Shown here: positions 1 through 64,000 of the stretch, piece by piece
How positions within the stretch are numbered: the first letter of the stretch is position 1
Layout of the letters: each line of letters begins with the position of its first letter
Origin: an uncultured Nitrososphaerota archaeon
GTDB lineage: Archaea > Thermoproteota > Nitrososphaeria > Nitrososphaerales > CADDZS01
DNA: 64,000 bases
Assembly (NCBI GenBank): GCA_963799845.1
Contig: CAWCYI010000006.1
Span: forward strand, 896,001-960,000
Direction of reading: 5' to 3'
The notes under the pieces: model-generated
The model's input: only the letters and a program-made list of their open reading frames with translations
What the model was told of the DNA's origin: nothing
The model's database searches: none
Translations under genes and position numbers: made by a program

Positions 1-439
1 GAATGGAGTGAAGCATTTGGAGGCGCGCCAGTTTACGTCCACAGTCTTGACAGAAAGTGGGTGCAGAGGAAGAGTCCAAAGATCACCTTCTGGAAGGGGG
101 AAAAAACTTCACCGCTGGGTGGGCTCGAGATCGTCAATCTGGGTGGACATTTTGACGGCAGCAGTGTACTTTACCTCCGTGAAGGTGCACATGGAACGGG
201 CGTTCTATTATCAGGGGACACCATCAGCTGTTGTCACGGACCGTCGTTGGACAACCTTCATGTACAGCTACCCAAACGAGATTCCACTTCCAGCCCGCGA
301 GGTGAGGAAAATTGCATCGCGAATCAAACCGTACAAGTTCGCAAATCTGTACGGCGCGTTTGAAGGAGGAGAAATCGTCGGGAACGCTGATCGCAGGGTA
401 CAACTCTCGGCGGAGAGATACGTCAATCATTTGAGATAG
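1..439 (+). pseudogene. MBL-fold hydrolase-like protein, 5'-partial and frameshifted
   Basis: LGGHFDGSSVL in one frame and FMYSYPNEIPL...LYGAF in another. Confidence 0.7.
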
Positions 440-614
440 AAGTGATCGGGCCGGTGGAAGCGCTCTAAAATTACGCAAGTGATTGGAATAACTAGTACAA
501 AGTAAATCTGATCGGTATGCCGATCTCCCACTGATCAATGAACAAGATTAGATCGATGGTGGCAATTCCCTCACCCCGTCAATTGTCATTGTCGAACTCA
601 GAAAATGGTACCTA

Positions 615-875
615 GGGGAGATTGAATCTGGTCGTAGAGACGAACGAGAAATGCAAAAGCACTTTGCGTTTATCGAGTCGAGGTCGCGAGTTGTCCCACT
701 TGATATGGCTTTGAGCTTGGAAGCTGGTCAGACTGACTTTATGATGAAGAAGAGGATCAAGAACTGGCCTATAGCAGATTCGATCGTCTATGCTACCGGG
801 CGCTCTCGCGGAGCGCAAGTCATCAGTGGGGACCCGCACTTTCGAGGACTCGAGGGAGTCACATTCATCGAGTAA
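615..875 (+). pseudogene. PIN-domain (VapC) toxin, 3' fragment
   Basis: WPIADSIVYAT...VISGDPHFRGL; N-terminal PIN Asp motif absent. Confidence 0.7.
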
Positions 876-947
876 GCAGCCCATGAACACTTTTTATTTA
901 GCGCCTTCCGGCCCAAGCCTAGTCTGAATTATTCCGGTAGAAAGAGG

Positions 948-1328
948 GTGGACTTGCAAGAATTCGTTAGCCTAATCGAGTCCAGGATGCGGTGCGTATA
1001 CGTGACTGAGCGGCCCATAGACCTGAAGAAACTCGACGAGCCGAACACCATCTTCGTGCTCCAGCTCCCCGAAGGATTCTCCACCGCCACGGGAAGCAGT
1101 GGAGGTGGCTCGGGCGATAGGCACATCCTCAAAGTCTATCAGTACATGTGCGGTCAGGGAGACTGCAGGAAGGTCAACGAGTTCGAAGACAAGGAAGTAA
1201 CCGAGATGTTGGACCTTCCCTATCACGCAGCGGCGTTTCCGATCATACTACCCGACGGCAAAGAGAAGCTTGTATCCGGGGTCGCTGACCTTGAGCTTGT
1301 CGCTGCATACCTGCGAGCTCTCACTTAG
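948..1328 (+). CDS. hypothetical protein
   Basis: 126-aa ORF with GAGGGTG start context. Confidence 0.6.
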   Translation: MDLQEFVSLIESRMRCVYVTERPIDLKKLDEPNTIFVLQLPEGFSTATGSSGGGSGDRHILKVYQYMCGQGDCRKVNEFEDKEVTEMLDLPYHAAAFPIILPDGKEKLVSGVADLELVAAYLRALT

Positions 1329-1491
1329 GGACTGAAGGAATTCGGGTCATCCTTTACAATCCCAATCGCTGCAATACTCGATGCACAATAACGAGGCCAT
1401 CGCGAAGTGCGCACTTTCCAGCATTGGCATCGAGATTTCTAGAGTCTGATACCGACAGGCTTAATTTAGCCATAGTCCATAGTTCATAACA

Positions 1492-1692
1492 ATGTCGACC
1501 ACGGTTGAAGTGAAGCGGACGACGGCGAAGCTTCTGGAAGAGATCAAAGAGAAGTACAAGGCAAAGAGTCTGGACGAGACGATACGAAAACTGGTGGAGA
1601 AGGCGGAGAACGTCCCTGAAACAATGTTCGGCGCGCATCCAAAGATGAGATCATTCAAAAAGTCAGATGAGTCCAATGTCCATGAATTATGA
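1492..1692 (+). CDS. vapB: VapB-type antitoxin
   Basis: 66 aa, STTVEVKRTT...SLDETIRKL, overlaps downstream PIN gene. Confidence 0.75.
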   Translation: MSTTVEVKRTTAKLLEEIKEKYKAKSLDETIRKLVEKAENVPETMFGAHPKMRSFKKSDESNVHEL

Positions 1693-2068
1693 GACCGTAA
1701 TTGATTCGTATGCATGGATAGAGTACTTCAAGGGTTCTTCCTCTGGAGTGAAGGCCAGAGGTTTCATCGAGAAAGGTTCAGCAGCCACTTCGTCAATATC
1801 ACTGGCAGAACTGCAGGAGAAATATCTTCGGGAAAAATGGGACTCATTCGATACTGATGTCAAGTTCATCACGACCAAGACGACTCTGGTCTCGCTTGAT
1901 CGCAAGATCTCGATTCTCGCCGGTCAGATAAACTTCCAGAGCAAGAAGAGAAAGAAAGACTGGGGAATGGCTGATTCTATTATCCTATCCACCGCTCGGA
2001 TAGGATCGGCAAAAGTAGTAACGGGCGATTCTCATTTCAAAGATGTCCCTGAAGCAATCATGATCTAG
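1682..2068 (+). CDS. vapC: VapC PIN-domain toxin
   Basis: VIDSYAWIEYF...GMADSIIL...VVTGDSHF. Confidence 0.9.
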   Translation: MNYETVIDSYAWIEYFKGSSSGVKARGFIEKGSAATSSISLAELQEKYLREKWDSFDTDVKFITTKTTLVSLDRKISILAGQINFQSKKRKKDWGMADSIILSTARIGSAKVVTGDSHFKDVPEAIMI

Positions 2069-2249
2069 GAATATCGAAACTTATAGCGCGTCGATTGAAG
2101 ACTCCAAGTCTGTGAGTGCAACAGACGGATGGAAACTAGGTTCTCGAAGAGAATCCGCGAGAGAGAATAGTTCGTCCTAGTTGTCTTCTAATCCGTTTTC
2201 TGCAAACAATCCTTTTCAACAAGTCTGACCAACTGATCATTGAGCCAGC

Positions 2250-2471
2250 TTGACTGTTGTCACTCTGCGGAAAGTTTCGAGCGGGAAGTGGCACATTCGG
2301 AACCCTGAAAGAAAACTGGAAGGCTGGAAATCATATTGTAACCGCGAGATGTTTGGAGAGAATAAGGAAGTAACGCTGGATCAAGCCGCGAAGCAAAGTC
2401 AGTCTGGAACGGTCTGTCGAACCTGCGTCAGAAGAGCTGAATGGAAACTTGCAGCAAATTCACCCGATTAG
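2250..2471 (+). CDS. small hypothetical protein, possible metal-binding
   Basis: H...C...CxxC pattern. Confidence 0.45.
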   Translation: MTVVTLRKVSSGKWHIRNPERKLEGWKSYCNREMFGENKEVTLDQAAKQSQSGTVCRTCVRRAEWKLAANSPD

Positions 2472-2613
2472 CTCAAAGTTGGGAAGCGCTTTGAAATTTT
2501 GATAATCTTACCTTTGTGGCAATCGCGGTCATAGTTTCTCAGATTGTAGGCTCAAAGCTAAGGAAAAAATAATAAAAATCAATGATTAAGCTCGATTCAA
2601 GCCGTCGATTTAT

Positions 2614-2829
2614 TTGAGAAGATATCTTTTCACAAGTCTAGAGAGAAAGATCCTGCATTCTTATTTGAAGAATGGCCGTAAAGAGAAGAATTTCGGTGTG
2701 TTATTGAGCCTTATCCGCAGAAATCAAAACAATCTGACGAGCGACTTTGCTCTCTTGCTCAAAGTTTCAAATAAGGCTGGACCCGTGACTGGAAACAAAA
2801 AGTCCAAGTCTCGTTCTCTGAAGAAATAA
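2614..2829 (+). CDS. small basic hypothetical protein
   Basis: 71-aa ORF MRRYLFTSLERKIL. Confidence 0.45.
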   Translation: MRRYLFTSLERKILHSYLKNGRKEKNFGVLLSLIRRNQNNLTSDFALLLKVSNKAGPVTGNKKSKSRSLKK

Positions 2830-3110
2830 TAGTTTGCGGAAAATGATAATCATTACTAATGAACTCTTCAACGCCTAAAATCGCAAGAATCAGTTTCAAA
2901 TGTTCGAGAGAAACAAGGTTCTTACAATGAGGTAACATGCCTCGACGGAACGACTGTGACTGACGGGAGTGAGAGATTTTCGCTCTTTTCTGAGAAAAAT
3001 GGTCTGGTCTCGATCAGATAAAGCCGTCACCATGCACTTCGGTGTGCTAACAACATCGTCTCTGATAGCAAAAATTAGGGCATAATTTTTAGATTAAGAG
3101 AACAAGAAGA

Positions 3111-3503
3111 TTGTCAACCGTTAGCCAGTCGCTTAGTACGAACATGAAAGCTGCTATTGGCTTGCTCGAAGTGTTTGTCGTTGCCATTATCATCGCACTC
3201 TTAGTTACAATCTCAAGCGTCTCATCTGGAGTCCAGCTATTCGCAACTATTGTAGTATCTCCAATCATCATTCTAAGTATCGTTTTCATTTACTATTGCA
3301 GAAAGAGGAAGATTTGGAGTTACGCTGGGGCTTCGATCTTAGGTGCCATTGGAGCCATTCTAAGAGTGATCGTAAGCACTAAACCAAGTCTTGAGGTTGG
3401 AGGTGGCCTGCCAGTAGGAGTAACTGTGCTGTACATAGTCATAGGAGCACTCGTATCACTAAAAAATTACGAATCTGTGTTAGAGTTGAGGATTCCCCAC
3501 TGA
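3111..3503 (+). CDS. four-TM membrane protein
   Basis: four hydrophobic segments. Confidence 0.65.
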   Translation: MSTVSQSLSTNMKAAIGLLEVFVVAIIIALLVTISSVSSGVQLFATIVVSPIIILSIVFIYYCRKRKIWSYAGASILGAIGAILRVIVSTKPSLEVGGGLPVGVTVLYIVIGALVSLKNYESVLELRIPH

Positions 3504-3515
3504 ATGACGAACATA

Positions 3516-3549
3516 GGTGGGGGAGGTGGGATTTGAACCCCAATTTACT
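3516..3549 (+). repeat. dispersed repeat copy; reverse complement of a tRNA 3' end joined to CAATTTACT
   Basis: reverse complement reads GGGTTCAAATCCCACCTCCCCCACC (T-arm plus acceptor strand). Confidence 0.75.
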
Positions 3550-3664
3550 GCATCTTCAACTTGAGTCAATTCTTGAATAGACCATACAGTAGCTGAAAGT
3601 GATTATCGAAAGTGAACTAACATTATACTCTTCCCGAGCCAAATGCCTAATGGTAAATAACTGA

Positions 3665-4369
3665 ATGTCTAGAGAAACAGTTGATGCCCGAGGTCCAGTT
3701 TCACCGCCCGAGAACAGAAAAGGGTACAAGGGCGTCGCAATGGAAGGATTCATTGCAAGATGGTATACGAAAACCACTCGAAACAACACTGAGCAATACA
3801 AATCTTGGGCGAAGATTGCGAGTGGTCATATTTTTGAAAATGGTCATTTCCTTGAGCTTGCCCCTGGCCCCGGATATCTATCCATAGAAATAGCGAAACT
3901 AGGAAAGTATGAAATTGTTGGGTTGGACATAAGTAAGACATTTGTGAACATTGCTAGCGAGCATGCAAGAGCTGCTAATGTCAAGATAGAATTTCGACAG
4001 GGCGATGCCGCTTACACACCATTCCCAAGCGATACTTTTGATTTTGTCATCTGCACGTCAGCGTTCAAGAATTTTCCCGAGCCCGTAAGAGTAATTGACG
4101 AAATTTTCAGAGTCTTGAAGAGGGGTGGTGAAGCTTTGATAATAGATCTGCGCAAGGATGCTTCGAAAGCTGGAATCAACGATTATGTGGACAGCTTGAA
4201 ATTGAGCAGAATCAACTCGTTCTGGACTAGGTTTACTTTCAATCATATGTTACTAAGAAGCGCCTACACGAAACTCCAATTCCAAGATTTCGCTGCCAGA
4301 TCGCTCTTTGGAACATGCAAGACTGTGGATGAAGGAATAGGTCTTGAAGTATGGTTCCAAAAACCATGA
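3665..4369 (+). CDS. class I SAM-dependent methyltransferase
   Basis: LELAPGPGY, GLDIS, QGDA, FDFVIC motifs. Confidence 0.9.
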   Translation: MSRETVDARGPVSPPENRKGYKGVAMEGFIARWYTKTTRNNTEQYKSWAKIASGHIFENGHFLELAPGPGYLSIEIAKLGKYEIVGLDISKTFVNIASEHARAANVKIEFRQGDAAYTPFPSDTFDFVICTSAFKNFPEPVRVIDEIFRVLKRGGEALIIDLRKDASKAGINDYVDSLKLSRINSFWTRFTFNHMLLRSAYTKLQFQDFAARSLFGTCKTVDEGIGLEVWFQKP

Positions 4370-4478
4370 TCAGTAAGTCAATGTCTCTTTCCTCTGGCTC
4401 CTACGTAACACGATCGCTGAGTATTTGAAGAGCGACCAACTATAACTGACAGCATCGAATCAAAAAATTGAACTGCTC

Positions 4479-4537
4479 TTTACTAGTAAATCCCGAGTGC
4501 GAGATTTGGGATTTGAACCCCAATTTACTAGTAAAAA
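4479..4537 (+). repeat. dispersed repeat, full unit with two TTTACTAGTAAA palindromes flanking a hairpin
   Basis: TTTACTAGTAAA at 4479 and 4524; AAATCCCGA/TTGGGATTT stem between them. Confidence 0.9.
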
Positions 4538-4622
4538 TAATACGAGGGAAACAAGAAATGGACTTCACGCTCCATATCGGTTAGGAAGCAAAATTCCTCC
4601 TGGTAGGGACAAGGCGTACGTT

Positions 4623-4958
4623 TCAAATTCTTGGATCTGTTTCGGTTACCGTCGAGACGTTTCTCCCGAGCTGGAATAACTTTCGGGCAATCAGGATCCA
4701 CCAGATGAACATCAAAATCGTGGCACAACCGACGAGAATTGTTGACACGATGGATGTAGCTGACACAAAGACGGAGCCGATGTAATTGATCAAAAATAAT
4801 CCATTCGCGAGGATTCCCACCCAAGCGGTTGCTGTGCCGAAGAGCTTGCCTGTGCGCATAACTGCTGCGACGATCAGTCCCGCAACCGCCACGAAAATGA
4901 ACCCTGTACTCCAAAACAAGATAAAAGGAAATAGAAAGAAAAAGAAATATTCTGTCAT
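4623..4958 (-). pseudogene. membrane protein 3' fragment (DUF4386-like)
   Basis: VMRTGKLFGTATAWVGILAN...WWILIARKLFQL; 5' end replaced by AT-rich DNA. Confidence 0.5.
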
Positions 4959-5346
4959 GATGAAAGATGGATTTGTGCATGAATTTGATTACATCGTCTT
5001 TAGTCTTGCTGAACTCAAGAAAGTAATTGAGAAAGCACCAAAAGGATCTGCGATTTTATGGAATGATACTACTCGATCGTCATTTAATAAAATTCCAGAT
5101 TTAGATCAAAGTGATTCTAAATTTCATTTTGTTCAATCAATATCATTATCTCATAATGATAAGGAAACATATCCTCAGAAATGGTGGAAGATTGAGTGAA
5201 ATCATTAATTTACCTGATCATGGAATCAAGAAATGGGCCTCTAGGCAGGGCTTGCTGGGCTTCCCAAACTTCATCGCTTTTCATCATCAATCTTTTCTAC
5301 GTAATCGTAGCGGAAGCCGATATGCTGGATTTAAATTATCGATTAT

Positions 5347-6886
5347 TTGGTGATAAATTCATTGGTTCGTAGCAATTTCGACAAAGGATTATCGCACCTG
5401 ATCATTTTATGTTCCGTTTTCATACTGGTCATCTTTTCAACTTCTTCGTATCAAACGTATAATTTTGCGTCTAGCAGGGTAGTATTTTCACCACCATCCA
5501 ATACTCCGATCAAACACATCGTCATCATCATGCAAGAGAATCATGCTTTCGACAACATGTTTGGTACTTACCCAGGATTGCCCGCTGGATACGGATTGAG
5601 CTTGTCAACCTGTATGCCAAACAGTTTGACGCAGAAAAAGAAAACACCATGCACCAAGCCTTGGAATGCGGACAGTAAGCAACTGACAATTCAGGGCCTT
5701 GATATTTCGCACACCAGATCTTCGGCGCTGAAAGCTTATGATGACGGAAAGATGAATGGCTTCATCGCAAACGATCCACTTGATTGTAAAAACTGTTCCA
5801 TGGCATACTTCACCAATGCGACGATTCCGGCGTACTGGGATTACGCTCAGTACTACACCCTGAACGATCTGATGATGTCAAGCGCACTGTCATTCAGTTT
5901 ACCGAATCATCTCTATGCGGTAGCAGCGCAAGCGGGTTTTGCAGGGACTTGTCTAAATGCATGTACCACAGAATACAACTTAACTTTTCCACAGATAGGC
6001 GAATCACTGACAAACGCCGGGGTTAGCTGGGGTTACTACCAGCAAAACTGGAATGACTTGAAGGACTGCACGGGGCCGATCAATGCGAGCGCGATCAGCT
6101 CTTATTACAATAAGGGCGGATATGATGGCTTCTGGTCCGGGCTCACCGATTTTACACAAGTCCAAACAACGGCGGTTGAATGTTCAAGTTTATTGAATCT
6201 CAAGGATCTGCAACATAATATCTCGACGGATACTCTACCAGCTGTGTCGTGGGTAGAGCCGCAACCCAAGAACAGTGATCATCCAAACCAGGGAACGTGG
6301 GATGCAGGGCAGAATTACGTCACTTCGATAATTAATTCAATCGAAGAAACTCGGCCTGGAATTCACGGTCATCTTCCTGACCTGGGATGATTGGGGCGGA
6401 TATTATGATAACATCACGCCGATTCAGCTTGACCCGGCTGGAGAGGGTTTCAGAGTACCATTTATCGCAATTTCGCCGTATTCAATTCAAGGCGCAATCG
6501 TTCAGGCTCCAGCGTACAACTATACTACAAAATTCACGAATATCCATCAGGAAGACTTTAGCTCACTTCTCTCAACAATAGAATACAACTGGAATCTGAC
6601 AGGAACATCCAGTCTGGGAAACCTCACTGACCGAGACGGGTACGAACCAAATCTTTTCTACATGCTAAATTTCAGTCAACCTCTCTTAAAGCCGCTGATA
6701 CTTGGAACAGTTCCCGGCGTAGTCTATCCCTACCAGACTTGCATAGTTAAAGGAGAATGCAGCATCGCTCCCTTCGCTACGAATACCATAACTCATCCTC
6801 AATTCAATATTCCATTGACTTCGCCTTACAATGAATCATCAACGGAGGCTCTAAGTTATTCTGGAGATGGAGACGCAGGAGATTGA
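5347..6886 (+). pseudogene. secreted phosphoesterase / phospholipase C family protein, frameshifted near 6350
   Basis: IKHIVIIMQENHAFDNMFG, SLPNHLY, then FLTWDDWGGYYD in another frame. Confidence 0.85.
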
Positions 6887-7040
6887 AAGCCGAGGAATCG
6901 ACTGAAAGAGGTAAATGGCATCGATATCGTATTGTTTCTTACGTATCTCATAATTTTCAGCTGACAATGAGAGAAACAAGAATTGATGTTTGGCTGGTTG
7001 AAGGAGAAATGTTTGAAGTTTTAGCTGGAGAAAAACAAAT

Positions 7041-7247
7041 ATGAAGAGAAAATGTCCTTTGATTGTAGATTGTAAAGATGCAACAGATTATCTCACCTTA
7101 CAAGGAATAGCTGAACATATTAGATTAGTTCATCCTCATGAAGCGAGAGTTGCAATTAAGAAAGCATTAATTGATGCAGAAAAAGCATGTCGAGGAGTCG
7201 TGCCCTTGTGGGCAATAGGTGGCTCAAGACATTTGGAACGTTTCTAG
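7041..7247 (+). CDS. small C2H2-like zinc-finger protein
   Basis: CPLIVDC...HIRLVH; AT-rich. Confidence 0.5.
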   Translation: MKRKCPLIVDCKDATDYLTLQGIAEHIRLVHPHEARVAIKKALIDAEKACRGVVPLWAIGGSRHLERF

Positions 7248-7248
7248 T

Positions 7249-7549
7249 CATGGGCATAATCATCGCAATTGCTGCTGCGATCGTGAGTTTGATCAGCGCA
7301 GCATTTGGAGCTGCAGACTCGGTGGTTAGCGGGCTTCTTTCGGCATTCTATCAACCCCTCATTCCGATTCTGCTTGCTGTCTACTATTACTCTAACCGGG
7401 CCAGACTTGCACCAATCGCTCAAAACCAAATTCCACCTCCGCCGCCTCCTGGAAAGGCAACCGGACCGAGGTTCTGTCCTAACTGTGGTACCCAACTTGC
7501 GGCCAATCCTACTTTCTGTCCGAGTTGCGGGGCAAGAGTAACCACTTAG
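7249..7549 (+). pseudogene. membrane protein 3' fragment with C-terminal zinc ribbon
   Basis: TM segments, poly-Pro, FCPNCG...FCPSCG. Confidence 0.6.
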
Positions 7550-7755
7550 GATGTTGGCTCATCATTGTGCACGGTGGAGGACTTGCTTTCACGAACGCGC
7601 TGTTCGCGATTCTCGACGAAATCGTTACGAAGTTGCTTGAGCGATAATTTGTCACTCTAGAATATACTAAAATGGGACTCGCACCCTTGGGCCTCATCTT
7701 TTACTAGGTGACATGATCGACCGTATTAAAGGAACGTAAAGCCACAGCCAAGCAC

Positions 7756-8732
7756 ATGTACGCAGCAATAGACTTGCACCAAAAAACTGTACAGCTAGTA
7801 CTCAAGGATGAAGGGGGAAGGATAGAAAACGAGCTGAAGATCAACAAGGATGCAAAAAGCATACTCGAATTTCTTGATGGTACTGATGCTGAAATAGTCA
7901 TGGAGTCTGGTTACAACCACGAACACATCTATGATCTTCTAAAGGAGGAAGGATACGATGTCAAGGTAGCTCATCCATTGATGGTTAAGGCGATCGCATA
8001 CGCAAAAGTGAAAAATGACAAGGTAGACGCAAGGACACTTGCAGATCTACTGAGACTGGACATGATACCGGAGTGCTACATCCCCAGCCAAGAGATAAGA
8101 GAAGTAAGAGACCTGGCAAGGAGGAGACATTATTTCGTCTCGACAAGAACGATGTTCAAAAACAAAATCCATGCAGAGCTCAGCAGGAGATGGATTGATT
8201 ACAGTAAAGATCTCTTCACGCAGACTGGGATGGACCATCTAAAATCGCTTCATATCGCAGCGGTAAATGACTACCTCGACTCAATTCAGTTCCTCGATGA
8301 GAAGATACGAGAGCTTGACGGCCAAATCAAGGAAAAGCTCTTGGCGACAAATATGCGAAGCTCCTTGTGACGGTGCCAGGAATATCCTACTACGGTGCGC
8401 TGCTGATTTCAAGCGAGATTGCAGACATCAACAGATTCCCAGACCCAGAACACCTGTGCTCCTATGCAAAACTGGCACCCGGAACTCATCAATCGGGAGA
8501 GACACAATACCAGAAAGCAGATCGTAACAAGGGCAATCACATGCTCAACTGGATATTGATCCAGTGTGCTCACATACACGTCCTAAACTGCAACTCGTCG
8601 ATTACTGGGCATTACAACAGGATCAAGGAAACGAGGGGAAACAAGATCGCCATCGTCGCAGCAGCAAGAAAACTGACGTGCGCAATCTACATGATGCTGA
8701 AGGAAGAAAGAGCCTTCAGGCTGGACGGCTAA
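7756..8732 (+). CDS. IS110 DEDD recombinase, frameshifted near 8340-8367
   Basis: AAIDLH, VMES, KNDKVDA; second frame VPGI...YAKLAPGTHQSG...AAARKL. Confidence 0.9.
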
Positions 8733-8740
8733 AACCATAA

Positions 8741-8887
8741 ACTGGGCTCGAGAATTTACTGCATCTTCAGGATGCGTTTACTAGGATGAGCCAAAGGCAA
8801 TAAGCGAAAGCCACAATGCTCTTTTGGAGCGAATGGGAGTATGCTCGTCCAGCATGACAAAAGAGATATTAAGAAATGTAGCCCAGT
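8741..8887 (+). ncRNA. predicted bridge RNA of IS110-A (right non-coding end)
   Basis: GAATTTACT (8752-60) and TTTACTAG (8777-84) flank a GCATC/GATGC hairpin, closed by GGCTC/GAGCC; donor guide ATGGGAG (8833-39); alternative outer stem ACTGGGCT/AGCCCAGT. Confidence 0.8.
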
Positions 8888-8926
8888 CGACATGGGAGTA
8901 AAATCTACTTGCGAAGAAAATCCGTG

Positions 8927-8964
8927 GCGGAATGTGGGACCCCCGCACGAATTTACTAGTAAAA
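8927..8964 (+). repeat. dispersed repeat copy
   Basis: GCGGAATGTGGGACCCCCGCACGAATTTACTAGTAAAA. Confidence 0.9.
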
Positions 8965-9130
8965 GATCGCCTCAAAAAAATCCGAAATTCACAATGGTCA
9001 CAGTAGTCGTTCTAGCTCGCTCTGACTCTGGCCTAGAAGATACCCTTCATCTTTGTCCAATTCCAAGGCTGGTTACAAGAAGATTCGATTATTGAATACT
9101 AGAATCTTGGACGTTCTTTGGGAACAAGAA

Positions 9131-11143
9131 TCAGAGGATCTGCTGCGCCTGAGTTTGGCTGTGACCTCTGATCGCTCTATCAAAACCAATTTTGCTGAGA
9201 ACCACCAGCCACCGGGGATCCTGCCAGAGATTCTCAAATGCGAAATCGACCGCTACTGAAAATAGATATCCAGATCGTTCTTCGATCGCCCTGAAGAGCC
9301 ACTCGAACGCCCTGTCATTGTCCCCGGTATTGGCGTAGACTCCTGCAATGGCAATCGGAGATCCCTTTCCGTTTTCCCAAAGGTCTAGCAGCTTGGAAAG
9401 GATCCTGATTGCCTCCTCGTTTTTTCCAGCTTTTGAATACGCGTAGGCGAGATCATTTAGGTGGAAGGGGACGCCTTCACCAGCCAAATCAATCGCCTTC
9501 TTTATCTCGGAAATTCCTTGATCGAACTCACCGGTGCGCACGTGGCAACAGCCTAGCGCGTCGAATGCAAATGCTGAGTTAGGATCCAGATAAATGGCAT
9601 TCATCAAAAACGCCTTGGCCTCTTCGACGTGGCCATTGTAGAGATGGACGACCCCGGCGATTGTAAAGGTCTCGGCGGAAAGTGGGTCGAGATCTATTGC
9701 GCGTTTTGCTTCCCTTATCGCCTCATCGGATCTTCCGAATTGTCCTAAGAATAACGAAAACAGTGTGTGGACGTAGGAAAGACTCGGATTCAGTTGGATG
9801 GCTCGCTGGAATTCCAGTTCCGCTTCAGCGAATTTCCAATCCTGTAGATTCAACACTGTAGCAAGTGCGGCGTGGGCTTCAGCGATGGAGTCATCAATTT
9901 CCAATGCTCTTTGCGCGTAGGCTCTCGCCTTGGGGAGCACTCCTCTGGTCGGAATTATTTCCCATGCGCCTAGACCTGCGTAGCAATCGGCTATCGCGGC
10001 ATATGCCCGGGCGTAGCCCGGGTCCCTCTCTATCGCCTGCTCGAAAAGTTTGATTGCATCACCGTAAGATTTCTCCGTAACGTGGAGAGAATAAAATCGT
10101 CCGCGCAGATATAGCGAGTGCGCCTCAACACTCATCGTTCCCAAATTCTCGATTCTTTCCCTGTCCCTATCCAGAAGCTTCAGTTCAAGGGAGCTCGCGA
10201 CATGCTGGGCTATCTCGCTTTGTATCGAAAACACGTCTTCAAGTGTCCTGTCATAGACCTCAGACCAGACTTGGCGGTCGGCGGCGACGTCGATCAGCTG
10301 CACCGACGTGCGCACGCGGCTCCCTGCACGGCGAATACTGCCCTCTAAGATACTTCCTACTTTGAGTTCTTCGCCAATCTCAGTTAGGCGCTTGATTTGA
10401 CCCTTGTACCGCATCACAGATGTTCGAGATACAACGCTGAGCTGAGTAATTTTCGAAACCGAGGAAATTAGCTCCTCCGTTATCCCGTCCGCGAAGAATT
10501 CGCTTTCCGGATCAGTACTCACTTTAGCGAATGGTAGAATGGCGATTCTATTTTTATCGAGTCGGGGAGTTCCGCGTTTGCTCCAGACCGCCCTCTCCCA
10601 GGGGAGAAGGATCTTGTAGATCGTGATAGGGACATTGACATTTTTTAGCTGCGTAAACTCAAGTTGGACAATTGGAAGTCCGAGTTTGTTCCTTATCTGA
10701 TCAAAAACCTGACCTGAAATGCAGATTCCCTCAGGGTCTGCGAGAGGCTGGATCCGAGAAGTGATGTTAACAGTATCACCGAATACGTCACCCTCTCGAT
10801 GGACTACATCTCCATAGTGAATCCCTATCCGTAGTTTAGTTTTCCAAGGATCAGGAACAGACCTATTGGATTCGTGAAAGGACTTTTGAATTTCTACCGA
10901 GCACTTGCAAGCCTCCAGCACGTCTTCGAATTCGATTAGAAAAGAATCCCCGATGGTCTTGACTTCCCGCGCGTGGAATTTATGAATTAACTCTCGAACC
11001 TTTCGATTGTGCATTTCCAGAGATTCAAGAGCGCGCGATTCATCCAACTGCGTCAGCGAGGTGTATCCTACCAGATCAGTGAACATGATTGCTGAGAGGT
11101 TTCGCATATCGCAGTCGCGCCTGACAACCACTTGCTTGGCCAT
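9131..11143 (-). CDS. class III adenylate/guanylate cyclase with TolB-N-like and TPR domains
   Basis: AIMFTDLVGYT, KTIGDSF, RIGIHYGDV, GDTVNITSRI, IAILPF...DGITEELI, TPRs. Confidence 0.92.
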   Translation of the reverse strand: MAKQVVVRRDCDMRNLSAIMFTDLVGYTSLTQLDESRALESLEMHNRKVRELIHKFHAREVKTIGDSFLIEFEDVLEACKCSVEIQKSFHESNRSVPDPWKTKLRIGIHYGDVVHREGDVFGDTVNITSRIQPLADPEGICISGQVFDQIRNKLGLPIVQLEFTQLKNVNVPITIYKILLPWERAVWSKRGTPRLDKNRIAILPFAKVSTDPESEFFADGITEELISSVSKITQLSVVSRTSVMRYKGQIKRLTEIGEELKVGSILEGSIRRAGSRVRTSVQLIDVAADRQVWSEVYDRTLEDVFSIQSEIAQHVASSLELKLLDRDRERIENLGTMSVEAHSLYLRGRFYSLHVTEKSYGDAIKLFEQAIERDPGYARAYAAIADCYAGLGAWEIIPTRGVLPKARAYAQRALEIDDSIAEAHAALATVLNLQDWKFAEAELEFQRAIQLNPSLSYVHTLFSLFLGQFGRSDEAIREAKRAIDLDPLSAETFTIAGVVHLYNGHVEEAKAFLMNAIYLDPNSAFAFDALGCCHVRTGEFDQGISEIKKAIDLAGEGVPFHLNDLAYAYSKAGKNEEAIRILSKLLDLWENGKGSPIAIAGVYANTGDNDRAFEWLFRAIEERSGYLFSVAVDFAFENLWQDPRWLVVLSKIGFDRAIRGHSQTQAQQIL

Positions 11144-11200
11144 TGATGATTTTTGTAGGGAATAAATTGATTGGGGAAAAACGCTCGTCTTCTCACTCTT

Positions 11201-11311
11201 GTGGGGGCGACCCCCGCACGAATTTACTAGTAAAAATCCATCCCGGTGCGTAACTCCACAGTCGATGAGTTTAGGCTAGAAACGGGATTCGGACGCGAAT
11301 TTACTAGCAAA
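11201..11311 (+). repeat. two dispersed repeat copies
   Basis: CCCCCGCACGAATTTACTAGTAAAAA (palindrome at 11223) and GGGATTCGGACGCGAATTTACTAGCAAA (11300). Confidence 0.85.
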
Positions 11312-11382
11312 GAAACGATTCCAAAGTCTGAGTGTCTGGGTGCTCCCAAGCAGGCGCGAGTACCAAAAGTTAGAATTTCGGA

Positions 11383-11664
11383 TCATGAATTGAATCGTTT
11401 GACTTGGATTACTACCCAGCTATCGAAAGTCGGAATTAGGCCAGGGAACAGCTTGTCAGGATGATCGAACTCCACATCTATTGAAAGTATCCTGCGAGAT
11501 CTTTCGAATCTTTCGAATTTGACATTGTGAAATCCATCAGATTCGATTAACTTCTCTTTGGCCGAATTCAAGAATTCCTCTTCAAAACTATTGGCCTGCT
11601 CACCTTCGCTATCGCTGAGCAACCTTTCATAGCTCGCAAGCCATTTTCTCATCGGACCGCCCAT
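11383..11664 (-). CDS. hypothetical protein
   Basis: 93-aa ORF. Confidence 0.5.
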   Translation of the reverse strand: MGGPMRKWLASYERLLSDSEGEQANSFEEEFLNSAKEKLIESDGFHNVKFERFERSRRILSIDVEFDHPDKLFPGLIPTFDSWVVIQVKRFNS

Positions 11665-11827
11665 TGTAAATCTCCAAAATTTGCTACGATCCGATCAGAA
11701 ACCACTCAATAGGTCTATTGATTCTATTTATGGCACGAATAAAAGAATAGTCCCACTTGTCTTTTAGACGTACCTACAATATAATTACTAAATTTCCCAG
11801 ATTGACTTTCCAGGGTGAGTATTTGGC

Positions 11828-12463
11828 ATGGGTTTCTGAGAAATTCTGATTCCGCAAGACAAGATATTTTTTGAGTCGTTCACGCACCAGGCGAAGAATA
11901 TCCTTCTCGCCTCGCAAAAGCTGAATGCAGCGTTTGATACGAAAGAACTTTCCATTGATGAAGCGAGAAATGCGATTCGAGAGATCGAGCATGAAAGCGA
12001 CCAGCTCGTTCACTCCATTTATGATCGATTGAACGAGTCCTTTGTGACTCCGATTGACAGCGATGATATTCTGAAACTGTCGTCAGATTATGATACCATA
12101 GTCGATTTCATCTGGGCGACCATTAATCGGTACTATCTCTACAAGATTTCCTCACCCGACGAAACGATGAAGAGGTTCTCGCAAATAGTGGTAAAATGTG
12201 GTGAAGAGATCGTGAAGCTCACTTCAGCAATGACTACGAAATCAAAACTGAAACAACAGAATGGGAGTGCTGAAGAGATCGACAGGCTCGAGAACGAGGG
12301 AGACGAATTATTGAACGGCGCGGTCGCCAAGTTGTTCGATGAGAAAAAAGATGCGCTCGAGGTAATGAAACTGAAGGAGATTTACGAGCACCTTGAGGAA
12401 ATCACCGATAGGTACGAAGACGCTGCTCTACTCATAAGGGATATCGCCCTGCGGTATTCCTAA
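11828..12463 (+). pseudogene. DUF47 / PhoU-like Pit accessory protein, 5' frameshift
   Basis: IEHESDQLVH, FVTPIDSDDI, LENEGD, IYEHLEEITDR; upstream of pit. Confidence 0.85.
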
Positions 12464-12572
12464 AATCTGATTTTACAAACTCCCATACAATCGTTGAAGA
12501 CGAACAGAGAATTTGGACCGCAAGCCTTGGCTATGCGAAATTTGTTTAATCTCCTCGTGGTAGGGTAAGAAA

Positions 12573-13609
12573 TTGGTGATCGATCAGACACTTCTCATTG
12601 TTGTTGGTCTCATCTTTCTCGCATTAGCATTCGATTTTGTGAACGGTTTTCATGATACTGCGAATTCCATTTCCACAGTCGTTTCAACAAGGGTACTTTC
12701 TCCCAGACTCGCAGTGTTGGTCGCGGCAACCTTCAATTTTGTCGCGTTTTTTGTGGTGGGAGCACCCGTCGCGAAATTCATAGGAGGAAGTATCATTTCT
12801 TCACCGTTGTTTGTCGGTAACCTGATTCTAGAGCTGGTATTTGCAGCGCTTATCGGAGGAATAACCTGGGACCTGATAACATGGTATCTAGGTCTTCCTT
12901 CCTCTTCTTCCCATGCGCTTATTGGCGGCTTGGTAGGTGCTGGCGTCGCTGCGGCTGGAACCAGCGTCGTAAAACTTGCTGGACTCGAAGTCGTTCTCGA
13001 ATACATGGTGCTTTCTCCCATCATCGGAATGATCGTGGCTTTTGGTATAATGATTGGACTGCTCAATCTTCTGAAAAAACTGGCTCCAGCCACCGTGAAC
13101 AAATATTTTCGTAGATTACAGATCGTTTCTTCAAGTGCAGTTTCATTCAGTCACGGATCCAATGACGCTCAGAAAACCATGGGAGTCATAACATTCCTTC
13201 TTATCGGGACAAATTACCTCTCTTCTGGCGGTAATGCGTCTACTGCTTTCCAAGTTCCAGTCTGGGTTGCTCTTGTATGTTTACAACAATTGCATTGGGC
13301 ACGTTTACAGGAGGTTGGAGAATCATAAGAACGATGGGCATGCGTATTACTCATCTCGATCCTATTCATGGCTTTGCTGCTGAGACGGCTTCAGCGGCTG
13401 TGATTCTTGGTGCGAGCTTTTCTGGGATTCCTGTCAGCACTACTCATGTTGTTTCGGGTTCGATTATGGGAGTTGGATCAACAAAGAGATTTTCGGCGGT
13501 TAGATGGGGGATAGCAAGGAGAATTGTTTGGGCGTGGATCATTACCATTCCAATGTCAGCTCTTGTAGCTGGAGGAGTCTTCATACTGACGAAATTTTTG
13601 GTGGGATAA
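12573..13609 (+). pseudogene. pit: inorganic phosphate transporter (PiT family), frameshifted near 13280
   Basis: NGFHDTANSI, PSSSSHALIGG, HGSNDAQK, PVSTTH. Confidence 0.92.
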
Positions 13610-14403
13610 ATCAAACAGTTTTGTTAAATAGATAGTCGTGAAGGCCCTAAATCCCGCAGACTAGATGACTAGAGAAATCAAGATAGCTGAACCTGTCTGG
13701 GAATCAATCAAAGAAGTATCTGAACTGACTGGAATCAGGAAACAATCCCTGGCAAATGTAGCTTAGCAACTATATTTCTGAAATCAAGACAACCGACTTA
13801 GTCTCGTCAATTTCATCCAAAGGAATAATTTGACAGAAAAGAGAGCAAAGGATTTAGAAGAGATGACTTGGTAGGAATTCTGGCGTTTAAAGAAAATTCC
13901 TCTTTTTTTTGCGACCAATTCCTGCAATGATAATGGGTTCGAATAGTACGGGGTTGGACACGAATCCCAAAGCAGCACACTTCTAGCGAACAGTTCGCGA
14001 AAATATGCGGAGTGACTCAGAACTCGCAAAAGTTACGGTGAAACTATGGGATAAATCGGCTATCAATACGAACATGACTTCTGACTCACCTATGACCGAT
14101 CCAAAAAAAGTCGTCGCTGCAAAAGCTAAATATGTCATACGTCATGCTTGTTTAGCTGACCCCTGTGAAGGAGATTGATCAACTACGTGGAGCTCTCGGT
14201 GCCGTAGTTGGCTTCACGATCTCTCTCGGTTTGCCTTGGCCGCAGTTCAGAACATGGGTTCCAAGAAGGGAGTACTTTTCCAAGACTTCTGGGATGGGAT
14301 CTTGGTTTCCCTGACAGTCGACTATTCAGGCCGGACTATGTGACAGATCTGCAAATACAAATCGCACTGCTTCGTGTGAGCAGTGATTCGAGGAAGCAGT
14401 GAC

Positions 14404-15597
14404 ATGAAGGAATCGCAGTCTTCCGTCGTTGATCGGCTGAAGAACTTGGGTCCGGCCTGGCTTGTCATGATTGCAGATATCGACGTAGCATCCATTGTCA
14501 CTGGGTTGCAGGCAGGATCAGTATGGGGCAATAGGATGATCTTCATCATGCTTGCGCTCACCGTACCATTATTCTTCATCCAAGACGCAGCAGGTCGTCT
14601 GGGGATAGCTTCAGGCGTCGGACTAGGCGAAGCGATACGGAAGTACATGGGGAGAAGGATAGCTATACTTGCAGCCCTTCCAATGGGAATAAGCGACTTT
14701 CTTGAGTATGTCGCGGAATACGCGGGGATCGCCGTCGGCCTCTACCTTCTCAAACTTCCGGTGTTGCCGGGGCTACTCATAGTCTACGCTGTGCACACGA
14801 TTATAGTGATTGGACGGCAGTACAGGCAGGCGGAGATAATCCTGCTTCCACTCAGCTTCCTCGTCGTGGCAGGAATCGCACTTTCTGTGTTTGCATTCCA
14901 CTTCGATGTGAGGGAAGTATTTTACGTAGGTCTTTCACCATTCCAGCCTTACGGGAACCCCTCATTCGATTATCTCTTGGCTGCAAGCACCGGAGCGGTG
15001 GTCATGCCCTGGATGCTCTACTTCCACTCCGGCGCAGTCTCCAGGAAGGGAAAGAAACCCCAGGCAATGAAGGACGAGCGCATCGAAACGTTCCTTGGAG
15101 CGGTTGTGTCCGAAGTGCTCATGGCCGTGATTGTCATTGACGGATCGCATCTTCCCAGCGCAGGGAATTTCATTGGCATAACTGAGTTGTCTAACGCACT
15201 TTCCTTATTTGGTGAAAATGCTTCGCTCCTAATGGGAATAGGTTTCATCTCTGCGGGCTTTCTGGCGCTAGTTGTTGTTTCGCTGGGCTCGGCGTGGGGT
15301 GTGCTGGAAGCAATCAATGCAAAGTCCAGGAAATCATTCCTGATGGTCTATGCACTGGAGAGCGTCCCTGCTCTCTTGCTAGTCGCAATCTCCACGAGCT
15401 ACCTGCAACTGATACTCGACCTTATGGTGATCTACACCATAATCATTTTGCCCTCTCTCTTTTTCCTCGGCATGCTTGTCTCACGACGAGATGTAATGAA
15501 TGGGCATCAGCACGGTCCCTATTGGATGGGAATGTTTTGGATCATGTCTGTGCTGATTGCGATTGGAGGCTTGTTCGGGATTGCGTCGCTAATCTAA
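14404..15597 (+). CDS. NRAMP-family divalent metal transporter
   Basis: GPAWLVMIADID, GAVVMPWMLYFHS, about 11 TM segments. Confidence 0.88.
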   Translation: MKESQSSVVDRLKNLGPAWLVMIADIDVASIVTGLQAGSVWGNRMIFIMLALTVPLFFIQDAAGRLGIASGVGLGEAIRKYMGRRIAILAALPMGISDFLEYVAEYAGIAVGLYLLKLPVLPGLLIVYAVHTIIVIGRQYRQAEIILLPLSFLVVAGIALSVFAFHFDVREVFYVGLSPFQPYGNPSFDYLLAASTGAVVMPWMLYFHSGAVSRKGKKPQAMKDERIETFLGAVVSEVLMAVIVIDGSHLPSAGNFIGITELSNALSLFGENASLLMGIGFISAGFLALVVVSLGSAWGVLEAINAKSRKSFLMVYALESVPALLLVAISTSYLQLILDLMVIYTIIILPSLFFLGMLVSRRDVMNGHQHGPYWMGMFWIMSVLIAIGGLFGIASLI

Positions 15598-15730
15598 TCT
15601 CGCGATTCACGTTAAGGCAGAAATGAAATGTGCAGAGGACGCTTGTAGGCCTTTGGAGTGTAAGTAAAGCAGTTCTCCGAGAGATTATCCAAATTGTTAA
15701 TTGAAAGAATGCTCCCGGCTTATCGAGAAT

Positions 15731-15784
15731 TGTGGGTTTGGGCTTACTAGTAAATCCCGAGTGCGAAATGTGGGACCCCCGCAC
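15731..15784 (+). repeat. dispersed repeat copy
   Basis: GGGTTTGGGCTTACTAGTAAATCCCGAGTGCGAAATGTGGGACCCCCGCAC. Confidence 0.85.
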
Positions 15785-15803
15785 ATGGAAATAAGCACTC
15801 TTC

Positions 15804-17822
15804 TTATTTCTCTTCCGAGATCCAGGGGAAGGCCAGTGGAGTTTGGAGAGCTCCCTTCGTCTCCTCTGATAGGGATGCCAGTATCTCATCGTAGAGAGTT
15901 GCGATCTGCCTTGTGTTCCGCGTCTTTCCCGTGGCGCCCTTTGCACTATTGATTTTCGAGAGTTTGCTGATGATGTGTTGGGGGGTGCTCGACCCGATAT
16001 GGTTGAACTTGGGCTGTCTGTTTACGAGAAGATCGCCCCCTTTCGCGTCGATTCCAATCGCTTCGATTCCGTCAACCCTGATCGGGAGCTTCACGTGAGG
16101 TAAAATCTCGGCTGCTAGGTGTGTCACGAGGAGAACTAGACTACTCCCTGTTGCGATGTGATTCATTATCGATGCGACTATCCTGCCCGCGGCACCAGGT
16201 TCGGTCAATGCCTCGAATTCATCGATCAAGATCAGTTTTGCCTGCTTATCTGCGAAAACTGGAATCAGCGCCTTCAGCGCTTGCTCCAAGCTGCCCACTC
16301 GCTTCGTTGTTCGTCTTCTAAACAGAAATATTGGAACGGGGTTGACTTCAGCATCTTCCGCAGGAACTGGTAACCCCAAGAGTGAAAGAATGTGAATCGT
16401 CGCAACAGTGGTCAGCAGTGTCGTCTTCCCTCCGCTGTTTGCCCCCGTTAACATTACGACGTTACGGGGCCGTGCGTCCAGTTTAATCGAGATCGTTTTT
16501 CCTACGCTGTAACTGATGGGAATAACCTTGCTCTCGTTGCCCTCCATTTGCTCGTGCGATAGCAAGATGTTTTGTCCGTTTACAAATCCAATCCCGTCCG
16601 TCCCGATAATGGGGACAGACAAGGAATATTTTCTCGTGACGATCGCAACTGCAAGCATCTGATCAAATAGGACTACCTTCTCTACAGCCGCGGATACTGC
16701 CGCCCAATATTTCTTTAGGGCGCTCTCGGTTTTCAAAACTTTTCCCTCTAGTTCTGAAAAGAGCCTAGTGCGCCAGGTTTCAATCACGCTCCTGACGGAT
16801 CGGGAGTTTAGCTCTATCGGGATGGTTAGGTTATCAAGTACCGCTTTCCTGAATTTGTTTTCCTCATCCAGGTTCATTTTCAAGCTGGCCGCGATCTCGC
16901 TAACCTGGCTCTCAATGATGCTTTTTGCGGCATATTGATCCGCTCCTCTTCCACCTCTTCGGAATCTCTCGTTGATCGCTAGTTCTACGTCAGAGATTAT
17001 GGCATTAGCGTCTGGTACTTCGAGCCTGGCAAGTCCGTCCAAGAGGCGAATGACTTCTCTTAACGCAATTAGGTCGATGCCTCCGAGCAGAGATGTTATC
17101 GAGTTCGAATTCCCGAACTCAGCCAGGATAGTTAGGACGATATCAATCGCTTTTCGACGAGAGACAAAATAACTGATCGTGTCCGAGTAATTAGAAGGAC
17201 CAGAAGTAGATCTACTAGTTTTCCTGCTTGCAGATTTCTCGGATAGTGACGATGCCTTTGAAGCCAGCTGTATGCCCGAGAGCAGAGATTTCAGCCGATC
17301 GAGAAGACCCAGAGCCTCAGCTTCTTCCAGCATGCTCTTGCCGAGTTTCCAATTGTCCAGTCTTTTCCGAAGCAGGTCCCTCGGGAGCATCTGCCTCTGG
17401 TCAAGTAGGAGTATTCCGTCGCGCGCTACGGCAGAAGAAGCTTCGCTAGCGAAAATTGTCAGTATCTCCTTCGCAAGCCTCCGGGAGTCAGGAGTCCTCA
17501 ACATTTTTCGGACCGTCTGGCCCGATGAGGATTTCTCATGGAATGCTTTCATTGCCCGAAGAGCGTGGTTCCTCGAGGTCTTTGAGTAAGCGCTTAAGCC
17601 TTCAACGTCGCTGAGCTTTATTCTCTCTATAATATCCTGAATTTTTTCTTCGCTGAAGACCGATACATCAATCCTCAGATCTTTTCCGAGACTGTTTTGA
17701 AGTTCGTTTTTGCTCAGAGAACCTTTCTCTACGCTGATAGTAGCCAAAGCCAGCTTTAAACGCATTGAAACCTCGCATAAAGAAGCTTCGTTTAGAAAAA
17801 CTCTAAGAGTGTGAAAAATCAT
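15804..17822 (-). CDS. archaeal MutS-domain ATPase (MutS5-like)
   Basis: LTGANSGGKTT Walker A, LIDEFEALTEPGAA, LVTHL. Confidence 0.85.
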   Translation of the reverse strand: MIFHTLRVFLNEASLCEVSMRLKLALATISVEKGSLSKNELQNSLGKDLRIDVSVFSEEKIQDIIERIKLSDVEGLSAYSKTSRNHALRAMKAFHEKSSSGQTVRKMLRTPDSRRLAKEILTIFASEASSAVARDGILLLDQRQMLPRDLLRKRLDNWKLGKSMLEEAEALGLLDRLKSLLSGIQLASKASSLSEKSASRKTSRSTSGPSNYSDTISYFVSRRKAIDIVLTILAEFGNSNSITSLLGGIDLIALREVIRLLDGLARLEVPDANAIISDVELAINERFRRGGRGADQYAAKSIIESQVSEIAASLKMNLDEENKFRKAVLDNLTIPIELNSRSVRSVIETWRTRLFSELEGKVLKTESALKKYWAAVSAAVEKVVLFDQMLAVAIVTRKYSLSVPIIGTDGIGFVNGQNILLSHEQMEGNESKVIPISYSVGKTISIKLDARPRNVVMLTGANSGGKTTLLTTVATIHILSLLGLPVPAEDAEVNPVPIFLFRRRTTKRVGSLEQALKALIPVFADKQAKLILIDEFEALTEPGAAGRIVASIMNHIATGSSLVLLVTHLAAEILPHVKLPIRVDGIEAIGIDAKGGDLLVNRQPKFNHIGSSTPQHIISKLSKINSAKGATGKTRNTRQIATLYDEILASLSEETKGALQTPLAFPWISEEK

Positions 17823-17838
17823 CCGAGCGTAATATCAA

Positions 17839-18297
17839 ATGCCTGGCAAAACGAAAACGCAAACATATCATCTCTCAAAGATAATCGAAGCCCCTATGCC
17901 GTTCGTGTACGAATGGTGCACCGACTTTAGGGAGGATGATGGAAAACTTACAGGTTCCACGCGGGAACGGAAAATCCTCGAAAAAACAAAAACTAGAGTA
18001 ATCAGTTCTCAGTCGTATATGGAAAATGGAAAGGAATCGGGTCAAGTTTCCATTATTACTCTAAAGGCCCCCAACGCTTGGCATCTGGACACCGCGGGAA
18101 ATACTCGTGAACAGGAAACCGGAGACTATAAGCTGACTAGGCTCGGCAAGAGCAGAACTCGTCTTGACATGGTGTTCGAAGTTAGGTACTGCGGAGGCGC
18201 TCGAATCCCCTCTAAAAAGTGGTGGGAGGACGACTCGAACAAGTTCTGGGATAAGCTGATAGTTGCTCTAATCAGCGATTACTCAAAATCAAAGTAA
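17839..18297 (+). CDS. SRPBCC/START-like protein
   Basis: IIEAPMPFVYEWCTDF; C-terminal Trp-containing helix. Confidence 0.55.
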   Translation: MPGKTKTQTYHLSKIIEAPMPFVYEWCTDFREDDGKLTGSTRERKILEKTKTRVISSQSYMENGKESGQVSIITLKAPNAWHLDTAGNTREQETGDYKLTRLGKSRTRLDMVFEVRYCGGARIPSKKWWEDDSNKFWDKLIVALISDYSKSK

Positions 18298-18391
18298 GAG
18301 ACCTTGGATTACGAGACGACATCTGAGAAAGTAAGAAAGATATTGATGACATGAACTTTAAATCAGAGGGAATCCAAGCTTGTGTTGATAG

Positions 18392-18625
18392 TTGAAGAAA
18401 CTACATCCTCGTGAACTAGAGAAGGACGGGACTATGAACAGCGAGGGCATACTTGCCCGACACGAAACGGAATCAAGGAGCGCCATGATCTCCTATGCGT
18501 TCAAGAGTTTCTCTCCTGTTCCGAGCGACACGGGCACTCAGGGAAAGAAGCCACTCAGATTCTACGCAGCGAACTTCTTCAAGCGATTTGAGGAGCTCCA
18601 GCGAAAGAGAGGCCAGGTTTCCTAA
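18392..18625 (+). CDS. hypothetical protein
   Basis: 77-aa ORF. Confidence 0.4.
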   Translation: MKKLHPRELEKDGTMNSEGILARHETESRSAMISYAFKSFSPVPSDTGTQGKKPLRFYAANFFKRFEELQRKRGQVS

Positions 18626-19227
18626 GCTAAGACTAATTCCTCATGACCACCGTTTTTTTCTCCACTTGATTTTTGACCGTCACCACTTACGGTCTCCCGC
18701 TGGCCTTGCTTATCGTCTTGAGACTGAGCAATCTTTTGGTTTTCGTCTATCTCCCCTAACAGAAAGGGAAACAAGTCTTTGTCTTCTTCCTCCTTGAGGT
18801 AGAGTAGGAGAACTCTTTCAAACTTCTCGAAAGCCGAAAGCTTCTCCTCCCGAGTCAAAACTGCTGCCAATCCATAGATCTCTCTGAATGAATCAGACAT
18901 TGCCTTGTGTTTTTGGATTGTGGATTCAACAACGTCGCTTTTGCTGAAAGCGGTATTGTTGTCAGAGATAGAGGAGAAAGAAACACTTTGAGAACCCGCA
19001 AGAACGTCACGTGTCCTAGACTCTTCTTTTGCGAAATGCGCTCCGAGTAGAGTTCCAAGTTCGACGGTCCGTTTCTCAACGATGTCAAAATCGGCATCAG
19101 TGCCACTAGAAACAAGCGTTTGCAGAATCCAGATGCGTCGTCGGATTTCCTCGTGATCATTTTTCAAAGCCGCAATGAGATCTTTCAGCCGTAATTCGCG
19201 TTCGAGTTGCATCATTCCCACAGCCAA
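18622..19227 (-). CDS. hemerythrin-like domain protein
   Basis: LKNDHEEI, HFAKEE, KH, (Y)LKEEE..LFP. Confidence 0.7.
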   Translation of the reverse strand: MAVGMMQLERELRLKDLIAALKNDHEEIRRRIWILQTLVSSGTDADFDIVEKRTVELGTLLGAHFAKEESRTRDVLAGSQSVSFSSISDNNTAFSKSDVVESTIQKHKAMSDSFREIYGLAAVLTREEKLSAFEKFERVLLLYLKEEEDKDLFPFLLGEIDENQKIAQSQDDKQGQRETVSGDGQKSSGEKNGGHEELVLA

Positions 19228-19407
19228 GCACCTCCCAATTTCTTAATTCATCAAAAAAGATACTTTTCCCGCGACAGAGTATAAGAATTACTAGTATATA
19301 CACGTTCTGCCCTAACAAAGACAGTTTCGAGACATTTCAGATCAAGACTCCGTAAGATCTCAAGAGACGGCTTGAACTGCGGGAATTTGTTGGAACGAGA
19401 TGCAGCT

Positions 19408-19825
19408 TTCGAAAGAATCTCATTGACGGGAGACAATACAGAAGGGGAAAGAAGAAGACTACCATGATGCATCGCAGCTCGAAAGACTCGAAAAAGAAGG
19501 TTGGTTGCAGACAGTTGAACTCTCAGCAAAATCTATCCGGCTTGCAATAGATCTTTCTGACGTGTTGGGTGAAGGGGAGGCGCAAGCTATCGCATTGGCC
19601 TTGGAAAGGAAAGATAGGTTGTTCATTGACGACCTGAAGGGAAGACGCCTCGCGACGATGTATAAAATAGAAAATTCGACGACGCTTGCTATCATCTTCG
19701 AGCTGCTGGTAACTGGCGCCCTTTCAAAGTCAGATTACTTGAAGAATGTGAAAAACTACTGAGCGCAGGGATGGATAAGCGGGGAGATAATTCAAGAATT
19801 CATCCAGAAAGGTCAAGAACTTTGA
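19408..19825 (+). pseudogene. DUF3368 PIN-like protein, degraded
   Basis: LGEGEAQAIALA...FIDDLKGRRLA; 5' truncated, internal TGA at 19760. Confidence 0.7.
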
Positions 19826-20133
19826 GCGAGAGAATATCCTTTGTTATACCAAAGCAAATGAAGAAATCGCTAAAGGAGCTACAGAAGCTGACTGGAGAGG
19901 ATCAATCAACACTTTTGAGAAAACTGGTGAATAAGGGCCTGAGCGAGACCAAGATGGACATCGCCGTGGATCAGTATGAAAAAGAAAAATCATCTCTGGA
20001 GCAATCTTCGGCCATTGCGGGCGTGTCTCTCTGGAAATTTCTCGATGAGCTTCACCGAAGAAACGTAGGGCTAAAATATTCTATCGCCGACGCTGAATCT
20101 GAAATCAACGAGGGGTTGAAGAGAAGGCATTAA
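19822..20133 (+). CDS. UPF0175-family antitoxin-like protein
   Basis: DQSTLLRKL...SLEQSSAIAGVSLWKFLDEL. Confidence 0.8.
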   Translation: MSERISFVIPKQMKKSLKELQKLTGEDQSTLLRKLVNKGLSETKMDIAVDQYEKEKSSLEQSSAIAGVSLWKFLDELHRRNVGLKYSIADAESEINEGLKRRH

Positions 20134-20502
20134 TTTTTTTTAAACGTATCCTCACTGGCCACGTAAAATCCATACCGATGGTAAGAATCGTTTTCTCGCA
20201 CTTCTGGGACTTGCCCTTGCGCGGTTTCTTGAATCGACGCACGAAACGACTGTAACGAGCCTGGCTAAAGAGCGATGGATGAAGGCAGGTTTCTTTAGGC
20301 GCGGGTCTTGGTTCCTCCCATGTCCCAACGAATAATCATGACTCAACGCGCCACGGGAGGCTCCCAATGTATGTCCAAAATAGTCAAGTCGTCGGAAACT
20401 GCGTGACAAACTGCTCTGCTGTGAGAAAGTCCCCCCTTTGGGAGTGGTCGAGTCTGCAGATCAGTGAAATTGATACATAATATATCTTATATTATGTAAA
20501 TC

Positions 20503-20711
20503 GTGACAACCGTAGCCGTAAGCAATCAACGCTGGAGAAGCTGAAGCGTATCATGAAACAGGAAGGGGCGAGCAGTTTGGATCAGACAATAAACGATCTG
20601 ATAGAGAAAAGCGAGGGTGTCCCAAAAACCATGTTTGGGGTTGACCGAGAAACGAAACTGAAACTAACCAGAAAGGAGTACGAAGAATTCCAGCGATCTC
20701 ATTTCTCTTAA
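20503..20711 (+). pseudogene. orphan VapB-like antitoxin, frameshifted; homologue of 1492-1692
   Basis: GASSLDQTINDLIEKSEGVPKTMFG versus KAKSLDETIRKLVEKAENVPETMFG. Confidence 0.7.
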
Positions 20712-20795
20712 ACGGAGGCGCGCCCTGCATTTACCAGATTGTGCAAGAAAGCCCATGTTTTAAAACATGGGATGAATTGCGCTTGAGAGAGTCGG

Positions 20796-22232
20796 ATGTC
20801 TCTCAAGAATGACGCCATACGCGGCTCGCTCAAGAAAACTAAGGAGAGACGGAGGACTCAAACCTGTAAGCAATACGAGCTGAAAATAGATACTTCCCAT
20901 CTCAGCGACAAGACACACAAACATCTCGACAGATTATTTCTCGAAGCCAAGTGGTTCTACAATCATGTGCTTGCAAACGGAAACATATTCGAGGCCGACT
21001 ACAGGTTGGGCGCGGTCCGTGTCAAGGCAAAGAATGGTTTCGAAACAAGAGAAATCCGATGCCTATCATCCCAGATGAAACAGGAACTCATCGACAGGAT
21101 GAGAGACAACATCAGATCACTTTCCAGGCTGAAGAAGAGCGGACACAAAGTTGGTGCGCTCAAATTCAAAAGTGAAATCTGTTCCATCCCACTCAAGCAG
21201 CAAGGGATGACGTACAAGATCATCGATAAGCACTACGTCCACATTCAGGGAATCAAGCAGGGACTCAAAACAAGAGGGATTTTTCAGCTTCCTGCGAGTG
21301 CCGATCTTGCATCCGCTCTTCTGGTCCGAAAGCATGGAGACTACTATCTACATGTGACGACATACCAGACTAAAGTAGTTCCGAAGCATCGGGAAGAAGA
21401 ACAGCCATCAAAAAGCGTAGGCATAGACTTGGGAATCAAAAACCAGCTCACGCTATCAAGCGGGATCAGAATCAACTACGAAGTGCCAATAACAGACCAT
21501 ATGAAGAAGCTGTGCAGGAAGCTAAGCAGAAAGAAATACCACAGCCACAACTGGTGGAAGGCAAAAACGAAACTGGATAAAGCCTATGACGAGACGACGA
21601 GCGTCAAAAAGGATATCCAGAACAAGCTTGTGCGCGGACTCACAAAACAGTTCACAACGATTTGCTATCAGGATGATACAATCAAAGCCTGGCAGCGGAT
21701 CTGGGGAAGAAGAATCTTGAACACCTCGCTCGGCGGAATAATCAGTGCGCTTGAAAAGAAGGCACAAACGCCGAGGAAAGTGGATAGCTTCATTCCCACG
21801 ACCCAGAAATGCTCGCGTTGCAACGCAAGGAATCAGGTCACTCTTGCGGATCGAATCTATGAATGCACATACTGTGGTCTCGTAATGGACAGAGACTTGA
21901 ACTCCGCGATAAACATCGAAAAGGAAGGAGGAGTACCTATGGTGCATAGGGAATTAACGCCTGCGGACACTCTTGCCTATACTCTCTTGGAATACTTCAA
22001 CAGCATTCCACACATCAGAGCAAGCATGGTGGTTGAAACAGGAAGCCCTGCTATGGTCGTGGAGAAGCCCACGATCTTCACAGTAGTTGCGAATCAAGTA
22101 TGCTTTCCTTTCATGTCAAATGACTTGTTCATGATTAGACCGATGAGAAGGAGTTTCATTTGTATTACTTCCACCGATTCGTTCGGATGGAGCAGCTCTT
22201 GGTTGGCATTGTACATGACCCACGAATTGTAG
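20796..22232 (+). CDS. tnpB: RNA-guided endonuclease TnpB (native end KPTIFSRG* displaced by ISH3)
   Basis: VGIDLG, TTQKCSRC...YECTYCG zinc ribbon, DRDLNSAINI. Confidence 0.9.
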   Translation: MSLKNDAIRGSLKKTKERRRTQTCKQYELKIDTSHLSDKTHKHLDRLFLEAKWFYNHVLANGNIFEADYRLGAVRVKAKNGFETREIRCLSSQMKQELIDRMRDNIRSLSRLKKSGHKVGALKFKSEICSIPLKQQGMTYKIIDKHYVHIQGIKQGLKTRGIFQLPASADLASALLVRKHGDYYLHVTTYQTKVVPKHREEEQPSKSVGIDLGIKNQLTLSSGIRINYEVPITDHMKKLCRKLSRKKYHSHNWWKAKTKLDKAYDETTSVKKDIQNKLVRGLTKQFTTICYQDDTIKAWQRIWGRRILNTSLGGIISALEKKAQTPRKVDSFIPTTQKCSRCNARNQVTLADRIYECTYCGLVMDRDLNSAINIEKEGGVPMVHRELTPADTLAYTLLEYFNSIPHIRASMVVETGSPAMVVEKPTIFTVVANQVCFPFMSNDLFMIRPMRRSFICITSTDSFGWSSSWLALYMTHEL

Positions 22233-23256
22233 ACAAGACATGCAAAGAGATAGTAGAACAATCTTACCACGTAGTTCCTTGATGTTGTTTTTATCAGGAA
22301 TTGATTTGACATTCGGTAGCTTGTCTCTATGCCCCAGCGGTTCTTGAATAGCCTTAGGATTGTTTCAGCTTTGTAGGGAAGATTTGTTGCAAACAGGTAC
22401 TTGTAATCCTTTGTCTTGTCATATGCCACTACAACTTCAAACGAGGCTTGTTCAGATTCCCTCCTCCTGTGTCCGCTAGTAGTGTACGTGAACCTCCTAC
22501 CCTGCCAGAGCCTCATTTTCTTTGTCTTGTAGGTTGGAGCCATTCGCACGATGTACTTGAGTCCAGATTCCTCAAGAAATCTGAGTAGGTTTGTGTGAAA
22601 GAATCCGCCGTCAAAAACCAGATAGCGAATTCTTATTTTCAGCTCTTCTTGCAGTTTTCGGACAATTTGTGTGGTAGACGAGACAAGTTCCGAGCCTGAT
22701 GCTAATCCTGTAACAGCTACGATCAGTCTTTCTCCATCTGCTAGAACAGAAGCTGTAAGGTACTTGAATGAATAATTGCTTCCGTCCCTGTGCATGGTTC
22801 CAATGACCATCGGTGTTTCTTCATGATTACCGTAGTACATGACATCATGCAGATCCAAAGCGACAGGGACTGGTAGGCGTAATTTTCTTCTTTTTCTAAG
22901 ATCCTTCACATTCCCGTCTATCAAATTATCGAAGATTTGTTTGACTCTCGCTTCTCTTTGTGATTTAATGTACGAAAGAAGAGTTTCTGCAGTCGGTGAT
23001 TCGCCTAGAGATTTCGAAACACCTTCAGCAAATCCATTTACCAAGCTCGCCGAGATGAGCAGGTTTAGGTGTTCATTCTTGGAATAAATCGCTCTCTCCT
23101 TCAGCTCATATGTCAGCAGTCCTGAGATGTTTTTCTTTACGAATTCATACAGCTTTCTCGAATTGAACCTCAATTGGAACGTCGGAAACAAGCCCTAAGG
23201 CGGGCTGGCCATAATAATTGCGGCCGGAAATCGCCTAGATTCGTTCGCATCTACTG
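22081..23256 (-). mobile_element. ISH3 (IS4-like) element
   Basis: TIR CAGTAGTTGCGAA/TTCGCATCTACTG; 4-bp TSD TTCA. Confidence 0.9.
22094..23191 (-). CDS. ISH3-family DDE transposase
   Basis: VALDLH, VFDGGF, FKNRWGIETSYR. Confidence 0.9.
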   Translation of the reverse strand: MFPTFQLRFNSRKLYEFVKKNISGLLTYELKERAIYSKNEHLNLLISASLVNGFAEGVSKSLGESPTAETLLSYIKSQREARVKQIFDNLIDGNVKDLRKRRKLRLPVPVALDLHDVMYYGNHEETPMVIGTMHRDGSNYSFKYLTASVLADGERLIVAVTGLASGSELVSSTTQIVRKLQEELKIRIRYLVFDGGFFHTNLLRFLEESGLKYIVRMAPTYKTKKMRLWQGRRFTYTTSGHRRRESEQASFEVVVAYDKTKDYKYLFATNLPYKAETILRLFKNRWGIETSYRMSNQFLIKTTSRNYVVRLFYYLFACLVYNSWVMYNANQELLHPNESVEVIQMKLLLIGLIMNKSFDMKGKHT

Positions 23257-23420
23257 TTCAGTCGTGGGTAGTTCACTTTCGCAACCGTATACTTCGCCAT
23301 TAAGCGAATCATATGCGGTCGCAAATGGAGTCGCGGTAATACTAGTTTGGTTGAGGTTTCCCGGAACGAGTTTATCATTCTGAAGTAGTAGAGTGCTGCA
23401 ATCGTCCAAGCATTAAACGA

Positions 23421-23449
23421 GGGATTCGCACTCGAATTTACTGATAAAA
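23421..23449 (+). repeat. degenerate dispersed repeat copy
   Basis: GGGATTCGCACTCGAATTTACTGATAAAA. Confidence 0.7.
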
Positions 23450-23487
23450 CTGCGGAGTCTCCAAAGATCCGGTTTTATTTTTTCTCC

Positions 23488-24639
23488 TCAAGTAGGATAC
23501 CTGAGGACTCTATTGTTGGCAGAATCCGCGACCCAGAGGGCCCCCACCGGTCCGATCGTGACATCGGCTGGACCGCGCAACCCGGTAGGGGTCGTAGCGG
23601 CTATCTTAGTGGTCAAGCTCGTCTGCCCCAGTACGATGGAAGCTGCCTCACCTTCGACAAGCCCGCTTTTGACGGGATTGAGAAACTCCAAGACTCTGTT
23701 GTTAAAATAATCCGACGCCCAGACGTTCCCCGACGAGTCGATCGCGAGTCCCTCGGGAAGATTCATTCCCGTCGCGCTCGTAGCAGCTGTATTTGAAAAG
23801 AAGCTCGGCTGACCTAGCACTATGGAAGCGGCTTCGCCATCAGTGAAGCCAGGTCCCTTCGTGAACTGGAGGACTCTGTTGTTAACCTCATCCGAAACCC
23901 AGAGATTCCCGGCTGGGCCGAATGAGAGAGCATCGGGGTAATACATGCCGGTCGGGGTCGTAGCGGCTGTATTGGTGGTCATGCTCAACTGACCTAAAAC
24001 AATGGATGCTGCCTCATCGCTCTTGAAGCCTGCCCCCTTTACGAACTCTAAAACTCTGTTGTTAAAATAATCCGCTACCCAGAGGTTACCAGACGAGTCG
24101 AAAGTGATGTCAGAAGGACCATACATGCCCGTCGCGCTCGTTGCGGGTGCATTGGAGGTGTAACTTGACTGACCCAACACAAGGGATGCAGCTTGACCAT
24201 TCTTGAAACCCGTTCCCTTTACGAACTCTAGGACTCTGTTGTTGCCGGCATCTGCGACCCATACATTTCCTGATGAATCGAGCGCTATCCCGCTTGCATC
24301 CGACAATCCTGTCTTGCTAGTAGCCATTGTCCTAGTAGTAAATGAAGATTGCCCTAAAACGAGAGAAGCTGCCTGGCCAGTTTTGACGGGGTGAACGAAC
24401 TCTAGAACCCTGGCATTAGTATTATCTGCAACCCACACATTTCCGGACGAGTCGACTACAACATCCGAGGGATCGGACATCCCGGTCCTGGTCGTGTGGA
24501 CTGTCCCAGTAGTGAGGTTCGGTTGACCTAAAACAAGAGTGGCTGCCTCACCGTCGCGAAAGGCGAAGATCATCAGGGGGCTCAAACTAAGCAGGGCACA
24601 CACGGCAAAAACAGCAACTATGACGAAGCTTCTATTCAT
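23488..24639 (-). CDS. secreted NHL-repeat beta-propeller protein
   Basis: six repeats of GNxWVADxxNNRVLEF...ASxVLGQ; signal peptide. Confidence 0.9.
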   Translation of the reverse strand: MNRSFVIVAVFAVCALLSLSPLMIFAFRDGEAATLVLGQPNLTTGTVHTTRTGMSDPSDVVVDSSGNVWVADNTNARVLEFVHPVKTGQAASLVLGQSSFTTRTMATSKTGLSDASGIALDSSGNVWVADAGNNRVLEFVKGTGFKNGQAASLVLGQSSYTSNAPATSATGMYGPSDITFDSSGNLWVADYFNNRVLEFVKGAGFKSDEAASIVLGQLSMTTNTAATTPTGMYYPDALSFGPAGNLWVSDEVNNRVLQFTKGPGFTDGEAASIVLGQPSFFSNTAATSATGMNLPEGLAIDSSGNVWASDYFNNRVLEFLNPVKSGLVEGEAASIVLGQTSLTTKIAATTPTGLRGPADVTIGPVGALWVADSANNRVLRYPT

Positions 24640-24981
24640 TTGCGGATTCGGGTGCCCCTGGATTTGATAAACCTTACCAAAGTGCTCAGGGTAATTATCC
24701 TCATCGAATCCGGAATAATCCTGTTCGGGGACTTATGCGCGCGCGCGGTAGACTGGTTTCTAGCATCGAGGTAAATCTCTCGGAAGCATTGCCCATACTT
24801 CCTCTGCGGTTTGGGAGCCCTGCCTTTCATAGTTCGCAATCTACATAAGAAATGAGAGCTTAACTAGAATTCTTACTTTCATCGGTTCCAAGGGGTCAGA
24901 GCTTTCTTCGACACCGGCAATGGCGTTGCTTCCAGCTGAATACCATTCTATACTATTCAACCTCATTTAGAAAATGTGGTC

Positions 24982-27649
24982 TTACTCTATCGCTCTCGGC
25001 GTTGGCTTTCTTCTGTTGACGAAAGCAACTCCCGTGATTACGACTATAACGAGAACAGCTACCGCGATATAGACTAGCGCGCCTGATGACAGGCTTGTCG
25101 CAGATGAAGAGGGAGAAGTCGTGGAAGATGCTACGCTGGTGGAAACAGAATGGGATGTCGTAGTTATTGTCGAGACCTGCGCGGAAGAGGAAGACAAGTG
25201 TATCGTGCTTTGCGAAATTGAGCTAACCTGGCCGACATAAGTTCATAGACACCTGTTGGTCAGAAGGAATTTCTTCATGTCAAGATGCGAGCAAAACCTT
25301 CGCGTTCGATAGTATTCTGCCAGGATTGATTTCAGTTCTTTCAATGACGTCGGAAAGGTTGGAAGCCTTGAGAGATCCTTCTCACCCTCGCGCCAACACT
25401 CCTCCATCATGTTGAACTCTGGCGAAGCTGTCGGGATCCATCTGACTCTGAGAGTCTTCCTGTTCTTACCCAAATAATCAGTTACGATCCTGGTTTTGTG
25501 GTGTTGCCTTGCTTTGTCAAGGAAGAGATAGAGTGATCCAAACTTCCTGTGCACCTTCTTCAGGTAGTCGAGGAATGTCTCGCCATTGAATTTCTCGTAC
25601 TGCCTGAAGATTTGTGTCCCGTCCAGGCTGATCGCTCCAAACACCACGGTGTTGCCGTGCGAGCCTGACACAATCCGAATCGGTCGAATCCCTTTGACCG
25701 CCCACACCCTTTTGGTTTCTATGTTCTGGACGAAGATTGATTCGTCTTCGGATGCTACGGTGAAGCCTTCCGGGATATTCCTGAGGAGTCTTGCGGTCCT
25801 TTTTTAAATTCGAGCCTCTCTTCGAGGGAAGCCTTGTGAAGTAACCTCTTGTCAGGGACAATTGCTCTCACTCCCCACTTCTGCATCAACCTGTAGATGT
25901 GTCTCTCAGTGTATGCCACGTCTGCTTCCTTGCGGATCATCTCCCTGACCTCCTTCACGGTCCAGCCGCATTCGTTCTTCACGACCTTCCTCTTCACCGC
26001 AATGAACTTGTTGTGATCGAGCTTCGGAGGTCTCCCGCTCCTTTCCATCGTCTTGAGTCCTTCTAGCCCATCTTTCTCGAAACGTCTAAGCCACGGTGTC
26101 GTCCATGATTTGTGCCGGTGAACTTCCCTTGCTACGTGCGACGCCGGGACACCCTCGTACTTGACCTTCAGAACGAGGAATATCCTCTTGCTTACGTTTG
26201 CGTCCCTCTCCTCTCTATAAGCCTCTTCAACAATCTCCTTCGGTGCCTGTAATCGAGACATACAACCTGAGATAGGAAGGGAAGTTGGCCAAAAATGAGA
26301 ATGTCTAGGTCTGTGGCCCTTTCAGTCTAATAATTTATGTCGGCCAGGTTAGATTGAACGGCTGCGGTTGAAGTTGCGGAGCTCGTAGCTACCAGGTTCT
26401 GGAATTCTAACACCCTGTCGTTTAGAGCGTCCGCCACCCACAAGCTACCGGAGGAGTCGAACGCCAGTCCCGTGGGAGAAGAAAGACCAATCTGACTTTC
26501 ATTGTTATAGGCATACGATGTCAGGTTAAACGCGCCGATTGCCAGAGATGCATTCTCGTCGTTCTTGAAGGGAGGCAGGTATTCAACTACCCTGTTTGCC
26601 TGCGTATCCGAGACCCAGAGATTTCCTGATTTGTCGAAGGTTAGATCCTTCGGCCCATCGAGACTGCTCGCGTTGGGCTTAAGCGGGCTTTGTGCTGAGA
26701 AGAAACCAGCCTGCCCTAAAACTAGACTAGCGTTTTCGCCATTTGAGAAAGGAGGTTTGAACTCCAAGATCCGGTGTTCATACTGGGCGGCTATCCACAG
26801 ATTGCCTGATTGGTCGACTGCGATCCCTTCCGGGTTCGCGATTGAAGATTGTGTCACATTGCTTGCGGTTGATCCTGCGGAAGTAAAGTTCGGTTGACCA
26901 AGTACCAGGCTTGCGTTCATTCCGTCGGAAAAGGGCGGCTTGAATTCAAGAACCCTTTCAGCTCCAATATCGCCAGCCCATAGATCCCCGCTGTGGTCGA
27001 AAGCAAGGCCCGTCGGGGCTTCAACGCTGAACTGGGTCGTGTTGTATGTAAAATCCAGAGACGCTGTGAAATTAGGCTGGCCGATCACCAGACTCGCGTT
27101 CTCCGAATTCGTGAACGGCGGTTTGAATTCTAATATTCTCGCATTCCCGAGGTCTGAGATCCATAAATTACCGGAAGGATCGAACGCCATCCCTGAAGGG
27201 TTCGAGAGACTGGCCGCGGTCGGAGAGGCGAGGCAGCAAATCTGGGTAAAATTGAACTGACCTATTACGATGCTGGCATTTTCTCCGTTGCTAAACGGGG
27301 GCTGAAACTCTAGAGCCCTGCCGTTGTTGCTGTCCAGCACCCAGAGATTACCCGAGGAATCGAAAGCCACTCTTTGGGGACTAAATAATCCGGCCTGAGT
27401 GGACGGAGCAGGAGTAGAGTTTGCAAAAATGGGAGTAATGTCTGTAGTAAAATTTGGCTGACCAATAACCAATAAAGCGTTCTCCCCATTCCGAAAAGCA
27501 ATCGAGCGAAAAGGAACGAAACTGATTGTGAGAGTTAGAACAAGCAAGGAGAATATCAATATTGGAGGAAGGAGCTTCCTCTTGTATTCCATACCGATGA
27601 CCGGGAAAACGGCTCTTCTTAAAGATTTGAGTCTTGTAGAGCTTGTCAA
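24982..27649 (-). pseudogene. NHL-repeat surface protein with Ser/Thr linker and C-terminal TM anchor, split by IS630
   Basis: NHL repeats at 26352-27649; S/T-rich stretch, TM and RRK tail at 24982-25223. Confidence 0.85.
25226..26349 (-). mobile_element. IS630-family element, copy 1 (1124 bp)
   Basis: TIR ACCTGGCCGACATAA; TA duplication; HTH orf 25755-26261 and DDE orf linked by a TTTAAAAAAAG slippery site. Confidence 0.95.
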
Positions 27650-28366
27650 GTAAGGGAGTTATGTTGAAACGGAGAGAAAGACTCAGAGTTTGATAAACTT
27701 CACGTTTTACTGTCAGCTGCTAGAAGAACCTTTTCTCAAAAATCCCTCCATCTTCTCGATAAATTCCCTGGACTGAACATCCTTCGTCAAAACTATTGAT
27801 CGATCCTTGACCGTTACCTTGAGCTTGGAACCTGATCTTATTCCGGATCGCCGCCAGACAGTCTGAGGTAAAACCACTCTGTGTTTGAATCGAATTTGAC
27901 TGTCTCTCCCAAGATTCCCACTTCAGTTCCCACTGCAATTGATATATGCTCTATTCAGTTTATTCACTTGAGCTGGGAGGACGGACAGACTATCATTGAT
28001 GGCTGTCTCAAAGAATCCCGTTACTTTCAGAGGCTTTTTGATCGGATAATTTCTACTGATTCAAACACTAGTTCCCATTGATTCTTATATTGAAAAAATT
28101 CTGCCGTTTCGCAACCGCGCGTGTTTCCTGAGTGGTGAGCCACGTTCAAGCTCTGTAAGCTCAGAATCAGCTTGGAAAAACTCGTTTCCCAGCACAAGAT
28201 TAGACAAAACTAAGTTCAGTATCGAGGCATTCGCGCAAGTTTTCTCAGGAGTTGAGCCAGTCCTTTTGTCGCTCCTGAACTGAAGGTCTCACGTTCATGA
28301 GTTTCCTTGAAGGGATGAAATACGATTGACAACCATTAAATTAATGCAAATGGAATCCTTCGACAC

Positions 28367-28606
28367 ATGGCTCACAAGACCCTGAAGGTGCCCGGAGGTA
28401 GGCGTTTTACAGTCGTCTTACAAAAAGAAAGTGTCGGCGGGTATTCTGTGAGATGCGTCGAGCTTCCCCAGGCGATTAGCCAGGGTGAAACGAGGGAAGA
28501 AGCGCTCAAAAACATAAAGGAAGCTATCGAGCTTGTTTTAGAGCATCTGGAAGAGAAGGCGAGAGCCCAGAAGGGTAAACTCGAATTCGCAGAGATCGTG
28601 GTATGA
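28367..28606 (+). CDS. hicB: HicB-family antitoxin
   Basis: GGYSVRCVELPQAISQGETREEALKNIKEAIEL. Confidence 0.92.
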   Translation: MAHKTLKVPGGRRFTVVLQKESVGGYSVRCVELPQAISQGETREEALKNIKEAIELVLEHLEEKARAQKGKLEFAEIVV

Positions 28607-28616
28607 GGCCAGTCGC

Positions 28617-28832
28617 TTGTCCCTACCGGTATTAAGCTGGAGGGACGTTCTGAAGGCTCTTTCGAAGAAAGGCTTCAAGCCAGTCAGGCAAAAAGGCAGT
28701 CACATCATTGTGGAGAACGCAGAAGGCGAATTCACAGTCGTTCCAAGAAAGAACGAGATCAAACCAGGTACTTTGCTTTCAATAATTGAACAGGCGGGTC
28801 TAAGTAAAGCGGAATTCCTTAAGCTGATTTAG
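28617..28832 (+). CDS. hicA: HicA-family toxin
   Basis: KGFKPVRQKGSHII...IKPGTLLSIIEQAG. Confidence 0.92.
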   Translation: MSLPVLSWRDVLKALSKKGFKPVRQKGSHIIVENAEGEFTVVPRKNEIKPGTLLSIIEQAGLSKAEFLKLI

Positions 28833-28884
28833 AGATTGAGATAATCGAGAACACAGGGTTAGGGGTCTGCTCATCCTTTTGATG

Positions 28885-29668
28885 CTAAATGCCGTAAATG
28901 TCTCCGCATATACCGAGGAATGAGCCTGTTGCATAACTAGCCTCAACACAAATGTATGTCCCCTGGGCTCCACTTACGTATGTACGAGCGGTGCCTGAAA
29001 CAGTTGCTCCTGCTTTGATTGGAGTTGGCACTGTCACGGACATGGGAATCAAGCCGACTTGGTGTTCGGTGGCACTAAAAGATGTGATTGTCTGAGTACC
29101 AGTATTCTTGACTGTCATCTTCCCACTTTGTGTTCCCCAATAAGGGAGTGAACGACGTACTCCATACAAAATGGATTCCAGAAGAACTGTAAGATACGGG
29201 CTTAGCATTGTCAAGGACAGAACGGCACAAGTCCATAAGCCAATAGCCACTGTTGGAATATACCCCATCTACCTGTATTGCTGTTTGATTTGCTGGAAAC
29301 TCTGTAGATATGCAAATCTTGTACTACTGGTCTGTTTGAAGAATTTGATCGGATGAAGTAGAGACGGAACTACCACTTGTGATGTTGTAGCCCATGTCTT
29401 GGGAATAGGAAATACCACCTTGGCTATCAGTCGTATTGGTCAACTCGGCTGAGTTCAGGTAAGCCCATTTTGCTCCTGAATCAACTATTGTGGTTGTCCA
29501 CGCATACTGTGTCAGGGTGATTGTGACTGTTATCTGTGAAGTCTTGTCATTGTATGCACTTTCGGAAGGAAGGAGCGGGGTAAGAGCCGATGCAAGAAAC
29601 AAAACGATTAGTATTCCTGTTGTGTATTTTTTCATCGTTCTACTCGCATTCTTATCTCCGAAGGCCAC
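28885..29668 (-). pseudogene. secreted beta-rich protein, frameshifted
   Basis: signal peptide, then Thr/Ser-rich beta content across two frames. Confidence 0.45.
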
Positions 29669-30175
29669 GTAGGCTAATGAAAAGGTTGATGTTCAAGGCT
29701 ATTTGCTCGTAGTAGTTTTACTGAAGCGTTGCGATCGGAGACCTAATCATATCTCTAAGCGAAGTTCAGAGATACATTACTTGGAGCGGAAGGATGATTA
29801 TAATGGTGGGCTACAAACGCCTACTGATCCTGTCAAATCAATGTCTTGTATGTTCGCGCCTGATGCTACGATATAGTTAGGACTCCCGCATACCGCATTT
29901 TCAAGATTGGCATGCTGCATGTTTGCTCGATCTGGATGAGGAACCGTTTGAGCCAAAATTTATCCGAATCCCCAGAGACTAGATGCACGTCTCGTGAGCG
30001 AGGACGTTGCGAAAAAAGAGCGTGCACCGCAAGAGGCCTGGCGTCGCAACACTGGTAAGCGAGTGGCTCGATAGAGTCGTAGAGTGGATGCGAAATCGTC
30101 GCTGAGAATTGGAATTTCAAAATGTTTAGTTTAGTGATAGTGTTGGAGTCGTCAAAAAAGACTCCGAGCGATGAT

Positions 30176-30799
30176 TCAATTTATCGTCAGAGGCTTAGCT
30201 TTCAACAGTTTTCCGTGACTGACGAAGAGAAGCCTCACGGCGCCCATCGCAATATTGTTCTCCAAGACTTCGAGCCCGTAGGCAGAAAGGAGACCGCGCC
30301 AGTACTCTACAAGACAAGTTAGGAGTTCGACAGAAAACGATGCAACGACGTTGACCGCAAAAACCTGATCTTCTTGCCGAGAGGTCGGTGCTCTTTCCAC
30401 CATTTCGATCCTCCCTATATTGAAAGATTGCTTGAGTTGCGCTGCGAGGCTCACGACGTCTTCGATGGCCGGGAAACAGATTTGCAGATACACTCCAAAG
30501 TTGTACCCCGCCTCTCTCCACATCTGTGAAAACTTTTCAGGCTGGAGCATCCCAAACTGTCGAACGAGTTGCTCCATCAAGTTTCGTCCGACCCACTGGA
30601 AAGCACCGACATCTTTTCCTATGCGGTTCATCTCCCAAGCTCCATAGATTTCTTCTGGTTGTCCACCCTTCTCACAGATTTTCAAAGCTGCCCCCAGACA
30701 CTCGTTTGCGAAAGCGTACGAAGTCTTGTCGTCTCGTGCTGCCAACCTGCTCAATTCTTCTGCGATTTCTTCACTAACTGCTATGTTGGATCTTCCCAT
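30176..30799 (-). CDS. hypothetical protein with N-terminal RHH-like segment
   Basis: MGRSNIAVSEEIAEELSRLA; 207 aa. Confidence 0.6.
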   Translation of the reverse strand: MGRSNIAVSEEIAEELSRLAARDDKTSYAFANECLGAALKICEKGGQPEEIYGAWEMNRIGKDVGAFQWVGRNLMEQLVRQFGMLQPEKFSQMWREAGYNFGVYLQICFPAIEDVVSLAAQLKQSFNIGRIEMVERAPTSRQEDQVFAVNVVASFSVELLTCLVEYWRGLLSAYGLEVLENNIAMGAVRLLFVSHGKLLKAKPLTIN

Positions 30800-30938
30800 T
30801 GACCCTCGAAATCAGGTAAGCTAGACTCTGATTTAGGCTTTCATCTGATCGTAGATGTTTGTAGACATTCATCTACGTTTCAACAGTCCGGGAGAAATAC
30901 CCGTTGCAAGGAACTTTGCAGATTGCTGAGTTTTCTGA

Positions 30939-31262
30939 TTGAATAGGATCGATGAAGCGTTCAAGAACGCGGTCTCCAGATACATCAATGTGGTTTTGGG
31001 TACTTCAGGCGAGAAGGTGTTGTTTTCGATTCTCAAAAAGGACTATGGTGCAAACATAGAGGAAGTTGCTGAAAATCCAGAATTGTTGGTAACGGCAATC
31101 GAGAGATTGTTGGGCCCGGCCGGGCGAGATTTGTTGGTAAGATTGGTCTCGGACGAACTCGTCAAGGAATTCGATTTACCCAAATCCCCAGGAGAAGGCA
31201 ACAAAAAGCTATCCGAAATCTTGAGAGAAGCACACCAGAAAGATTCTCCAACTAAAAGCTAG
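30939..31262 (+). CDS. small helical protein (DUF3227/NitrOD5-like)
   Basis: VLGTSGEKVL...PELLVTAIERLLG; divergent from 30799. Confidence 0.5.
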   Translation: MNRIDEAFKNAVSRYINVVLGTSGEKVLFSILKKDYGANIEEVAENPELLVTAIERLLGPAGRDLLVRLVSDELVKEFDLPKSPGEGNKKLSEILREAHQKDSPTKS

Positions 31263-31465
31263 ATGTTATTCAGAACAATATTGTCCTGGCCACAGCATGG
31301 GAAAAGTGCGACGAATTAGAAGACCACCCCAAATCGATCGCATCTGGCGATTGTTTAGGCTCGTCCTAAAAAAGAGGTTCCGAACCTATTTCAGTCCGAA
31401 TCCCCAGCGGGCATGAAAATCTTAGATTAGCCTCTCCCCTCCAGCAAGAGACAGCTGGAGTTGTG

Positions 31466-31618
31466 GTCATGGATCCCCGCAGCCTTCGAATCTCTTGTGC
31501 CTTGTGCATGTTCCCCAGCATGGCTGCACAGTCATCGTCACAATTGACGATGATCGAAACGACCGGCCCGCTTGTCCATAATGGACGTACGGGAGATTGT
31601 CGGTCTGGGATCCATGAC
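31466..31618 (+). ncRNA. predicted bridge RNA of IS110-B (left non-coding end)
   Basis: 12-bp closing stem; target loop CGAATCTCT/TCCCCAG; donor loop GCCCGCT/ACGGGAG matching the element's own junctions. Confidence 0.85.
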
Positions 31619-31659
31619 GCAAACAACCAGTCAAACAATAGGAGTATGAATCGAAACCA

Positions 31660-32889
31660 ATGACGAGAGTCGGAATAGACGCACATAAGAAGAGCTGCAC
31701 CACGCAGGTCTTCGCGGACGGAGAAGAGTCACCCATACAATCCTTCGTCTTCAAGACGAGCAGGGCAGGAGTCTCTGAGATGCTAGCAAAGATTCCGGAC
31801 AAATCTGTATTTGTCATCGAATCTAGCACAACTGGAAAGGCGGTCACGAGAATGATTTCTTCTTTCGCATCAAACCAGCACGTGATTCACATGGTTGCGC
31901 CACCAGAGAAGAAAGCATCTGTGAAAACCGATAAGAGAGACTGCGAGCGTATCGTCAAGGAGGATGCACTGGGCTACTTGAGAAGGTGCTACGTTCCCTC
32001 ACAGTACATAGAAGACATGCGCTTTCTTGTGACCCAACAGATAGAGATTGGCGCAAAGATATCGAGAGTAAAGAACCAGATCCAAGCTCTACTGGAGAGA
32101 AACATGGTCCAGAGCGAGTTCTCAGAATTCTCTGACGTGTTCAGTAACGGAGGTCTTCAAAAGCTCGGAGAGATAGAGCTTCCAAAGCAAGACAGGCTGG
32201 CTCTCGCATTGCATCTTTCGGAGCTCAAGTTCTATGCAACCCAGCATACGGAGGTTGAGACCGAGATTGCAAAGATGGCAGCCTCAGACGAAGACTGCCA
32301 GCTTCTGTTCAGTCACCCTGGCATCAATGCTTTCACCGCAGTAGCCATCAAGGCAAGAATAGGAGACGCTTCAAGGTTCCCCACAAAGAAACATCTCTGC
32401 TCGTATGCCGGAGTCGTTCCAGGTGCTGACAACAGTGGAGAGCGTGAGTCCCACCACGAACACGTAAAGCACGGCGACGTCATATTGAAGTACGCTCTAA
32501 CATGCGCAGTGAGTGGAGCCGTGAAAGCCAAGACGGATTCTGCTGTCAAAAGAGTCTACCTGAAGCACATCAAGAGGGGGAAAGCTCCTCAGGAGGCTCA
32601 GGTTGATGCTGCAAGGAAACTCGCCTGCATTGTCTGGAAGATGCTTACATTCAAGCAGAGGTACGTCGAGGAGGACAAGTATCTGACAGCGAAGAAGATG
32701 AGGCAAACATCCTTCAATGCTCAAAGAGTCATCAAAGACGCGATACTACCAGAGAGCGTTCCAGAGCTAGCCAAAAGCCTTTCATCGGACGTTAGCGTAC
32801 TGGAGCAGTACTCAACGAATCTTGATCGCATGCTTGGCCGTCACAATCGGAGAAAAAAGGAAAATAGCAGGCAGACAGGAGTGACTTGA
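31660..32889 (+). CDS. IS110 DEDD recombinase, intact
   Basis: VGIDAHK, VIES, KTDKRD, HPGI, YAGVVPGADNSG, ARKL. Confidence 0.93.
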   Translation: MTRVGIDAHKKSCTTQVFADGEESPIQSFVFKTSRAGVSEMLAKIPDKSVFVIESSTTGKAVTRMISSFASNQHVIHMVAPPEKKASVKTDKRDCERIVKEDALGYLRRCYVPSQYIEDMRFLVTQQIEIGAKISRVKNQIQALLERNMVQSEFSEFSDVFSNGGLQKLGEIELPKQDRLALALHLSELKFYATQHTEVETEIAKMAASDEDCQLLFSHPGINAFTAVAIKARIGDASRFPTKKHLCSYAGVVPGADNSGERESHHEHVKHGDVILKYALTCAVSGAVKAKTDSAVKRVYLKHIKRGKAPQEAQVDAARKLACIVWKMLTFKQRYVEEDKYLTAKKMRQTSFNAQRVIKDAILPESVPELAKSLSSDVSVLEQYSTNLDRMLGRHNRRKKENSRQTGVT

Positions 32890-32967
32890 TGATGTTTAAT
32901 ATTCCTTCTTCAATAGAAGATTTTCACGGGAGCGATTCGGACCCCTCCGGCTAAGAAATCTTTGCAA

Positions 32968-32990
32968 TTTCGCTAGTAAATTCGTGCGGA
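32968..32990 (-). repeat. dispersed repeat copy in minus orientation
   Basis: reverse complement TCCGCACGAATTTACTAGCGAAA. Confidence 0.75.
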
Positions 32991-33328
32991 AATCATCTTG
33001 CACAAGTGTTCTTCATTCCGCCAGGATCGACTTTTGCGGACTAATCAGTATCGAATCCTATCGGGACGTTGCAATTAGAGCAATTTGTATGCGATTTGAA
33101 CGAAAAACGCCTATTTTTACGGTCTCATCATAAATTCGATTCGAACACCACTCAATTCAAACCTCCATCCACCTTGTTTCCTTTCCGCAATAAGGTCCGC
33201 GTTCTGATGAGACTAGGAGCATTTGGTCAAGAATTGAAGTCGTAACGAGCAACAGACTGGTGGTCTGGAAGTGCAGACAACACTCCTAATGTAACCCCTC
33301 AGTTCTGACGCATGGTTTGAAAAAGTAT

Positions 33329-33789
33329 GATGGAAGTTAAGCTGAGATGAAAAAAGGTGGATCCAGGATAATGAGAATCAAAAGTCACCGAAACGCAGGC
33401 AGGCCAGACCGATCAGAGAAATCAGGCAATTAAGAGTACGAGCACCTTCGTGCGCGAGTTGCGAGCTACCGATCCTATCGACGCTTTCAGCGGGTCCGGA
33501 TAGTGGATTGCCAACCAAGGAAGTAATTCAAGAAGTAATCATGAATTGGTTTAGCGATCTATCTGAAGATGATTGTCAAGCGAAATATCCCAGTTCTCGG
33601 AAAAAGATAATTCAGACGATTATCAAATTTTCAAAAAAGAATCTTGCGCTGAAAGATCAGGTCTGCTCAGCGCCCATCGGAACTTGGAGAATTACGCCAA
33701 AGGGGGCGGAGAGAGTGATTAAGGGCATGGGCGAGTGGGTGCCAAGATATTCCTTTCACGATGCTATCATCGAAGAGGTTAAGAAATGA
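33329..33789 (+). pseudogene. Mrr-N-like winged-helix protein, frameshifted; paralogue of 63242
   Basis: ELPILSTL...KEVIQEV...GTWRITPKG. Confidence 0.55.
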
Positions 33790-33840
33790 CGGATGTCCAT
33801 AACTTTCGGGCGTGCGCCAAATACAATACTCTTGGAATAG

Positions 33841-34201
33841 GTGATAGCAGTGCCTCAACCCCACCTGGACCGTTCCGGTTAATTTTAGGGCACAGGATAG
33901 ATCTGTTCTGGACGCAGCCCTGAATATAGCGAAGAACGAAGGTCGCGATGTCACTTCAGTTTTTCGCACCGCCCTGACAGAATTCGTGGGAAGAAAAAAT
34001 CTTCAACACGAGGGTCCAAAAATGGATGAATTCATTCGTGATTCGATGATATCGGAACCAATTTACAGTAAGATGCTAACTCCTAAAGTTCTAGGACTGT
34101 GGTCGGAAAGCGACCTGCTGAGCGCTGCCAAGAAAGTACGCTCGCGAAAATGGGAACTAGACTGCGAACTTCGCTTGCGGGGATTTCACTTTGACTGGTA
34201 G
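33841..34201 (+). pseudogene. RHH-type DNA-binding hypothetical protein, possibly frameshifted
   Basis: TVPVNFRAQDRSVL...DVTSVFRTALTEFV upstream of the 33986 ORF. Confidence 0.45.
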
Positions 34202-34238
34202 CATAAGGGAAAGAGGAAAGCAAGCCGACGTTCTAAGC

Positions 34239-34700
34239 TTAGGCTGGAAATATTTCGATTAATTCCTGCGGAGTCACGACCTTACCCTTTAGCTTGGGGA
34301 TTCTCGCGAAATGGTCTTCGTTTTCGGTCAGCAGAAAGTCGCAACCCTCGGCAAGACAAGAAGCCGCAATTGCGACATCTTGGTATTCGATCGGTAGGCC
34401 CTTGGATATTAGGTATGCGTTGAGCTGACCGACGAGCTTAGCGACCTCACCGTCCAGAAGGACCCAGCTAAATTGACCGAGCACCTTTTCCGCTTTATCG
34501 ACCGCCGTCTTGTAGTCTTTCCTCAGGTAAGCTCCCGTCAAGATCTCCGAAACGCTAACCGTACCTATGAATGCACGATTTGCGCGGGTAAGCCGCTTGC
34601 ATAGATCTATTGTGTTTTGCCTTCCCCTATCGACATCTACTATTATTGAGGTGTCGACGAGAACTGATATTTCCTCTAGTGTTTTCTTTCTGTTGCTCAA
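34239..34700 (-). CDS. vapC: VapC PIN-domain toxin
   Basis: LVDTSIIVD, VSEIL, DVAIAA, LTENEDHF. Confidence 0.9.
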   Translation of the reverse strand: MSNRKKTLEEISVLVDTSIIVDVDRGRQNTIDLCKRLTRANRAFIGTVSVSEILTGAYLRKDYKTAVDKAEKVLGQFSWVLLDGEVAKLVGQLNAYLISKGLPIEYQDVAIAASCLAEGCDFLLTENEDHFARIPKLKGKVVTPQELIEIFPA

Positions 34701-34703
34701 AAA

Positions 34704-34955
34704 TCAAGGAACCAGCCCGAGACGCTTGAATCTGTCTCTAGAGTCGGCGCGGAGCGATTTCATCAACTTTTCAAAATCTTCAGGCAAAAAGTCAGTGCAG
34801 TCTTTCCATACGTCCTCGCTCGATTTCTCGACTAGAATCTTGTTACCTTCCACGATCATCATCCTCACGGTGTCTCCCTCTCTTATTCCCGCAGCTTCTC
34901 GTATCTTCTTGGGTATGGTAACCTGAGAGTGCCTCGTAACTGTAGCAGATGCCAT
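34704..34955 (-). CDS. AbrB/MazE-type antitoxin
   Basis: QVTIPKKIREAAGIREGD. Confidence 0.9.
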   Translation of the reverse strand: MASATVTRHSQVTIPKKIREAAGIREGDTVRMMIVEGNKILVEKSSEDVWKDCTDFLPEDFEKLMKSLRADSRDRFKRLGLVP

Positions 34956-35504
34956 CGGTTTTCTTCGTCACCAGAATTACTACACAGATATACTACTTAA
35001 TAATTACTATATTTCTGTAGTAAATCTCTTCTTTGCATTCGTGGGCTAGGAAGTTGAGGTTCCTATCAATTATCGTTGTTATCTTACTCTCCAGACTACC
35101 GACACTGCATTTGTTGATAACTTAGCGGGGTCTTCAAGGAAAGAGGACATATCGGTGGGAGGTAGATCGGGGCGCAGCATCGAGTCCCATTCGGAGTTTC
35201 AGCGTATTTTCATAGATCTCTTGAAGGGTTGGATTGGTGCTTTCACCGCAACGATCACAAGTAAAGGTGAAGCTATCCGAATTGAACAGAGCTTGAATGT
35301 AACTCTCCATCTCTAATTGAAGTACAGCGGATCCGACAGTCTTGAAACTCTTTTTCGTGGAGGAGGAATACCAAGTCTAGCGCTGGCCCTTCGTCTGGCC
35401 GCGGTTGCGCTGCATCTTTCTGAACAGTACTTCCTTCTAGCCGGGAGTCCTTCCATATCCTCCATAGGCGTGCCGCAGAATTCACGGTCCTGCTGAACCA
35501 CTAC

Positions 35505-36044
35505 TTGTTTTGTCTTTCTTTGAGGCATGATCTGAAGGCAATGAAGTATTATCTTGCTGCGATACATATGATTCAGAGTGCAAACTCGCAAGCCATAACG
35601 ATTTTTTTATTGAAAACGGCAATGCGGTTACACGCGCGGTTGCGAAACGACAGAATTTTTTCTTTAAGAAGTGCTTACAATCTGTCGGTGTTTTTCAACG
35701 CTTTCTATTACACATATCAGTTGCAGCCGGGTAATGCGATAGCGATTCTTCAAACATTAGTAGATACTAATGGAATTATGTTAGGATTTTCTGCCGTTGC
35801 ATTCACAACTCTCTTACCGACAGGGGCGATAAAGAAGCATTGGGGCAATATTCTTGGGGCGATAGCCTATACTATCACATTATACCTATTTTCAATATTC
35901 ATATGCTTCTTGACAATGGTCAGACTACCAAATATTACAGAAGACATTCTTAGTCGATCTTTCGCCGTATCATTAATTCTCATGACACTTGCAACGACTA
36001 TGAAATATTTAGGTCCTCGCTTGCGTTTACTATTTCTTCGATAG
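35505..36044 (+). CDS. membrane hypothetical protein (start uncertain)
   Basis: three TM segments in the C-terminal part. Confidence 0.4.
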   Translation: MFCLSLRHDLKAMKYYLAAIHMIQSANSQAITIFLLKTAMRLHARLRNDRIFSLRSAYNLSVFFNAFYYTYQLQPGNAIAILQTLVDTNGIMLGFSAVAFTTLLPTGAIKKHWGNILGAIAYTITLYLFSIFICFLTMVRLPNITEDILSRSFAVSLILMTLATTMKYLGPRLRLLFLR

Positions 36045-36048
36045 TTGC

Positions 36049-36522
36049 TTAGGTCACATTAAAGATGATGATATTAGAAACTGCTTGATTTCCAGCCGTG
36101 TTTGCAGAAGCAAAAAAAGTAAAGTTGCCGGCCCTAACCAGTTCCTTCCGATCAGTAAAGGTCCACGTCCCTTGGGCGGTCGTGGTAACTTTGTGGACAT
36201 TCTCGATATGGCCCTTCCTGTTAATATCGGTGACAAGTACGTAGATCAGCACTTTGGAAGCAGGTTTTCCATTGCTCAAGGTGGCTGTACCGGAAACGGT
36301 AGCTATGCACGTGAAAGTGCAGGTAAGAGTGTGAGGCGAATAATTAGTAATCTTAGTCGATGAAACACTTGTAGCACTGAGAGAGCTTGGTACAGATGAG
36401 CTAGTTTGTGCAAAAACCGATGGAGTCCAAAAAGCCATCAAAAGCAAACTTACGGCGATAAATGTAAACAGGATTGACACTCCATTGTTTTTCGATTCGA
36501 AATCAATTAACGTCATACTCAC
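36049..36522 (-). CDS. secreted Ig-like protein
   Basis: signal peptide, VSGTATLSNGKP...TTTAQGTWTF. Confidence 0.6.
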   Translation of the reverse strand: MSMTLIDFESKNNGVSILFTFIAVSLLLMAFWTPSVFAQTSSSVPSSLSATSVSSTKITNYSPHTLTCTFTCIATVSGTATLSNGKPASKVLIYVLVTDINRKGHIENVHKVTTTAQGTWTFTDRKELVRAGNFTFFASANTAGNQAVSNIIIFNVT

Positions 36523-36875
36523 AAAACAGTAACTATGAAAAATAAGGATGTTGTGGAGGGATGATCAGAATTGAAGACATGCACGGATGAAACTTTAGTT
36601 CTTGAATTGATTACACTCCTTGAACTATCGTCTGAGCTGCAATGGGGTCGATCCACTTAAAGTCCGCGGTGATACAAAAGTTCAGGTTGGCTCGAGGCTT
36701 TACAATGTTCTTTGCCGTGGGCGCGATTGGCACTGCACATAGCACCTCAGAAGAATGGCGACACTTTAGCTTTGCTCAGTTCGTAATTTTTGTCAGATCC
36801 AAAGAAGACAAACTGGCTCTTCGCCTTCAAGAGCGGACCTGTTCATCCAAAGATACGATTAAACATTTAACTAGA

Positions 36876-37349
36876 CTACGCAGAACGTCTTAGAAATAAA
36901 CCTATTAGGGCAACCACGGTAATTCTTGCATAAATACTCCCCGCCATGAGAAAACTAGACACCGGAATCTGCATGATACCGAATTGCGCGGTCCACGTCG
37001 TGACGTTTCCCGCGAAGCCCAGATTGAACGTATACATCCACCTATAGTTCAATTGGGTGGCCCCAAAACTATACCAAGAGAGACCTAGACCCAAATCGTT
37101 GCACAGTGTCACAAAGAGACCAAAACCCAGCACGATGAGAATGCGCTTGTAACGGGTTCTTATCTGGTGTCGGGTCGCCCAAATACTTAGAGGTAAAAAG
37201 GGCAAACCACAAAGCGCAACAAAGAAAAAGGAATACCATCCGTTGGGTGCCCAATTCCGGATTAGATACTGATTCAGATCAATGTAGTTTATCAAGGCAA
37301 GGCCGTAGAGAACGGCAAAGATACTCACCGCTAACAGTCTCTTGTTCAT
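36876..37349 (-). CDS. membrane protein
   Basis: four hydrophobic segments. Confidence 0.6.
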   Translation of the reverse strand: MNKRLLAVSIFAVLYGLALINYIDLNQYLIRNWAPNGWYSFFFVALCGLPFLPLSIWATRHQIRTRYKRILIVLGFGLFVTLCNDLGLGLSWYSFGATQLNYRWMYTFNLGFAGNVTTWTAQFGIMQIPVSSFLMAGSIYARITVVALIGLFLRRSA

Positions 37350-37563
37350 ATTTCCTTCGTCTAGGACTGGGGATTCGTTCCTTGTTGTCCTATCCGACGA
37401 ATATTGACTTTAAGCGCAGTGAATTTCGGATATAGAGCCGGGCGGTGTTTCTTGCTAGTTGCACTATCCAATACGTTCCGAGTGATTGCGTCCCACCCCT
37501 GTAGGACACAGACGATTTCACCGAAAATCCATCCAAATAGCTTATTCCTTCATGTTGATCCCA

Positions 37564-38831
37564 TGGTGAGGACCCACGCACATTAGACACACCCCAATAT
37601 GGAGAACCTTTTACTGCAAGCAGTGGAGGTCCAAGATAGAAGCATGCCAAGAAACTCGAGGTGGAGTCCTGATGACAAGATCAGGATAGTCCTTGAATCT
37701 TTGAACACCAACATCTCCATGTCCGAGCTCTGCAGGAAGTACAACCTCACTCCAGGGACATTCTACCAGTGGAGGGAGAAATTCATTCACGGTGGAAAGC
37801 TTGCCCTCACTGGAGGTCTGAAGGATCCGGGGAAGGAGAAGGAGGCAGAGGTGGAGCGATTGAAGAAGCTCATTGGAGAACTAACAATCGCAAACGACGC
37901 AATGAAGCAGGTACTGCAGGGATCGGGGAAAAAATGAGCGTCGCAATAATGGTTAACAAAGGATTGAGCTTGAGGAAAGCTCTCCGGTCCGTTGGGTCTT
38001 CGCAGGGAGCGTATTACTACAAGCGTCACACAAGGCAGGATAAAGGAGCTCTCCGCGATCCGTCCATCATCTCGACAGTCAGGGACATTGCTCTAAAGAA
38101 GCCTATGTACGGAACTAGGATGATGGCAGCTCTTCTATCAAAAGAACTTCGAAGACCCATCAATAGAAAGCAAGTGCAGCACGCCTACCGCATGATGGGC
38201 TGGATCACACCTCGATTGACGAGGAATGAGGTACTGAAATCTGTCTCGGATAAGATCCCGAAACCCAATGGAATAAATCAGTCATGGCAGACCGATCTCA
38301 CATACATCCGCTGCGGAATAGATGGCTTTGGATATCTCTTCAACGTCATCGACGTGTTTTCAAGAGAATGGCTTGCGTATGTCTTTGATGGTTTTGCACG
38401 TAAGGAGAATGCAGTACAGGCTGTCGTAAAAGCTCTCGAGAAGCATCCCGAAGCTTCTGGAAAAGTGACTCTCTACAGCGACAACGGATCCCAGTACATC
38501 AGCGAGACATTCAAGCAGTCGATGAAAGCTTTAGGCATTAAGCAAAGATACATCGCCTACAACACTCCCGAGCAGAATGGATCAATTGAATCGTTCCACG
38601 GACGATTCAAGCGTGAATATGTTTGGCCGTACGATTTTAGATCCTTCCAGGAAGCTGATTCACACATAGCAGAAGCCTTCATAGATTACAACGAGAGGAG
38701 ACCTCACTCGGCACTCGGTTACATGAGTCCGTACGAATTCGTCTCCCAGATAGTAGTGAAATAGAAGATGACACAAAATAATATGCAGTCAAACGAGTCA
38801 AAAGTGTGTCTAAAAGATGGGGTCCAGATCA
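37564..38831 (+). mobile_element. IS3-family element
   Basis: TG...CA ends sharing GGACCC..TTAGACACAC; 4-bp TSD CCCA; orfA 37644-37937 (HTH) and orfB 37934-38764 (WQTD, SDNG, IESF). Confidence 0.93.
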
Positions 38832-39129
38832 CCCAAAAGCTATATCATAGTCCGATCCGAGTACGAAATGATCGTTGTTGTTTGTTATTCAGTGAAAGAT
38901 CTCTTCGTTAAAAAATAAAAAAGGAATAATAGCTAATTCATAAAGGAATAAATAGGCCGGTACGACCGGAACGAACCTACGGATCGAAGAAATTGCGAAG
39001 TATCTATAGTTTTTCCGCGAGATCGGGAAGATAGTAAAATAAAACTGTGAGATTGTACATTTTCAAATATGGGTTTCATATGGATTGGTGAGACAGTCAT
39101 ATGGTTGTGAGATTTCAGGATGAGACCTT

Positions 39130-39399
39130 ATGCTAGAAAGCATTTGGTTGGTTATAGATCTTATTTTTTATCTCTTCTTGCTTGCTTTTGTAGTTCTGAT
39201 AATTAGCTATCTTTCTAGTCCTGGATTGAATCTGGCTTGCAAGATTAGTCATAAGAAAAAGGATTTCTTTTTGGGGAATTCAATAAATGGAATGACGTTT
39301 TCGTGTGATGATTATGAAACAGTTTGCGAGAGATGCTTTGCCAGATTTGGGTTCAAGAGTATTTGTTATCCTCTCTCGGATGATTTGTTGAATAAATAG
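39130..39399 (+). CDS. small AT-rich membrane-anchored hypothetical protein
   Basis: N-terminal TM, Cys/His-rich tail. Confidence 0.45.
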   Translation: MLESIWLVIDLIFYLFLLAFVVLIISYLSSPGLNLACKISHKKKDFFLGNSINGMTFSCDDYETVCERCFARFGFKSICYPLSDDLLNK

Positions 39400-39912
39400 T
39401 GAAGCTTCTGTCATCAATGTGATGTCTTAACAAAGTGAAAAGAAAATGAAACGAATAAGAAGTTCTACCAGTCGGCAATTCGGTCTTTATTTGTGCAGAG
39501 CTTCTTATTTTACCGGAATCCTAGACTGCGAACAGACTTCTCTTGGAGAATGTCAAAACGTATCAGTCACAGCAGAGTGATTTCGTTTGGTGAATATGGA
39601 TGATAGTAGATGAGTGATGAGGAAAGGTCAACCCTCAAAAGGCCTTTTCGAGAGCGAAGAGGGATATATAGAATCTCGAATTTTCTAACGTGCCAGTAAA
39701 CGCATCGCAATTCGCCACCGCAAGACCGCTATTGGATTGACCAACGATCCCGTTCCGTCCGAAGCTTGATCAGTGCATTCCATTGGTGCCTGAAGGATAG
39801 GAGTTTCTGTGTTAGCACTACAAAACTCAGAAGCTTCACGTGCTTTTGGAGCTCTCAGGTGGGCTAAGGGATTTAACTCTCCCCCGCTGCCAGTTTGATG
39901 GAGCAGTCCTAG

Positions 39913-41873
39913 ATGTCAGAGAATTCGACCCGAAAACTGGCTGCTATAATGTTCACTGACATCGTCGGATATCGTACTCTAACCCAATCGGACGAATCTT
40001 TAGCATTACAAGTACTCGAAAGGCATCACCGACTTCTAAGACCATTCTTCGTAAGATACACCGGAAAAGAGATCAATACTATGGGCGACTCTTTCCTCGT
40101 TGAGTTTGAAAGCGCACTGGATGCCACAAATTGCGCCGTAAAGATTCAGGAATACCTTCACGACTATAATTTATCCTCTCATGAGGATTGGAAGATACAG
40201 TTGAGAATCGGAATACACCTTGGTGATGTAGTACATCGAGATGACGATACCCTCGGAGATGCCGTTAATATTGCTTCAAGAATTCAGCCGCTAGCAGAAC
40301 CAGAAGGAGTCTGTATCTCGGAACAGGTCTACTATCAAGTTAGAAACAAGACCGGTTATACTTTCGAAAAATTAGAGCAGCCTCAGCTGAAGAATATCAA
40401 ATTTTCTCCAGCATCTTCAAGGTCGTCATGCCTTGGCAGATTAAGGAAGTGAACAAATCAACTTTAACAAATAATGCATCTGTTCTGGATAAGAGAAGAA
40501 TTGCGGTACTTCCATTTTCAAACATAAGCCCTGATCCCAAAGACGAATACTTTGCAGACGGGATGACTGAGGAATTGATTTCGACGTTATCTAGAATTCG
40601 AGGGATGAAAGTCATCTCCCGCACTTCGGTATTGAGGTACAAGCAGACTAACAAGAGTCTTTCGGAAATCGCCAGGGAACTGAACGTTGGTGCAATACTG
40701 GAAGGGAGTGTGAGGAAGGCGGCAGACGATCTGCGGATTACGGCGCAGTTAATAGACGTGGTAAATGACGAGCATCTGTGGTCTCGAGATTACGATAGGA
40801 AATTCGAGAATGTATTTTCATTGCAGAAAGAGATCGCTCAAAAGGTCGCTGATTCTCTTCAGATCACTATACTAGCAAATGAAAGCAAAGAATTAGGAAA
40901 GAAACCGGCTCAGAACTTGGAAGCTTATACACTGTATCTGAAGGGTCGATCTTACAGGCACCGAGTGACACTTGATTCATTCAAGAAAACAATAGATTAT
41001 TGCGAGCAGGCTATTCGAAAGGATCCAAATTATGCGCAAGCTTACGCCGAGATCGCCAGATCTTACGCTTACCTTGGTACTCATGAGTTGCTTCCTTCGA
41101 ATGAAGCTTATCCACAGGCCGAGAGGTTTGCTGAAAGGGCAATCCAATTGGATCCTTCCGTTCCTGAATCCCATCTCGCACTCGGCCAGGTTCTGCTTGT
41201 TGATAAATGGAATTTCGGAGCTGCCGAAATAGAAATCAGACGAGCCCTTGAACTTAGTCCCAATCTAGTGGAAGGTCATTTATCACTCGCCGATTTGCTC
41301 GTGTTAGTAAGAAGATTCGATGAATCGGTTTTGGAATGCAAAAGTGCTCTCGAACTGGATCCATTGTCGGCTTATACTTGCACATTGGCAGGTACGTCGC
41401 TTTGTTATTCTCATCGAGTAGACGATGCAATAGAACAGCTCAGAAATGCCATTGAACTAGATCCAAATTCAGCTTGGGCGCATAACAATCTGGGCATTGC
41501 ATATGCCATGAAAGGAATCTTTGAGAAAGGGATTTCTGAAATCAAAAAAGCCCTAGAAATTTCTGGCGGGAATAATATGATGCAAAGGAGTGATCTCGCC
41601 TTCGTGTATGCTAGAGAAGGAAAAATGGATGAAGTGAGAAACATTCTTTCCGACTTGCTTAGAATGAGGGAACAAGGCCAGAGTTCACAAACAGAAATTG
41701 CAGCAGTTTATGCGAGTTTGGGTGAAAAGGACAAGGCGGTAGAGGCGCTAGAGATTGCTTACGAGCAGCATGCGGGTTATATTGTAGCGATCAACAGCGA
41801 TTTTGCTTTCGACGCACTTCGGGCAGATCCCAGGTTCCAGGCTTTGTTGAAGAAAATTGGTTTCCGAAATTGA
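39913..41873 (+). pseudogene. adenylate/guanylate cyclase-TolB-TPR protein, frameshifted near 40405; paralogue of 9131-11143
   Basis: AIMFTDIVG, RIGIHLGDV; second frame IAVLPF...DGMTEELI plus TPRs. Confidence 0.9.
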
Positions 41874-41972
41874 TAAAGTTATGAGTCGAAACCTTGCAAA
41901 CTTTTCAACCTGAAGCGTTTGCTACTTACCCAGTCAGATATATTACAAACTGCAATCTTATCTTTGACGCAG

Positions 41973-42296
41973 ATGAAGACGCTTCCAGATTCTGTCAAGA
42001 AGCTTATCGAGGCAAAGACTTTCGCAAACGTTGCCACATTGATGGCAGATGGCTCTCCTCACGTCACGCCGACGTGGGTCGATCACGACGGGGATATTGT
42101 CCTAATCAATACTTTTGAAGGTAGCCAACAATACACAAACGCTATCAAGGATGCCAGGATCGCGCTCGATATCTTCGACACAACGAATCCCTACGACAGG
42201 GCAGTAATCCGTGGGCGTGTCAGGGATGTGACCTTCGATGGAGCAGAGGAGCACTTGGACGGAATGGCAAAGAAATACCTCGGGCTGGACAAATAC
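41973..42296 (+). pseudogene. PPOX-class F420-dependent oxidoreductase truncated at a repeat
   Basis: ATLMADGSPHVTPTWVD...AKKYLGLDKY, then CCAATTTACTAGTAAAA. Confidence 0.8.
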
Positions 42297-42312
42297 CAAT
42301 TTACTAGTAAAA
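42296..42312 (+). repeat. repeat core only
   Basis: CCAATTTACTAGTAAAA. Confidence 0.8.
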
Positions 42313-42499
42313 TGATGTCTTGTTCGACCACATTACGGACACGCCTATTGACAATATTTCTGACTTTTTTGGTCCTTTCTTACTCAACGGTATCGCAGCA
42401 GCATAATGATGCCTCCATCTTAAATAATTCGTAGTTGTGTGTCGTTCCGATCAAAAGTTGTCGACGGAAGGACAGTCAACTAAAAATTTTAAGACCCCA

Positions 42500-44185
42500 A
42501 TGAATGCCGCACAACTCCTAGTGCGATGTTTGGAAAATGAGGGTGTCAAGTACGTCTTTGGAATACCCGGTGAGGAAAATATTCACATGGTCGATGCTTT
42601 CAATGGTTCGTCCATTCGTTTTATTCTAGTTCGTCACGAGCAAGCCGCTTCTTTCATGGCTGATATTTACGGCAGACTCACGGGACATGCTGCAGTGTGC
42701 ATTGCAACGTTAGGACCTGGAGCGCTCAATCTAGTGCTCGGCACGGCAGATGCGAACACTGACAGTGTTCCGCTCGTTGCAATAAGCGCGCAGGTAGGAC
42801 TGAATCGTATCTACAAAGAATCTCACCAAAGCGTTGACTTGGTAAGCCTGTTCAAACCGCTCACAAAGTGGTCTGACCTGATCCGATCAGCAGAGGCTAT
42901 TCCAGAGATGGTGCGCAGTGCCTTCAAGCAGGCCCAGACAGAACGACCTGGAGCTGTGTATCTGTCTCTCCCTGAGGATGTCGAAGCCCTCCCAGCCCCT
43001 GAAGGATCCCACCCGCTCGAGATCAATGTCGTTCGCGACTCCTCCCCATCGGCTTCCCAAATAGAGAGAGCCGCCAAGGTTCTAGGAGGTGCAAAAAGAC
43101 CAATCGTACTGGCTGGACATGGGGCTGTCCGTGATCATGCAAGTGAAGCACTTACACGCTTCTCTGAGCGTCTTGGAATACCTGTGGCAACGACCTTTAT
43201 GGGAAAGGGCGTTTTTCCAGACAATCAGCCAAATTCTCTGGGGGCCGCAGGATTCATGCGCCATGATTACGTGAATTTTGCATTCGATCAGGCTGACGTG
43301 ATTCTATGCGTCGGCTACGATCTGCAGGAATTCGATCCCGAGAGCATCAATCCAAAAGGGGACAAAGAAATTCTTCACATACATCGTTATCCAGCGGGAG
43401 TCGACGCTCATTATCATGTCGCCGTCGGTATACAAGGCAGCATTTCAGAGTCACTTGACATTCTTTCTCAACAAGTTAGGGCAACGACTGGATTGAATAC
43501 AACAGATATCAAGATTCGCAGCCTCCTTCGTGAAGAGCTAGACAAAGGAAGAAAAGACGACTCTTATCCGGTCAAGCCCCAACGAATCGTAGCAGACATC
43601 AGAGCAGCAATGGGCGAAGAAGATATCGTACTTGTTGATACGGGGGCTATCAAGATGTGGATGGCTCGTCTTTACCCCACTTACCGGCCGAACACATGTC
43701 TTATTTCCAATGGTCTCGCAACCATGGCCTTTTCGTTCCCAGGCGCAATTAGTGCGAAGCTTGCATTCCCTGATCGTAAAGTCCTGGCGGCGTCTGGTGA
43801 CGCTGGATTCCTCATGAACTCGCAGGAACTCGAGACAGCGATACGCGAAAAAATTCCTGTTGTAGTGTTGGTATGGGAAGACAGGAGCTATGGGCTGATC
43901 AAGTGGAAAATGGATCTTGAGTTAGGCCATCATTCGCTAGTTGACTTTGGTAACCCAGACTTCGTAAAGTTAGCCGAAAGCTACGGCGCCAATGGATACG
44001 CAATAAAACGAACAGAAGATTTGCTCCCCACTCTGCAAACAGCCCTTGTGGATAACACCGTCTCCGTAATCGCTTGTCCCGTTGATTATTCAGAAAATCT
44101 GGAGCTGACTGAGACGCTGGGAAAACTGGCGCCTCACTCTCTAGACATCGAGGGTTATTGCGAAAATGCGAGAAGTGGGATTTGA
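42500..44185 (+). CDS. acetolactate synthase large subunit-like TPP enzyme
   Basis: VFGIPGEEN, RHEQ, GPGALN, GDAGFLMN. Confidence 0.92.
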   Translation: MNAAQLLVRCLENEGVKYVFGIPGEENIHMVDAFNGSSIRFILVRHEQAASFMADIYGRLTGHAAVCIATLGPGALNLVLGTADANTDSVPLVAISAQVGLNRIYKESHQSVDLVSLFKPLTKWSDLIRSAEAIPEMVRSAFKQAQTERPGAVYLSLPEDVEALPAPEGSHPLEINVVRDSSPSASQIERAAKVLGGAKRPIVLAGHGAVRDHASEALTRFSERLGIPVATTFMGKGVFPDNQPNSLGAAGFMRHDYVNFAFDQADVILCVGYDLQEFDPESINPKGDKEILHIHRYPAGVDAHYHVAVGIQGSISESLDILSQQVRATTGLNTTDIKIRSLLREELDKGRKDDSYPVKPQRIVADIRAAMGEEDIVLVDTGAIKMWMARLYPTYRPNTCLISNGLATMAFSFPGAISAKLAFPDRKVLAASGDAGFLMNSQELETAIREKIPVVVLVWEDRSYGLIKWKMDLELGHHSLVDFGNPDFVKLAESYGANGYAIKRTEDLLPTLQTALVDNTVSVIACPVDYSENLELTETLGKLAPHSLDIEGYCENARSGI

Positions 44186-44206
44186 ACCCCAATTTACTAG
44201 TAAAAA
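44168..44206 (+). repeat. dispersed repeat copy overlapping the ALS stop codon
   Basis: GCGAGAAGTGGGATTTGAACCCCAATTTACTAGTAAAAA. Confidence 0.9.
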
Positions 44207-44353
44207 TCACTTCGAGATGTATAGCGATGTTGGGCTAGGAACTTTTCACTTCGTAAAGTCTCCATCTTTAGGGCATTCCTTTCAAGGCGTGCACTCCTAA
44301 GTCCTTGAATTCCAGGCCGGACTCGCAAAAAAAAAGAATGAACCCACTTACTG

Positions 44354-44758
44354 TTACATATTTGCGCGATTCCCGCCAAAGGGGTCGTCGATTACAAAGC
44401 GCCAAGTTCCGTCAGGCTGCTTTCTAACCACTTCTAGAGTATTGATTAAGTTGCGCACTTCTTTCCCGGTTTTGGGATCCATATCGATGGATGTAATTTT
44501 CATTCGAGTTGTGGCTATCGTACCATCTCCACTCATCACGGTTTTGATATCGTGAATGATGAATTTTGATTTCGAAGCGATGCCCTTCTCATTTTGTTTG
44601 CGAATTGCATCCTTTCCTTTGAGGAGCTCATCTGGTCCCGCGAAAAGCACGGCATCGGGCTCGTAAAGAGCCACAGACGTTTCAATGTCACCCTTCTCTA
44701 TTGCTTCAACAATCAGACGATCACAGTCCTCTGGTTTGTTTGCCGGGATAAATTTCAT
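44354..44758 (-). CDS. SnoaL/NTF2-like (YybH-type) protein
   Basis: LYEPDAVL...KGKDAIR...EVVRKQPDGTWRFVIDDP. Confidence 0.85.
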   Translation of the reverse strand: MKFIPANKPEDCDRLIVEAIEKGDIETSVALYEPDAVLFAGPDELLKGKDAIRKQNEKGIASKSKFIIHDIKTVMSGDGTIATTRMKITSIDMDPKTGKEVRNLINTLEVVRKQPDGTWRFVIDDPFGGNRANM

Positions 44759-44972
44759 GGCTTTCCTTCGATTTCGGCTTCGCTAAAAGAGTTAGCAAAA
44801 GCCCTTTAATTGTCCAGAACCGTCCCCGACGAAAACATCCCAATTAGGGATATCCGACCACTCGATTGCTAAAAATATTCGAGTGGCAGGACCCAACGGT
44901 TTTCTCAGTTTACCGGAGCTGCTGTCTGCACCTGCGGAGTTGTGGCTCTCGCTTTTGATTGCGGGGCAGAGG

Positions 44973-46577
44973 CTACTCGGGCGGAATCTCAGAGAATATC
45001 GTCCTAAGTGTGGTACCTGCCTTGTGAGCATTGTACCTGCCCCAGGCGAGTATCAGCAGGGCGATGAGGATGATTACCCCAACCTCCGCGTATGCATCAC
45101 CGAGGCTCGCTCCGAGGTAGGTTCCGCTCACCAGGGGCGATGTCTCGGAGATGACGTATATCGCAAATCCCGCCGCTCCCACGAAGCCAGCTACCGACAT
45201 CAACCAAGCGCCCTTCATTGATCCGTAGAGTCTTTTGTAGAGGCTGGGCCTTATGATCGGAAACAGGCCAGCAGCGAGGAGTGGCATGCCGAGCCCTATG
45301 GGGATCATGGTGGATGAATTCAGGATAGATGCAATCGCACCATATTCCCAGTATACTGTCAAGTACGCCCCAGAGAGCACACCGATGAGAATCGTCGCGA
45401 CGTGCGGCGAATGGAACCTGTCGCTCACATTCGCGAAGCTCTTCGGGAGAATCCTGTCCATGGAGGCCGCAAAGACCATTCGCGAGGAGAAAATAACGAG
45501 TCCCGTTGAGTTGATCATCCATCCCAGGAACAAGCCTATTCCAACTATCGCGCCGATGGCAGGGTCTTGCAGTGACAGAAGGAAATTGGGGAAAGGATCA
45601 ACGGGGAACGCGGTAGGGTGGACCCCCGCAACGTAGGCGAGAGAATTGAGAAATTGCGTAGTGAAACTGCTATAGACGAGGAAGGTCAGGATTTCAAGCG
45701 CGACTATCGTGGTTACCCAGGACAGTATGTATGCTCTATAGATGCTCGTCTTGACGTTCCTCGTCTCCCCCGCAGCGTATGAGCTGAAGTTGAAACCGAC
45801 GTAGGTAAGGAATCCCCACGGAATAGCGGCCAGGAGTGTGTTGGGCAGGCTGAACGCGGTCGCGGAATAGCCACCTGCGGTTGTGGTGGATAACACACTC
45901 TGATATGTGGTGTTGGAGCCCACGAAGGACATCGCGCTGTTGAAGCTCGTCGCGACGTCGGGTCTTGATAGGATGCCGACGCCGATAGCGAACAAGGTCA
46001 CAACGAGAAGGTACATGGGCACACTGATTCTGCAGAAGATGGAGTACGCCCGTATCCCTAGCAGGGCAATCAGTATTATCACAATAAGCACGACGAAGGA
46101 GAGCGGAAAGCCCCAGGCGGTTGAGGCGAGGTTCGTGGCCAGGCTCGTGAGACTGGCGCTCTTGATTGCCGCTCCCACGCCAAAGAACGACGGCCCAAGC
46201 CCTATGACGAACTGGTCCCAGAGGTTAAAGACATTGTAATAGACCAGAGCACCGATGAGGAACACGACCTGAATCGTGCCATAAATCGGACCCACGATAC
46301 GCGTCGACCAAACATAGTCTCCACCGCTTCGGGACATCCCTGCGCTGAGCTTCCCGTAGACATACGCCATGCACAGCGGAGGTATCCCACCCAAGGCGAA
46401 AACGGCGTACAGATTGGCGCCCGGGAAGAAGTAGGGCGCGAAGAGGACGGTCGTTACGAATCCGTTGATGATTAGGACGATCCCCTGCGAGATGAGTAAA
46501 TGGTCTCTAAAACCGAGTTCCCGCACCAGGCCCGTGGCATCCCTGGCGAAGACCTTCGTCTGAGTTGGTTGTGCCAA
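44973..46577 (-). CDS. APC-family amino acid permease
   Basis: FARDATGLVRE, SRSGGDYVW, SRMVFAASMD, FSEIPPE; about 12 TM. Confidence 0.92.
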   Translation of the reverse strand: MAQPTQTKVFARDATGLVRELGFRDHLLISQGIVLIINGFVTTVLFAPYFFPGANLYAVFALGGIPPLCMAYVYGKLSAGMSRSGGDYVWSTRIVGPIYGTIQVVFLIGALVYYNVFNLWDQFVIGLGPSFFGVGAAIKSASLTSLATNLASTAWGFPLSFVVLIVIILIALLGIRAYSIFCRISVPMYLLVVTLFAIGVGILSRPDVATSFNSAMSFVGSNTTYQSVLSTTTAGGYSATAFSLPNTLLAAIPWGFLTYVGFNFSSYAAGETRNVKTSIYRAYILSWVTTIVALEILTFLVYSSFTTQFLNSLAYVAGVHPTAFPVDPFPNFLLSLQDPAIGAIVGIGLFLGWMINSTGLVIFSSRMVFAASMDRILPKSFANVSDRFHSPHVATILIGVLSGAYLTVYWEYGAIASILNSSTMIPIGLGMPLLAAGLFPIIRPSLYKRLYGSMKGAWLMSVAGFVGAAGFAIYVISETSPLVSGTYLGASLGDAYAEVGVIILIALLILAWGRYNAHKAGTTLRTIFSEIPPE

Positions 46578-47153
46578 CTGGATAGCTCGAGTAGCGCGAA
46601 AGAGCCAGCTCGATAAAAGCCTTGTGGCCGATTGTAATTGTTAACTGGCCCGACCCTAAGTGTGCACTCCGTAAAAGCACCAATATCATACTAGAAATCT
46701 TTTCTAGCTTTCCGCGGCCTTAGAAGTGGTTTCTCTTTTGACTAGTTACTATGCGGCTTGAGCTGGGCTTCTGCTTCGCATTGATTAACACTTGCTGTCA
46801 CCGATATCTTGGCAACACATTGACGACACACTGAAATTCTAGCAAAGAACAGTGAAAGAGTCGGAACACTACGTCTGGTCGGTCTGAAATCGACCACGCG
46901 GCAATACAACATTGACGCCCTGCTTATTTCACGGTCATAGGAACGTCTATTTCCGCACCTTGATCATCTACTGCTCATCAGTCCGCGATGTTGCATGAGT
47001 CAGCGAGGATCCTCCTCAAGCCCTGATAGTTGGATCTGACCAAAAGTGCTAGTCTTCCACGTATTCAATAATAAGACTGCACCAATGGAAAATTCTCATT
47101 TATAGGGGCGAAACAGTCCCTTTGACGATAATAATCAGGCGTGATTAACAAGA

Positions 47154-48318
47154 TGAAGATCAGCGATGTCAGAACAATTCTTGCAGGAGGAACAGCTGGA
47201 CGAAACTGGCTTTTCGTCAAAGTTGAAACCTCTGACGGATTGGTTGGATACGGGGAATCTACACTTGAGAGTAGAGAACAAACAACTGAGACAGCTATTT
47301 TGGAATTAAAGCGATATCTTATTGGCAAAGATGCCACTGAAATCGAAAGACACTGGCAGGCCATGTATAGGGGGTCCTTTTGGCGCGGGGGCCTGTTCTA
47401 TGCAGCGCAATTTCGGGAGTGGACCAATGCCTATGGGATCTCTTGGGCAAAAGCTTAGGATGCCCCGTTTTCAAATTACTCGGGGGCCCTTGTCGTGACA
47501 AGGTCAAAACATACACTCATGTCGCAGGACTTACTCCCGAAGATCTGGCGGAAAATGCAAAACGGATGGTGAATAAAGGATTCAAGGCCCTGAAACTTCT
47601 GACAGACGGAGCCAACAGCTACGACATCATCTCAATCCCCAACAAAGTTGAGGTCATGGAACGCAGGCCTATCAAGCAAACTTTAGCTCGAGTGGAAGCA
47701 GTAAGAAATGCTGTTGGCGAGGGAGTTGATATAATGCTCGATGCACATGGAAGACTGGATCCGGCTACTGCCTCCATTCTCGCTTCTGAACTTGAGCCGT
47801 ATGATTTGCTATTCTTGGAAGAACCCGTTCCTCCTGACAGCCTTGGTGCTCTTCAACGCGTTGCGGAAAAAAGTAAAGTGCCTATCGCTGCTGGGGAAAG
47901 GTCCTACACCAAATTTGGATTCTGGGACCTCATCCAAAGTAGAGCTGTGGACGTCATCCAACCTGATTTATGCCACGCAGGTGGAATTACCGAATGCAAG
48001 AAAATTGCCTCTGTCGCTGAATGCAACTATATTTCAGTCTCACCCCACAACCCTAATAGCCCATTAGCAACTGCCGTTTCGCTTCATCTGGACTTTAGTA
48101 CGCCTAATTTTCTTATTCAAGAAATGATTCCGAACGAAATTGGCGCTCGAAAGGGCGTGCTAAAGAAACAACTGGAATTTGAGGATGGTTACTTGAAATT
48201 ACCAATGGGACCAGGATTCGGGGTAGAGCTAGATGAAGACTCTCTCTGGAATTATCCGTTTAAAGGGGAAGATCTTCCTCATGTATCTTATGATGATGGC
48301 TCGGTTGCCGATTGGTGA
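47154..48318 (+). pseudogene. dgoD: galactonate dehydratase-like enolase-superfamily enzyme, frameshifted near 47390
   Basis: WLFVKVETSDGLVGYGE, DAHGR, EEPV, GER, QPDLCHAGGI, PHNP. Confidence 0.85.
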
Positions 48319-48524
48319 TTATGACTTGAGTTCAATCAACAATACACGATTGAACTTGACTTAAGAGCTCGCTAGCCTGGCACCGCTGAAATTGAGTCTC
48401 AGAGTGACACTAACTGACAACTTAGAAACGAGTCCACTCGTAAGTGGAACAATGATTCTCATATCCTTGGTGATAAGGTACTTTTTGAAATAATTCCAAA
48501 GGAGGAGAATATATCGCCATCGAC

Positions 48525-48607
48525 TTCACTAGTAAAATCCACTTGCAGAATAATTCAGTGCGCGGAAAGTGGGATTTGAACTGCATTTTACTAGCGAGCC
48601 CTAACCA
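48525..48607 (+). repeat. dispersed repeat unit plus inverted-repeat arm
   Basis: TTCACTAGTAAAA...GTGGGATTTGAACTGCATTTTACTAGCGAGCCCTAACC. Confidence 0.8.
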
Positions 48608-48715
48608 CAACTTCCTCCCCCCCACTCATCCATCCGTACATACGTCCGAGCTCATCTGAGCGACAACTATCCCCTGAGCGACTGTAAGTGAGAACTCTCG
48701 GTCTTTTCTTGTTAA

Positions 48716-49321
48716 ATGAAAATAGTTTTCTTTTCGTTGGGAATGTATGGACTCGCGATGAGAATAAAAGTGGTATACGATTTCGTGTGGACTGATCGCG
48801 TTAAGAAAAATATGAAGTCAGAGCTCGATTCTATCCGCGAATGGTACGAATACAATTCGTTTGTGAGAAAGAAATACTTGCGACTTATTTTCAGCGAAAA
48901 AGTCCCCGAGGCAGAGAGGTACAGGAATAGGGGAGCTTCATATCCCTCCATTGTGGACATATTCGTTCATGTATTGGATGCTTACAGATGGTGGTTTGTC
49001 TATGTCTACAATAACCGGACGTCGGACGCGACGACGATGAGCGAGCAAAAGAAGTATACCGAGCTCGAGGTGGTCGACGACGAACGAAAGATCGACTCTT
49101 TGGTCATAGATATTGTGAGATCGATGACACCGACGGATCTGGAAAGAGTCCTCTCGGTTCATGAGGCACCTGATCAAACCTGGAGCATCAAGCTTCGGGA
49201 AATTCTCATGCACATGGTCGAGGAAGGACTACAGCACAGGGGGGAAATGAACGCGTTGCTGTGGCAGATAAACGTCGAGCCTCCTATCACTGAATTGCAA
49301 GATTATCTGAGGCAGCGCTAA
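48716..49321 (+). CDS. DinB-family protein (true start probably near 48812)
   Basis: SIVDIFVH...HMVEEGLQHRGE. Confidence 0.85.
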   Translation: MKIVFFSLGMYGLAMRIKVVYDFVWTDRVKKNMKSELDSIREWYEYNSFVRKKYLRLIFSEKVPEAERYRNRGASYPSIVDIFVHVLDAYRWWFVYVYNNRTSDATTMSEQKKYTELEVVDDERKIDSLVIDIVRSMTPTDLERVLSVHEAPDQTWSIKLREILMHMVEEGLQHRGEMNALLWQINVEPPITELQDYLRQR

Positions 49322-49380
49322 CAGATACGCGACCACAGTTTTGGAGGCTGACGGGCGAAATGCGGTGAGCTGAGCTTCAT

Positions 49381-49417
49381 GGGTTTGGGCTCGCTAGTAA
49401 ATCCCGAGTGCGAGATC
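49381..49417 (+). repeat. inverted-repeat arm plus repeat start
   Basis: GGGTTTGGGCTCGCTAGTAAATCCCGAGTGCGAGAT. Confidence 0.8.
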
Positions 49418-49563
49418 AATTCTTTGTGGGACGATCTTTAGCCATAGCCGAGAACTCCAATACTGGCTCTACGTCACAGGTTCAGTGACTTGCTAAAGAA
49501 CTATCGCTTTGACTTTTGCTGAAGCTGATTGAAAGTAATCGAAGTTTGCGTTAAGAGAATTCC

Positions 49564-50034
49564 TTGAATATCAGTATGAGTATGATCCTTACTATGAAGG
49601 AACGAGCTCGGAGAAGCAATTCTGGTTCGGCACTTCCAATAGTTCACACCAGAAATCTGGAGCAACCTCCATGGTGTTACTTGCTTTGGGGAGTACCTGC
49701 GCTTCTTGTGTTTGTCAGTTCATACGCATACGGTCACGCTTTTCTCACGGTAACTGAGGCAGGTATATTCTGGACTATCTCCGTAACATGGATTGGAATA
49801 GGGTGTTTTCTCAATGGTAGGTCTTGCGGCAGAGTCCATTGTCTGATCGATGGGATCGGATTTCCTGCGCTTGCTGTTATTGGTGCGTTTGGAGTTCTTT
49901 CAGTGCTAGCAATAAATTGGAGTCTGTTCTGGCTTGCATTCCTTGCGATCCTCGCTGCAAGTTTTGGCGCAGAGTTTGTCTGGGGAAGATATTCTACTAA
50001 GGTCTGGAATCAACATGCAGATCAAATGCGCTGA
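49564..50034 (+). CDS. four-TM membrane protein with C-x5-C-x4-C/His motif
   Basis: GCFLNGRSCGRVHC between TMs; possible metal binding. Confidence 0.6.
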   Translation: MNISMSMILTMKERARRSNSGSALPIVHTRNLEQPPWCYLLWGVPALLVFVSSYAYGHAFLTVTEAGIFWTISVTWIGIGCFLNGRSCGRVHCLIDGIGFPALAVIGAFGVLSVLAINWSLFWLAFLAILAASFGAEFVWGRYSTKVWNQHADQMR

Positions 50035-50046
50035 TTGTAACTGTCT

Positions 50047-50219
50047 TCCCACCGAGTGCGGGATGTGGGACCCCCGCACGAATTTACTAGTAAAAATGCA
50101 AACCCTCTGTAATCCTGCAAAACCAGAAGTCGGGCAGGAAACGGGATTTGTGCGCGAAGTTTACGAGCAAATCACGAGTACGTGAATGTGGGATTTGGGC
50201 ACGAATTTACTGGTAAAAA
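50047..50219 (+). repeat. cluster of three tandem repeat units
   Basis: palindrome variants at 50083, 50160 and 50206, each preceded by GGGA(T/C)...CGAA. Confidence 0.88.
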
Positions 50220-50924
50220 GTGATAGCAAAAATGTTGGGATCTTTCGGGATTCATCGAAGCGCTTATGACGATGAACATGGGGATTAGGTCCTTGTTGCT
50301 CTGCCTGCCTATATGGCTCTAGGCTTTCAACGCTTTTGTTTATTTTCTACCCTTTCGTTGAATAGGGTTTAACCATCAGAACCCCGTCCTCCAGAATTGC
50401 AGATGGCTTCCAAATTAGGCGCAGATTGCCCCTGTGGCTTCTCCTTCGCAACTCCACACGGCGAAGACGAAGCGATAGCCGTGGTACAGGAACATGTTCG
50501 GCGTATCCATTCGAAGGACTACCCCAACGGCCTCAGCAGGGACGAAGCAAAGAGCGAACTAAAGAGCAAGTAGCACAGGGGCCCACTGGCGGCAGGAGAA
50601 ATCTGTCTCATTTTCCTGTCGCGGTCCCCCTACCCCCTTTTTTTTCTCTTCAGGGCAATAATGCTCGCAACATGAAATAATGTCCTCTCGAAAATTGGCA
50701 GACCGCCGCTCAGTCAGCTTCAATTATTCCCACTCCAGAGTTTTCTCTAGGGAGCGTAATGGCCATGGTCCCACGCCTTTTTGCTCTCATCGCGTTTCTC
50801 ACAATCATGTCAAGGATTGCCCGAAGAAGTTCAATCTGAAACAATATGCAAGGGAGTCCAAGGCCCCAGCTTGAGTGTTCGGAGCCGAGATTTGATTCTT
50901 TTCAATAGCTTAGTCGCATTAGTG

Positions 50925-51226
50925 AATTCCATCTGCGGGATGGGGGGATTCGAACACGAATTTACTTGACGCGCATCAGTTGTTTGTAAAGTACCGTCGC
51001 CTAGACTGTATAGTGAAAGAAATTATCCTTTCCAATGAAGTAGTGGCGAGAGCGAAGTGCCTTATCCCTTACTAGTAAAATCAACTTTCAGAATGATCCC
51101 ACGCGCGGAATGTGGGACCCCCGCACGAATTTATTAGTAAAAATACATGTCAATTCACAGGATTTTTGAAAGATGAAACGTACAGATCAGGCGAGGTACG
51201 GGATTCGCGCACGTATTTACTAGTAA
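50925..51226 (+). repeat. cluster of four repeat units
   Basis: palindrome variants at 50961, 51069, 51130 and 51216. Confidence 0.88.
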
Positions 51227-51310
51227 CACTAAGAAAAGCTCGGGGTTCTTTACTCGTGATGGTGCGAAAGAGATATTATCTGAGACACCATCGACCACAA
51301 TGAAAGAATT

Positions 51311-51502
51311 ATGGCAAAGTACGAGTGCTGCGGACTGATGTACGACAATTCGGAAATTCTGACGTCTCACATGAGAAAAGATCACAACGTTCCTGCTTTT
51401 GACGTCTCGCTGGCTTGCTGTGAGATGACCTTCGTCAATTCAAAGCAGTTGAGCGACCACATGAAGGGCACTCATCACATAGACATGGCCGTGGAGATAT
51501 AA
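51311..51502 (+). CDS. small double zinc-finger-like protein
   Basis: two CC-x12-HxxxxH repeats. Confidence 0.7.
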   Translation: MAKYECCGLMYDNSEILTSHMRKDHNVPAFDVSLACCEMTFVNSKQLSDHMKGTHHIDMAVEI

Positions 51503-51514
51503 TCTCCGCTTCTA

Positions 51515-52285
51515 TTACCGGTGGGAAAGTTCTTCCTCTAATTTCGGCGGCCAGCGCGGAGAGGCCGCTTGCCACATCGAATTGAAAAGATCCAAGCACC
51601 ACTTTTGAAAGATCTGGTCATAACCAATAAAACCGGATCTCAAGTCCATCCGTCCTTCGGTATCCGGAAAAACCACTCCCGCCAGGCGTTCGTTTAAGGC
51701 AATTCCTACTTTCACTTCTTCGGCGAAGCGAAATTCCGGCCGGCCTCCCACAATTTCCCTGGCTCTTTGAACAGCTTCTGCGGTTGTAGATGCCGGCAAG
51801 AGGATTTTAACGAAGGTCTCCGAAGGTAGTTTCTTTGTATTGAACCAGGGAAGTGGTTCGTCGATGCTCCAGCAGAAATACTTCTCTGCAATGCCGAGCA
51901 GGTGCTGGCACTCCACAAGAACGTTTGTTACATGATCTTGAAATTTGCTTTCCGACAGCTGGCCGATCTGCATCAGGAGATCTTTGGGAAGAAATGAGAT
52001 GTCGTGGGTGAGGAAATACTTTCTGTATCGGGAAACGAAGCTAATAGAGGGCAATATATCGCTCGTCAGTTTTCCAAACGGGGTGAGACTGTAGGTTCCC
52101 CCAGAAGTCTTCTCGATGAGTTTGCAATCGGTCAAGCGAGTCAGATGCTTGGAAGTTTCCTGTACAGAAGAGCTCAAACGTGCGGCCAGGTCGGTGAGGC
52201 GTAAATCTTGCGATTTTATCTCGGAGAAGAGTTTCATTCGATCTTCGCTGGAAAGCGCGAAAAGCACCTCCTCCATTTCTTCCAT
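51515..52285 (-). CDS. ArsR-like winged-helix regulator with DUF1724-type C-terminus
   Basis: ALSSEDRMKL...SKHLTRL...YSLTPFG; WCLDLFNSMW. Confidence 0.8.
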   Translation of the reverse strand: MEEMEEVLFALSSEDRMKLFSEIKSQDLRLTDLAARLSSSVQETSKHLTRLTDCKLIEKTSGGTYSLTPFGKLTSDILPSISFVSRYRKYFLTHDISFLPKDLLMQIGQLSESKFQDHVTNVLVECQHLLGIAEKYFCWSIDEPLPWFNTKKLPSETFVKILLPASTTAEAVQRAREIVGGRPEFRFAEEVKVGIALNERLAGVVFPDTEGRMDLRSGFIGYDQIFQKWCLDLFNSMWQAASPRWPPKLEEELSHR

Positions 52286-52402
52286 TGATTGGATCTACCG
52301 GAATGAATTGGGAATTTTGTCTTTCAACGTTTTGGTTTAATTTCCCCTTTTTCGTTGAGGACAGTTTAACGTCACACCCGGAGCCTGTGCTATTGAAACA
52401 AA

Positions 52403-53462
52403 ATGGACTTGGATCAAGTCAAATTGAATGAATTCGTAGGAAAGTTCGTAGCCGACTTTGGTGCAGCGCTTCATGCGCCCACCATAATTCTCGGAGAAAA
52501 GTTGGGCCTCTACAAGGCAATGGCGGGAGCGGGAGAGCTCGAGTGCCCAAGAGCTGGCCTCTAAAACAGGCACCAGGGAGAGATACGTACAGGAGTGGCT
52601 CGCTTCTCAGGCGGCCGCAGGTTATGCAATGTACAACCCGAAGACGGGAAAATATTGGCTCACGCCAGAACAGGCATTTACTCTGGCAGATGACTCCAGC
52701 CCTGCGTATCTTCCGGGTGCCTTTTACATTGCTTCCGCCATTTTCCGGGACGAGCCCAAGGTTGTCGATGCGTTTAGGACAGGAAGAGGCCTAGGATGGC
52801 ATGAGCATGACGGATACCTGTTCCGTGGTACGGAGATGTTCTTCCGACCGGGATACGCTGCAAACTTGGTTCCGTCCTGGCTTCCCTCGCTCGAGGGCGT
52901 GGTAGCCAAGCTTGAGCGAGGCGCAAATGTAGCAGATATCGGTTGCGGGCACGGTGCATCGACGATCATCATGGCGCAAGCCTATCCTAATTCCTCATTT
53001 GTGGGCTACGATTATCACGAGCTCTCTATTCAAACCGCGAGGAAAATTGCAGAGAGGAAAGGGCTAGCGGACCGGATAAAGTTCGTGGTCGCAGACGCAA
53101 AAGCCTACCCTGGAGAGAATTTCGATCTTGTGACCGTTTTCGACGCGCTTCACGATATGGGAGACCCCACAGGAGCGGCAAGACATGTTTGCCAATCCTT
53201 GAACCCGGACGGAACGTGGATGATCGTGGAACCGATGGCGAACGAGTTGACTGCGGATAATCTGAATCCGGTGGGAAGGATCTTTTACAGCGCATCCACG
53301 ATGCTCTGCACTCCGGCCTCAATATCCCAAGAGGTAGGTCTCGCGTTGGGAGCTCAGGCGGGTGATTCTCAAATAGAGAAGGCAGTCAAAGCTGGCGGCT
53401 TTACCAGATTTAGGCGGGCCACTCAGACGCCGTTCAACCGGATCTTCGAGGCGCGCCCATAG
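52403..53462 (+). pseudogene. Rv2258c-like SAM methyltransferase, frameshifted near 52540
   Basis: GEKLGLYKAM, ERYVQEWL, ADIGCGHG, DALHDMGDP, TPFNRIFEARP. Confidence 0.88.
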
Positions 53463-53470
53463 AAAAGAGG

Positions 53471-53737
53471 ATGATCGGCTTGATCATCATCTGGAAAGCG
53501 GATTATGAAGGAGAGCACTTCGAGGAGGACCTCCGGAAACTGCAGGCGCTTCAAAAGCACATTCAGGAGGAGATCGGCGGAACAGCAGAGGGACCGTTTC
53601 TGCCGCAAGACGCTTCCGTCGTGTACATCTTCCATGTGAAGGAATATGAATGGCTCAACAAGGCCGGCCGAATCTACTTTTCCGAAGTCGCAAAGCAAAA
53701 TCTCGCCTTGTTCCAAAATCGTACGAGGTCGCAGTGA
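53471..53737 (+). CDS. hypothetical protein
   Basis: 88-aa ORF with GAGG before ATG. Confidence 0.55.
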   Translation: MIGLIIIWKADYEGEHFEEDLRKLQALQKHIQEEIGGTAEGPFLPQDASVVYIFHVKEYEWLNKAGRIYFSEVAKQNLALFQNRTRSQ

Positions 53738-53831
53738 CTCCGGAAGAATTTTTCGGAAAGTAGCATTTTGAAATAGAATAGGGGCTCTCAACGCCTTTTT
53801 CCTTTTCTTTTTTTCAGTAGCTTATTGTAAA

Positions 53832-54920
53832 TAGGAGTTACGCGGTTGACCCAAGAAGATAGATTGGGTGTGCAATGTAGCTCCTTATCGCATCTCTGAC
53901 GATTCTCGCCTTCGCTTCGTACCAGCTTATCCCGGTCATCAATCTGCACAATTCTAGACGTATGAACGCCCTTATTGACATGTGGATGTGATTCAGAATG
54001 GATGTCGCCTTCCTGACCTGAGCCCTCTCAATGCCACAACACTGCTTGACTCCTCTGTGGTACTCCTCGATTCCCCATCCTTGGTCAGAGAGTTCATCTC
54101 TCTTTTCCTCATTCATCCCAACGTCATCGGTAGCCCAGTGTTCAATGTCTCCTTTCTTGGAGGCTGTCCTGAACACCCTGACCATTCCGAATCCCATGAG
54201 ATGAACCGTGGTTCCCTCAGGCGGGATCTCCACGTCCTTGATTGGTTTGTTTCCTTTTTTTCTGCCCGTTGGATTGACGAGCCTGTTCTCCTTGAGGCGG
54301 CAGAAGAAATGCCACCCGAGCTCCCTTGCGATGAGCTTCAGATTTTCCATGCTCGAGTACCAGCTGTCAAAGAGGACGTATTTTGGTTCCATCCCTCTCT
54401 GCTTTGCAACCAACAACATGTCCTGGAAGTGATCGTTCTTGGTGAGACCGTCTTTTGACGCATTGTAGAGTCTAAAGTCACATGGAATGAGGGCGTTACC
54501 ATCGCTCCATAGTGTTGTGATGAGATTTATCCCCTTCACCACACTGTGGTGTTTTCCGCTCCAGTGGTACGTGACGTAATCCATCTTCTCCGCGTACGGT
54601 TTGTCCAGAGTTGAATCATCGACTATCAGTACTCCTCCCGCAGTAACGGCGATGATCCTCTTCGCCTCATCCCAGAGCGCTTCTGTATCCGCAGGCAGTC
54701 TCTCCAGAAGGCGGGTGAAGCTATCGTGTGCTGGCGGCGTGACTCCTGCATCATCATCAGGCTGACATCTAGCAGCTTCGGTGCAAGCGAATGATTTCTG
54801 GGATGCTATCAGGAAGTCTATGTAGTCATTGTCATCGCATTTTGGAGGGTTCATGCAGCGTCTGATGAACCAGAGAAACAATCCTGGCCAAATTCTTTTC
54901 GGCCAAATGCGTAACTCCTA
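53832..54920 (-). mobile_element. IS701-family element with transposase 53838-54881
   Basis: TIR TAGGAGTTACGC; IVDDSTLDK, FDSWY, WGIEEYHRGVKQ. Confidence 0.92.
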
Positions 54921-55060
54921 GTAAAGATAACGTAATAAAACAGTGCGCCGTATTCTGCCCGCTCCCACAGGCAATCCAGATAAGAGTAGGAAGGAGTTCC
55001 TTGCGTATAAATGCCAAGCAAAGTCAGCTAGCTGACTGACTAGCTAGGTAGTTAGCTAAG

Positions 55061-55147
55061 AGACTAGACTAAATAAGAAAGACATAGAAGCATAAGCAAG
55101 AAGAGAGGCTACCCAACACACGCAACACACACACACACACACACTCA
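55061..55147 (+). repeat. left terminal inverted repeat (87 bp, (AC)10)
   Basis: reverse complement of 59533-59613. Confidence 0.95.
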
Positions 55148-55846
55148 ATAGTAATCTGAATAGTAAATGCTCGAAGGGGTCTTATTATTCAAAACCTTCA
55201 TTGTCCTTTCATTATTCCAAAATTTGATGTAAGTATCTAGGTTCTTTTGAGTTAGATCGTCTCGAAACTCGTATTGTAATCTCCCGAAAAATGCTTCGAG
55301 TGTTGAACTTAGAAACTTACTCTCGCTAGTAATTGGAAAGGTATCTATCCATTTACCCAAAACACTCTTTGAATATTTTCTCTGAATCATTGAATCTAAA
55401 GCGAAATGAAGTTTATGAGAATAGTTAGGCAGAGTTTGAAGAGATTGTTTAAGGCATTCGTCTAATTTGAACCAGTGAGGATACTGATAAGACCGTGAAA
55501 CAATTTCTTTTGGTGCATGTTTTAGACAAGCATGCACTATCAGACGAGATGCCACATCTTGAATAGCGAATAGAACCACTGGAGAATCATAGACTTTGAT
55601 TCTATCTTTAGGTTTGAATTCTCGTCTAGTCCATTTATTGAACTGAGAACTATCGTAATTCCAACGCAACCATTTAGGCAGAAAGACTACATTTTCCCCG
55701 ATATTGATTCGTGTATTTCCTCTAGGTCTAGGAGTGTGCGGTTTATTGTATAGACGGTAATCGTGAAACTTCTTAGGCATTCTTCGAGTGAGAAAACAGA
55801 AATCTGCAACCCAAAGAGAATTCGGCTTTGTGATAACTTCGAGCAT
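55145..55846 (-). CDS. divergent rve-type (IS3/IS481/retroviral-like) DDE integrase
   Basis: PNSLWVADF, AIQDVASR, ALDS, LEAFFGRLQYE, WNNERTMKVLNNKTP. Confidence 0.8.
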   Translation of the reverse strand: MLEVITKPNSLWVADFCFLTRRMPKKFHDYRLYNKPHTPRPRGNTRINIGENVVFLPKWLRWNYDSSQFNKWTRREFKPKDRIKVYDSPVVLFAIQDVASRLIVHACLKHAPKEIVSRSYQYPHWFKLDECLKQSLQTLPNYSHKLHFALDSMIQRKYSKSVLGKWIDTFPITSESKFLSSTLEAFFGRLQYEFRDDLTQKNLDTYIKFWNNERTMKVLNNKTPSSIYYSDYY

Positions 55847-55850
55847 ACTA

Positions 55851-56974
55851 ACCTGGCCGACATAAGTTCATAGACACCTGTTGGTCAGAAGGAATTTCTT
55901 CATGTCAAGATGCGAGCAAAACCTTCGCGTTCGATAGTATTCTGCCAGGATTGATTTCAGTTCTTTCAATGACGTCGGAAAGGTTGGAAGCCTTGAGAGA
56001 TCCTTCTCACCCTCGCGCCAACACTCCTCCATCATGTTGAACTCTGGCGAAGCTGTCGGGATCCATCTGACTCTGAGAGTCTTCCTGTTCTTACCCAAAT
56101 AATCAGTTACGATCCTGGTTTTGTGGTGTTGCCTTGCTTTGTCAAGGAAGAGATAGAGTGATCCAAACTTCCTGTGCACCTTCTTCAGGTAGTCGAGGAA
56201 TGTCTCGCCATTGAATTTCTCGTACTGCCTGAAGATTTGTGTCCCGTCCAGGCTGATCGCTCCAAACACCACGGTGTTGCCGTGCGAGCCTGACACAATC
56301 CGAATCGGTCGAATCCCTTTGACCGCCCACACCCTTTTGGTTTCTATGTTCTGGACGAAGATTGATTCGTCTTCGGATGCTACGGTGAAGCCTTCCGGGA
56401 TATTCCTGAGGAGTCTTGCGGTCCTTTTTTAAATTCGAGCCTCTCTTCGAGGGAAGCCTTGTGAAGTAACCTCTTGTCAGGGACAATTGCTCTCACTCCC
56501 CACTTCTGCATCAACCTGTAGATGTGTCTCTCAGTGTATGCCACGTCTGCTTCCTTGCGGATCATCTCCCTGACCTCCTTCACGGTCCAGCCGCATTCGT
56601 TCTTCACGACCTTCCTCTTCACCGCAATGAACTTGTTGTGATCGAGCTTCGGAGGTCTCCCGCTCCTTTCCATCGTCTTGAGTCCTTCTAGCCCATCTTT
56701 CTCGAAACGTCTAAGCCACGGTGTCGTCCATGATTTGTGCCGGTGAACTTCCCTTGCTACGTGCGACGCCGGGACACCCTCGTACTTGACCTTCAGAACG
56801 AGGAATATCCTCTTGCTTACGTTTGCGTCCCTCTCCTCTCTATAAGCCTCTTCAACAATCTCCTTCGGTGCCTGTAATCGAGACATACAACCTGAGATAG
56901 GAAGGGAAGTTGGCCAAAAATGAGAATGTCTAGGTCTGTGGCCCTTTCAGTCTAATAATTTATGTCGGCCAGGT
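55851..56974 (-). mobile_element. IS630-family element, copy 2 (same sequence as copy 1)
   Basis: same 1124-bp length, TIR and proteins; TA duplication. Confidence 0.95.
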
Positions 56975-57435
56975 TAAATTCTCCCCTTAAGATAAATCTC
57001 GAAATATCTCTCTGTAGCACGCAGATATTTCGGTTCAAATTGTTGAACGAGTTTTTGTATTGGCAAAGTGCGAGCGTTTTTTATTTTCCAATAATATTCG
57101 GCAACATACCTAAGAAAGAATTCGTAATTGGGTTCAGAATCAAATTGCTGAATGGTTTTCATCAATTCTAAAATTGTTTCTTCCGTCTTGAATTCATTCT
57201 CATTAAGGTTAGGATTATGTTTCACAATTTTCTTTGAAAGCGAGTCTGCTCTTTCTCTAAGGGTATTTTCCTCAGTTATCGTATTACTGATTGGAGAATC
57301 TCCGAGTTTTGAAAATCTCTTCCTTCGTTGTCTCATTCGCATTCTAGACGCAATTTTATCTTCAAATTGATAATCAGGATTCCTCTTACGGTATTTTTTC
57401 ATGTAGTCTTTCATTCGTTCCTTACTAAGTGGCAT
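56974..57435 (-). CDS. basic hypothetical protein upstream of the integrase (orfA-like)
   Basis: Arg/Lys-rich N-terminus MKDYMKKYRKRN; coupled to the integrase before IS630 insertion. Confidence 0.75.
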   Translation of the reverse strand: MPLSKERMKDYMKKYRKRNPDYQFEDKIASRMRMRQRRKRFSKLGDSPISNTITEENTLRERADSLSKKIVKHNPNLNENEFKTEETILELMKTIQQFDSEPNYEFFLRYVAEYYWKIKNARTLPIQKLVQQFEPKYLRATERYFEIYLKGRI

Positions 57436-57670
57436 GAGGTTAGTTTTACTTTAAGGCGATAGTTAAGGGTTTACGAACCCTATCTTTTGGGAAAGAAATA
57501 ATGTTAGAGACTCAGTATGAAGAAAATCACCTGACTTATTACAAATGCGGATACTGCAAGAATCAAGTGAGGGATTTAGAACTATGTTGGATTGTCTCTC
57601 AACGTATCGGAATATGCTATAGTTGTGCTGAACGTGTAGGTTTACGAACAGTATATAGTGAGAACTGAAA

Positions 57671-57958
57671 ATGGTTTTTGGCACTATAGACCCGATGGAT
57701 GATAATAAGAAAAGTAGGCAGTTTGCCTTCAAAGTTTTGAAAACGATTGTTCCATGTGCGAAGCGAAAGGCAATCGCGGTTCTTGCTCTAAAATCAGGAC
57801 ATACGAGCCGTTATGTAAAAGATGAAGTTATTAAACTACTAATTGACTCTGGAGAATTAATCGAAGATGAAAACGAAAATATTTCTTTTGCTCCGCTAGA
57901 AACTGGAGAACTTTCCACTGATTCAAACGGGAATCATATTCCTGAAAAAAAGAAGTGA
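57671..57958 (+). CDS. small possible winged-helix protein
   Basis: GHTSRYVKDEVIKLLIDSGELIE; TATA-like TATATAG about 17 nt upstream. Confidence 0.65.
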   Translation: MVFGTIDPMDDNKKSRQFAFKVLKTIVPCAKRKAIAVLALKSGHTSRYVKDEVIKLLIDSGELIEDENENISFAPLETGELSTDSNGNHIPEKKK

Positions 57959-57965
57959 ATGAATT

Positions 57966-58265
57966 ATGCTCTCGAAGATAGAAAGCGTAAACAGTGATCG
58001 TTCCTCAAAGAATTTTGAGGATTTAGTCTACAACTCGCCAGTTTCCAATAATGGAAGCGTTAGAGTGAGAGATGGGAGTCTACGCGATACCTTCGATATT
58101 TCCTTATCTCGAAGTCGTCGATTTTGCTCAGAATGTAACATACGAAAAACAGTATGGTTATTTTGCTCTAACTATGAGAGCGTTATCAATATGCCGTTTA
58201 GGCTTTGTTTCTTTTGCATTCAAAGACACTCGATTATTCTAGCACAATTTAGAAGTGAATATTAG
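57966..58265 (+). CDS. small Cys-rich (zinc-finger) protein
   Basis: FCSEC...LCFFCIQRH. Confidence 0.65.
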   Translation: MLSKIESVNSDRSSKNFEDLVYNSPVSNNGSVRVRDGSLRDTFDISLSRSRRFCSECNIRKTVWLFCSNYESVINMPFRLCFFCIQRHSIILAQFRSEY

Positions 58266-58267
58266 TT

Positions 58268-58597
58268 TTGGTGCATAGACGTTCTGAACATTCTCACTAT
58301 AAGGATGCACTCGATTTTCTAAAACGCATTGTTAGAGAAGAGGGTAGAAAGGATGAATCACAACTTGTTAATCTCTTCAATGGAAACGATAGACTAGTTC
58401 AAGCACAATTAGACCAATGGAAAGAAAAGGGACTAGTAAAACCAGAACGTCTAAGCGTTAAAGAAAGAAAAATCGTAGAAAGACCTAGACCTAGAATTTC
58501 CCCATTTTACAGATTAGACACTGTTAATCGAAATGGTAGAAAGATACTCGTTGCTAGGGCGAAGAACGGCAGATTTGTAAAATTAACATCAAGTTGA
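58268..58597 (+). CDS. small basic hypothetical protein
   Basis: ends ARAKNGRFVK; tightly packed in operon. Confidence 0.65.
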   Translation: MVHRRSEHSHYKDALDFLKRIVREEGRKDESQLVNLFNGNDRLVQAQLDQWKEKGLVKPERLSVKERKIVERPRPRISPFYRLDTVNRNGRKILVARAKNGRFVKLTSS

Positions 58598-58601
58598 GAC
58601 T

Positions 58602-58754
58602 ATGGACAGAATAAAGCAATTAGAAAATAAAGTGTATAGACTTGAACGTTTGGTCTACCAAACAAAGTATTACTACACGCATAGAAGAGAACGCATAGAA
58701 TATCAGTTACAGCGCTATTATGCCCTAAAGGCTAAACGGAAAACTGCGAAGTGA
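58602..58754 (+). CDS. 50-aa basic coiled-coil protein (below ORF-track cutoff)
   Basis: MDRIKQLENKVYRLERLVYQTKYYYTHRRERIEYQLQRYYALKAKRKTAK. Confidence 0.6.
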   Translation: MDRIKQLENKVYRLERLVYQTKYYYTHRRERIEYQLQRYYALKAKRKTAK

Positions 58755-58921
58755 ATTTAAGAAAATACATTTTGGAAGTGTTTGAAACGACAAAAGTTCA
58801 CGGAGAAAGGGCAGAGAAAATGAAACAAGAAATTAGAGCAAAACGATTACAAAGAGAAAAGGAAGCAATTCAGAGAGAAGAGGAAATCAGTTATGATGAA
58901 CGGTATAAAGACAGAGTTTGA
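58751..58921 (+). CDS. 56-aa charged helical protein
   Basis: GTGA and TTGA overlaps with its neighbours. Confidence 0.6.
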   Translation: MNLRKYILEVFETTKVHGERAEKMKQEIRAKRLQREKEAIQREEEISYDERYKDRV

Positions 58922-59115
58922 TTAAATTGTTAGGACTACATAGAAAACAGAAAACTTACTACTGCACTTATCCAACATGCAGAGGGTATCTCAATTCGAA
59001 AAAAGACGCAATTGCTCATACAAAACAGCAACATCAAGTATTCGAAGTGAAAAATTTAGAGGAATTTCAGAAAAAGTATGGCGATAAATCTAGAGGTAAA
59101 GTTGAGAAATTATGA
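58918..59115 (+). CDS. C2H2 zinc-finger protein
   Basis: YYCTYPTCRGYLNSKKDAIAHTKQQH. Confidence 0.75.
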   Translation: MIKLLGLHRKQKTYYCTYPTCRGYLNSKKDAIAHTKQQHQVFEVKNLEEFQKKYGDKSRGKVEKL

Positions 59116-59258
59116 ATGATAAAGCAAAGTATGAAGAAACAGAAAACGAAATAGACGCACAGAAATTAAGAAAAATGAAACTCGAAGAGGAAGAGAGAAA
59201 GAGAAAACAGCGTTTGAATATGGTTCAAAGTGCTAGAACCGCATTAGAGAGAATGTGA
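59112..59258 (+). CDS. 48-aa charged helical protein
   Basis: ATGA overlap; ends TALERM. Confidence 0.6.
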   Translation: MNDKAKYEETENEIDAQKLRKMKLEEEERKRKQRLNMVQSARTALERM

Positions 59259-59262
59259 GAAA

Positions 59263-59400
59263 ATGGTAGACAGAGAAATCAAGAAAGCATTCAGGAATAT
59301 TCGAAAAGAACTTTCTAAACAAGAAAGAGAGATTTTGAAAGCAGACCTGAAGGCAGACAGAGAGCGCTCTAAACTAAAGAGAAATACAGAAAGAATGTAG
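59263..59400 (+). CDS. 45-aa charged helical protein
   Basis: MVDREIKKAFRNIRKEL...NTERM. Confidence 0.6.
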   Translation: MVDREIKKAFRNIRKELSKQEREILKADLKADRERSKLKRNTERM

Positions 59401-59535
59401 ATGCAAACTCTGGAAACATGCGCAGATTGTAATAGAGCATTATCAGTTTATTTCAGATATTGCCCTTTTCACAATTCTAAAGTTTGTGAGTATTGTTTCA
59501 AGAATCATAGAGCACTTTGTTTCAATAAGAAATGA
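59401..59535 (+). CDS. 44-aa Cys/His-rich zinc-finger protein
   Basis: CADC...CPFH...CEYC...H...C; stop codon supplied by the TIR. Confidence 0.65.
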   Translation: MQTLETCADCNRALSVYFRYCPFHNSKVCEYCFKNHRALCFNKK

Positions 59536-59613
59536 GTGTGTGTGTGTGTTGCGTGTGTTGGGTAGCCTCTCTTCTTGCTTATGCTTCTATGTCTTTCTTA
59601 TTTAGTCTAGTCT
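59533..59613 (-). repeat. right terminal inverted repeat (81 bp, (GT)7)
   Basis: reverse complement of 55061-55147. Confidence 0.95.
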
Positions 59614-59642
59614 GTTAGCTAAGTAAATTTGGCTCCTGTAAC

Positions 59643-60078
59643 TCAGCTCCGAATCGCTTGGATTGTCTGATTAGGGCGGAAGCCCAATGCATCAAGTTCG
59701 AAGTGTTTATGGGCGGACAAAAAGTTCTGATCTACGGTGCTTCTGGAAGCGATATAACGCCCATCAACTCCAAAATACCGCCTACTTTCTTTGCGGTAGA
59801 CCTGACTTCTTAACTGGTCCTTTGTAATGTTCGTTTCTAGGGCAGTGAACGCTACATTTCTCACTAACGGAATGATTGTGCCCCTTCACTTCTTCTAAGA
59901 GCTTCTCTTTTAGTTCCTCTCTTTTGCGATAAGCCGACAATTTACGAGATCTAACCAAAGTACAGTTTTGATTCCTAATAAAAAAAGATGTCAAAATATA
60001 AGATAGTAGCAGTAAGTTGGTATCAAGTAGAGAATTCACTATAGAATAATTGACAATAAGCAGATCGGTGTGATCCAC
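59643..60078 (-). pseudogene. hypothetical protein, probably frameshifted
   Basis: two overlapping minus-strand ORFs. Confidence 0.35.
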
Positions 60079-60294
60079 GCTTTTGACCGTTAATTCGAGA
60101 ACGTAGCAAATTCCATGTCGAGTTCAATTGAGTAATTGCCCACTTCCGAGATGTGAATAGCTGAAAGACCTAAAAGAAGCTCGACTCGTCCCCGAAACCA
60201 AACATTTTCAAGAGCTCGGTGACGACCTTGTGAAATGATCCATTAGCTATCCTTGATCTCCTTCTTCGCGTCCGGGTGGTCTGAGAAGTAGAAT

Positions 60295-61230
60295 TTGATT
60301 GAGTTCTTAGACGTCCACAAGAGCTACAAGGCCTTCCAGGCCGTAAGGGGTGTAACTTTCACCATAGAAGACAAAGAGGTCTTCGGCCTGCTCGGACCAA
60401 ACGGGGCAGGCAAGTCGACCCTGATAATGACGATGGCAACAGTCTATCGGCCGACATCCGGCGATATCCGGGTCGACGGCCACAGCGTCTTGGAGGAGCC
60501 GGGAAAGGTGAAGGAGCTGATCGGCATCAGCTTCCAGGATCCAAAGTATGACAGAATCCTTTCGGCTAGGGAGATCCTGGAATGGCACGCCAGAGTGACC
60601 GGCGTAGAAAGACAGGAAGCCAGAAGGCGCATCGACGAGGTTCTCGGTAAATTTGGCATACTGGAAGAAGCCAACAAGCGGACATGGATGCTGAGCGGGG
60701 GCACGAAGAAAAAGATCGAGAACGCCAAAGTGTTTGTCCAGCGGCCGAAGGTCGCGGTGTTTGACGAGCCTACCGCGTACCTCGACGTTCCTTCGCGTCT
60801 CATGGTCTGGAACATGATCGATGAATTGCGACAGGAGGGCACGACAGTCCTTCTTGCGACCAACATGATGGATGAGGCCGACCGAATGTCCGACAGGGTG
60901 GGAATAGTCAATAGAGGGCAGATGGCAAAGGTTGGAACCCCGTCCGAGCTCAAGGCAAGCCTGAAGGGCAAGGATATCATCGAAATGAAACTCTCAAAGA
61001 ACGCGTCCCTGTTTGTCAATGAGCTAGAGCAAATCGACGAAGTCGAGCGCGTGGCACTTTTGGACGAAGAAGATGACGCGCTCTCGATCTACCTCAGCAA
61101 TGGCCGCACCCTGCTCCCGCTGATAATCAACAAGATATCATCGAAGGGTGGGATCATCCAGAGCGTCAGCCTGAACGAACCGACTCTCGAGGACGTGTTC
61201 CTGAACTATACCGGGAGCAAGCTCGCTTGA
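60295..61230 (+). CDS. ABC-2 (DrrA-like) ATP-binding protein
   Basis: GPNGAGKST, LSGG, FDEPT, EPTLEDVFL. Confidence 0.93.
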   Translation: MIEFLDVHKSYKAFQAVRGVTFTIEDKEVFGLLGPNGAGKSTLIMTMATVYRPTSGDIRVDGHSVLEEPGKVKELIGISFQDPKYDRILSAREILEWHARVTGVERQEARRRIDEVLGKFGILEEANKRTWMLSGGTKKKIENAKVFVQRPKVAVFDEPTAYLDVPSRLMVWNMIDELRQEGTTVLLATNMMDEADRMSDRVGIVNRGQMAKVGTPSELKASLKGKDIIEMKLSKNASLFVNELEQIDEVERVALLDEEDDALSIYLSNGRTLLPLIINKISSKGGIIQSVSLNEPTLEDVFLNYTGSKLA

Positions 61231-61994
61231 CCGTAAGATCTCAACTCTTTATACTCTGGGCGATTGTCGCAAGGGATCTCCGAATCCTGGTAAAGTCCCC
61301 GTGGATCCTCATCCAGCGATCGGTCTTCTTCCTTATCTCGCTGTTTGTATTTGCAAATATAATCAACAAACTTGTTTCATTCCCCGGCTTCAACTACTTT
61401 GACTTCTACTCCGTCGGCGCAGTTGTTTCCACCATTACGTCAATAGCATTCATCATCGGCGCCGATCTTTTCGAGGAAGAGGAGCTCGGCATGCTGGACT
61501 ACCTCCTGAGCCTCCCATTTGGTCACACTCTCTTCGTGGTGGGAAGATCTCTCGGCGGTGCCCTAAGAGGACTTATCTACACAGCTCCTATGCTTCTTTT
61601 GGTCGCGGTCATTGACGGTTACTATTCTCCCGTGGGTATCCTCGAATCCTACGTCGTCATGTTCATTCTCGCTACCGGCATATCCGGGCTCTCAATTACA
61701 GTGGCGATGAATATCAGAAGCGAGAATCGGTTCGATGTCGTCATAGCGACCGCGGAGCTCGTAACCGTCCGCGTCAGCGCGGCGATATACCCGCTCATCT
61801 ATATTCCGCGGGCACTGCAACCAATCGCTTCCGTCTCGCCGGTTTCATCGACCGCAGACATCCTGAGAGCAATCATACTGGGTAATCCTTCGGGCCCGAC
61901 GGACATTATTCTCCTTCTCGCGTTTGTAGCCGTCTTCTTCGGACTCGGATCGGCACTGCTATTTCGAAAACTGGAGGGCGGCCGCTTTGGGTAG
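61227..61994 (+). CDS. ABC-2 permease
   Basis: six TM segments, coupled to the ATPase. Confidence 0.88.
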   Translation: MTVRSQLFILWAIVARDLRILVKSPWILIQRSVFFLISLFVFANIINKLVSFPGFNYFDFYSVGAVVSTITSIAFIIGADLFEEEELGMLDYLLSLPFGHTLFVVGRSLGGALRGLIYTAPMLLLVAVIDGYYSPVGILESYVVMFILATGISGLSITVAMNIRSENRFDVVIATAELVTVRVSAAIYPLIYIPRALQPIASVSPVSSTADILRAIILGNPSGPTDIILLLAFVAVFFGLGSALLFRKLEGGRFG

Positions 61995-62802
61995 CGAGAG
62001 AAACATGGTGGAACTCATAATCGAGCGTGACTTTCGTACATTCTTTACCGACCGCTTCCTTCTCGTTGTGATGTTCGTGAACTTTACGATAGACCTGGGA
62101 GTCACCGGCTTGAGCCTCGCGGCAATGGTAAAGGGGTTCAACTATTTCCTGTATGTCGCGCCGGGAGCGAACCTGGTAACGGCGACGGTCGCCGCATTCC
62201 AGTCCGGCAGGGACATATGGCGGGAACGGATCCTCCACAATACGCAGGACTATTTGCTGACACTGCCATTCTCCAGAAGAAAGTTTGCCTTCTCAAGGCT
62301 CCTCTCCGGCATGCTCAGGACGACCGTCACGACGCTTCCGGGAACAATCGTGGTATCTCTACTTTACCGCCTCTCGTTTCCACTGTTTTTGGTGGGACTC
62401 ACGATAATGTTCATTTTTTCAGCAAGCGTGATAGGTTTGTCCGTCGTCGCGGCCGCACTAGCCAATGGGCTAGAACTTTTCACGACAGCTAGGAGCACCG
62501 TAACTGTGTATCTTTCGTTCTTCAGTACGCAATTTTATCCAGCATCCATTCTTCCGGCGCCGATTGTGATTGTTGCACAGTTCAATCCGATGACTTGGGC
62601 GGTTGATGCGTTCCGGAGTTTGCAGGTTGGTACAGTTGACCTTTCCCAGCTCAGCTGCGCTCTCAGCTCTTTCACTTGTTCTTCTACTGACGGGATACGC
62701 ATGCTACAGAAAAGTGATGATCTTCTAACGTTACCAACGAGCCTCCTGACCTTTCACAAGGCAGGCTTCTCCACGATTAATAGCTCAGTCATTCCAGTCT
62801 AG
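61987..62802 (+). CDS. ABC-2 permease (3' end probably frameshifted)
   Basis: FYPASILP...NPMTWAVDAFR. Confidence 0.85.
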   Translation: MGSERNMVELIIERDFRTFFTDRFLLVVMFVNFTIDLGVTGLSLAAMVKGFNYFLYVAPGANLVTATVAAFQSGRDIWRERILHNTQDYLLTLPFSRRKFAFSRLLSGMLRTTVTTLPGTIVVSLLYRLSFPLFLVGLTIMFIFSASVIGLSVVAAALANGLELFTTARSTVTVYLSFFSTQFYPASILPAPIVIVAQFNPMTWAVDAFRSLQVGTVDLSQLSCALSSFTCSSTDGIRMLQKSDDLLTLPTSLLTFHKAGFSTINSSVIPV

Positions 62803-62976
62803 GCTTAGCTTCTATTCCAGCTTGGCAAGAGCCCTTTAGCGGAACCCCGGCTTGAACAAATACTCTCTGCTTGGTATGATATCTGCTACATTTCGGTTTC
62901 TAGTAGCCGCCGGATTTTTCGCGATAACCAAACATGATAATAATATGGGAGTCTCGGATTATCATGATAAATCGGT

Positions 62977-63147
62977 ATGAAGGGTAAAAATACGAGTGGA
63001 CGTGCTGGAAAAAGGAAACTGAAGACGGGTTTCGCTGCAATGTCAAAGGAAAAGCGGATAGAAGCAGCAAGAAAGGGAGGGAGGGCGACAGCTGAGAGCA
63101 AGGGCGAGGCGTCATTAACCGTCCTAGTGTTCCCTCAAATGTCTTGA
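62977..63147 (+). CDS. KGG-motif general stress protein (below ORF-track cutoff)
   Basis: TGFAAMSKEKRIEAARKGG. Confidence 0.7.
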   Translation: MKGKNTSGRAGKRKLKTGFAAMSKEKRIEAARKGGRATAESKGEASLTVLVFPQMS

Positions 63148-63241
63148 TCCTGTAGTTCTATATTATAAGACTCCGGCAGACTGGGTCGTCTGCACTAACA
63201 GACGACAAGTTTAATGAAACCCCTCGGTCCTGGCGCGGCTC

Positions 63242-63639
63242 TTGAAGCTCATGAAGGAAATCCAGCCAATTAAAATAAAGTGGATTCAAGGAAACGAGAA
63301 TCAAAAGTGGCCGAAACACGGGCGATCCAAATCAATCAAGGTGGTCACGCAAATAAGAGCACGAGCACCTTCGTGCGCGAGTTGCGAGCTACCAATCTTA
63401 TTCACGCTGTCAAAGGCTCCTGATGGAATGCGAGCCAAGGCAATAATTCAAGAAGTAATCGCAAACTGGTTTAGCGACTTCTCAGAGGACGACCGTCGGG
63501 CGAGGTATGCAGAGTCTAGGAAAAAGGTAACTCAGACGATCATAAAATTTTCAAAGAAGAATCTTGCACTGAAGGATCAAGTCTTCTCAGAGCCCATCGG
63601 AACTTGGAGAATTAAGCCAAAGGGGGCGCGTCCGAGTGT
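63242..63639 (+). pseudogene. Mrr-N-like winged-helix protein interrupted by IS110-B
   Basis: similar to 33329-33789 up to WRIKPKGA, then IS sequence. Confidence 0.65.
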
Positions 63640-64000
63640 CTCCCGTGAAAATCTTCTATTGAAGAAGGAATATTAAACATCATCAAGTCACTCCTGTCTG
63701 CCTGCTATTTTCCTTTTTTCTCCGATTGTGACGGCCAAGCATGCGATCAAGATTCGTTGAGTACTGCTCCAGTACGCTAACGTCCGATGAAAGGCTTTTG
63801 GCTAGCTCTGGAACGCTCTCTGGTAGTATCGCGTCTTTGATGACTCTTTGAGCATTGAAGGATGTTTGCCTCATCTTCTTCGCTGTCAGATACTTGTCCT
63901 CCTCGACGTACCTCTGCTTGAATGTAAGCATCTTCCAGACAATGCAGGCGAGTTTCCTTGCAGCATCAACCTGAGCCTCCTGAGGAGCTTTCCCCCTCTT
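63640..64000 (-). mobile_element. IS110-B copy 2, right end (runs off the window)
   Basis: reverse complement of about 32572-32932; identical C-terminal peptide. Confidence 0.93.

What the first reader, a model, noticed from the sequence alone, without database searches (positions are those of the whole stretch)
3516..51226. About 20 polar dispersed repeats (hairpin, tRNA T-arm-like segment, TTTA-CTAG-TAAA) marking gene-block junctions: candidate archaeal REP-like or cassette system
Seen in sequence: the consensus is about (AA)TCCC-N12-15-TGGGA(TTTGAACCCC|CCCCCGCACG)AATTTACTAGTAAAA. Palindrome copies or variants lie at 3544, 4479, 4524, 7700/8899 (split), 8952, 11223, 11300, 15744, 23437, 42300, 44193, 48526, 48587, 49394, 50083, 50160, 50206, 50961, 51069, 51130 and 51216 on +, with only 32968 clearly on -. 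They occur singly or in tandem clusters between unrelated accessory genes. The stem is kept while the sequence changes (AAATCCC/GGGATTT, TCCCAC/GTGGGA, CCATC/GATGG). Established analogues: bacterial REP/BIME (tetranucleotide plus hairpin, spread by RAYT HUH nucleases) and integron attC arrays (co-oriented, TA-rich). Both are targeted by IS110/IS1111. Inference: these are recombination or mobilisation sites of an undescribed gene-shuffling system whose enzyme lies outside this window.
Basis: partly seen in the sequence, partly recalled or inferred. Interest (0 to 1): 0.88.

Follow-up and report, generated by a model that had tools for sequence, protein, structure and literature searches.

The report
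Partial-tRNA attachment sites marking gene islands
The repeats are real and are most likely the attachment-site scars left when small mobile gene blocks inserted one after another next to tRNA genes in an uncultured soil archaeon, so they mark a gene-exchange island rather than a wholly new kind of system.

Summary
The palindrome TTTACTAGTAAA (P) occurs 14 times in the window at one mismatch or fewer, against 0.15 expected. A profile of arm plus P finds 62 copies genome-wide. They are clustered and co-oriented within arrays.

The "T-arm-like" arm is a true tRNA 3' fragment running from the T-loop to the 3' end, antisense on the window's + strand. One window copy matches the genome's tRNA-Gly(CCC) 3' end at 17 of 17 bases.

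In related genomes and named Bathyarchaeia MAGs, the same module (P, a 7-9 nt linker, the tRNA 3' end, a P-like trailer) lies downstream of a full tRNA gene. There it duplicates that tRNA's 3' end exactly for 17-30 nt. In one relative, a tyrosine integrase is encoded between the tRNA and the copy.

Best reading: these are att modules of tRNA-targeting integrative elements, stacked and decayed into an island, much like the tycheposon islands of Prochlorococcus. IS110 elements insert into P.

Several points do not fit a simple version:
- The window holds no full tRNA and no integrase.
- Fragments of different tRNAs are mixed within one array.
- Cargo-less 45-77 bp units occur.
- A second arm type (GGGTTTGGGC) is unexplained.

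Hairpin covariation is weak. REP and integron membership tests fail.

The parts
3524..3549 (+). att module. tRNA-fragment arm (GGGATTTGAACCCCAA type) plus P cut after TTTACT.
   Evidence: nhmmer core hit C6:899524-899549; sequence read.
4479..4535 (+). Complete 57-bp unit of type A: P, 33 nt, P.
7690..7707 (+). Left half of a P site (TTTACTAG) interrupted by an IS110 insertion.
   Evidence: TTTACTAG|GTGACATG
7708..8898 (+). IS110-family element inserted into P. Its transposase is frameshifted (ORFs 7756-8370 and 8367-8732).
   Evidence: Pfam DEDD_Tnp_IS110 3.2e-19 and Transposase_20 8.4e-18; ends read.
8899..8963 (+). Remainder of the split 62-bp type-B unit: TAAAATC..., arm, P.
11209..11311 (+). 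Arm+P, followed by a 77-bp type-C unit ending in a second arm+P.
15734..15784 (+). Hybrid site. Second arm type GGGTTTGGGC (Y), then P, then a type-A unit cut after CCCCCGCAC.
23419..23448 (+). Degenerate arm+P (GGGATTCGCACTCGAA TTTACTGATAAA).
31660..32889 (+). Second IS110-family transposase gene (409 aa), of another subfamily, abutting a reversed copy.
   Evidence: Pfam Transposase_20 2.7e-16 and DEDD_Tnp_IS110 6.7e-09.
32966..32994 (-). The only reverse-oriented copy in the window. It is cut within P, next to the IS110.
   Evidence: C6:928973-928994, -
42300..42311 (.). Solitary exact P without a recognisable arm, just before the TPP-enzyme gene.
44173..44205 (+). Arm+P overlapping the last codons of the TPP-enzyme gene (42437-44185).
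48525..48598 (+). Type-B unit whose right P is cut after TTTACTAG.
48599..49393 (+). DinB-family gene block. It is bracketed by inverted Y-type ends (CGAGCCCTAACC ... GGGTTTGGGCTCG) and a duplicated CTAG.
49394..49416 (+). Left part of a type-A unit (CTAGTAAATCCCGAGTGCGAGAT), cut off on its right.
50054..50217 (+). Arm+P, then a type-C unit, then a type-A-like unit in tandem, with no cargo between them.
50920..50966 (+). Unit with a GGGGATTCGAACACGAA arm and P cut after TTTACT.
51068..51227 (+). Type-B unit followed by a type-C unit. On the - strand the last arm reads CGAATCCCGTACCTCGC, identical (17/17) to the 3' end of the genome's tRNA-Gly(CCC).

Best explanation
Each copy is an attachment-site (att) module of a family of integrative elements that target the 3' ends of tRNA genes. 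The elements are widespread in this archaeal lineage, probably Bathyarchaeia.

Read on the window's - strand (the tRNA sense), a module has four parts in order:
- palindrome P2 (TTTACTAGTAAA);
- a 7-9 nt linker (TTSGTGC..);
- a copy of the last ~19-25 nt of a tRNA, from the T-loop to the 3' end;
- a short trailer and a second P-like palindrome (P1).

An element integrates by site-specific recombination within the tRNA's T-loop region, presumably using a tyrosine integrase. It supplies a new tRNA 3' end and pushes the old one to its far side. Repeated integration stacks gene blocks separated by these modules, all in the tRNA's orientation. That stacking produces the polarity.

With time the integrases and the anchoring tRNA context are lost and cargo is deleted. 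This leaves an island of accessory genes punctuated by partial-tRNA modules, some of them empty. IS110 elements use the palindrome as their insertion target.

Shown directly: the tRNA identity of the arm, the tRNA-proximal architecture in relatives, the polarity, and the IS110 insertions. Inferred: the enzyme, where the crossover falls (T-loop or P), and how the arrays in this window were built.
For: 1. Identity to tRNA 3' ends.
- The window copy at 51130-51227 has 17/17 identity to the 3' end of tRNA-Gly(CCC) at C7:113855-113947.
- Type-A arms share 14-15 nt with the T-arm of several tRNAs.

2. Architecture next to tRNA genes.
- Seven loci outside this genome have a predicted tRNA within the fetched stretch. 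In 7 of 7 the module is in the tRNA's sense, and in 6 of 7 it lies downstream of the tRNA's 3' end.
- The module duplicates that same tRNA's 3' end, starting in the T-loop: 30 nt in L093, 20 nt in L094, 20 nt in L085 and 17 nt in L074. The weaker cases are L091 (11 nt), L087 (6) and L104 (5).

3. An integrase in one relative. In G011 (same family) the 7.1-kb block between tRNA-Leu and the displaced fragment is bounded by P on both sides. It encodes a tyrosine integrase (PF00589, 91.5 bits).

4. A classical island in this genome. On C3, tRNA-Leu(TAG) and a 27/29 direct repeat of its 3' end flank an 11.3-kb island, and a P+T-arm module follows 1.3 kb further on. Cores at C6:373956-374077 lie downstream of, and in the sense of, the tRNA at C6:376385-376551.

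5. Polarity within arrays.

6. Conservation. The core model hits 10 of 12 family genomes and 26 of 151 order genomes, G000 included. An exact 23-base pattern finds 21 stretches in species genomes, 14 of them titled Bathyarchaeota or Bathyarchaeia.

7. A published analogue. The tycheposon preprint (bioRxiv 10.1101/2020.12.28.424599; passages read) describes islands with partial tRNAs between and beyond stacked elements.
Against: - No full-length tRNA lies at either end of the window's array. ARAGORN found none, and Rfam found nothing at the gathering or E-value thresholds.
- None of the genome's predicted tRNAs is followed by an exact P.
- Fragments of at least two or three different tRNA types are mixed within one array. 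Simple serial integration at one tRNA does not predict this.
- No integrase lies in the window. The whole genome (87% complete) has only 3 weak PF00589 hits, none inside an array.
- Two family genomes that have arrays (G004, G007) gave no PF00589 hit at all.
- Many blocks are 0.7-2 kb, and some units (45-77 bp) carry no cargo.
- The source tRNA of the commonest arm (..TCCCACATTCCGCAC) was not found among the predicted tRNAs.
- The Y arms (GGGTTTGGGC) and the intact Y-P-Y palindromes in other families are not explained.
- One G000 copy near tRNA-Glu (C6:539790) is in the opposite sense.
- There is no evidence of current mobility.
Confidence: 0.6

Rival explanations
1. An integron-like or satellite cassette system. 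The P-T-P modules are active recombination sites of small integrase-less cassettes that a recombinase encoded elsewhere moves in trans. Modules recombine with one another, at P or as folded hairpins, independently of any tRNA gene.
For: - The blocks are single-gene sized and carry no integrase.
- Arms from different tRNAs are mixed in one array, and the arrays lie away from tRNA genes.
- Hybrid sites look like products of recombination between an X-P-A site and a Y-P-Y site. Examples are Y-P-A at 15734 and 49381, X-P-Y' at 48587 and at C7:11986. The C7 array is bracketed by outward-facing Y and Y'.
- Intact Y-P-Y palindromes exist in other families.
- P2 and P1 can pair (12 bp, RNAalifold), with 2 both-side changes.
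- A small tyrosine-recombinase frame lies 38 nt from a Y-P site.
Against: - Covariation is weak.
- Genes lie on both strands.
- No recombinase recurs beside the arrays.
- No closely related DinB cassette is flanked by P elsewhere. None of the 80 metagenome loci holds the exact 10-mer, and the 79%-identical homologue has no P or Y.
- No excision junction was seen. The three joints are paralogous copies.
Confidence: 0.2
2. MITE-like or transposon insertions. Short non-autonomous elements and the DinB block have GTAA.../...TTAC termini. A DDE transposase (IS630/Tc1-like) inserts them into TA or CTAG, and each insertion recreates the target, so the units pile up in tandem.
For: - P can be read as TTTAC-TA-GTAAA, that is end, TA duplication, end.
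- The DinB block has 12-13-nt inverted ends and a duplicated CTAG.
- An IS630-like element with TA duplications is active in the genome, with 18 near-identical copies.
Against: - The IS630 ends (ACCTGGCCGACATAA) are unrelated to the unit ends.
- The flank outside the supposed duplication is conserved (TTAC, not only C), even where the further flank is unique.
- The model does not explain the exact duplication of the neighbouring tRNA's 3' end, or the tRNA-sense polarity.
Confidence: 0.1
3. REP/BIME-like elements spread by a RAYT-type HUH nuclease, or functional intergenic signals (terminator, promoter or small RNA) kept by selection.
For: - The copies are intergenic. Of 13 window sites with a neighbouring ORF, 11 follow the 3' end of a co-oriented ORF (read).
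- A hairpin is possible.
- The family is conserved across an order.
Against: - There are two Y1 genes only. Both lie in IS605 copies with TnpB, and their ends are unrelated to the repeat.
- The copies are co-oriented rather than in inverted pairs.
- The hairpin is only weakly enriched.
- No Rfam family matches.
- No RNA run was available, so expression was not tested.
Confidence: 0.05

Closest known systems
Tycheposon islands of Prochlorococcus (bioRxiv 10.1101/2020.12.28.424599; abstract and passages read)
   Same: Cargo-carrying elements integrate at tRNA genes. Stacked elements are separated by a partial tRNA. Further partial tRNAs and degraded elements are scattered through the islands of flexible genes, and growth is directional from the tRNA.
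   Different: This case is archaeal. Every partial tRNA is joined to a conserved palindrome and linker. One array mixes fragments of different tRNAs. The window has no full tRNA or integrase at the array end. Many units are cargo-less. Mobility is not shown.
Integrated elements of archaea at tRNA genes, with short att repeats and tandem arrays (Krupovic et al. 2019, PMC6563490; passages read)
   Same: Integration uses tyrosine recombinases at tRNA genes. Direct repeats equal to the tRNA 3' part flank the element. Re-use of one site gives arrays.
   Different: That survey concerns Thaumarchaeota, elements of several kb or more, and a few per genome. The passages I read mention no conserved palindromic arm and no array of ~20 junctions. 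Its supplementary att table could not be opened.
Integron attC cassette arrays (recalled; search listing only of PMC4889954)
   Same: Co-oriented recombination sites lie between small, mostly single-gene accessory blocks. The sites are imperfect palindromes of 57-140 bp. IS1111/IS110 elements are known to target attC (recalled).
   Different: There is no intI/attI, no RYYYAAC/GTTRRRY boxes, the genes lie on both strands, structural covariation is weak, and the site contains a tRNA fragment.
REP/BIME with RAYT (recalled)
   Same: Short intergenic hairpin-capable repeats at gene ends. IS110-family elements target them.
   Different: No RAYT is present. The copies are co-oriented arrays rather than inverted pairs. 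There are ~60 rather than hundreds of copies. The arm derives from a tRNA.
pdif modules of Acinetobacter plasmids (recalled)
   Same: Discrete gene modules are bounded by short palindrome-like recombination sites, with no recombinase in the module.
   Different: pdif sites are Xer sites in alternating orientation on plasmids. Here the sites are co-oriented, chromosomal and tRNA-derived, and a Xer link is untested.

Membership tests
tRNA-targeting integrative elements (att duplication) | A direct repeat identical to the 3' part of a tRNA gene flanks the inserted DNA. | tested here: met
   L093 30 nt, L094 20 nt, L085 20 nt, L074 17 nt. G000 C3 27/29. A window copy matches tRNA-Gly at 17/17, but that gene is on another contig.
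tRNA-targeting integrative elements (att duplication) | [quoted passage not shown] | tested here: not met
   No tRNA in the window. The feature is met in relatives and on G000 C3 and at C6:376 kb.
tRNA-targeting integrative elements (att duplication) | An integrase is encoded by the element. | tested here: inconclusive
   Present in G011 (PF00589, 91.5 bits). Absent from the window and from the C3 island.
tRNA-targeting integrative elements (att duplication) | Excision or circular forms, or strain-level presence/absence ending at att. | not testable with these tools
   The Logan contigs are short and break at the repeats. No relative is above 80% DNA identity.
Integron | An intI tyrosine recombinase with an adjacent attI at the array start. 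| tested here: not met
   PF00589 gives 3 weak hits in the genome, none in or beside an array.
Integron | attC with R''/R' boxes (RYYYAAC...GTTRRRY) and a conserved folded structure. | tested here: not met
   The boxes are TTTACTAGTAAA. Covariation is weak.
Integron | Cassette ORFs co-oriented with the array. | tested here: not met
   ORFs lie on both strands between sites, e.g. 9131-11143(-), 15804-17822(-) and 44973-46577(-).
REP/BIME-RAYT | A RAYT (Y1 HUH) gene associated with, or flanked by, the repeats. | tested here: not met
   Two PF01797 hits, both in IS605 copies next to TnpB, with ends unrelated to the repeat.
MITE of a resident transposon | Terminal inverted repeats shared with an autonomous element. 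| tested here: not met
   The IS630-like ends are ACCTGGCCGACATAA. No element with GTAAAT... ends was found.
IS110-family insertion into the repeat (sub-claim) | DEDD and Transposase_20 domains, and insertion at a fixed point of a specific target. | tested here: met
   Domains. Junction TTTACTAG|IS|TAAA at 7707/8899. The same junction occurs in the opposite orientation at C6:962578.

The most novel reading that the evidence does not exclude
The P-linker-tRNA-end-P modules are not mere scars. They would be the working recombination sites of an archaeal cassette system: small integrase-less gene cassettes, moved in trans by a recombinase encoded elsewhere, recombine with any other module or with Y-P-Y palindromes, possibly as folded hairpins. 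This would build integron-like arrays that are no longer tied to a tRNA gene.
Probability: 0.2. Interest if true: 0.8.

Novelty: new variant of a known kind. Interest (0 to 1): 0.5.

Why it matters
Bathyarchaeia are abundant and uncultured, and how they exchange genes is poorly known. If this reading holds, the ~40-nt module (palindrome, linker, tRNA end) is a simple sequence marker. It delimits flexible-gene islands and their cargo in MAGs, and it explains why such regions break short-read assemblies. It also gives a handle for finding the responsible integrase by co-occurrence.

The module offers a defined integration site as well, which could be tried as a genetic tool for archaea. The IS110 copies that target the palindrome add natural examples of IS110 elements homing to a repeated host sequence in archaea.

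Tried and rejected
- Replication-strand polarity: GC skew around the clusters is near zero and does not track orientation.
- IS605 as the source: the two complete IS605 copies have unrelated ends.
- IS630 as the mobiliser: its ends are unrelated.
- A gene shared by the two places where arrays converge: only IS110 is shared.
- The G011 integrase has no tblastn hit at E<=1e-3 in G000 or in any other fetched locus.
- The paralogues of the small G000 recombinase are not next to P.
- The IS110 copy beside that recombinase shows no P at its ends.
- Reads: three soil-metagenome runs of one study, held only as short Logan contigs that break at the repeats.
  - The three listed joints are other genomic copies. 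The 49416->50072 joint with GGAGA equals the copy at C4:1971722-1971767.
  - The letters at the 50106->51198 joint equal the C7:22186 unit.
  - So there is no evidence for or against excision.
- Synteny: no family genome matches the window above 80% identity outside IS and a multi-copy TPR gene.
- DinB cassette mobility:
  - In 11 family loci, 2 had a P-like 12-mer at <=2 mismatches and 0 had a Y arm.
  - None of the 80 metagenome loci holds the exact 10-mer.
  - The closest homologue (79% identity) has neither P nor Y.
- Viral contigs: 3 exact pattern hits, all inside ORFs and unrelated.
- Rfam: no match at the gathering threshold or at E<=5 and E<=10.
- My early guess that the organism is an ammonia-oxidising thaumarchaeon was wrong. 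No amoA was found, and the named genomes that carry the module are mostly Bathyarchaeia. The SSU match does not decide the domain by itself, because the control genomes all ring.
- Literature: searches, with passages of PMC6563490, PMC10848311 and PMC11697101. None of these showed a description of this repeat. Supplementary att tables were closed, and this is not proof that the repeat is unpublished.

Full report
**The observation**

- The 12-bp perfect palindrome P (TTTACTAGTAAA) has 14 matches at one mismatch or fewer in the window. The shuffles gave a mean of 0.15, and 0 of 100 reached 14.
- The whole assembly is 4.60 Mb in 9 contigs, 47% GC and 87% complete. It holds 40 exact copies: 20 on C4, 16 on C6, 4 on C7. 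Seven of them are in the window.
- The copies form units in which two palindromes lie 45, 62 or 77 bp apart. I call these types A, B and C.
- In the window's + orientation every unit ends with a conserved ~18-nt arm followed by P. The arm is one of GGGACCCCCGCACGAA, GGGATTTGAACCCCAA or ACGGGATTCGCGCACGWA.
- A profile of arm+P finds 62 copies genome-wide at E<=0.01. Thirteen are in the window, 12 on + and 1 on -.
- With a 30-kb linkage rule, the six groups of three or more copies are either uniform in orientation (5/5, 5/5, 3/3, 6/6) or show one switch (++++---- and ++++++-++++++----).

So the repeat family, its clustering and its polarity are real.

**The surroundings**

- The window is an accessory, IS-rich region. 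Between the copies lie genes for a methyltransferase, a phosphoesterase, cyclase-TPR proteins, PhoU/PHO4, Nramp, a TPP enzyme, a permease, an enolase-superfamily enzyme, a DinB-family protein and small unknown proteins. They are on both strands.
- Five kinds of insertion sequence are present in the stretch from 15.7 to 42 kb: TnpB, IS4/5-like, IS630-like, IS110 and IS3-like.
- Pfam found no tyrosine or serine recombinase in any of the 60 window ORFs scanned.
- Genome-wide, PF00589 gives 3 weak hits, none in an array. PF00239 gives none.

**IS110 elements target the palindrome**

- One IS110 element (7708-8898, transposase frameshifted) splits a unit exactly at TTTACTAG|...|TAAA.
- The same junction occurs in the inverted orientation at C6:962578.
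- A second IS110 subfamily (31660-32889) abuts the only reversed copy in the window.
- IS110 copies are the only sequence shared by the two places where oppositely oriented arrays meet.

**What the arm is**

On the - strand the arm reads as the 3' part of a tRNA.
- The last unit of the window (51130-51227) carries CGAATCCCGTACCTCGC. That is identical (17/17) to the stretch from the T-loop to the last acceptor base of the genome's tRNA-Gly(CCC).
- Type-A arms share 14-15 nt (GGGTTCAAATCCCAC) with the T-arm of several tRNAs.

The decisive context comes from other genomes.
- A sequence-only model of the core hits 10 of 12 genomes of the same family and 26 of 151 of the order, G000 included.
- An exact 23-base pattern finds 21 stretches among species-representative genomes. 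Fourteen are titled Bathyarchaeota or Bathyarchaeia. From this I infer, without proof, that the window's organism belongs to that class.
- In six of those stretches, and in one family genome (G011), a full tRNA gene lies within the fetched DNA.
  - In 7 of 7 the module is in the tRNA's sense.
  - In 6 of 7 it lies 1-7 kb downstream of the tRNA's 3' end.
  - In four it is an exact duplicate of that very tRNA's 3' end, starting in the T-loop: 30 nt in L093 (which includes 11 nt of P-like trailer), 20 nt in L094, 20 nt in L085 and 17 nt in L074.
  - The other three share only 11, 6 and 5 nt.
- Left of the duplicated part there is always the same sequence: P followed by TTSGTGC...
- In G011 the DNA between tRNA-Leu and the displaced fragment is 7.1 kb and bounded by P at both ends. 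It encodes a tyrosine integrase (PF00589, 91.5 bits).
- In the window's own genome, contig C3 has a classical island.
  - tRNA-Leu(TAG) and a 27/29 repeat of its 3' end lie 11.3 kb apart.
  - The DNA between them holds BrxL, DUF790 with an XPB-like helicase, and transport genes, but no integrase.
  - A CorA gene and a P+T-arm module follow.

**Mechanism proposed**

The module P2-linker-(tRNA positions ~58-76)-P1 is the attachment site of a family of integrative elements.
- Integration into a tRNA gene replaces the tRNA's 3' end with the element's copy and displaces the old end to the far side of the element.
- The next integration repeats this. Gene blocks therefore become separated by modules that all point the way the tRNA does.
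- This accounts for the tRNA fragment, the two palindromes per unit (one from each neighbouring element end), the polarity, the unrelated cargo on both strands and the truncated copies.
- It matches what the tycheposon study describes for Prochlorococcus islands: elements stacked next to a tRNA, separated only by a partial tRNA, with further partial tRNAs scattered through the islands (passages read).
- It also matches the remark in the thaumarchaeal survey that elements using tyrosine recombinases form arrays by re-using one site (passages read).

The enzyme, the exact crossover point and the history of this particular array are inferred, not shown.

**What does not fit**

- The window array has no full tRNA at its tRNA-sense start, which lies beyond 51227.
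- None of the roughly 30 predicted tRNAs of the genome is followed by an exact P.
- Arms of Gly type and of one or two other types are mixed in one array.
- Several units follow each other with no cargo (50054-50217, 51068-51227).
- Two family genomes with arrays gave no PF00589 hit. They are 87-88% complete.
- There is a second arm type, Y (GGGTTTGGGC next to P).
  - The DinB gene (48716-49321) is bracketed by inverted Y ends and a duplicated CTAG.
  - The whole C7 array is bracketed by outward-facing Y arms.
  - Hybrid Y-P-A and X-P-Y sites exist.
  - Intact Y-P-Y palindromes (GGGCTTACTAGTAAGCCC) occur in other families of the order, exact in 2 genomes. At <=2 mismatches they occur in 12 of 401 genomes, against 2 genomes for the reversed control. 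None is intact in G000.

These facts are what one would expect if modules also recombine with each other at P. That is my most novel surviving reading, an integron-like system of trans-mobilised cassettes. The evidence for it is indirect.
- Pairing of the two palindromes and of the linker with the tRNA end is possible.
- Covariation is weak, with 39 of 500 shuffles reaching the observed count of pairs changed on both sides.
- A hairpin of >=6 bp is found in 16% of 97 distinct copies against 7% of 2425 controls.

**Rivals**

- The transposon reading (ends GTAA.../...TTAC with a TA or CTAG duplication) fits the local anatomy. It does not fit the exact duplication of the neighbouring tRNA's end. 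The resident IS630 (18 copies) has unrelated ends.
- The REP/RAYT reading fails. The only Y1 genes belong to IS605 copies with unrelated ends.
- No Rfam family matches.
- Expression could not be tested.

**Mobility today is untested**

- The available runs are short contigs that break at the repeats, and their apparent joints are other genomic copies.
- Relatives are too distant for synteny.
- Homologues of the DinB cargo elsewhere are not flanked by P.

**Verdict**

Its best explanation is a known kind of process, integration at tRNA genes building an island with partial tRNAs. The variant is new in three respects:
- the lineage;
- a palindrome-plus-linker arm conserved across an order;
- dense arrays of small or empty units that IS110 elements target.

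Confidence in that reading is 0.6. The bolder cassette-system reading keeps about 0.2.

Noticed in passing
whole genome (G000): ARAGORN finds 9 tRNA genes without its intron option and 35 with it. Nearly every predicted tRNA carries an intron, some at unusual positions, and a few long-'intron' calls are probably false.
   Followed up: partly
window 55849-56976 and 25224-26355; 18 copies genome-wide: An IS630-like element of ~1.13 kb is present in 18 near-identical copies (99.8-100% identity). It has ACCTGGCCGACATAA inverted ends and TA duplications, so it looks recently active.
   Followed up: yes
G000 C3:18004-30776 (locus L078): An 11.3-kb island sits at tRNA-Leu(TAG), flanked by a 27/29 repeat of the tRNA 3' end. 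It carries BrxL (a BREX Lon-like protease), DUF790 with an XPB-like helicase, an aldo-keto reductase and FTR1, but no integrase.
   Followed up: partly
loci L065, L069, L070, L068 (genomes G042, G107, G115, G021): Other families of the order carry intact palindromes GGGCTTACTAGTAAGCCC flanked by (GGGTTT)n/(CCCAAA)n-like runs, several per genome. In L069 two of them lie 944 bp apart. Their role is unknown.
   Followed up: partly
G000 C6:376385-376551 (locus L079 4386-4552): The predicted intron of a Leu/Ser-type tRNA contains two P-like sequences (CTTACTAGTGAG and ACTAGTAATT). Something related to the repeat may have inserted into the intron.
   Followed up: no
G000 C4:1955493-1956788: A 432-aa ORF interrupts the IS110 copy at the point where two arrays converge. 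From its sequence alone I recall it as looking like a group II intron reverse transcriptase. It was not scanned.
   Followed up: no
window 12573-13609, 39913-41873, 7756-8732: Three genes are split into two overlapping ORFs each: PHO4, cyclase+TPR (fused at 9131-11143) and the IS110 transposase. These are either real frameshifts or indel errors of a long-read assembly.
   Followed up: no
window 20796-22232; G000 C6:727-731 kb and C4:748-753 kb: A TnpB-only element lies in the window. Two complete IS605 copies (Y1 TnpA + TnpB, 93% identical over 2.8 kb) lie elsewhere. There are 15 TnpB-type hits genome-wide.
   Followed up: partly
loci L085, L086, L088, L093, L094, L098-L100, L104: In other Bathyarchaeia, P is followed after ~20-25 nt (AAAAATRTGC...) by a second tRNA 3' fragment in the opposite direction (e.g. 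GAGAGTTCGAATCTCTCCCGGGCTACCA). P therefore lies between two diverging partial tRNAs, and some encode CCA.
   Followed up: partly
G000 C4:2115510-2116151 (locus L001 7511-8152, - strand): A 213-codon open frame has tyrosine-recombinase motifs (PF00589, 36.6 bits) but no ATG/GTG/TTG start giving >=100 aa. It lies 38 nt from a Y-P site, with an IS110 copy at its 5' side. Paralogous fragments are on C2, C3 and at C4:2053459.
   Followed up: partly

Follow-up and report, generated by a model that had tools for sequence, protein, structure and literature searches.

Window positions 7706 to 8898 very probably hold an RNA-guided insertion sequence of the IS110 family, of the IS1111 type, in a Nitrososphaerota archaeon; this placement is based on the architecture of the ends and the order of the guides. 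By "window" we mean the whole stretch of 64,000 nucleotides that was analysed. A preliminary description of this DNA had proposed that the right non-coding end is a bridge RNA directed at a dispersed palindromic repeat and that the element sits inside one copy of that palindrome. Its coordinates and motifs were all correct (the junctions, GAATTTACT at 8752-8760, TTTACTAG at 8777-8784, the stems, and ATGGGAG at 8833-8839), and its main interpretation is partly supported, standing with the corrections given below. The element and its immediate surroundings are laid out as follows.

7699-7705, plus strand: left target half TTTTACT, read at the junction; the other copies have GCTTACT, ATTTACT and GAGTTACT.
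7706-7707, plus strand: core AG of the left junction, which precedes GTG in homologues with a readable left end.
7708-7755, plus strand: short left end of 48 nt, carrying CATGATCGAC (7712-7721) and the conserved motif AAAGCCACA (7738-7746).
7756-8732, plus strand: IS110-family recombinase gene in two frames (7756-8370 and 8367-8732), with PF01548 and PF02371 and a TAA stop at 8730-8732.
8733-8898, plus strand: right-end non-coding region of 166 nt, predicted bridge/seek RNA (alignment of 43 homologues, covariation).
8886-8896, plus strand: right terminus GTCGACATGGG, which holds the sub-terminal inverted repeat and the left-donor sequence.
8897-8898, plus strand: core AG of the right junction, after ...ACATGGG.
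8899-8904, plus strand: right target half TAAAAT, read at the junction.
8952-8963, unstranded: next intact copy of TTTACTAGTAAA, preceded by the repeat core ...ATGTGGGACCCCCGCACGAA.

At the left junction, TTTTACT is followed by AG and then by GTGACATG. The AG at 7706-7707 is ambiguous with the AG at 8897-8898, and therefore just one AG belongs to the element; with AG at both junctions and the flanks TTTTACT and TAAAAT, excision would give back TTTTACTAGTAAAAT. The very ends carry no terminal inverted repeats, and the short core AG stands at both junctions in all three full copies. There is a sub-terminal inverted repeat, in which CATGATCGAC matches the reverse complement of GTCGACATG (8886-8894) at 9 of 10 positions with a 1-nt indel, and TCGAC/TCGC variants co-vary between the left and right ends across homologue groups (both compared by eye). 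Sub-terminal inverted repeats of 7 to 17 bp are a trait of the IS1111 subgroup.

The genome contains three full copies of the element (A, in the window, and B and C) and one fragment; the host is described as a soil archaeon (Nitrososphaerota). All four insertions lie at (T/C)TTACT-AG-TAAA, while the flanks beyond this site are otherwise unrelated. The insertion into a palindrome copy that had been described for the window thus holds for the other copies as well, and the comparison of flanks between homologous copies that had been suggested as a check came out in its favor. At copy A, the site TAAAAT differs from TAAATT, the sequence with which the 5′ guide pairs, at one position beyond TAAA. 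The three full copies are all situated in repeat-dense regions. A search with the left flank (window positions 7200-7705) found no orthologous empty locus in six other genomes of the same genus: only one of them (G002) gave a match, with the gene part alone, at 71% identity and in a different neighborhood. A second IS110 family, represented by a 415-aa element, was considered as another occupant of the same palindrome and rejected, as it has different ends and different flanks.

The target sequence, TTTACTAGTAAA, is a 12-nt palindrome that forms both ends of a dispersed repeat of ∼57 bp. The 4.6-Mb genome holds 40 exact copies, against 0.41 expected from base composition, and 79 copies with at most one mismatch. 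Within the window, there are 14 copies with at most one mismatch (0.15 expected), a number that none of 100 shuffles reached. The 30 relatives searched have 0 to 6 copies each, against 40 here. Whether the repeat core (GGTTCAAATCCCAC-like) derives from a tRNA was examined with ARAGORN, which found no tRNA in the window.

The coding region supports the family assignment. The element has both the DEDD and the Transposase_20 domains of the IS110 family: PF01548 (N-terminal, DEDD/RuvC-like) was found on 7756-8370 (E = 3.2e-19; 69.7 bits, with a cut-off of 29), and PF02371 (C-terminal, Transposase_20) was found in the recombinase frames (E = 8.4e-18; 65 bits, with a cut-off of 21.3). The translation also contains the conserved P-x4-SG motif, as LAPGTHQSG, a motif of the C-terminal domain in IS110-family transposases (PMC11187229). 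The model NF033542 ("IS110 family RNA-guided transposase") gave 214.1 bits (cut-off of 140) when scored not on the split frames of the window but on an intact 325-aa orthologue from the same genus (88% identity in the C-terminal part). This orthologue also shows homology to two solved transposases, those of ISCro4 and IS621 (E of about 1e-8; 5e-8 for IS621).

The predicted RNA downstream of the gene comprises the following parts.

8745-8749, plus strand: 5′ strand of helix P1, GGCTC, pairing with 8788-8792 and closing the target-binding loop; three pairs vary at both partners (CG to UA).
8752-8760, plus strand: 5′ guide strand GAATTTACT, antisense to the core and right target (AG-TAAATTC); CT at 8759-8760 complements the core.
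8761-8775, plus strand: helix P2, hairpin GCATC ttcag GATGC (stem strands 8761-8765 and 8771-8775); two pairs vary at both partners (GC to AU and CG to UA).
8777-8784, plus strand: 3′ guide strand TTTACTAG, sense to the left target and core; it would pair with the bottom strand.
8788-8792, plus strand: 3′ strand of helix P1, GAGCC (covariation).
8807-8817, plus strand: 5′ strand of the donor module, AAAGCCACAAT, invariant in the family and lacking a core complement; its CAC could pair with the left-end GTG.
8817-8831, plus strand: helix P4, hairpin TGCTC ttttg GAGCG; both partners of pair 123/133 vary in 12 of 43 rows.
8832-8839, plus strand: donor module, 3′ strand AATGGGAG, which matches the right end and core in sense orientation (ACATGGG-AG).
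8842-8854, plus strand: conserved segment TGCTCGTCCAGCA, with a possible helix P5 (TGC/GCA) that lacks covariation support.

We collected ∼55 homologous elements on Nitrososphaerota contigs; they have many different targets, and their right ends, downstream of the gene, measure 135 to 230 nt. In these homologues, the strand 5′ of the conserved hairpin is the reverse complement of AG plus the right flank, and the strand 3′ of the hairpin is the left flank plus AG. Fifty-six right ends were parsed for the comparison of guides and flanks, one of which (L073) was counted although its parse is unreliable. Among the 50 unique pairs of 5′ strand and reverse-complemented right flank, 13 agreed at 6/6 positions, 21 at 5/6, 10 at 4/6, 4 at 3/6 and 2 at 2/6. 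Of the 42 unique pairs of 3′ strand and left flank, 4 agreed at 6/6, 27 at 5/6, 6 at 4/6, 3 at 3/6 and 2 at 2/6. There were 20 distinct guide hexamers for the 5′ strand and 25 for the 3′ strand. With one representative per class, 98 of 120 (5′) and 112 of 150 (3′) positions matched, compared to permutation means of 53 and 58 and a maximum of 78 on both sides. None of 10,000 permutations equaled the observed match. The earlier proposal of a bridge/seek RNA in the right end, with a target loop set to the repeat palindrome, holds.

Guides have changed often in this family (about 23 to 24 times on a tree of 44 elements), and one relative, for example, has a guide pair that matches CTTGAC-AG-AACC. 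The target of the window's element recurs in related elements on other contigs, with both flanks in L056 to L059 and the right flank only in L060; a further relative with the left flank only (CTTACT in L136) is also consistent with it. Four relatives (L067, L149, L089 and L144) fit their guides only poorly on one side. The programming of the guides for the palindrome accounts for the position of the IS copies within the repeat palindromes.

We then considered the fold of the right end. In the consensus structure of 43 sequences, 92.7% of the cells were paired, compared to 19 to 47% when the 3′ partners were slid. Changes on both sides affected six pairs in 38 cells, and none of 500 shuffles reached either the observed number of cells or the covariation score. 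This support comes from P1, P2 and P4. The stem core of P4 (GCTC at 8818-8821 and GAGC at 8827-8830) reads GTTC/GAAC in copy C. Helices P3 (GGCT/AGCC) and P5 showed no variation across the 43 sequences, and the CC/GG pair that closes the donor module in RNAalifold never varies; covariation speaks neither for nor against P3 and P5. The second check suggested earlier, folding the RNA and looking for covariation of guides and targets across homologues, therefore gave a positive result: three helices covary, and the guides track the flanks. A single-sequence minimum free energy fold of 8733-8904 (z = −2.15) instead paired ACTGGGCT with AGCCCAGT across the whole RNA; we dropped it in favor of P1, as its 3′ partner is absent in most relatives. 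A covariance model of the right-end RNA matched the genome only inside the three IS copies. An Rfam scan of positions 7000-9600 returned no relevant family, with two matches at chance level (E = 0.56 and 0.69).

In the donor module, ATGGGAG lies on the 3′ side of its hairpin and is a sense match to the right end and core. Across the family, the internal AT(G/A)GGAG is concordant with the terminal ACAT(G/A)GGAG at the G/A position in 48 of 48 parsed right ends, a concordance that corresponds to about four changes on the tree, two of them on supported branches (P = 0.5 by a sign test). The partner strand is invariant and complements at most GTG(G), or 3 to 4 nt, of the left end. We can only infer a role for this strand, as no covariation with the left end was seen. 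CATGACA (8853-8859) was tried as an alternative guide for the left end and rejected, being kept neither in copy C nor in the nearest relatives. An 8-nt motif, AAAGCCAC, is common to the donor module and the mRNA leader.

By analogy with experimentally studied relatives, these parts suggest the following mechanism, in which transcription, RNA-protein binding, catalysis and present-day activity are all inferred from those relatives; the insertion sites, the covariation of guides with flanks and within the helices, and the family of the protein follow from the sequences analysed. Transcription of the 166-nt right end would yield a bridge/seek RNA with a target loop that P1 closes and P2 caps. The 3′ strand of this loop, TTTACTAG, would pair with the bottom strand opposite the left target and core, TTTACT-AG. 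The second module (AAAGCCACAAT, P4 and AATGGGAG) would hold the right end and core at the circle junction ...CATGGG-AG-GTGACATG..., and the DEDD recombinase would exchange strands at the AG core. Strand exchange at this position would leave AG at both junctions and allow excision to restore the target. With the 12-nt palindrome that bounds the ∼57-bp repeat as the programmed target, the element would have dozens of intergenic landing sites, and the palindromic symmetry would permit it to insert in either orientation.

The guides had previously been read in the order of IS621, with GAATTTA-CT as the left target guide (sense, with a CT core) and TTTACTAG as the right target guide. IS621 does have this order and a CT core (PMC11208160), and both readings fit the window's own copy, where the palindromic target masks the difference between the IS1111 and IS621 orders. 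We therefore turned to 35 relatives with non-palindromic targets, in which the IS1111 order with core AG matched 13.2 of 16 positions, against 2.9/16 and 2.3/16 for two IS621-order readings, the first of which is the parse of the preliminary description. Furthermore, the right junction (GGGAG|TAAA) contains no CT. AG is the sole dinucleotide shared by both junctions and is invariant in the readable homologues, while the two bases to its left vary among the homologous elements; the core is accordingly AG, not CT, and the IS621-like parse is almost certainly wrong. A different objection is that the right-end matches function at the DNA level: they would be copies of the target half-sites, bound by the recombinase or left over from recombination, and no guide RNA would be involved. 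Sequence matches by themselves cannot separate DNA from RNA, and two RNA-library runs contained no transcript of the right end. The one and two contigs that these runs yielded cover just 7699-7812 and 7929-8079, and being only 88 to 93% alike, they are fragments of the left end and coding region of a relative; this result speaks neither for nor against transcription of the right end. Yet the matching strands lie in a fixed internal loop between the covarying helices, the signature of a folded single strand, and one is sense and the other antisense, overlapping at the core, as in seekRNAs (PMC11187229). The orthologous protein also passes the curated model for RNA-guided transposases. We consider the DNA-only reading very unlikely, and retain that of an IS1111-type guide RNA.

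Compatible with the guide RNA reading is the view that this genome harbors the element only as a dead relic, its RNA correctly programmed but no copy mobile any longer. The recombinase gene is broken in the assembly in all three copies, with a common frameshift in copies A and B and several breaks in copy C, and no joints indicative of circle junctions or empty sites were seen in four sequencing runs. The frameshift itself, which had been thought to need repair, is probably not real. The two frames abut at an A-run (8333-8336) that is A4 in the assembly but A5 in the single short-read contig spanning the site (from one DNA run; depth, 14.8 of 14.8), which suggests that the frameshift is an assembly error. 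One added A, after 8332, fuses both frames, and the resulting protein is colinear with the intact orthologue of 325 aa. Copy B contains a group II intron, which lies on the sense strand and could splice out. Moreover, copies A and B are 99 to 100% identical at different genomic sites, which points to recent movement. On balance, we regard a wholly immobile relic as unlikely.

Several speculations can be joined into a larger reading. In Nitrososphaerota, these elements may form a separate lineage of archaeal bridge recombinases, compact (325 aa) and quick to retarget in nature, and the combination of this guide set with an amplified, perfect palindrome may have a role beyond that of safe landing sites. 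Because the target site is palindromic and both guide strands fit either half-site, insertion is possible in either orientation; opposite-orientation insertions, or recombination between occupied repeats, could lead to inversions and deletions in the repeat-dense regions. With AAAGCCAC in the mRNA leader, the recombinase could also bind its own leader and regulate itself. That the fast-retargeting lineage, the wider role of the palindrome and the self-regulation through the leader all hold together seems improbable to us.

To our knowledge, transposition guided by bridge or seek RNAs has been proved experimentally only in bacterial elements, since 2024. The present data extend it, at the level of sequence, to a well-sampled family in Nitrososphaerota. 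The known mechanism is unchanged by these findings; what is new is the archaeal family. A literature search combining IS110 with Nitrososphaer* found no paper on such elements, and the searched passages of a preprint on archaeal IS110 recombinases make no mention of Nitrososphaerota. The family provides a natural data set: closely related recombinases of 325 aa with about 20 to 25 different guide pairs, and the cognate flank for every pair. It shows which loop positions are read, namely about 6 nt plus the core to the right and about 5 nt plus the core to the left. An AG core is documented as well, and for annotation, the frameshift can be marked as a probable error of the assembly.

Compared with IS1111 elements, the archaeal element differs in its core, AG, and in its target, a perfect 12-nt palindrome found at both ends of a 57-bp repeat. 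Another known IS1111-type element likewise targets a terminal repeat that belongs to a different repeated or mobile sequence; its host and target differ from those here, where the repeat unit is not known to be mobile itself. ISPa11 targets REP sequences. Its conserved target occurs at over 1000 sites (PMC11187229). The IS1111 elements with described seekRNAs (ISEc11, ISKpn4, ISPa11 and ISPst6; Siddiquee et al. 2024, PMC11187229) share with ours the long non-coding region downstream of the transposase gene and the sub-terminal repeats. In their seekRNAs, as in the RNA predicted here, the complement to the top strand lies 5′ of the complement to the bottom strand, the two overlapping in the target, and different relatives choose different targets (PMC11187229). 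The seekRNAs co-purify with their transposases and are reprogrammable (PMC11187229). Our element is archaeal, and its protein has 325 aa, compared to 330 to 350 for IS1111 transposases (PMC11187229).

IS621 (Durrant et al. 2024, PMC11208160; Hiraizumi et al. 2024, PMC11208158) shares the DEDD and Transposase_20 recombinase (E = 5e-8). It also shares an internal loop whose two strands address opposite DNA strands, with a 2-nt core in both pairings, and a dispersed palindromic repeat as the target; inclusion of the core in the guide pairings and targeting of REP sequences are described for IS110 elements (PMC11208160). However, the IS621 RNA is located at the left end and is read sense then antisense with core CT, whereas here it is located at the right end, in the reversed order, with AG; and in the IS621 donor loop both strands are guides (PMC11208160), whereas here a variable match is found on one strand only. 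ISPpu9 of Pseudomonas putida is an IS110-family element that resides in REP sequences and has a small-RNA gene, Ssr9, 3′ of the transposase gene, as is predicted here (PMC12288879). That element is bacterial, with additional RNA-gene copies that stand alone (PMC12288879), while in the archaeal genome the covariance model found the RNA only inside the three IS copies.

Between its junctions, the insertion sequence at window positions 7699-8904 (copy A) has a recombinase gene preceded by a left end of 48 nt and followed by a noncoding right end of 166 nt, from which a guide RNA (seekRNA or bridge RNA) is predicted. Its sub-terminal inverted repeats are CATGATCGAC and GTCGACATG. All motifs and coordinates in the preliminary description proved correct against the window sequence.

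Features of the insertion sequence and of its target repeat in the window
Left junction: ...CATCTTTTACT-AG-GTGACATG...
7756-8370: recombinase gene, frame 1, PF01548 (DEDD_Tnp_IS110), E 3e-19
8367-8732: recombinase gene, frame 2, PF02371 (Transposase_20), E 8e-18
8752-8760: 5′ guide, GAATTTACT, pairs with AG-TAAATTC
8777-8784: 3′ guide, TTTACTAG, equals TTTACT-AG
Right junction: ...CGACATGGG-AG-TAAAATC...
4479-4535, 8952-8963, 11223-11311, 50083-51227: palindromes or repeat units

The element belongs to the IS110 family: it encodes both Pfam domains, an intact 325-aa orthologue from a genome of the same genus passes NF033542 and shows homology (E about 1e-8) to the transposases of ISCro4 and IS621, whose structures are solved, a core stands at both junctions, and an RNA loop covaries with the target.

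The two reading frames meet at an A4 run (8333-8336), a state common to copies A and B in the assembly. In the best-matching DNA run (89% of sampled words), the sole short-read contig crossing the site (857 nt, spanning 8000-8855, depth 14.8/14.8) has an extra A after 8332 and is otherwise identical. Adding one A joins the frames, which then read ...IKEK-ALGDKYAKLLVTVPG..., colinear with ...IKEEALRDKYAKLLITVPG... of the intact orthologue. Judging from these sequences, the most probable cause of the frameshift is an assembly error in the homopolymer, with strain variation as the alternative; because copies A and B both have A4 in the assembly, a systematic miscall is likely. The A5-bearing run may derive from the source sample of the window assembly and is therefore not independent support for the element's presence, but it does bear on the base call.

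Searching the whole source genome (G000) with the element of the window (G000:C6:896001-960000) yielded four copies, one of them a fragment.

Copies of the insertion sequence in the source genome
Copy A: this window, reference; left flank TTTTACT, right flank TAAAATC
Copy B: C4:1954607-1957756, 99-100% identical to A, with a 1.95-kb stretch of foreign DNA inside it; left flank GCTTACT, right flank TAAATAC
Copy C: C6:961378-962586, 84% identical to A; left flank ATTTACT, right flank TAAATTCGTGCGGGGGTCCCACAT
Copy D: G000:C1:164079-164198 (-), 120-bp 5′ fragment, 96% identical to A; left flank GAGTTACT, no right flank

AG lies between flank and element in every copy. As no other dinucleotide is common to both junctions, the core is AG, and either AG can be counted as the element's own. 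The outer flanks of the copies show no mutual likeness, so each copy is a separate insertion into (T/C)TTACT-AG-TAAA. The foreign DNA in copy B is a group II intron splitting the recombinase gene on the sense strand (G000:C4:1954936-1956883; L004:1853-1972, L002:1418-1500), with Rfam matches to RF02003 (51.4 bits) and RF00029 (48.1 bits), both above gathering scores, and an internal reading frame matching RVT_1 (E 1e-38). Copy D has a proper left junction (GAGTTACT-AG-GTGACATG) and ends at a CG-rich stretch, GGCGCGCGCGC, that resembles the start of the copy B intron, at another position of the element.

A second IS110-family element, with a 415-aa frame in about 1548 bp, is present in four copies of 99.5% identity (window 31396-32943; C6:959630-961188(-); C6:1072757-1074305(-); C4:1233461-1235008), one of which lies only about 190 bp from copy C. 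Its ends (CCCCAGCGGGCATGAAAATC ... GATTTTCACGGGAG) and flanks (...CGAAT / ...TCGGAC-like) are different, and the palindrome TTTACTAGTAAA is not its target.

Allowing at most one mismatch, the window contains 14 occurrences of TTTACTAGTAAA where 0.15 would be expected, a count reached in none of 100 shuffles. The genome holds 40 exact occurrences (0.41 expected from base composition) and 79 with at most one mismatch, clustered on contig C4 at 927-935, 1373-1377 and 1919-1973 kb and on contig C6 at 900-968 kb; copies A, B and C each lie inside a cluster. Successive palindromes are most commonly 45 bp apart (11 pairs), an arrangement that suggests a small repeat unit. Typically the unit is ∼57 bp long, two palindromes enclosing about 33 nt with an inner part like TTCGTGCGGGGGTCCCACATCTCGCACTCGGGA, and in 31 of the 79 palindromes the repeat core is found within 30 nt on one arm. 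The core has two variants, GTGCGGGGGTCCCAC and GGGGTTCAAATCCCAC, of which GGGGTTCAAATCCCAC resembles a tRNA T-arm; the unit may be MITE-like, REP-like or tRNA-derived. Thirty related genomes contain 0 to 6 exact palindromes each (0 to 2 for the reversed control pattern), although most of these genomes are fragmented and repeats are possibly underassembled there.

The preliminary description had read the guides in the IS621 order around a CT core. Copy A alone cannot separate this reading from the IS1111 order, because its target is a palindrome. We therefore compared the readings on 35 unique relatives with targets other than the palindrome. The IS1111 order with core AG gave a mean of 13.2/16 matches, against 2.9/16 for the IS621 order with the core two bases leftward, as first proposed, and 2.3/16 for the IS621 order with core AG, so the earlier parse is abandoned. 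On its two strands together, the genome holds 14 instances of TTTACTAGTAAATTC, the combined site of the two copy A guides. The 5′ guide fits the insertion site of copy C at all nine positions and that of copy A (TAAAAT) at all but one. Because AG also occurs two bases leftward on the opposite strand of the palindrome, either insertion orientation is expected; copies A and C are indeed oppositely oriented relative to the adjoining asymmetric repeat core.

At E ≤ 1e-20 the intact orthologue has 700 relatives. The few with a source name are annotated as IS110 family transposases of Nitrososphaerales or Nitrososphaerota archaea, with one assigned to a spirochaete. A locus search with an alignment of 21 relative proteins gave 80 of 101 confirmed metagenome loci plus 19 named-genome loci, the titles of the latter all naming Nitrososphaerota lineages or simply an "archaeon." For 59 loci the protein match extends to the C terminus, and in 54 of these the right terminus CGACAT(G/A)GGAG (at most two substitutions) follows 117 to 222 nt past the match. 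Left ends, wherever readable, start AG-GTG...ATG.TCG, and the flanks fall into many classes (e.g., CTTGAC-AG-AACC, GTTAAC-AG-AACC, CTTTA-AG-CCCCC, GCTCTGT-AG-AAACCA, CTCGAA-AG-AATCCC, and ATTAT-AG-AGAGA).

We parsed 56 right ends, from 53 of the 59 loci plus copies A, B, and C and locus L028; L059, whose right end was truncated in extraction, was dropped, L062 was entered by hand, and L073 was kept with a doubtful parse. All have the conserved hairpin P2 inside the loop closed by helix P1. P2 is preceded by a 5′ strand that terminates in CT and is the reverse complement of AG plus the right flank, and it is followed by a 3′ strand that terminates in AG and is identical to the left flank plus AG. 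Over the six variable positions adjoining the core, the 5′ strand matched the right flank at 6/6, 5/6, 4/6, 3/6, and 2/6 positions in 13, 21, 10, 4, and 2 of 50 unique pairs, respectively, and the 3′ strand matched the left flank in 4, 27, 6, 3, and 2 of 42, the usual left-side mismatch being the outermost position. With one representative per distinct guide hexamer (20 right, 25 left), 98/120 positions matched on the right (permutation mean, 53; maximum, 78) and 112/150 on the left (mean, 58; maximum, 78); none of 10,000 permutations attained the observed match on either side. Loci L067, L149, L089, and L144 are one-sided misfits, and L146 fits given a 1-nt shift. Guides changed about 23 to 24 times on a tree of 44 elements. 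In L077, L078, L087, and L089 the 5′ guide ends in CA rather than CT (GGGGGCA) and so mismatches the A of the core; the junctions are still AG.

The structure alignment comprised 43 distinct right ends of 135 to 177 nt, the four longest (196 to 230 nt) being excluded and L059 dropped. RNAalifold recovered P1, P2, a second hairpin (P4, in the donor module), a short CC/GG pair, and helix P5. Five specified helices had standard pairs in 92.7% of 931 cells, versus 19 to 47% when the 3′ partners were slid by 1 to 3 columns. Two-sided changes affected six pairs (38 cells): three in P1, two in P2, and one in P4 (12 rows changed); helices P3 and P5 lacked informative variation in this 43-sequence alignment. 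None of 500 shuffles attained the observed two-sided cells or covariation score, and 27 of 500 attained the number of two-sided pairs. A covariance model from the right-end alignment matched the genome exactly three times at E ≤ 0.01, once in each of copies A, B, and C; free-standing RNA copies were absent at this threshold. Transcription of the RNA, RNA binding, and activity are inferred.

On the donor side, AATGGGAG (8832-8839), after P4, repeats the right terminus ACATGGG-AG. Family-wide, the internal motif AT(G/A)GGAG and the terminus ACAT(G/A)GGAG agree in 48/48 parsed distinct right ends (28 G/G, 20 A/A); L144 lacks the internal segment, and copy C falls outside the parsing pattern yet reads G/G. 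On the coding-region tree (44 rows), this agreement amounts to only four changes, of which two fall on branches with support (sign test, P = 0.5), so covariation of the donor strand with the right terminus is no more than suggestive. Left ends vary (GTGAC, GTGGG, GTGAA, GTGAT), but no variation is seen in the strand preceding P4, AAAGCCACA(A/G)T; this strand could pair at most with GTG(G) and has purines where the core complement would stand. The 8-nt sequence AAAGCCAC is family-conserved twice in the same orientation, in the left end shortly 5′ of the start codon (7738-7745) and again within the second RNA module, on its 5′ strand (8807-8814). No covariation links the positions adjoining the two occurrences, and the sequence may be a protein-binding motif common to the RNA and the mRNA leader.

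Locus L083, on a metagenome contig (element at about 1150-2329), comes from a distant clade with protein identity of about 65% and has guides AGTTTACT / TTTACTAG. It is inserted in GTTACT-AG-TAAACCGGGGTCAAAA (GTTACT-AG-TAAAC), the same palindrome with a similar repeat core alongside, in another organism; either descent or convergence could account for the common target. In another subgroup, whose P2 hairpin is larger by about 40 nt, three identical elements (L140, L141, and L142) at separate places on a 1.8-Mb contig from a named MAG share a 16-nt right flank, AAACCATCATAGCTAG, with left flank GGCTCTGT. The target of this subgroup, too, appears to be a repeated sequence.

The downstream noncoding region, sub-terminal inverted repeats, and reversed guide order are IS1111-type features. 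According to Siddiquee et al. (PMC11187229), IS1111-type seekRNAs carry the top-strand-complementary segment 5′ of the bottom-strand one, the same order as in the window element and the reverse of the IS110 type, and the two segments overlap in the target. The element also agrees with Durrant et al. (PMC11208160) in that each guide pairing includes the core. Dispersed palindromic repeats are well-known bacterial targets of IS110/IS1111 elements, examples being IS621, the REP cases referenced in PMC11208160, and ISPpu9 (PMC12288879). New here are the host lineage, a core of AG, a target that is a perfect palindrome, the rich natural series of reprogrammed guides, and a distant clade member, L083, with nearly the same guides.
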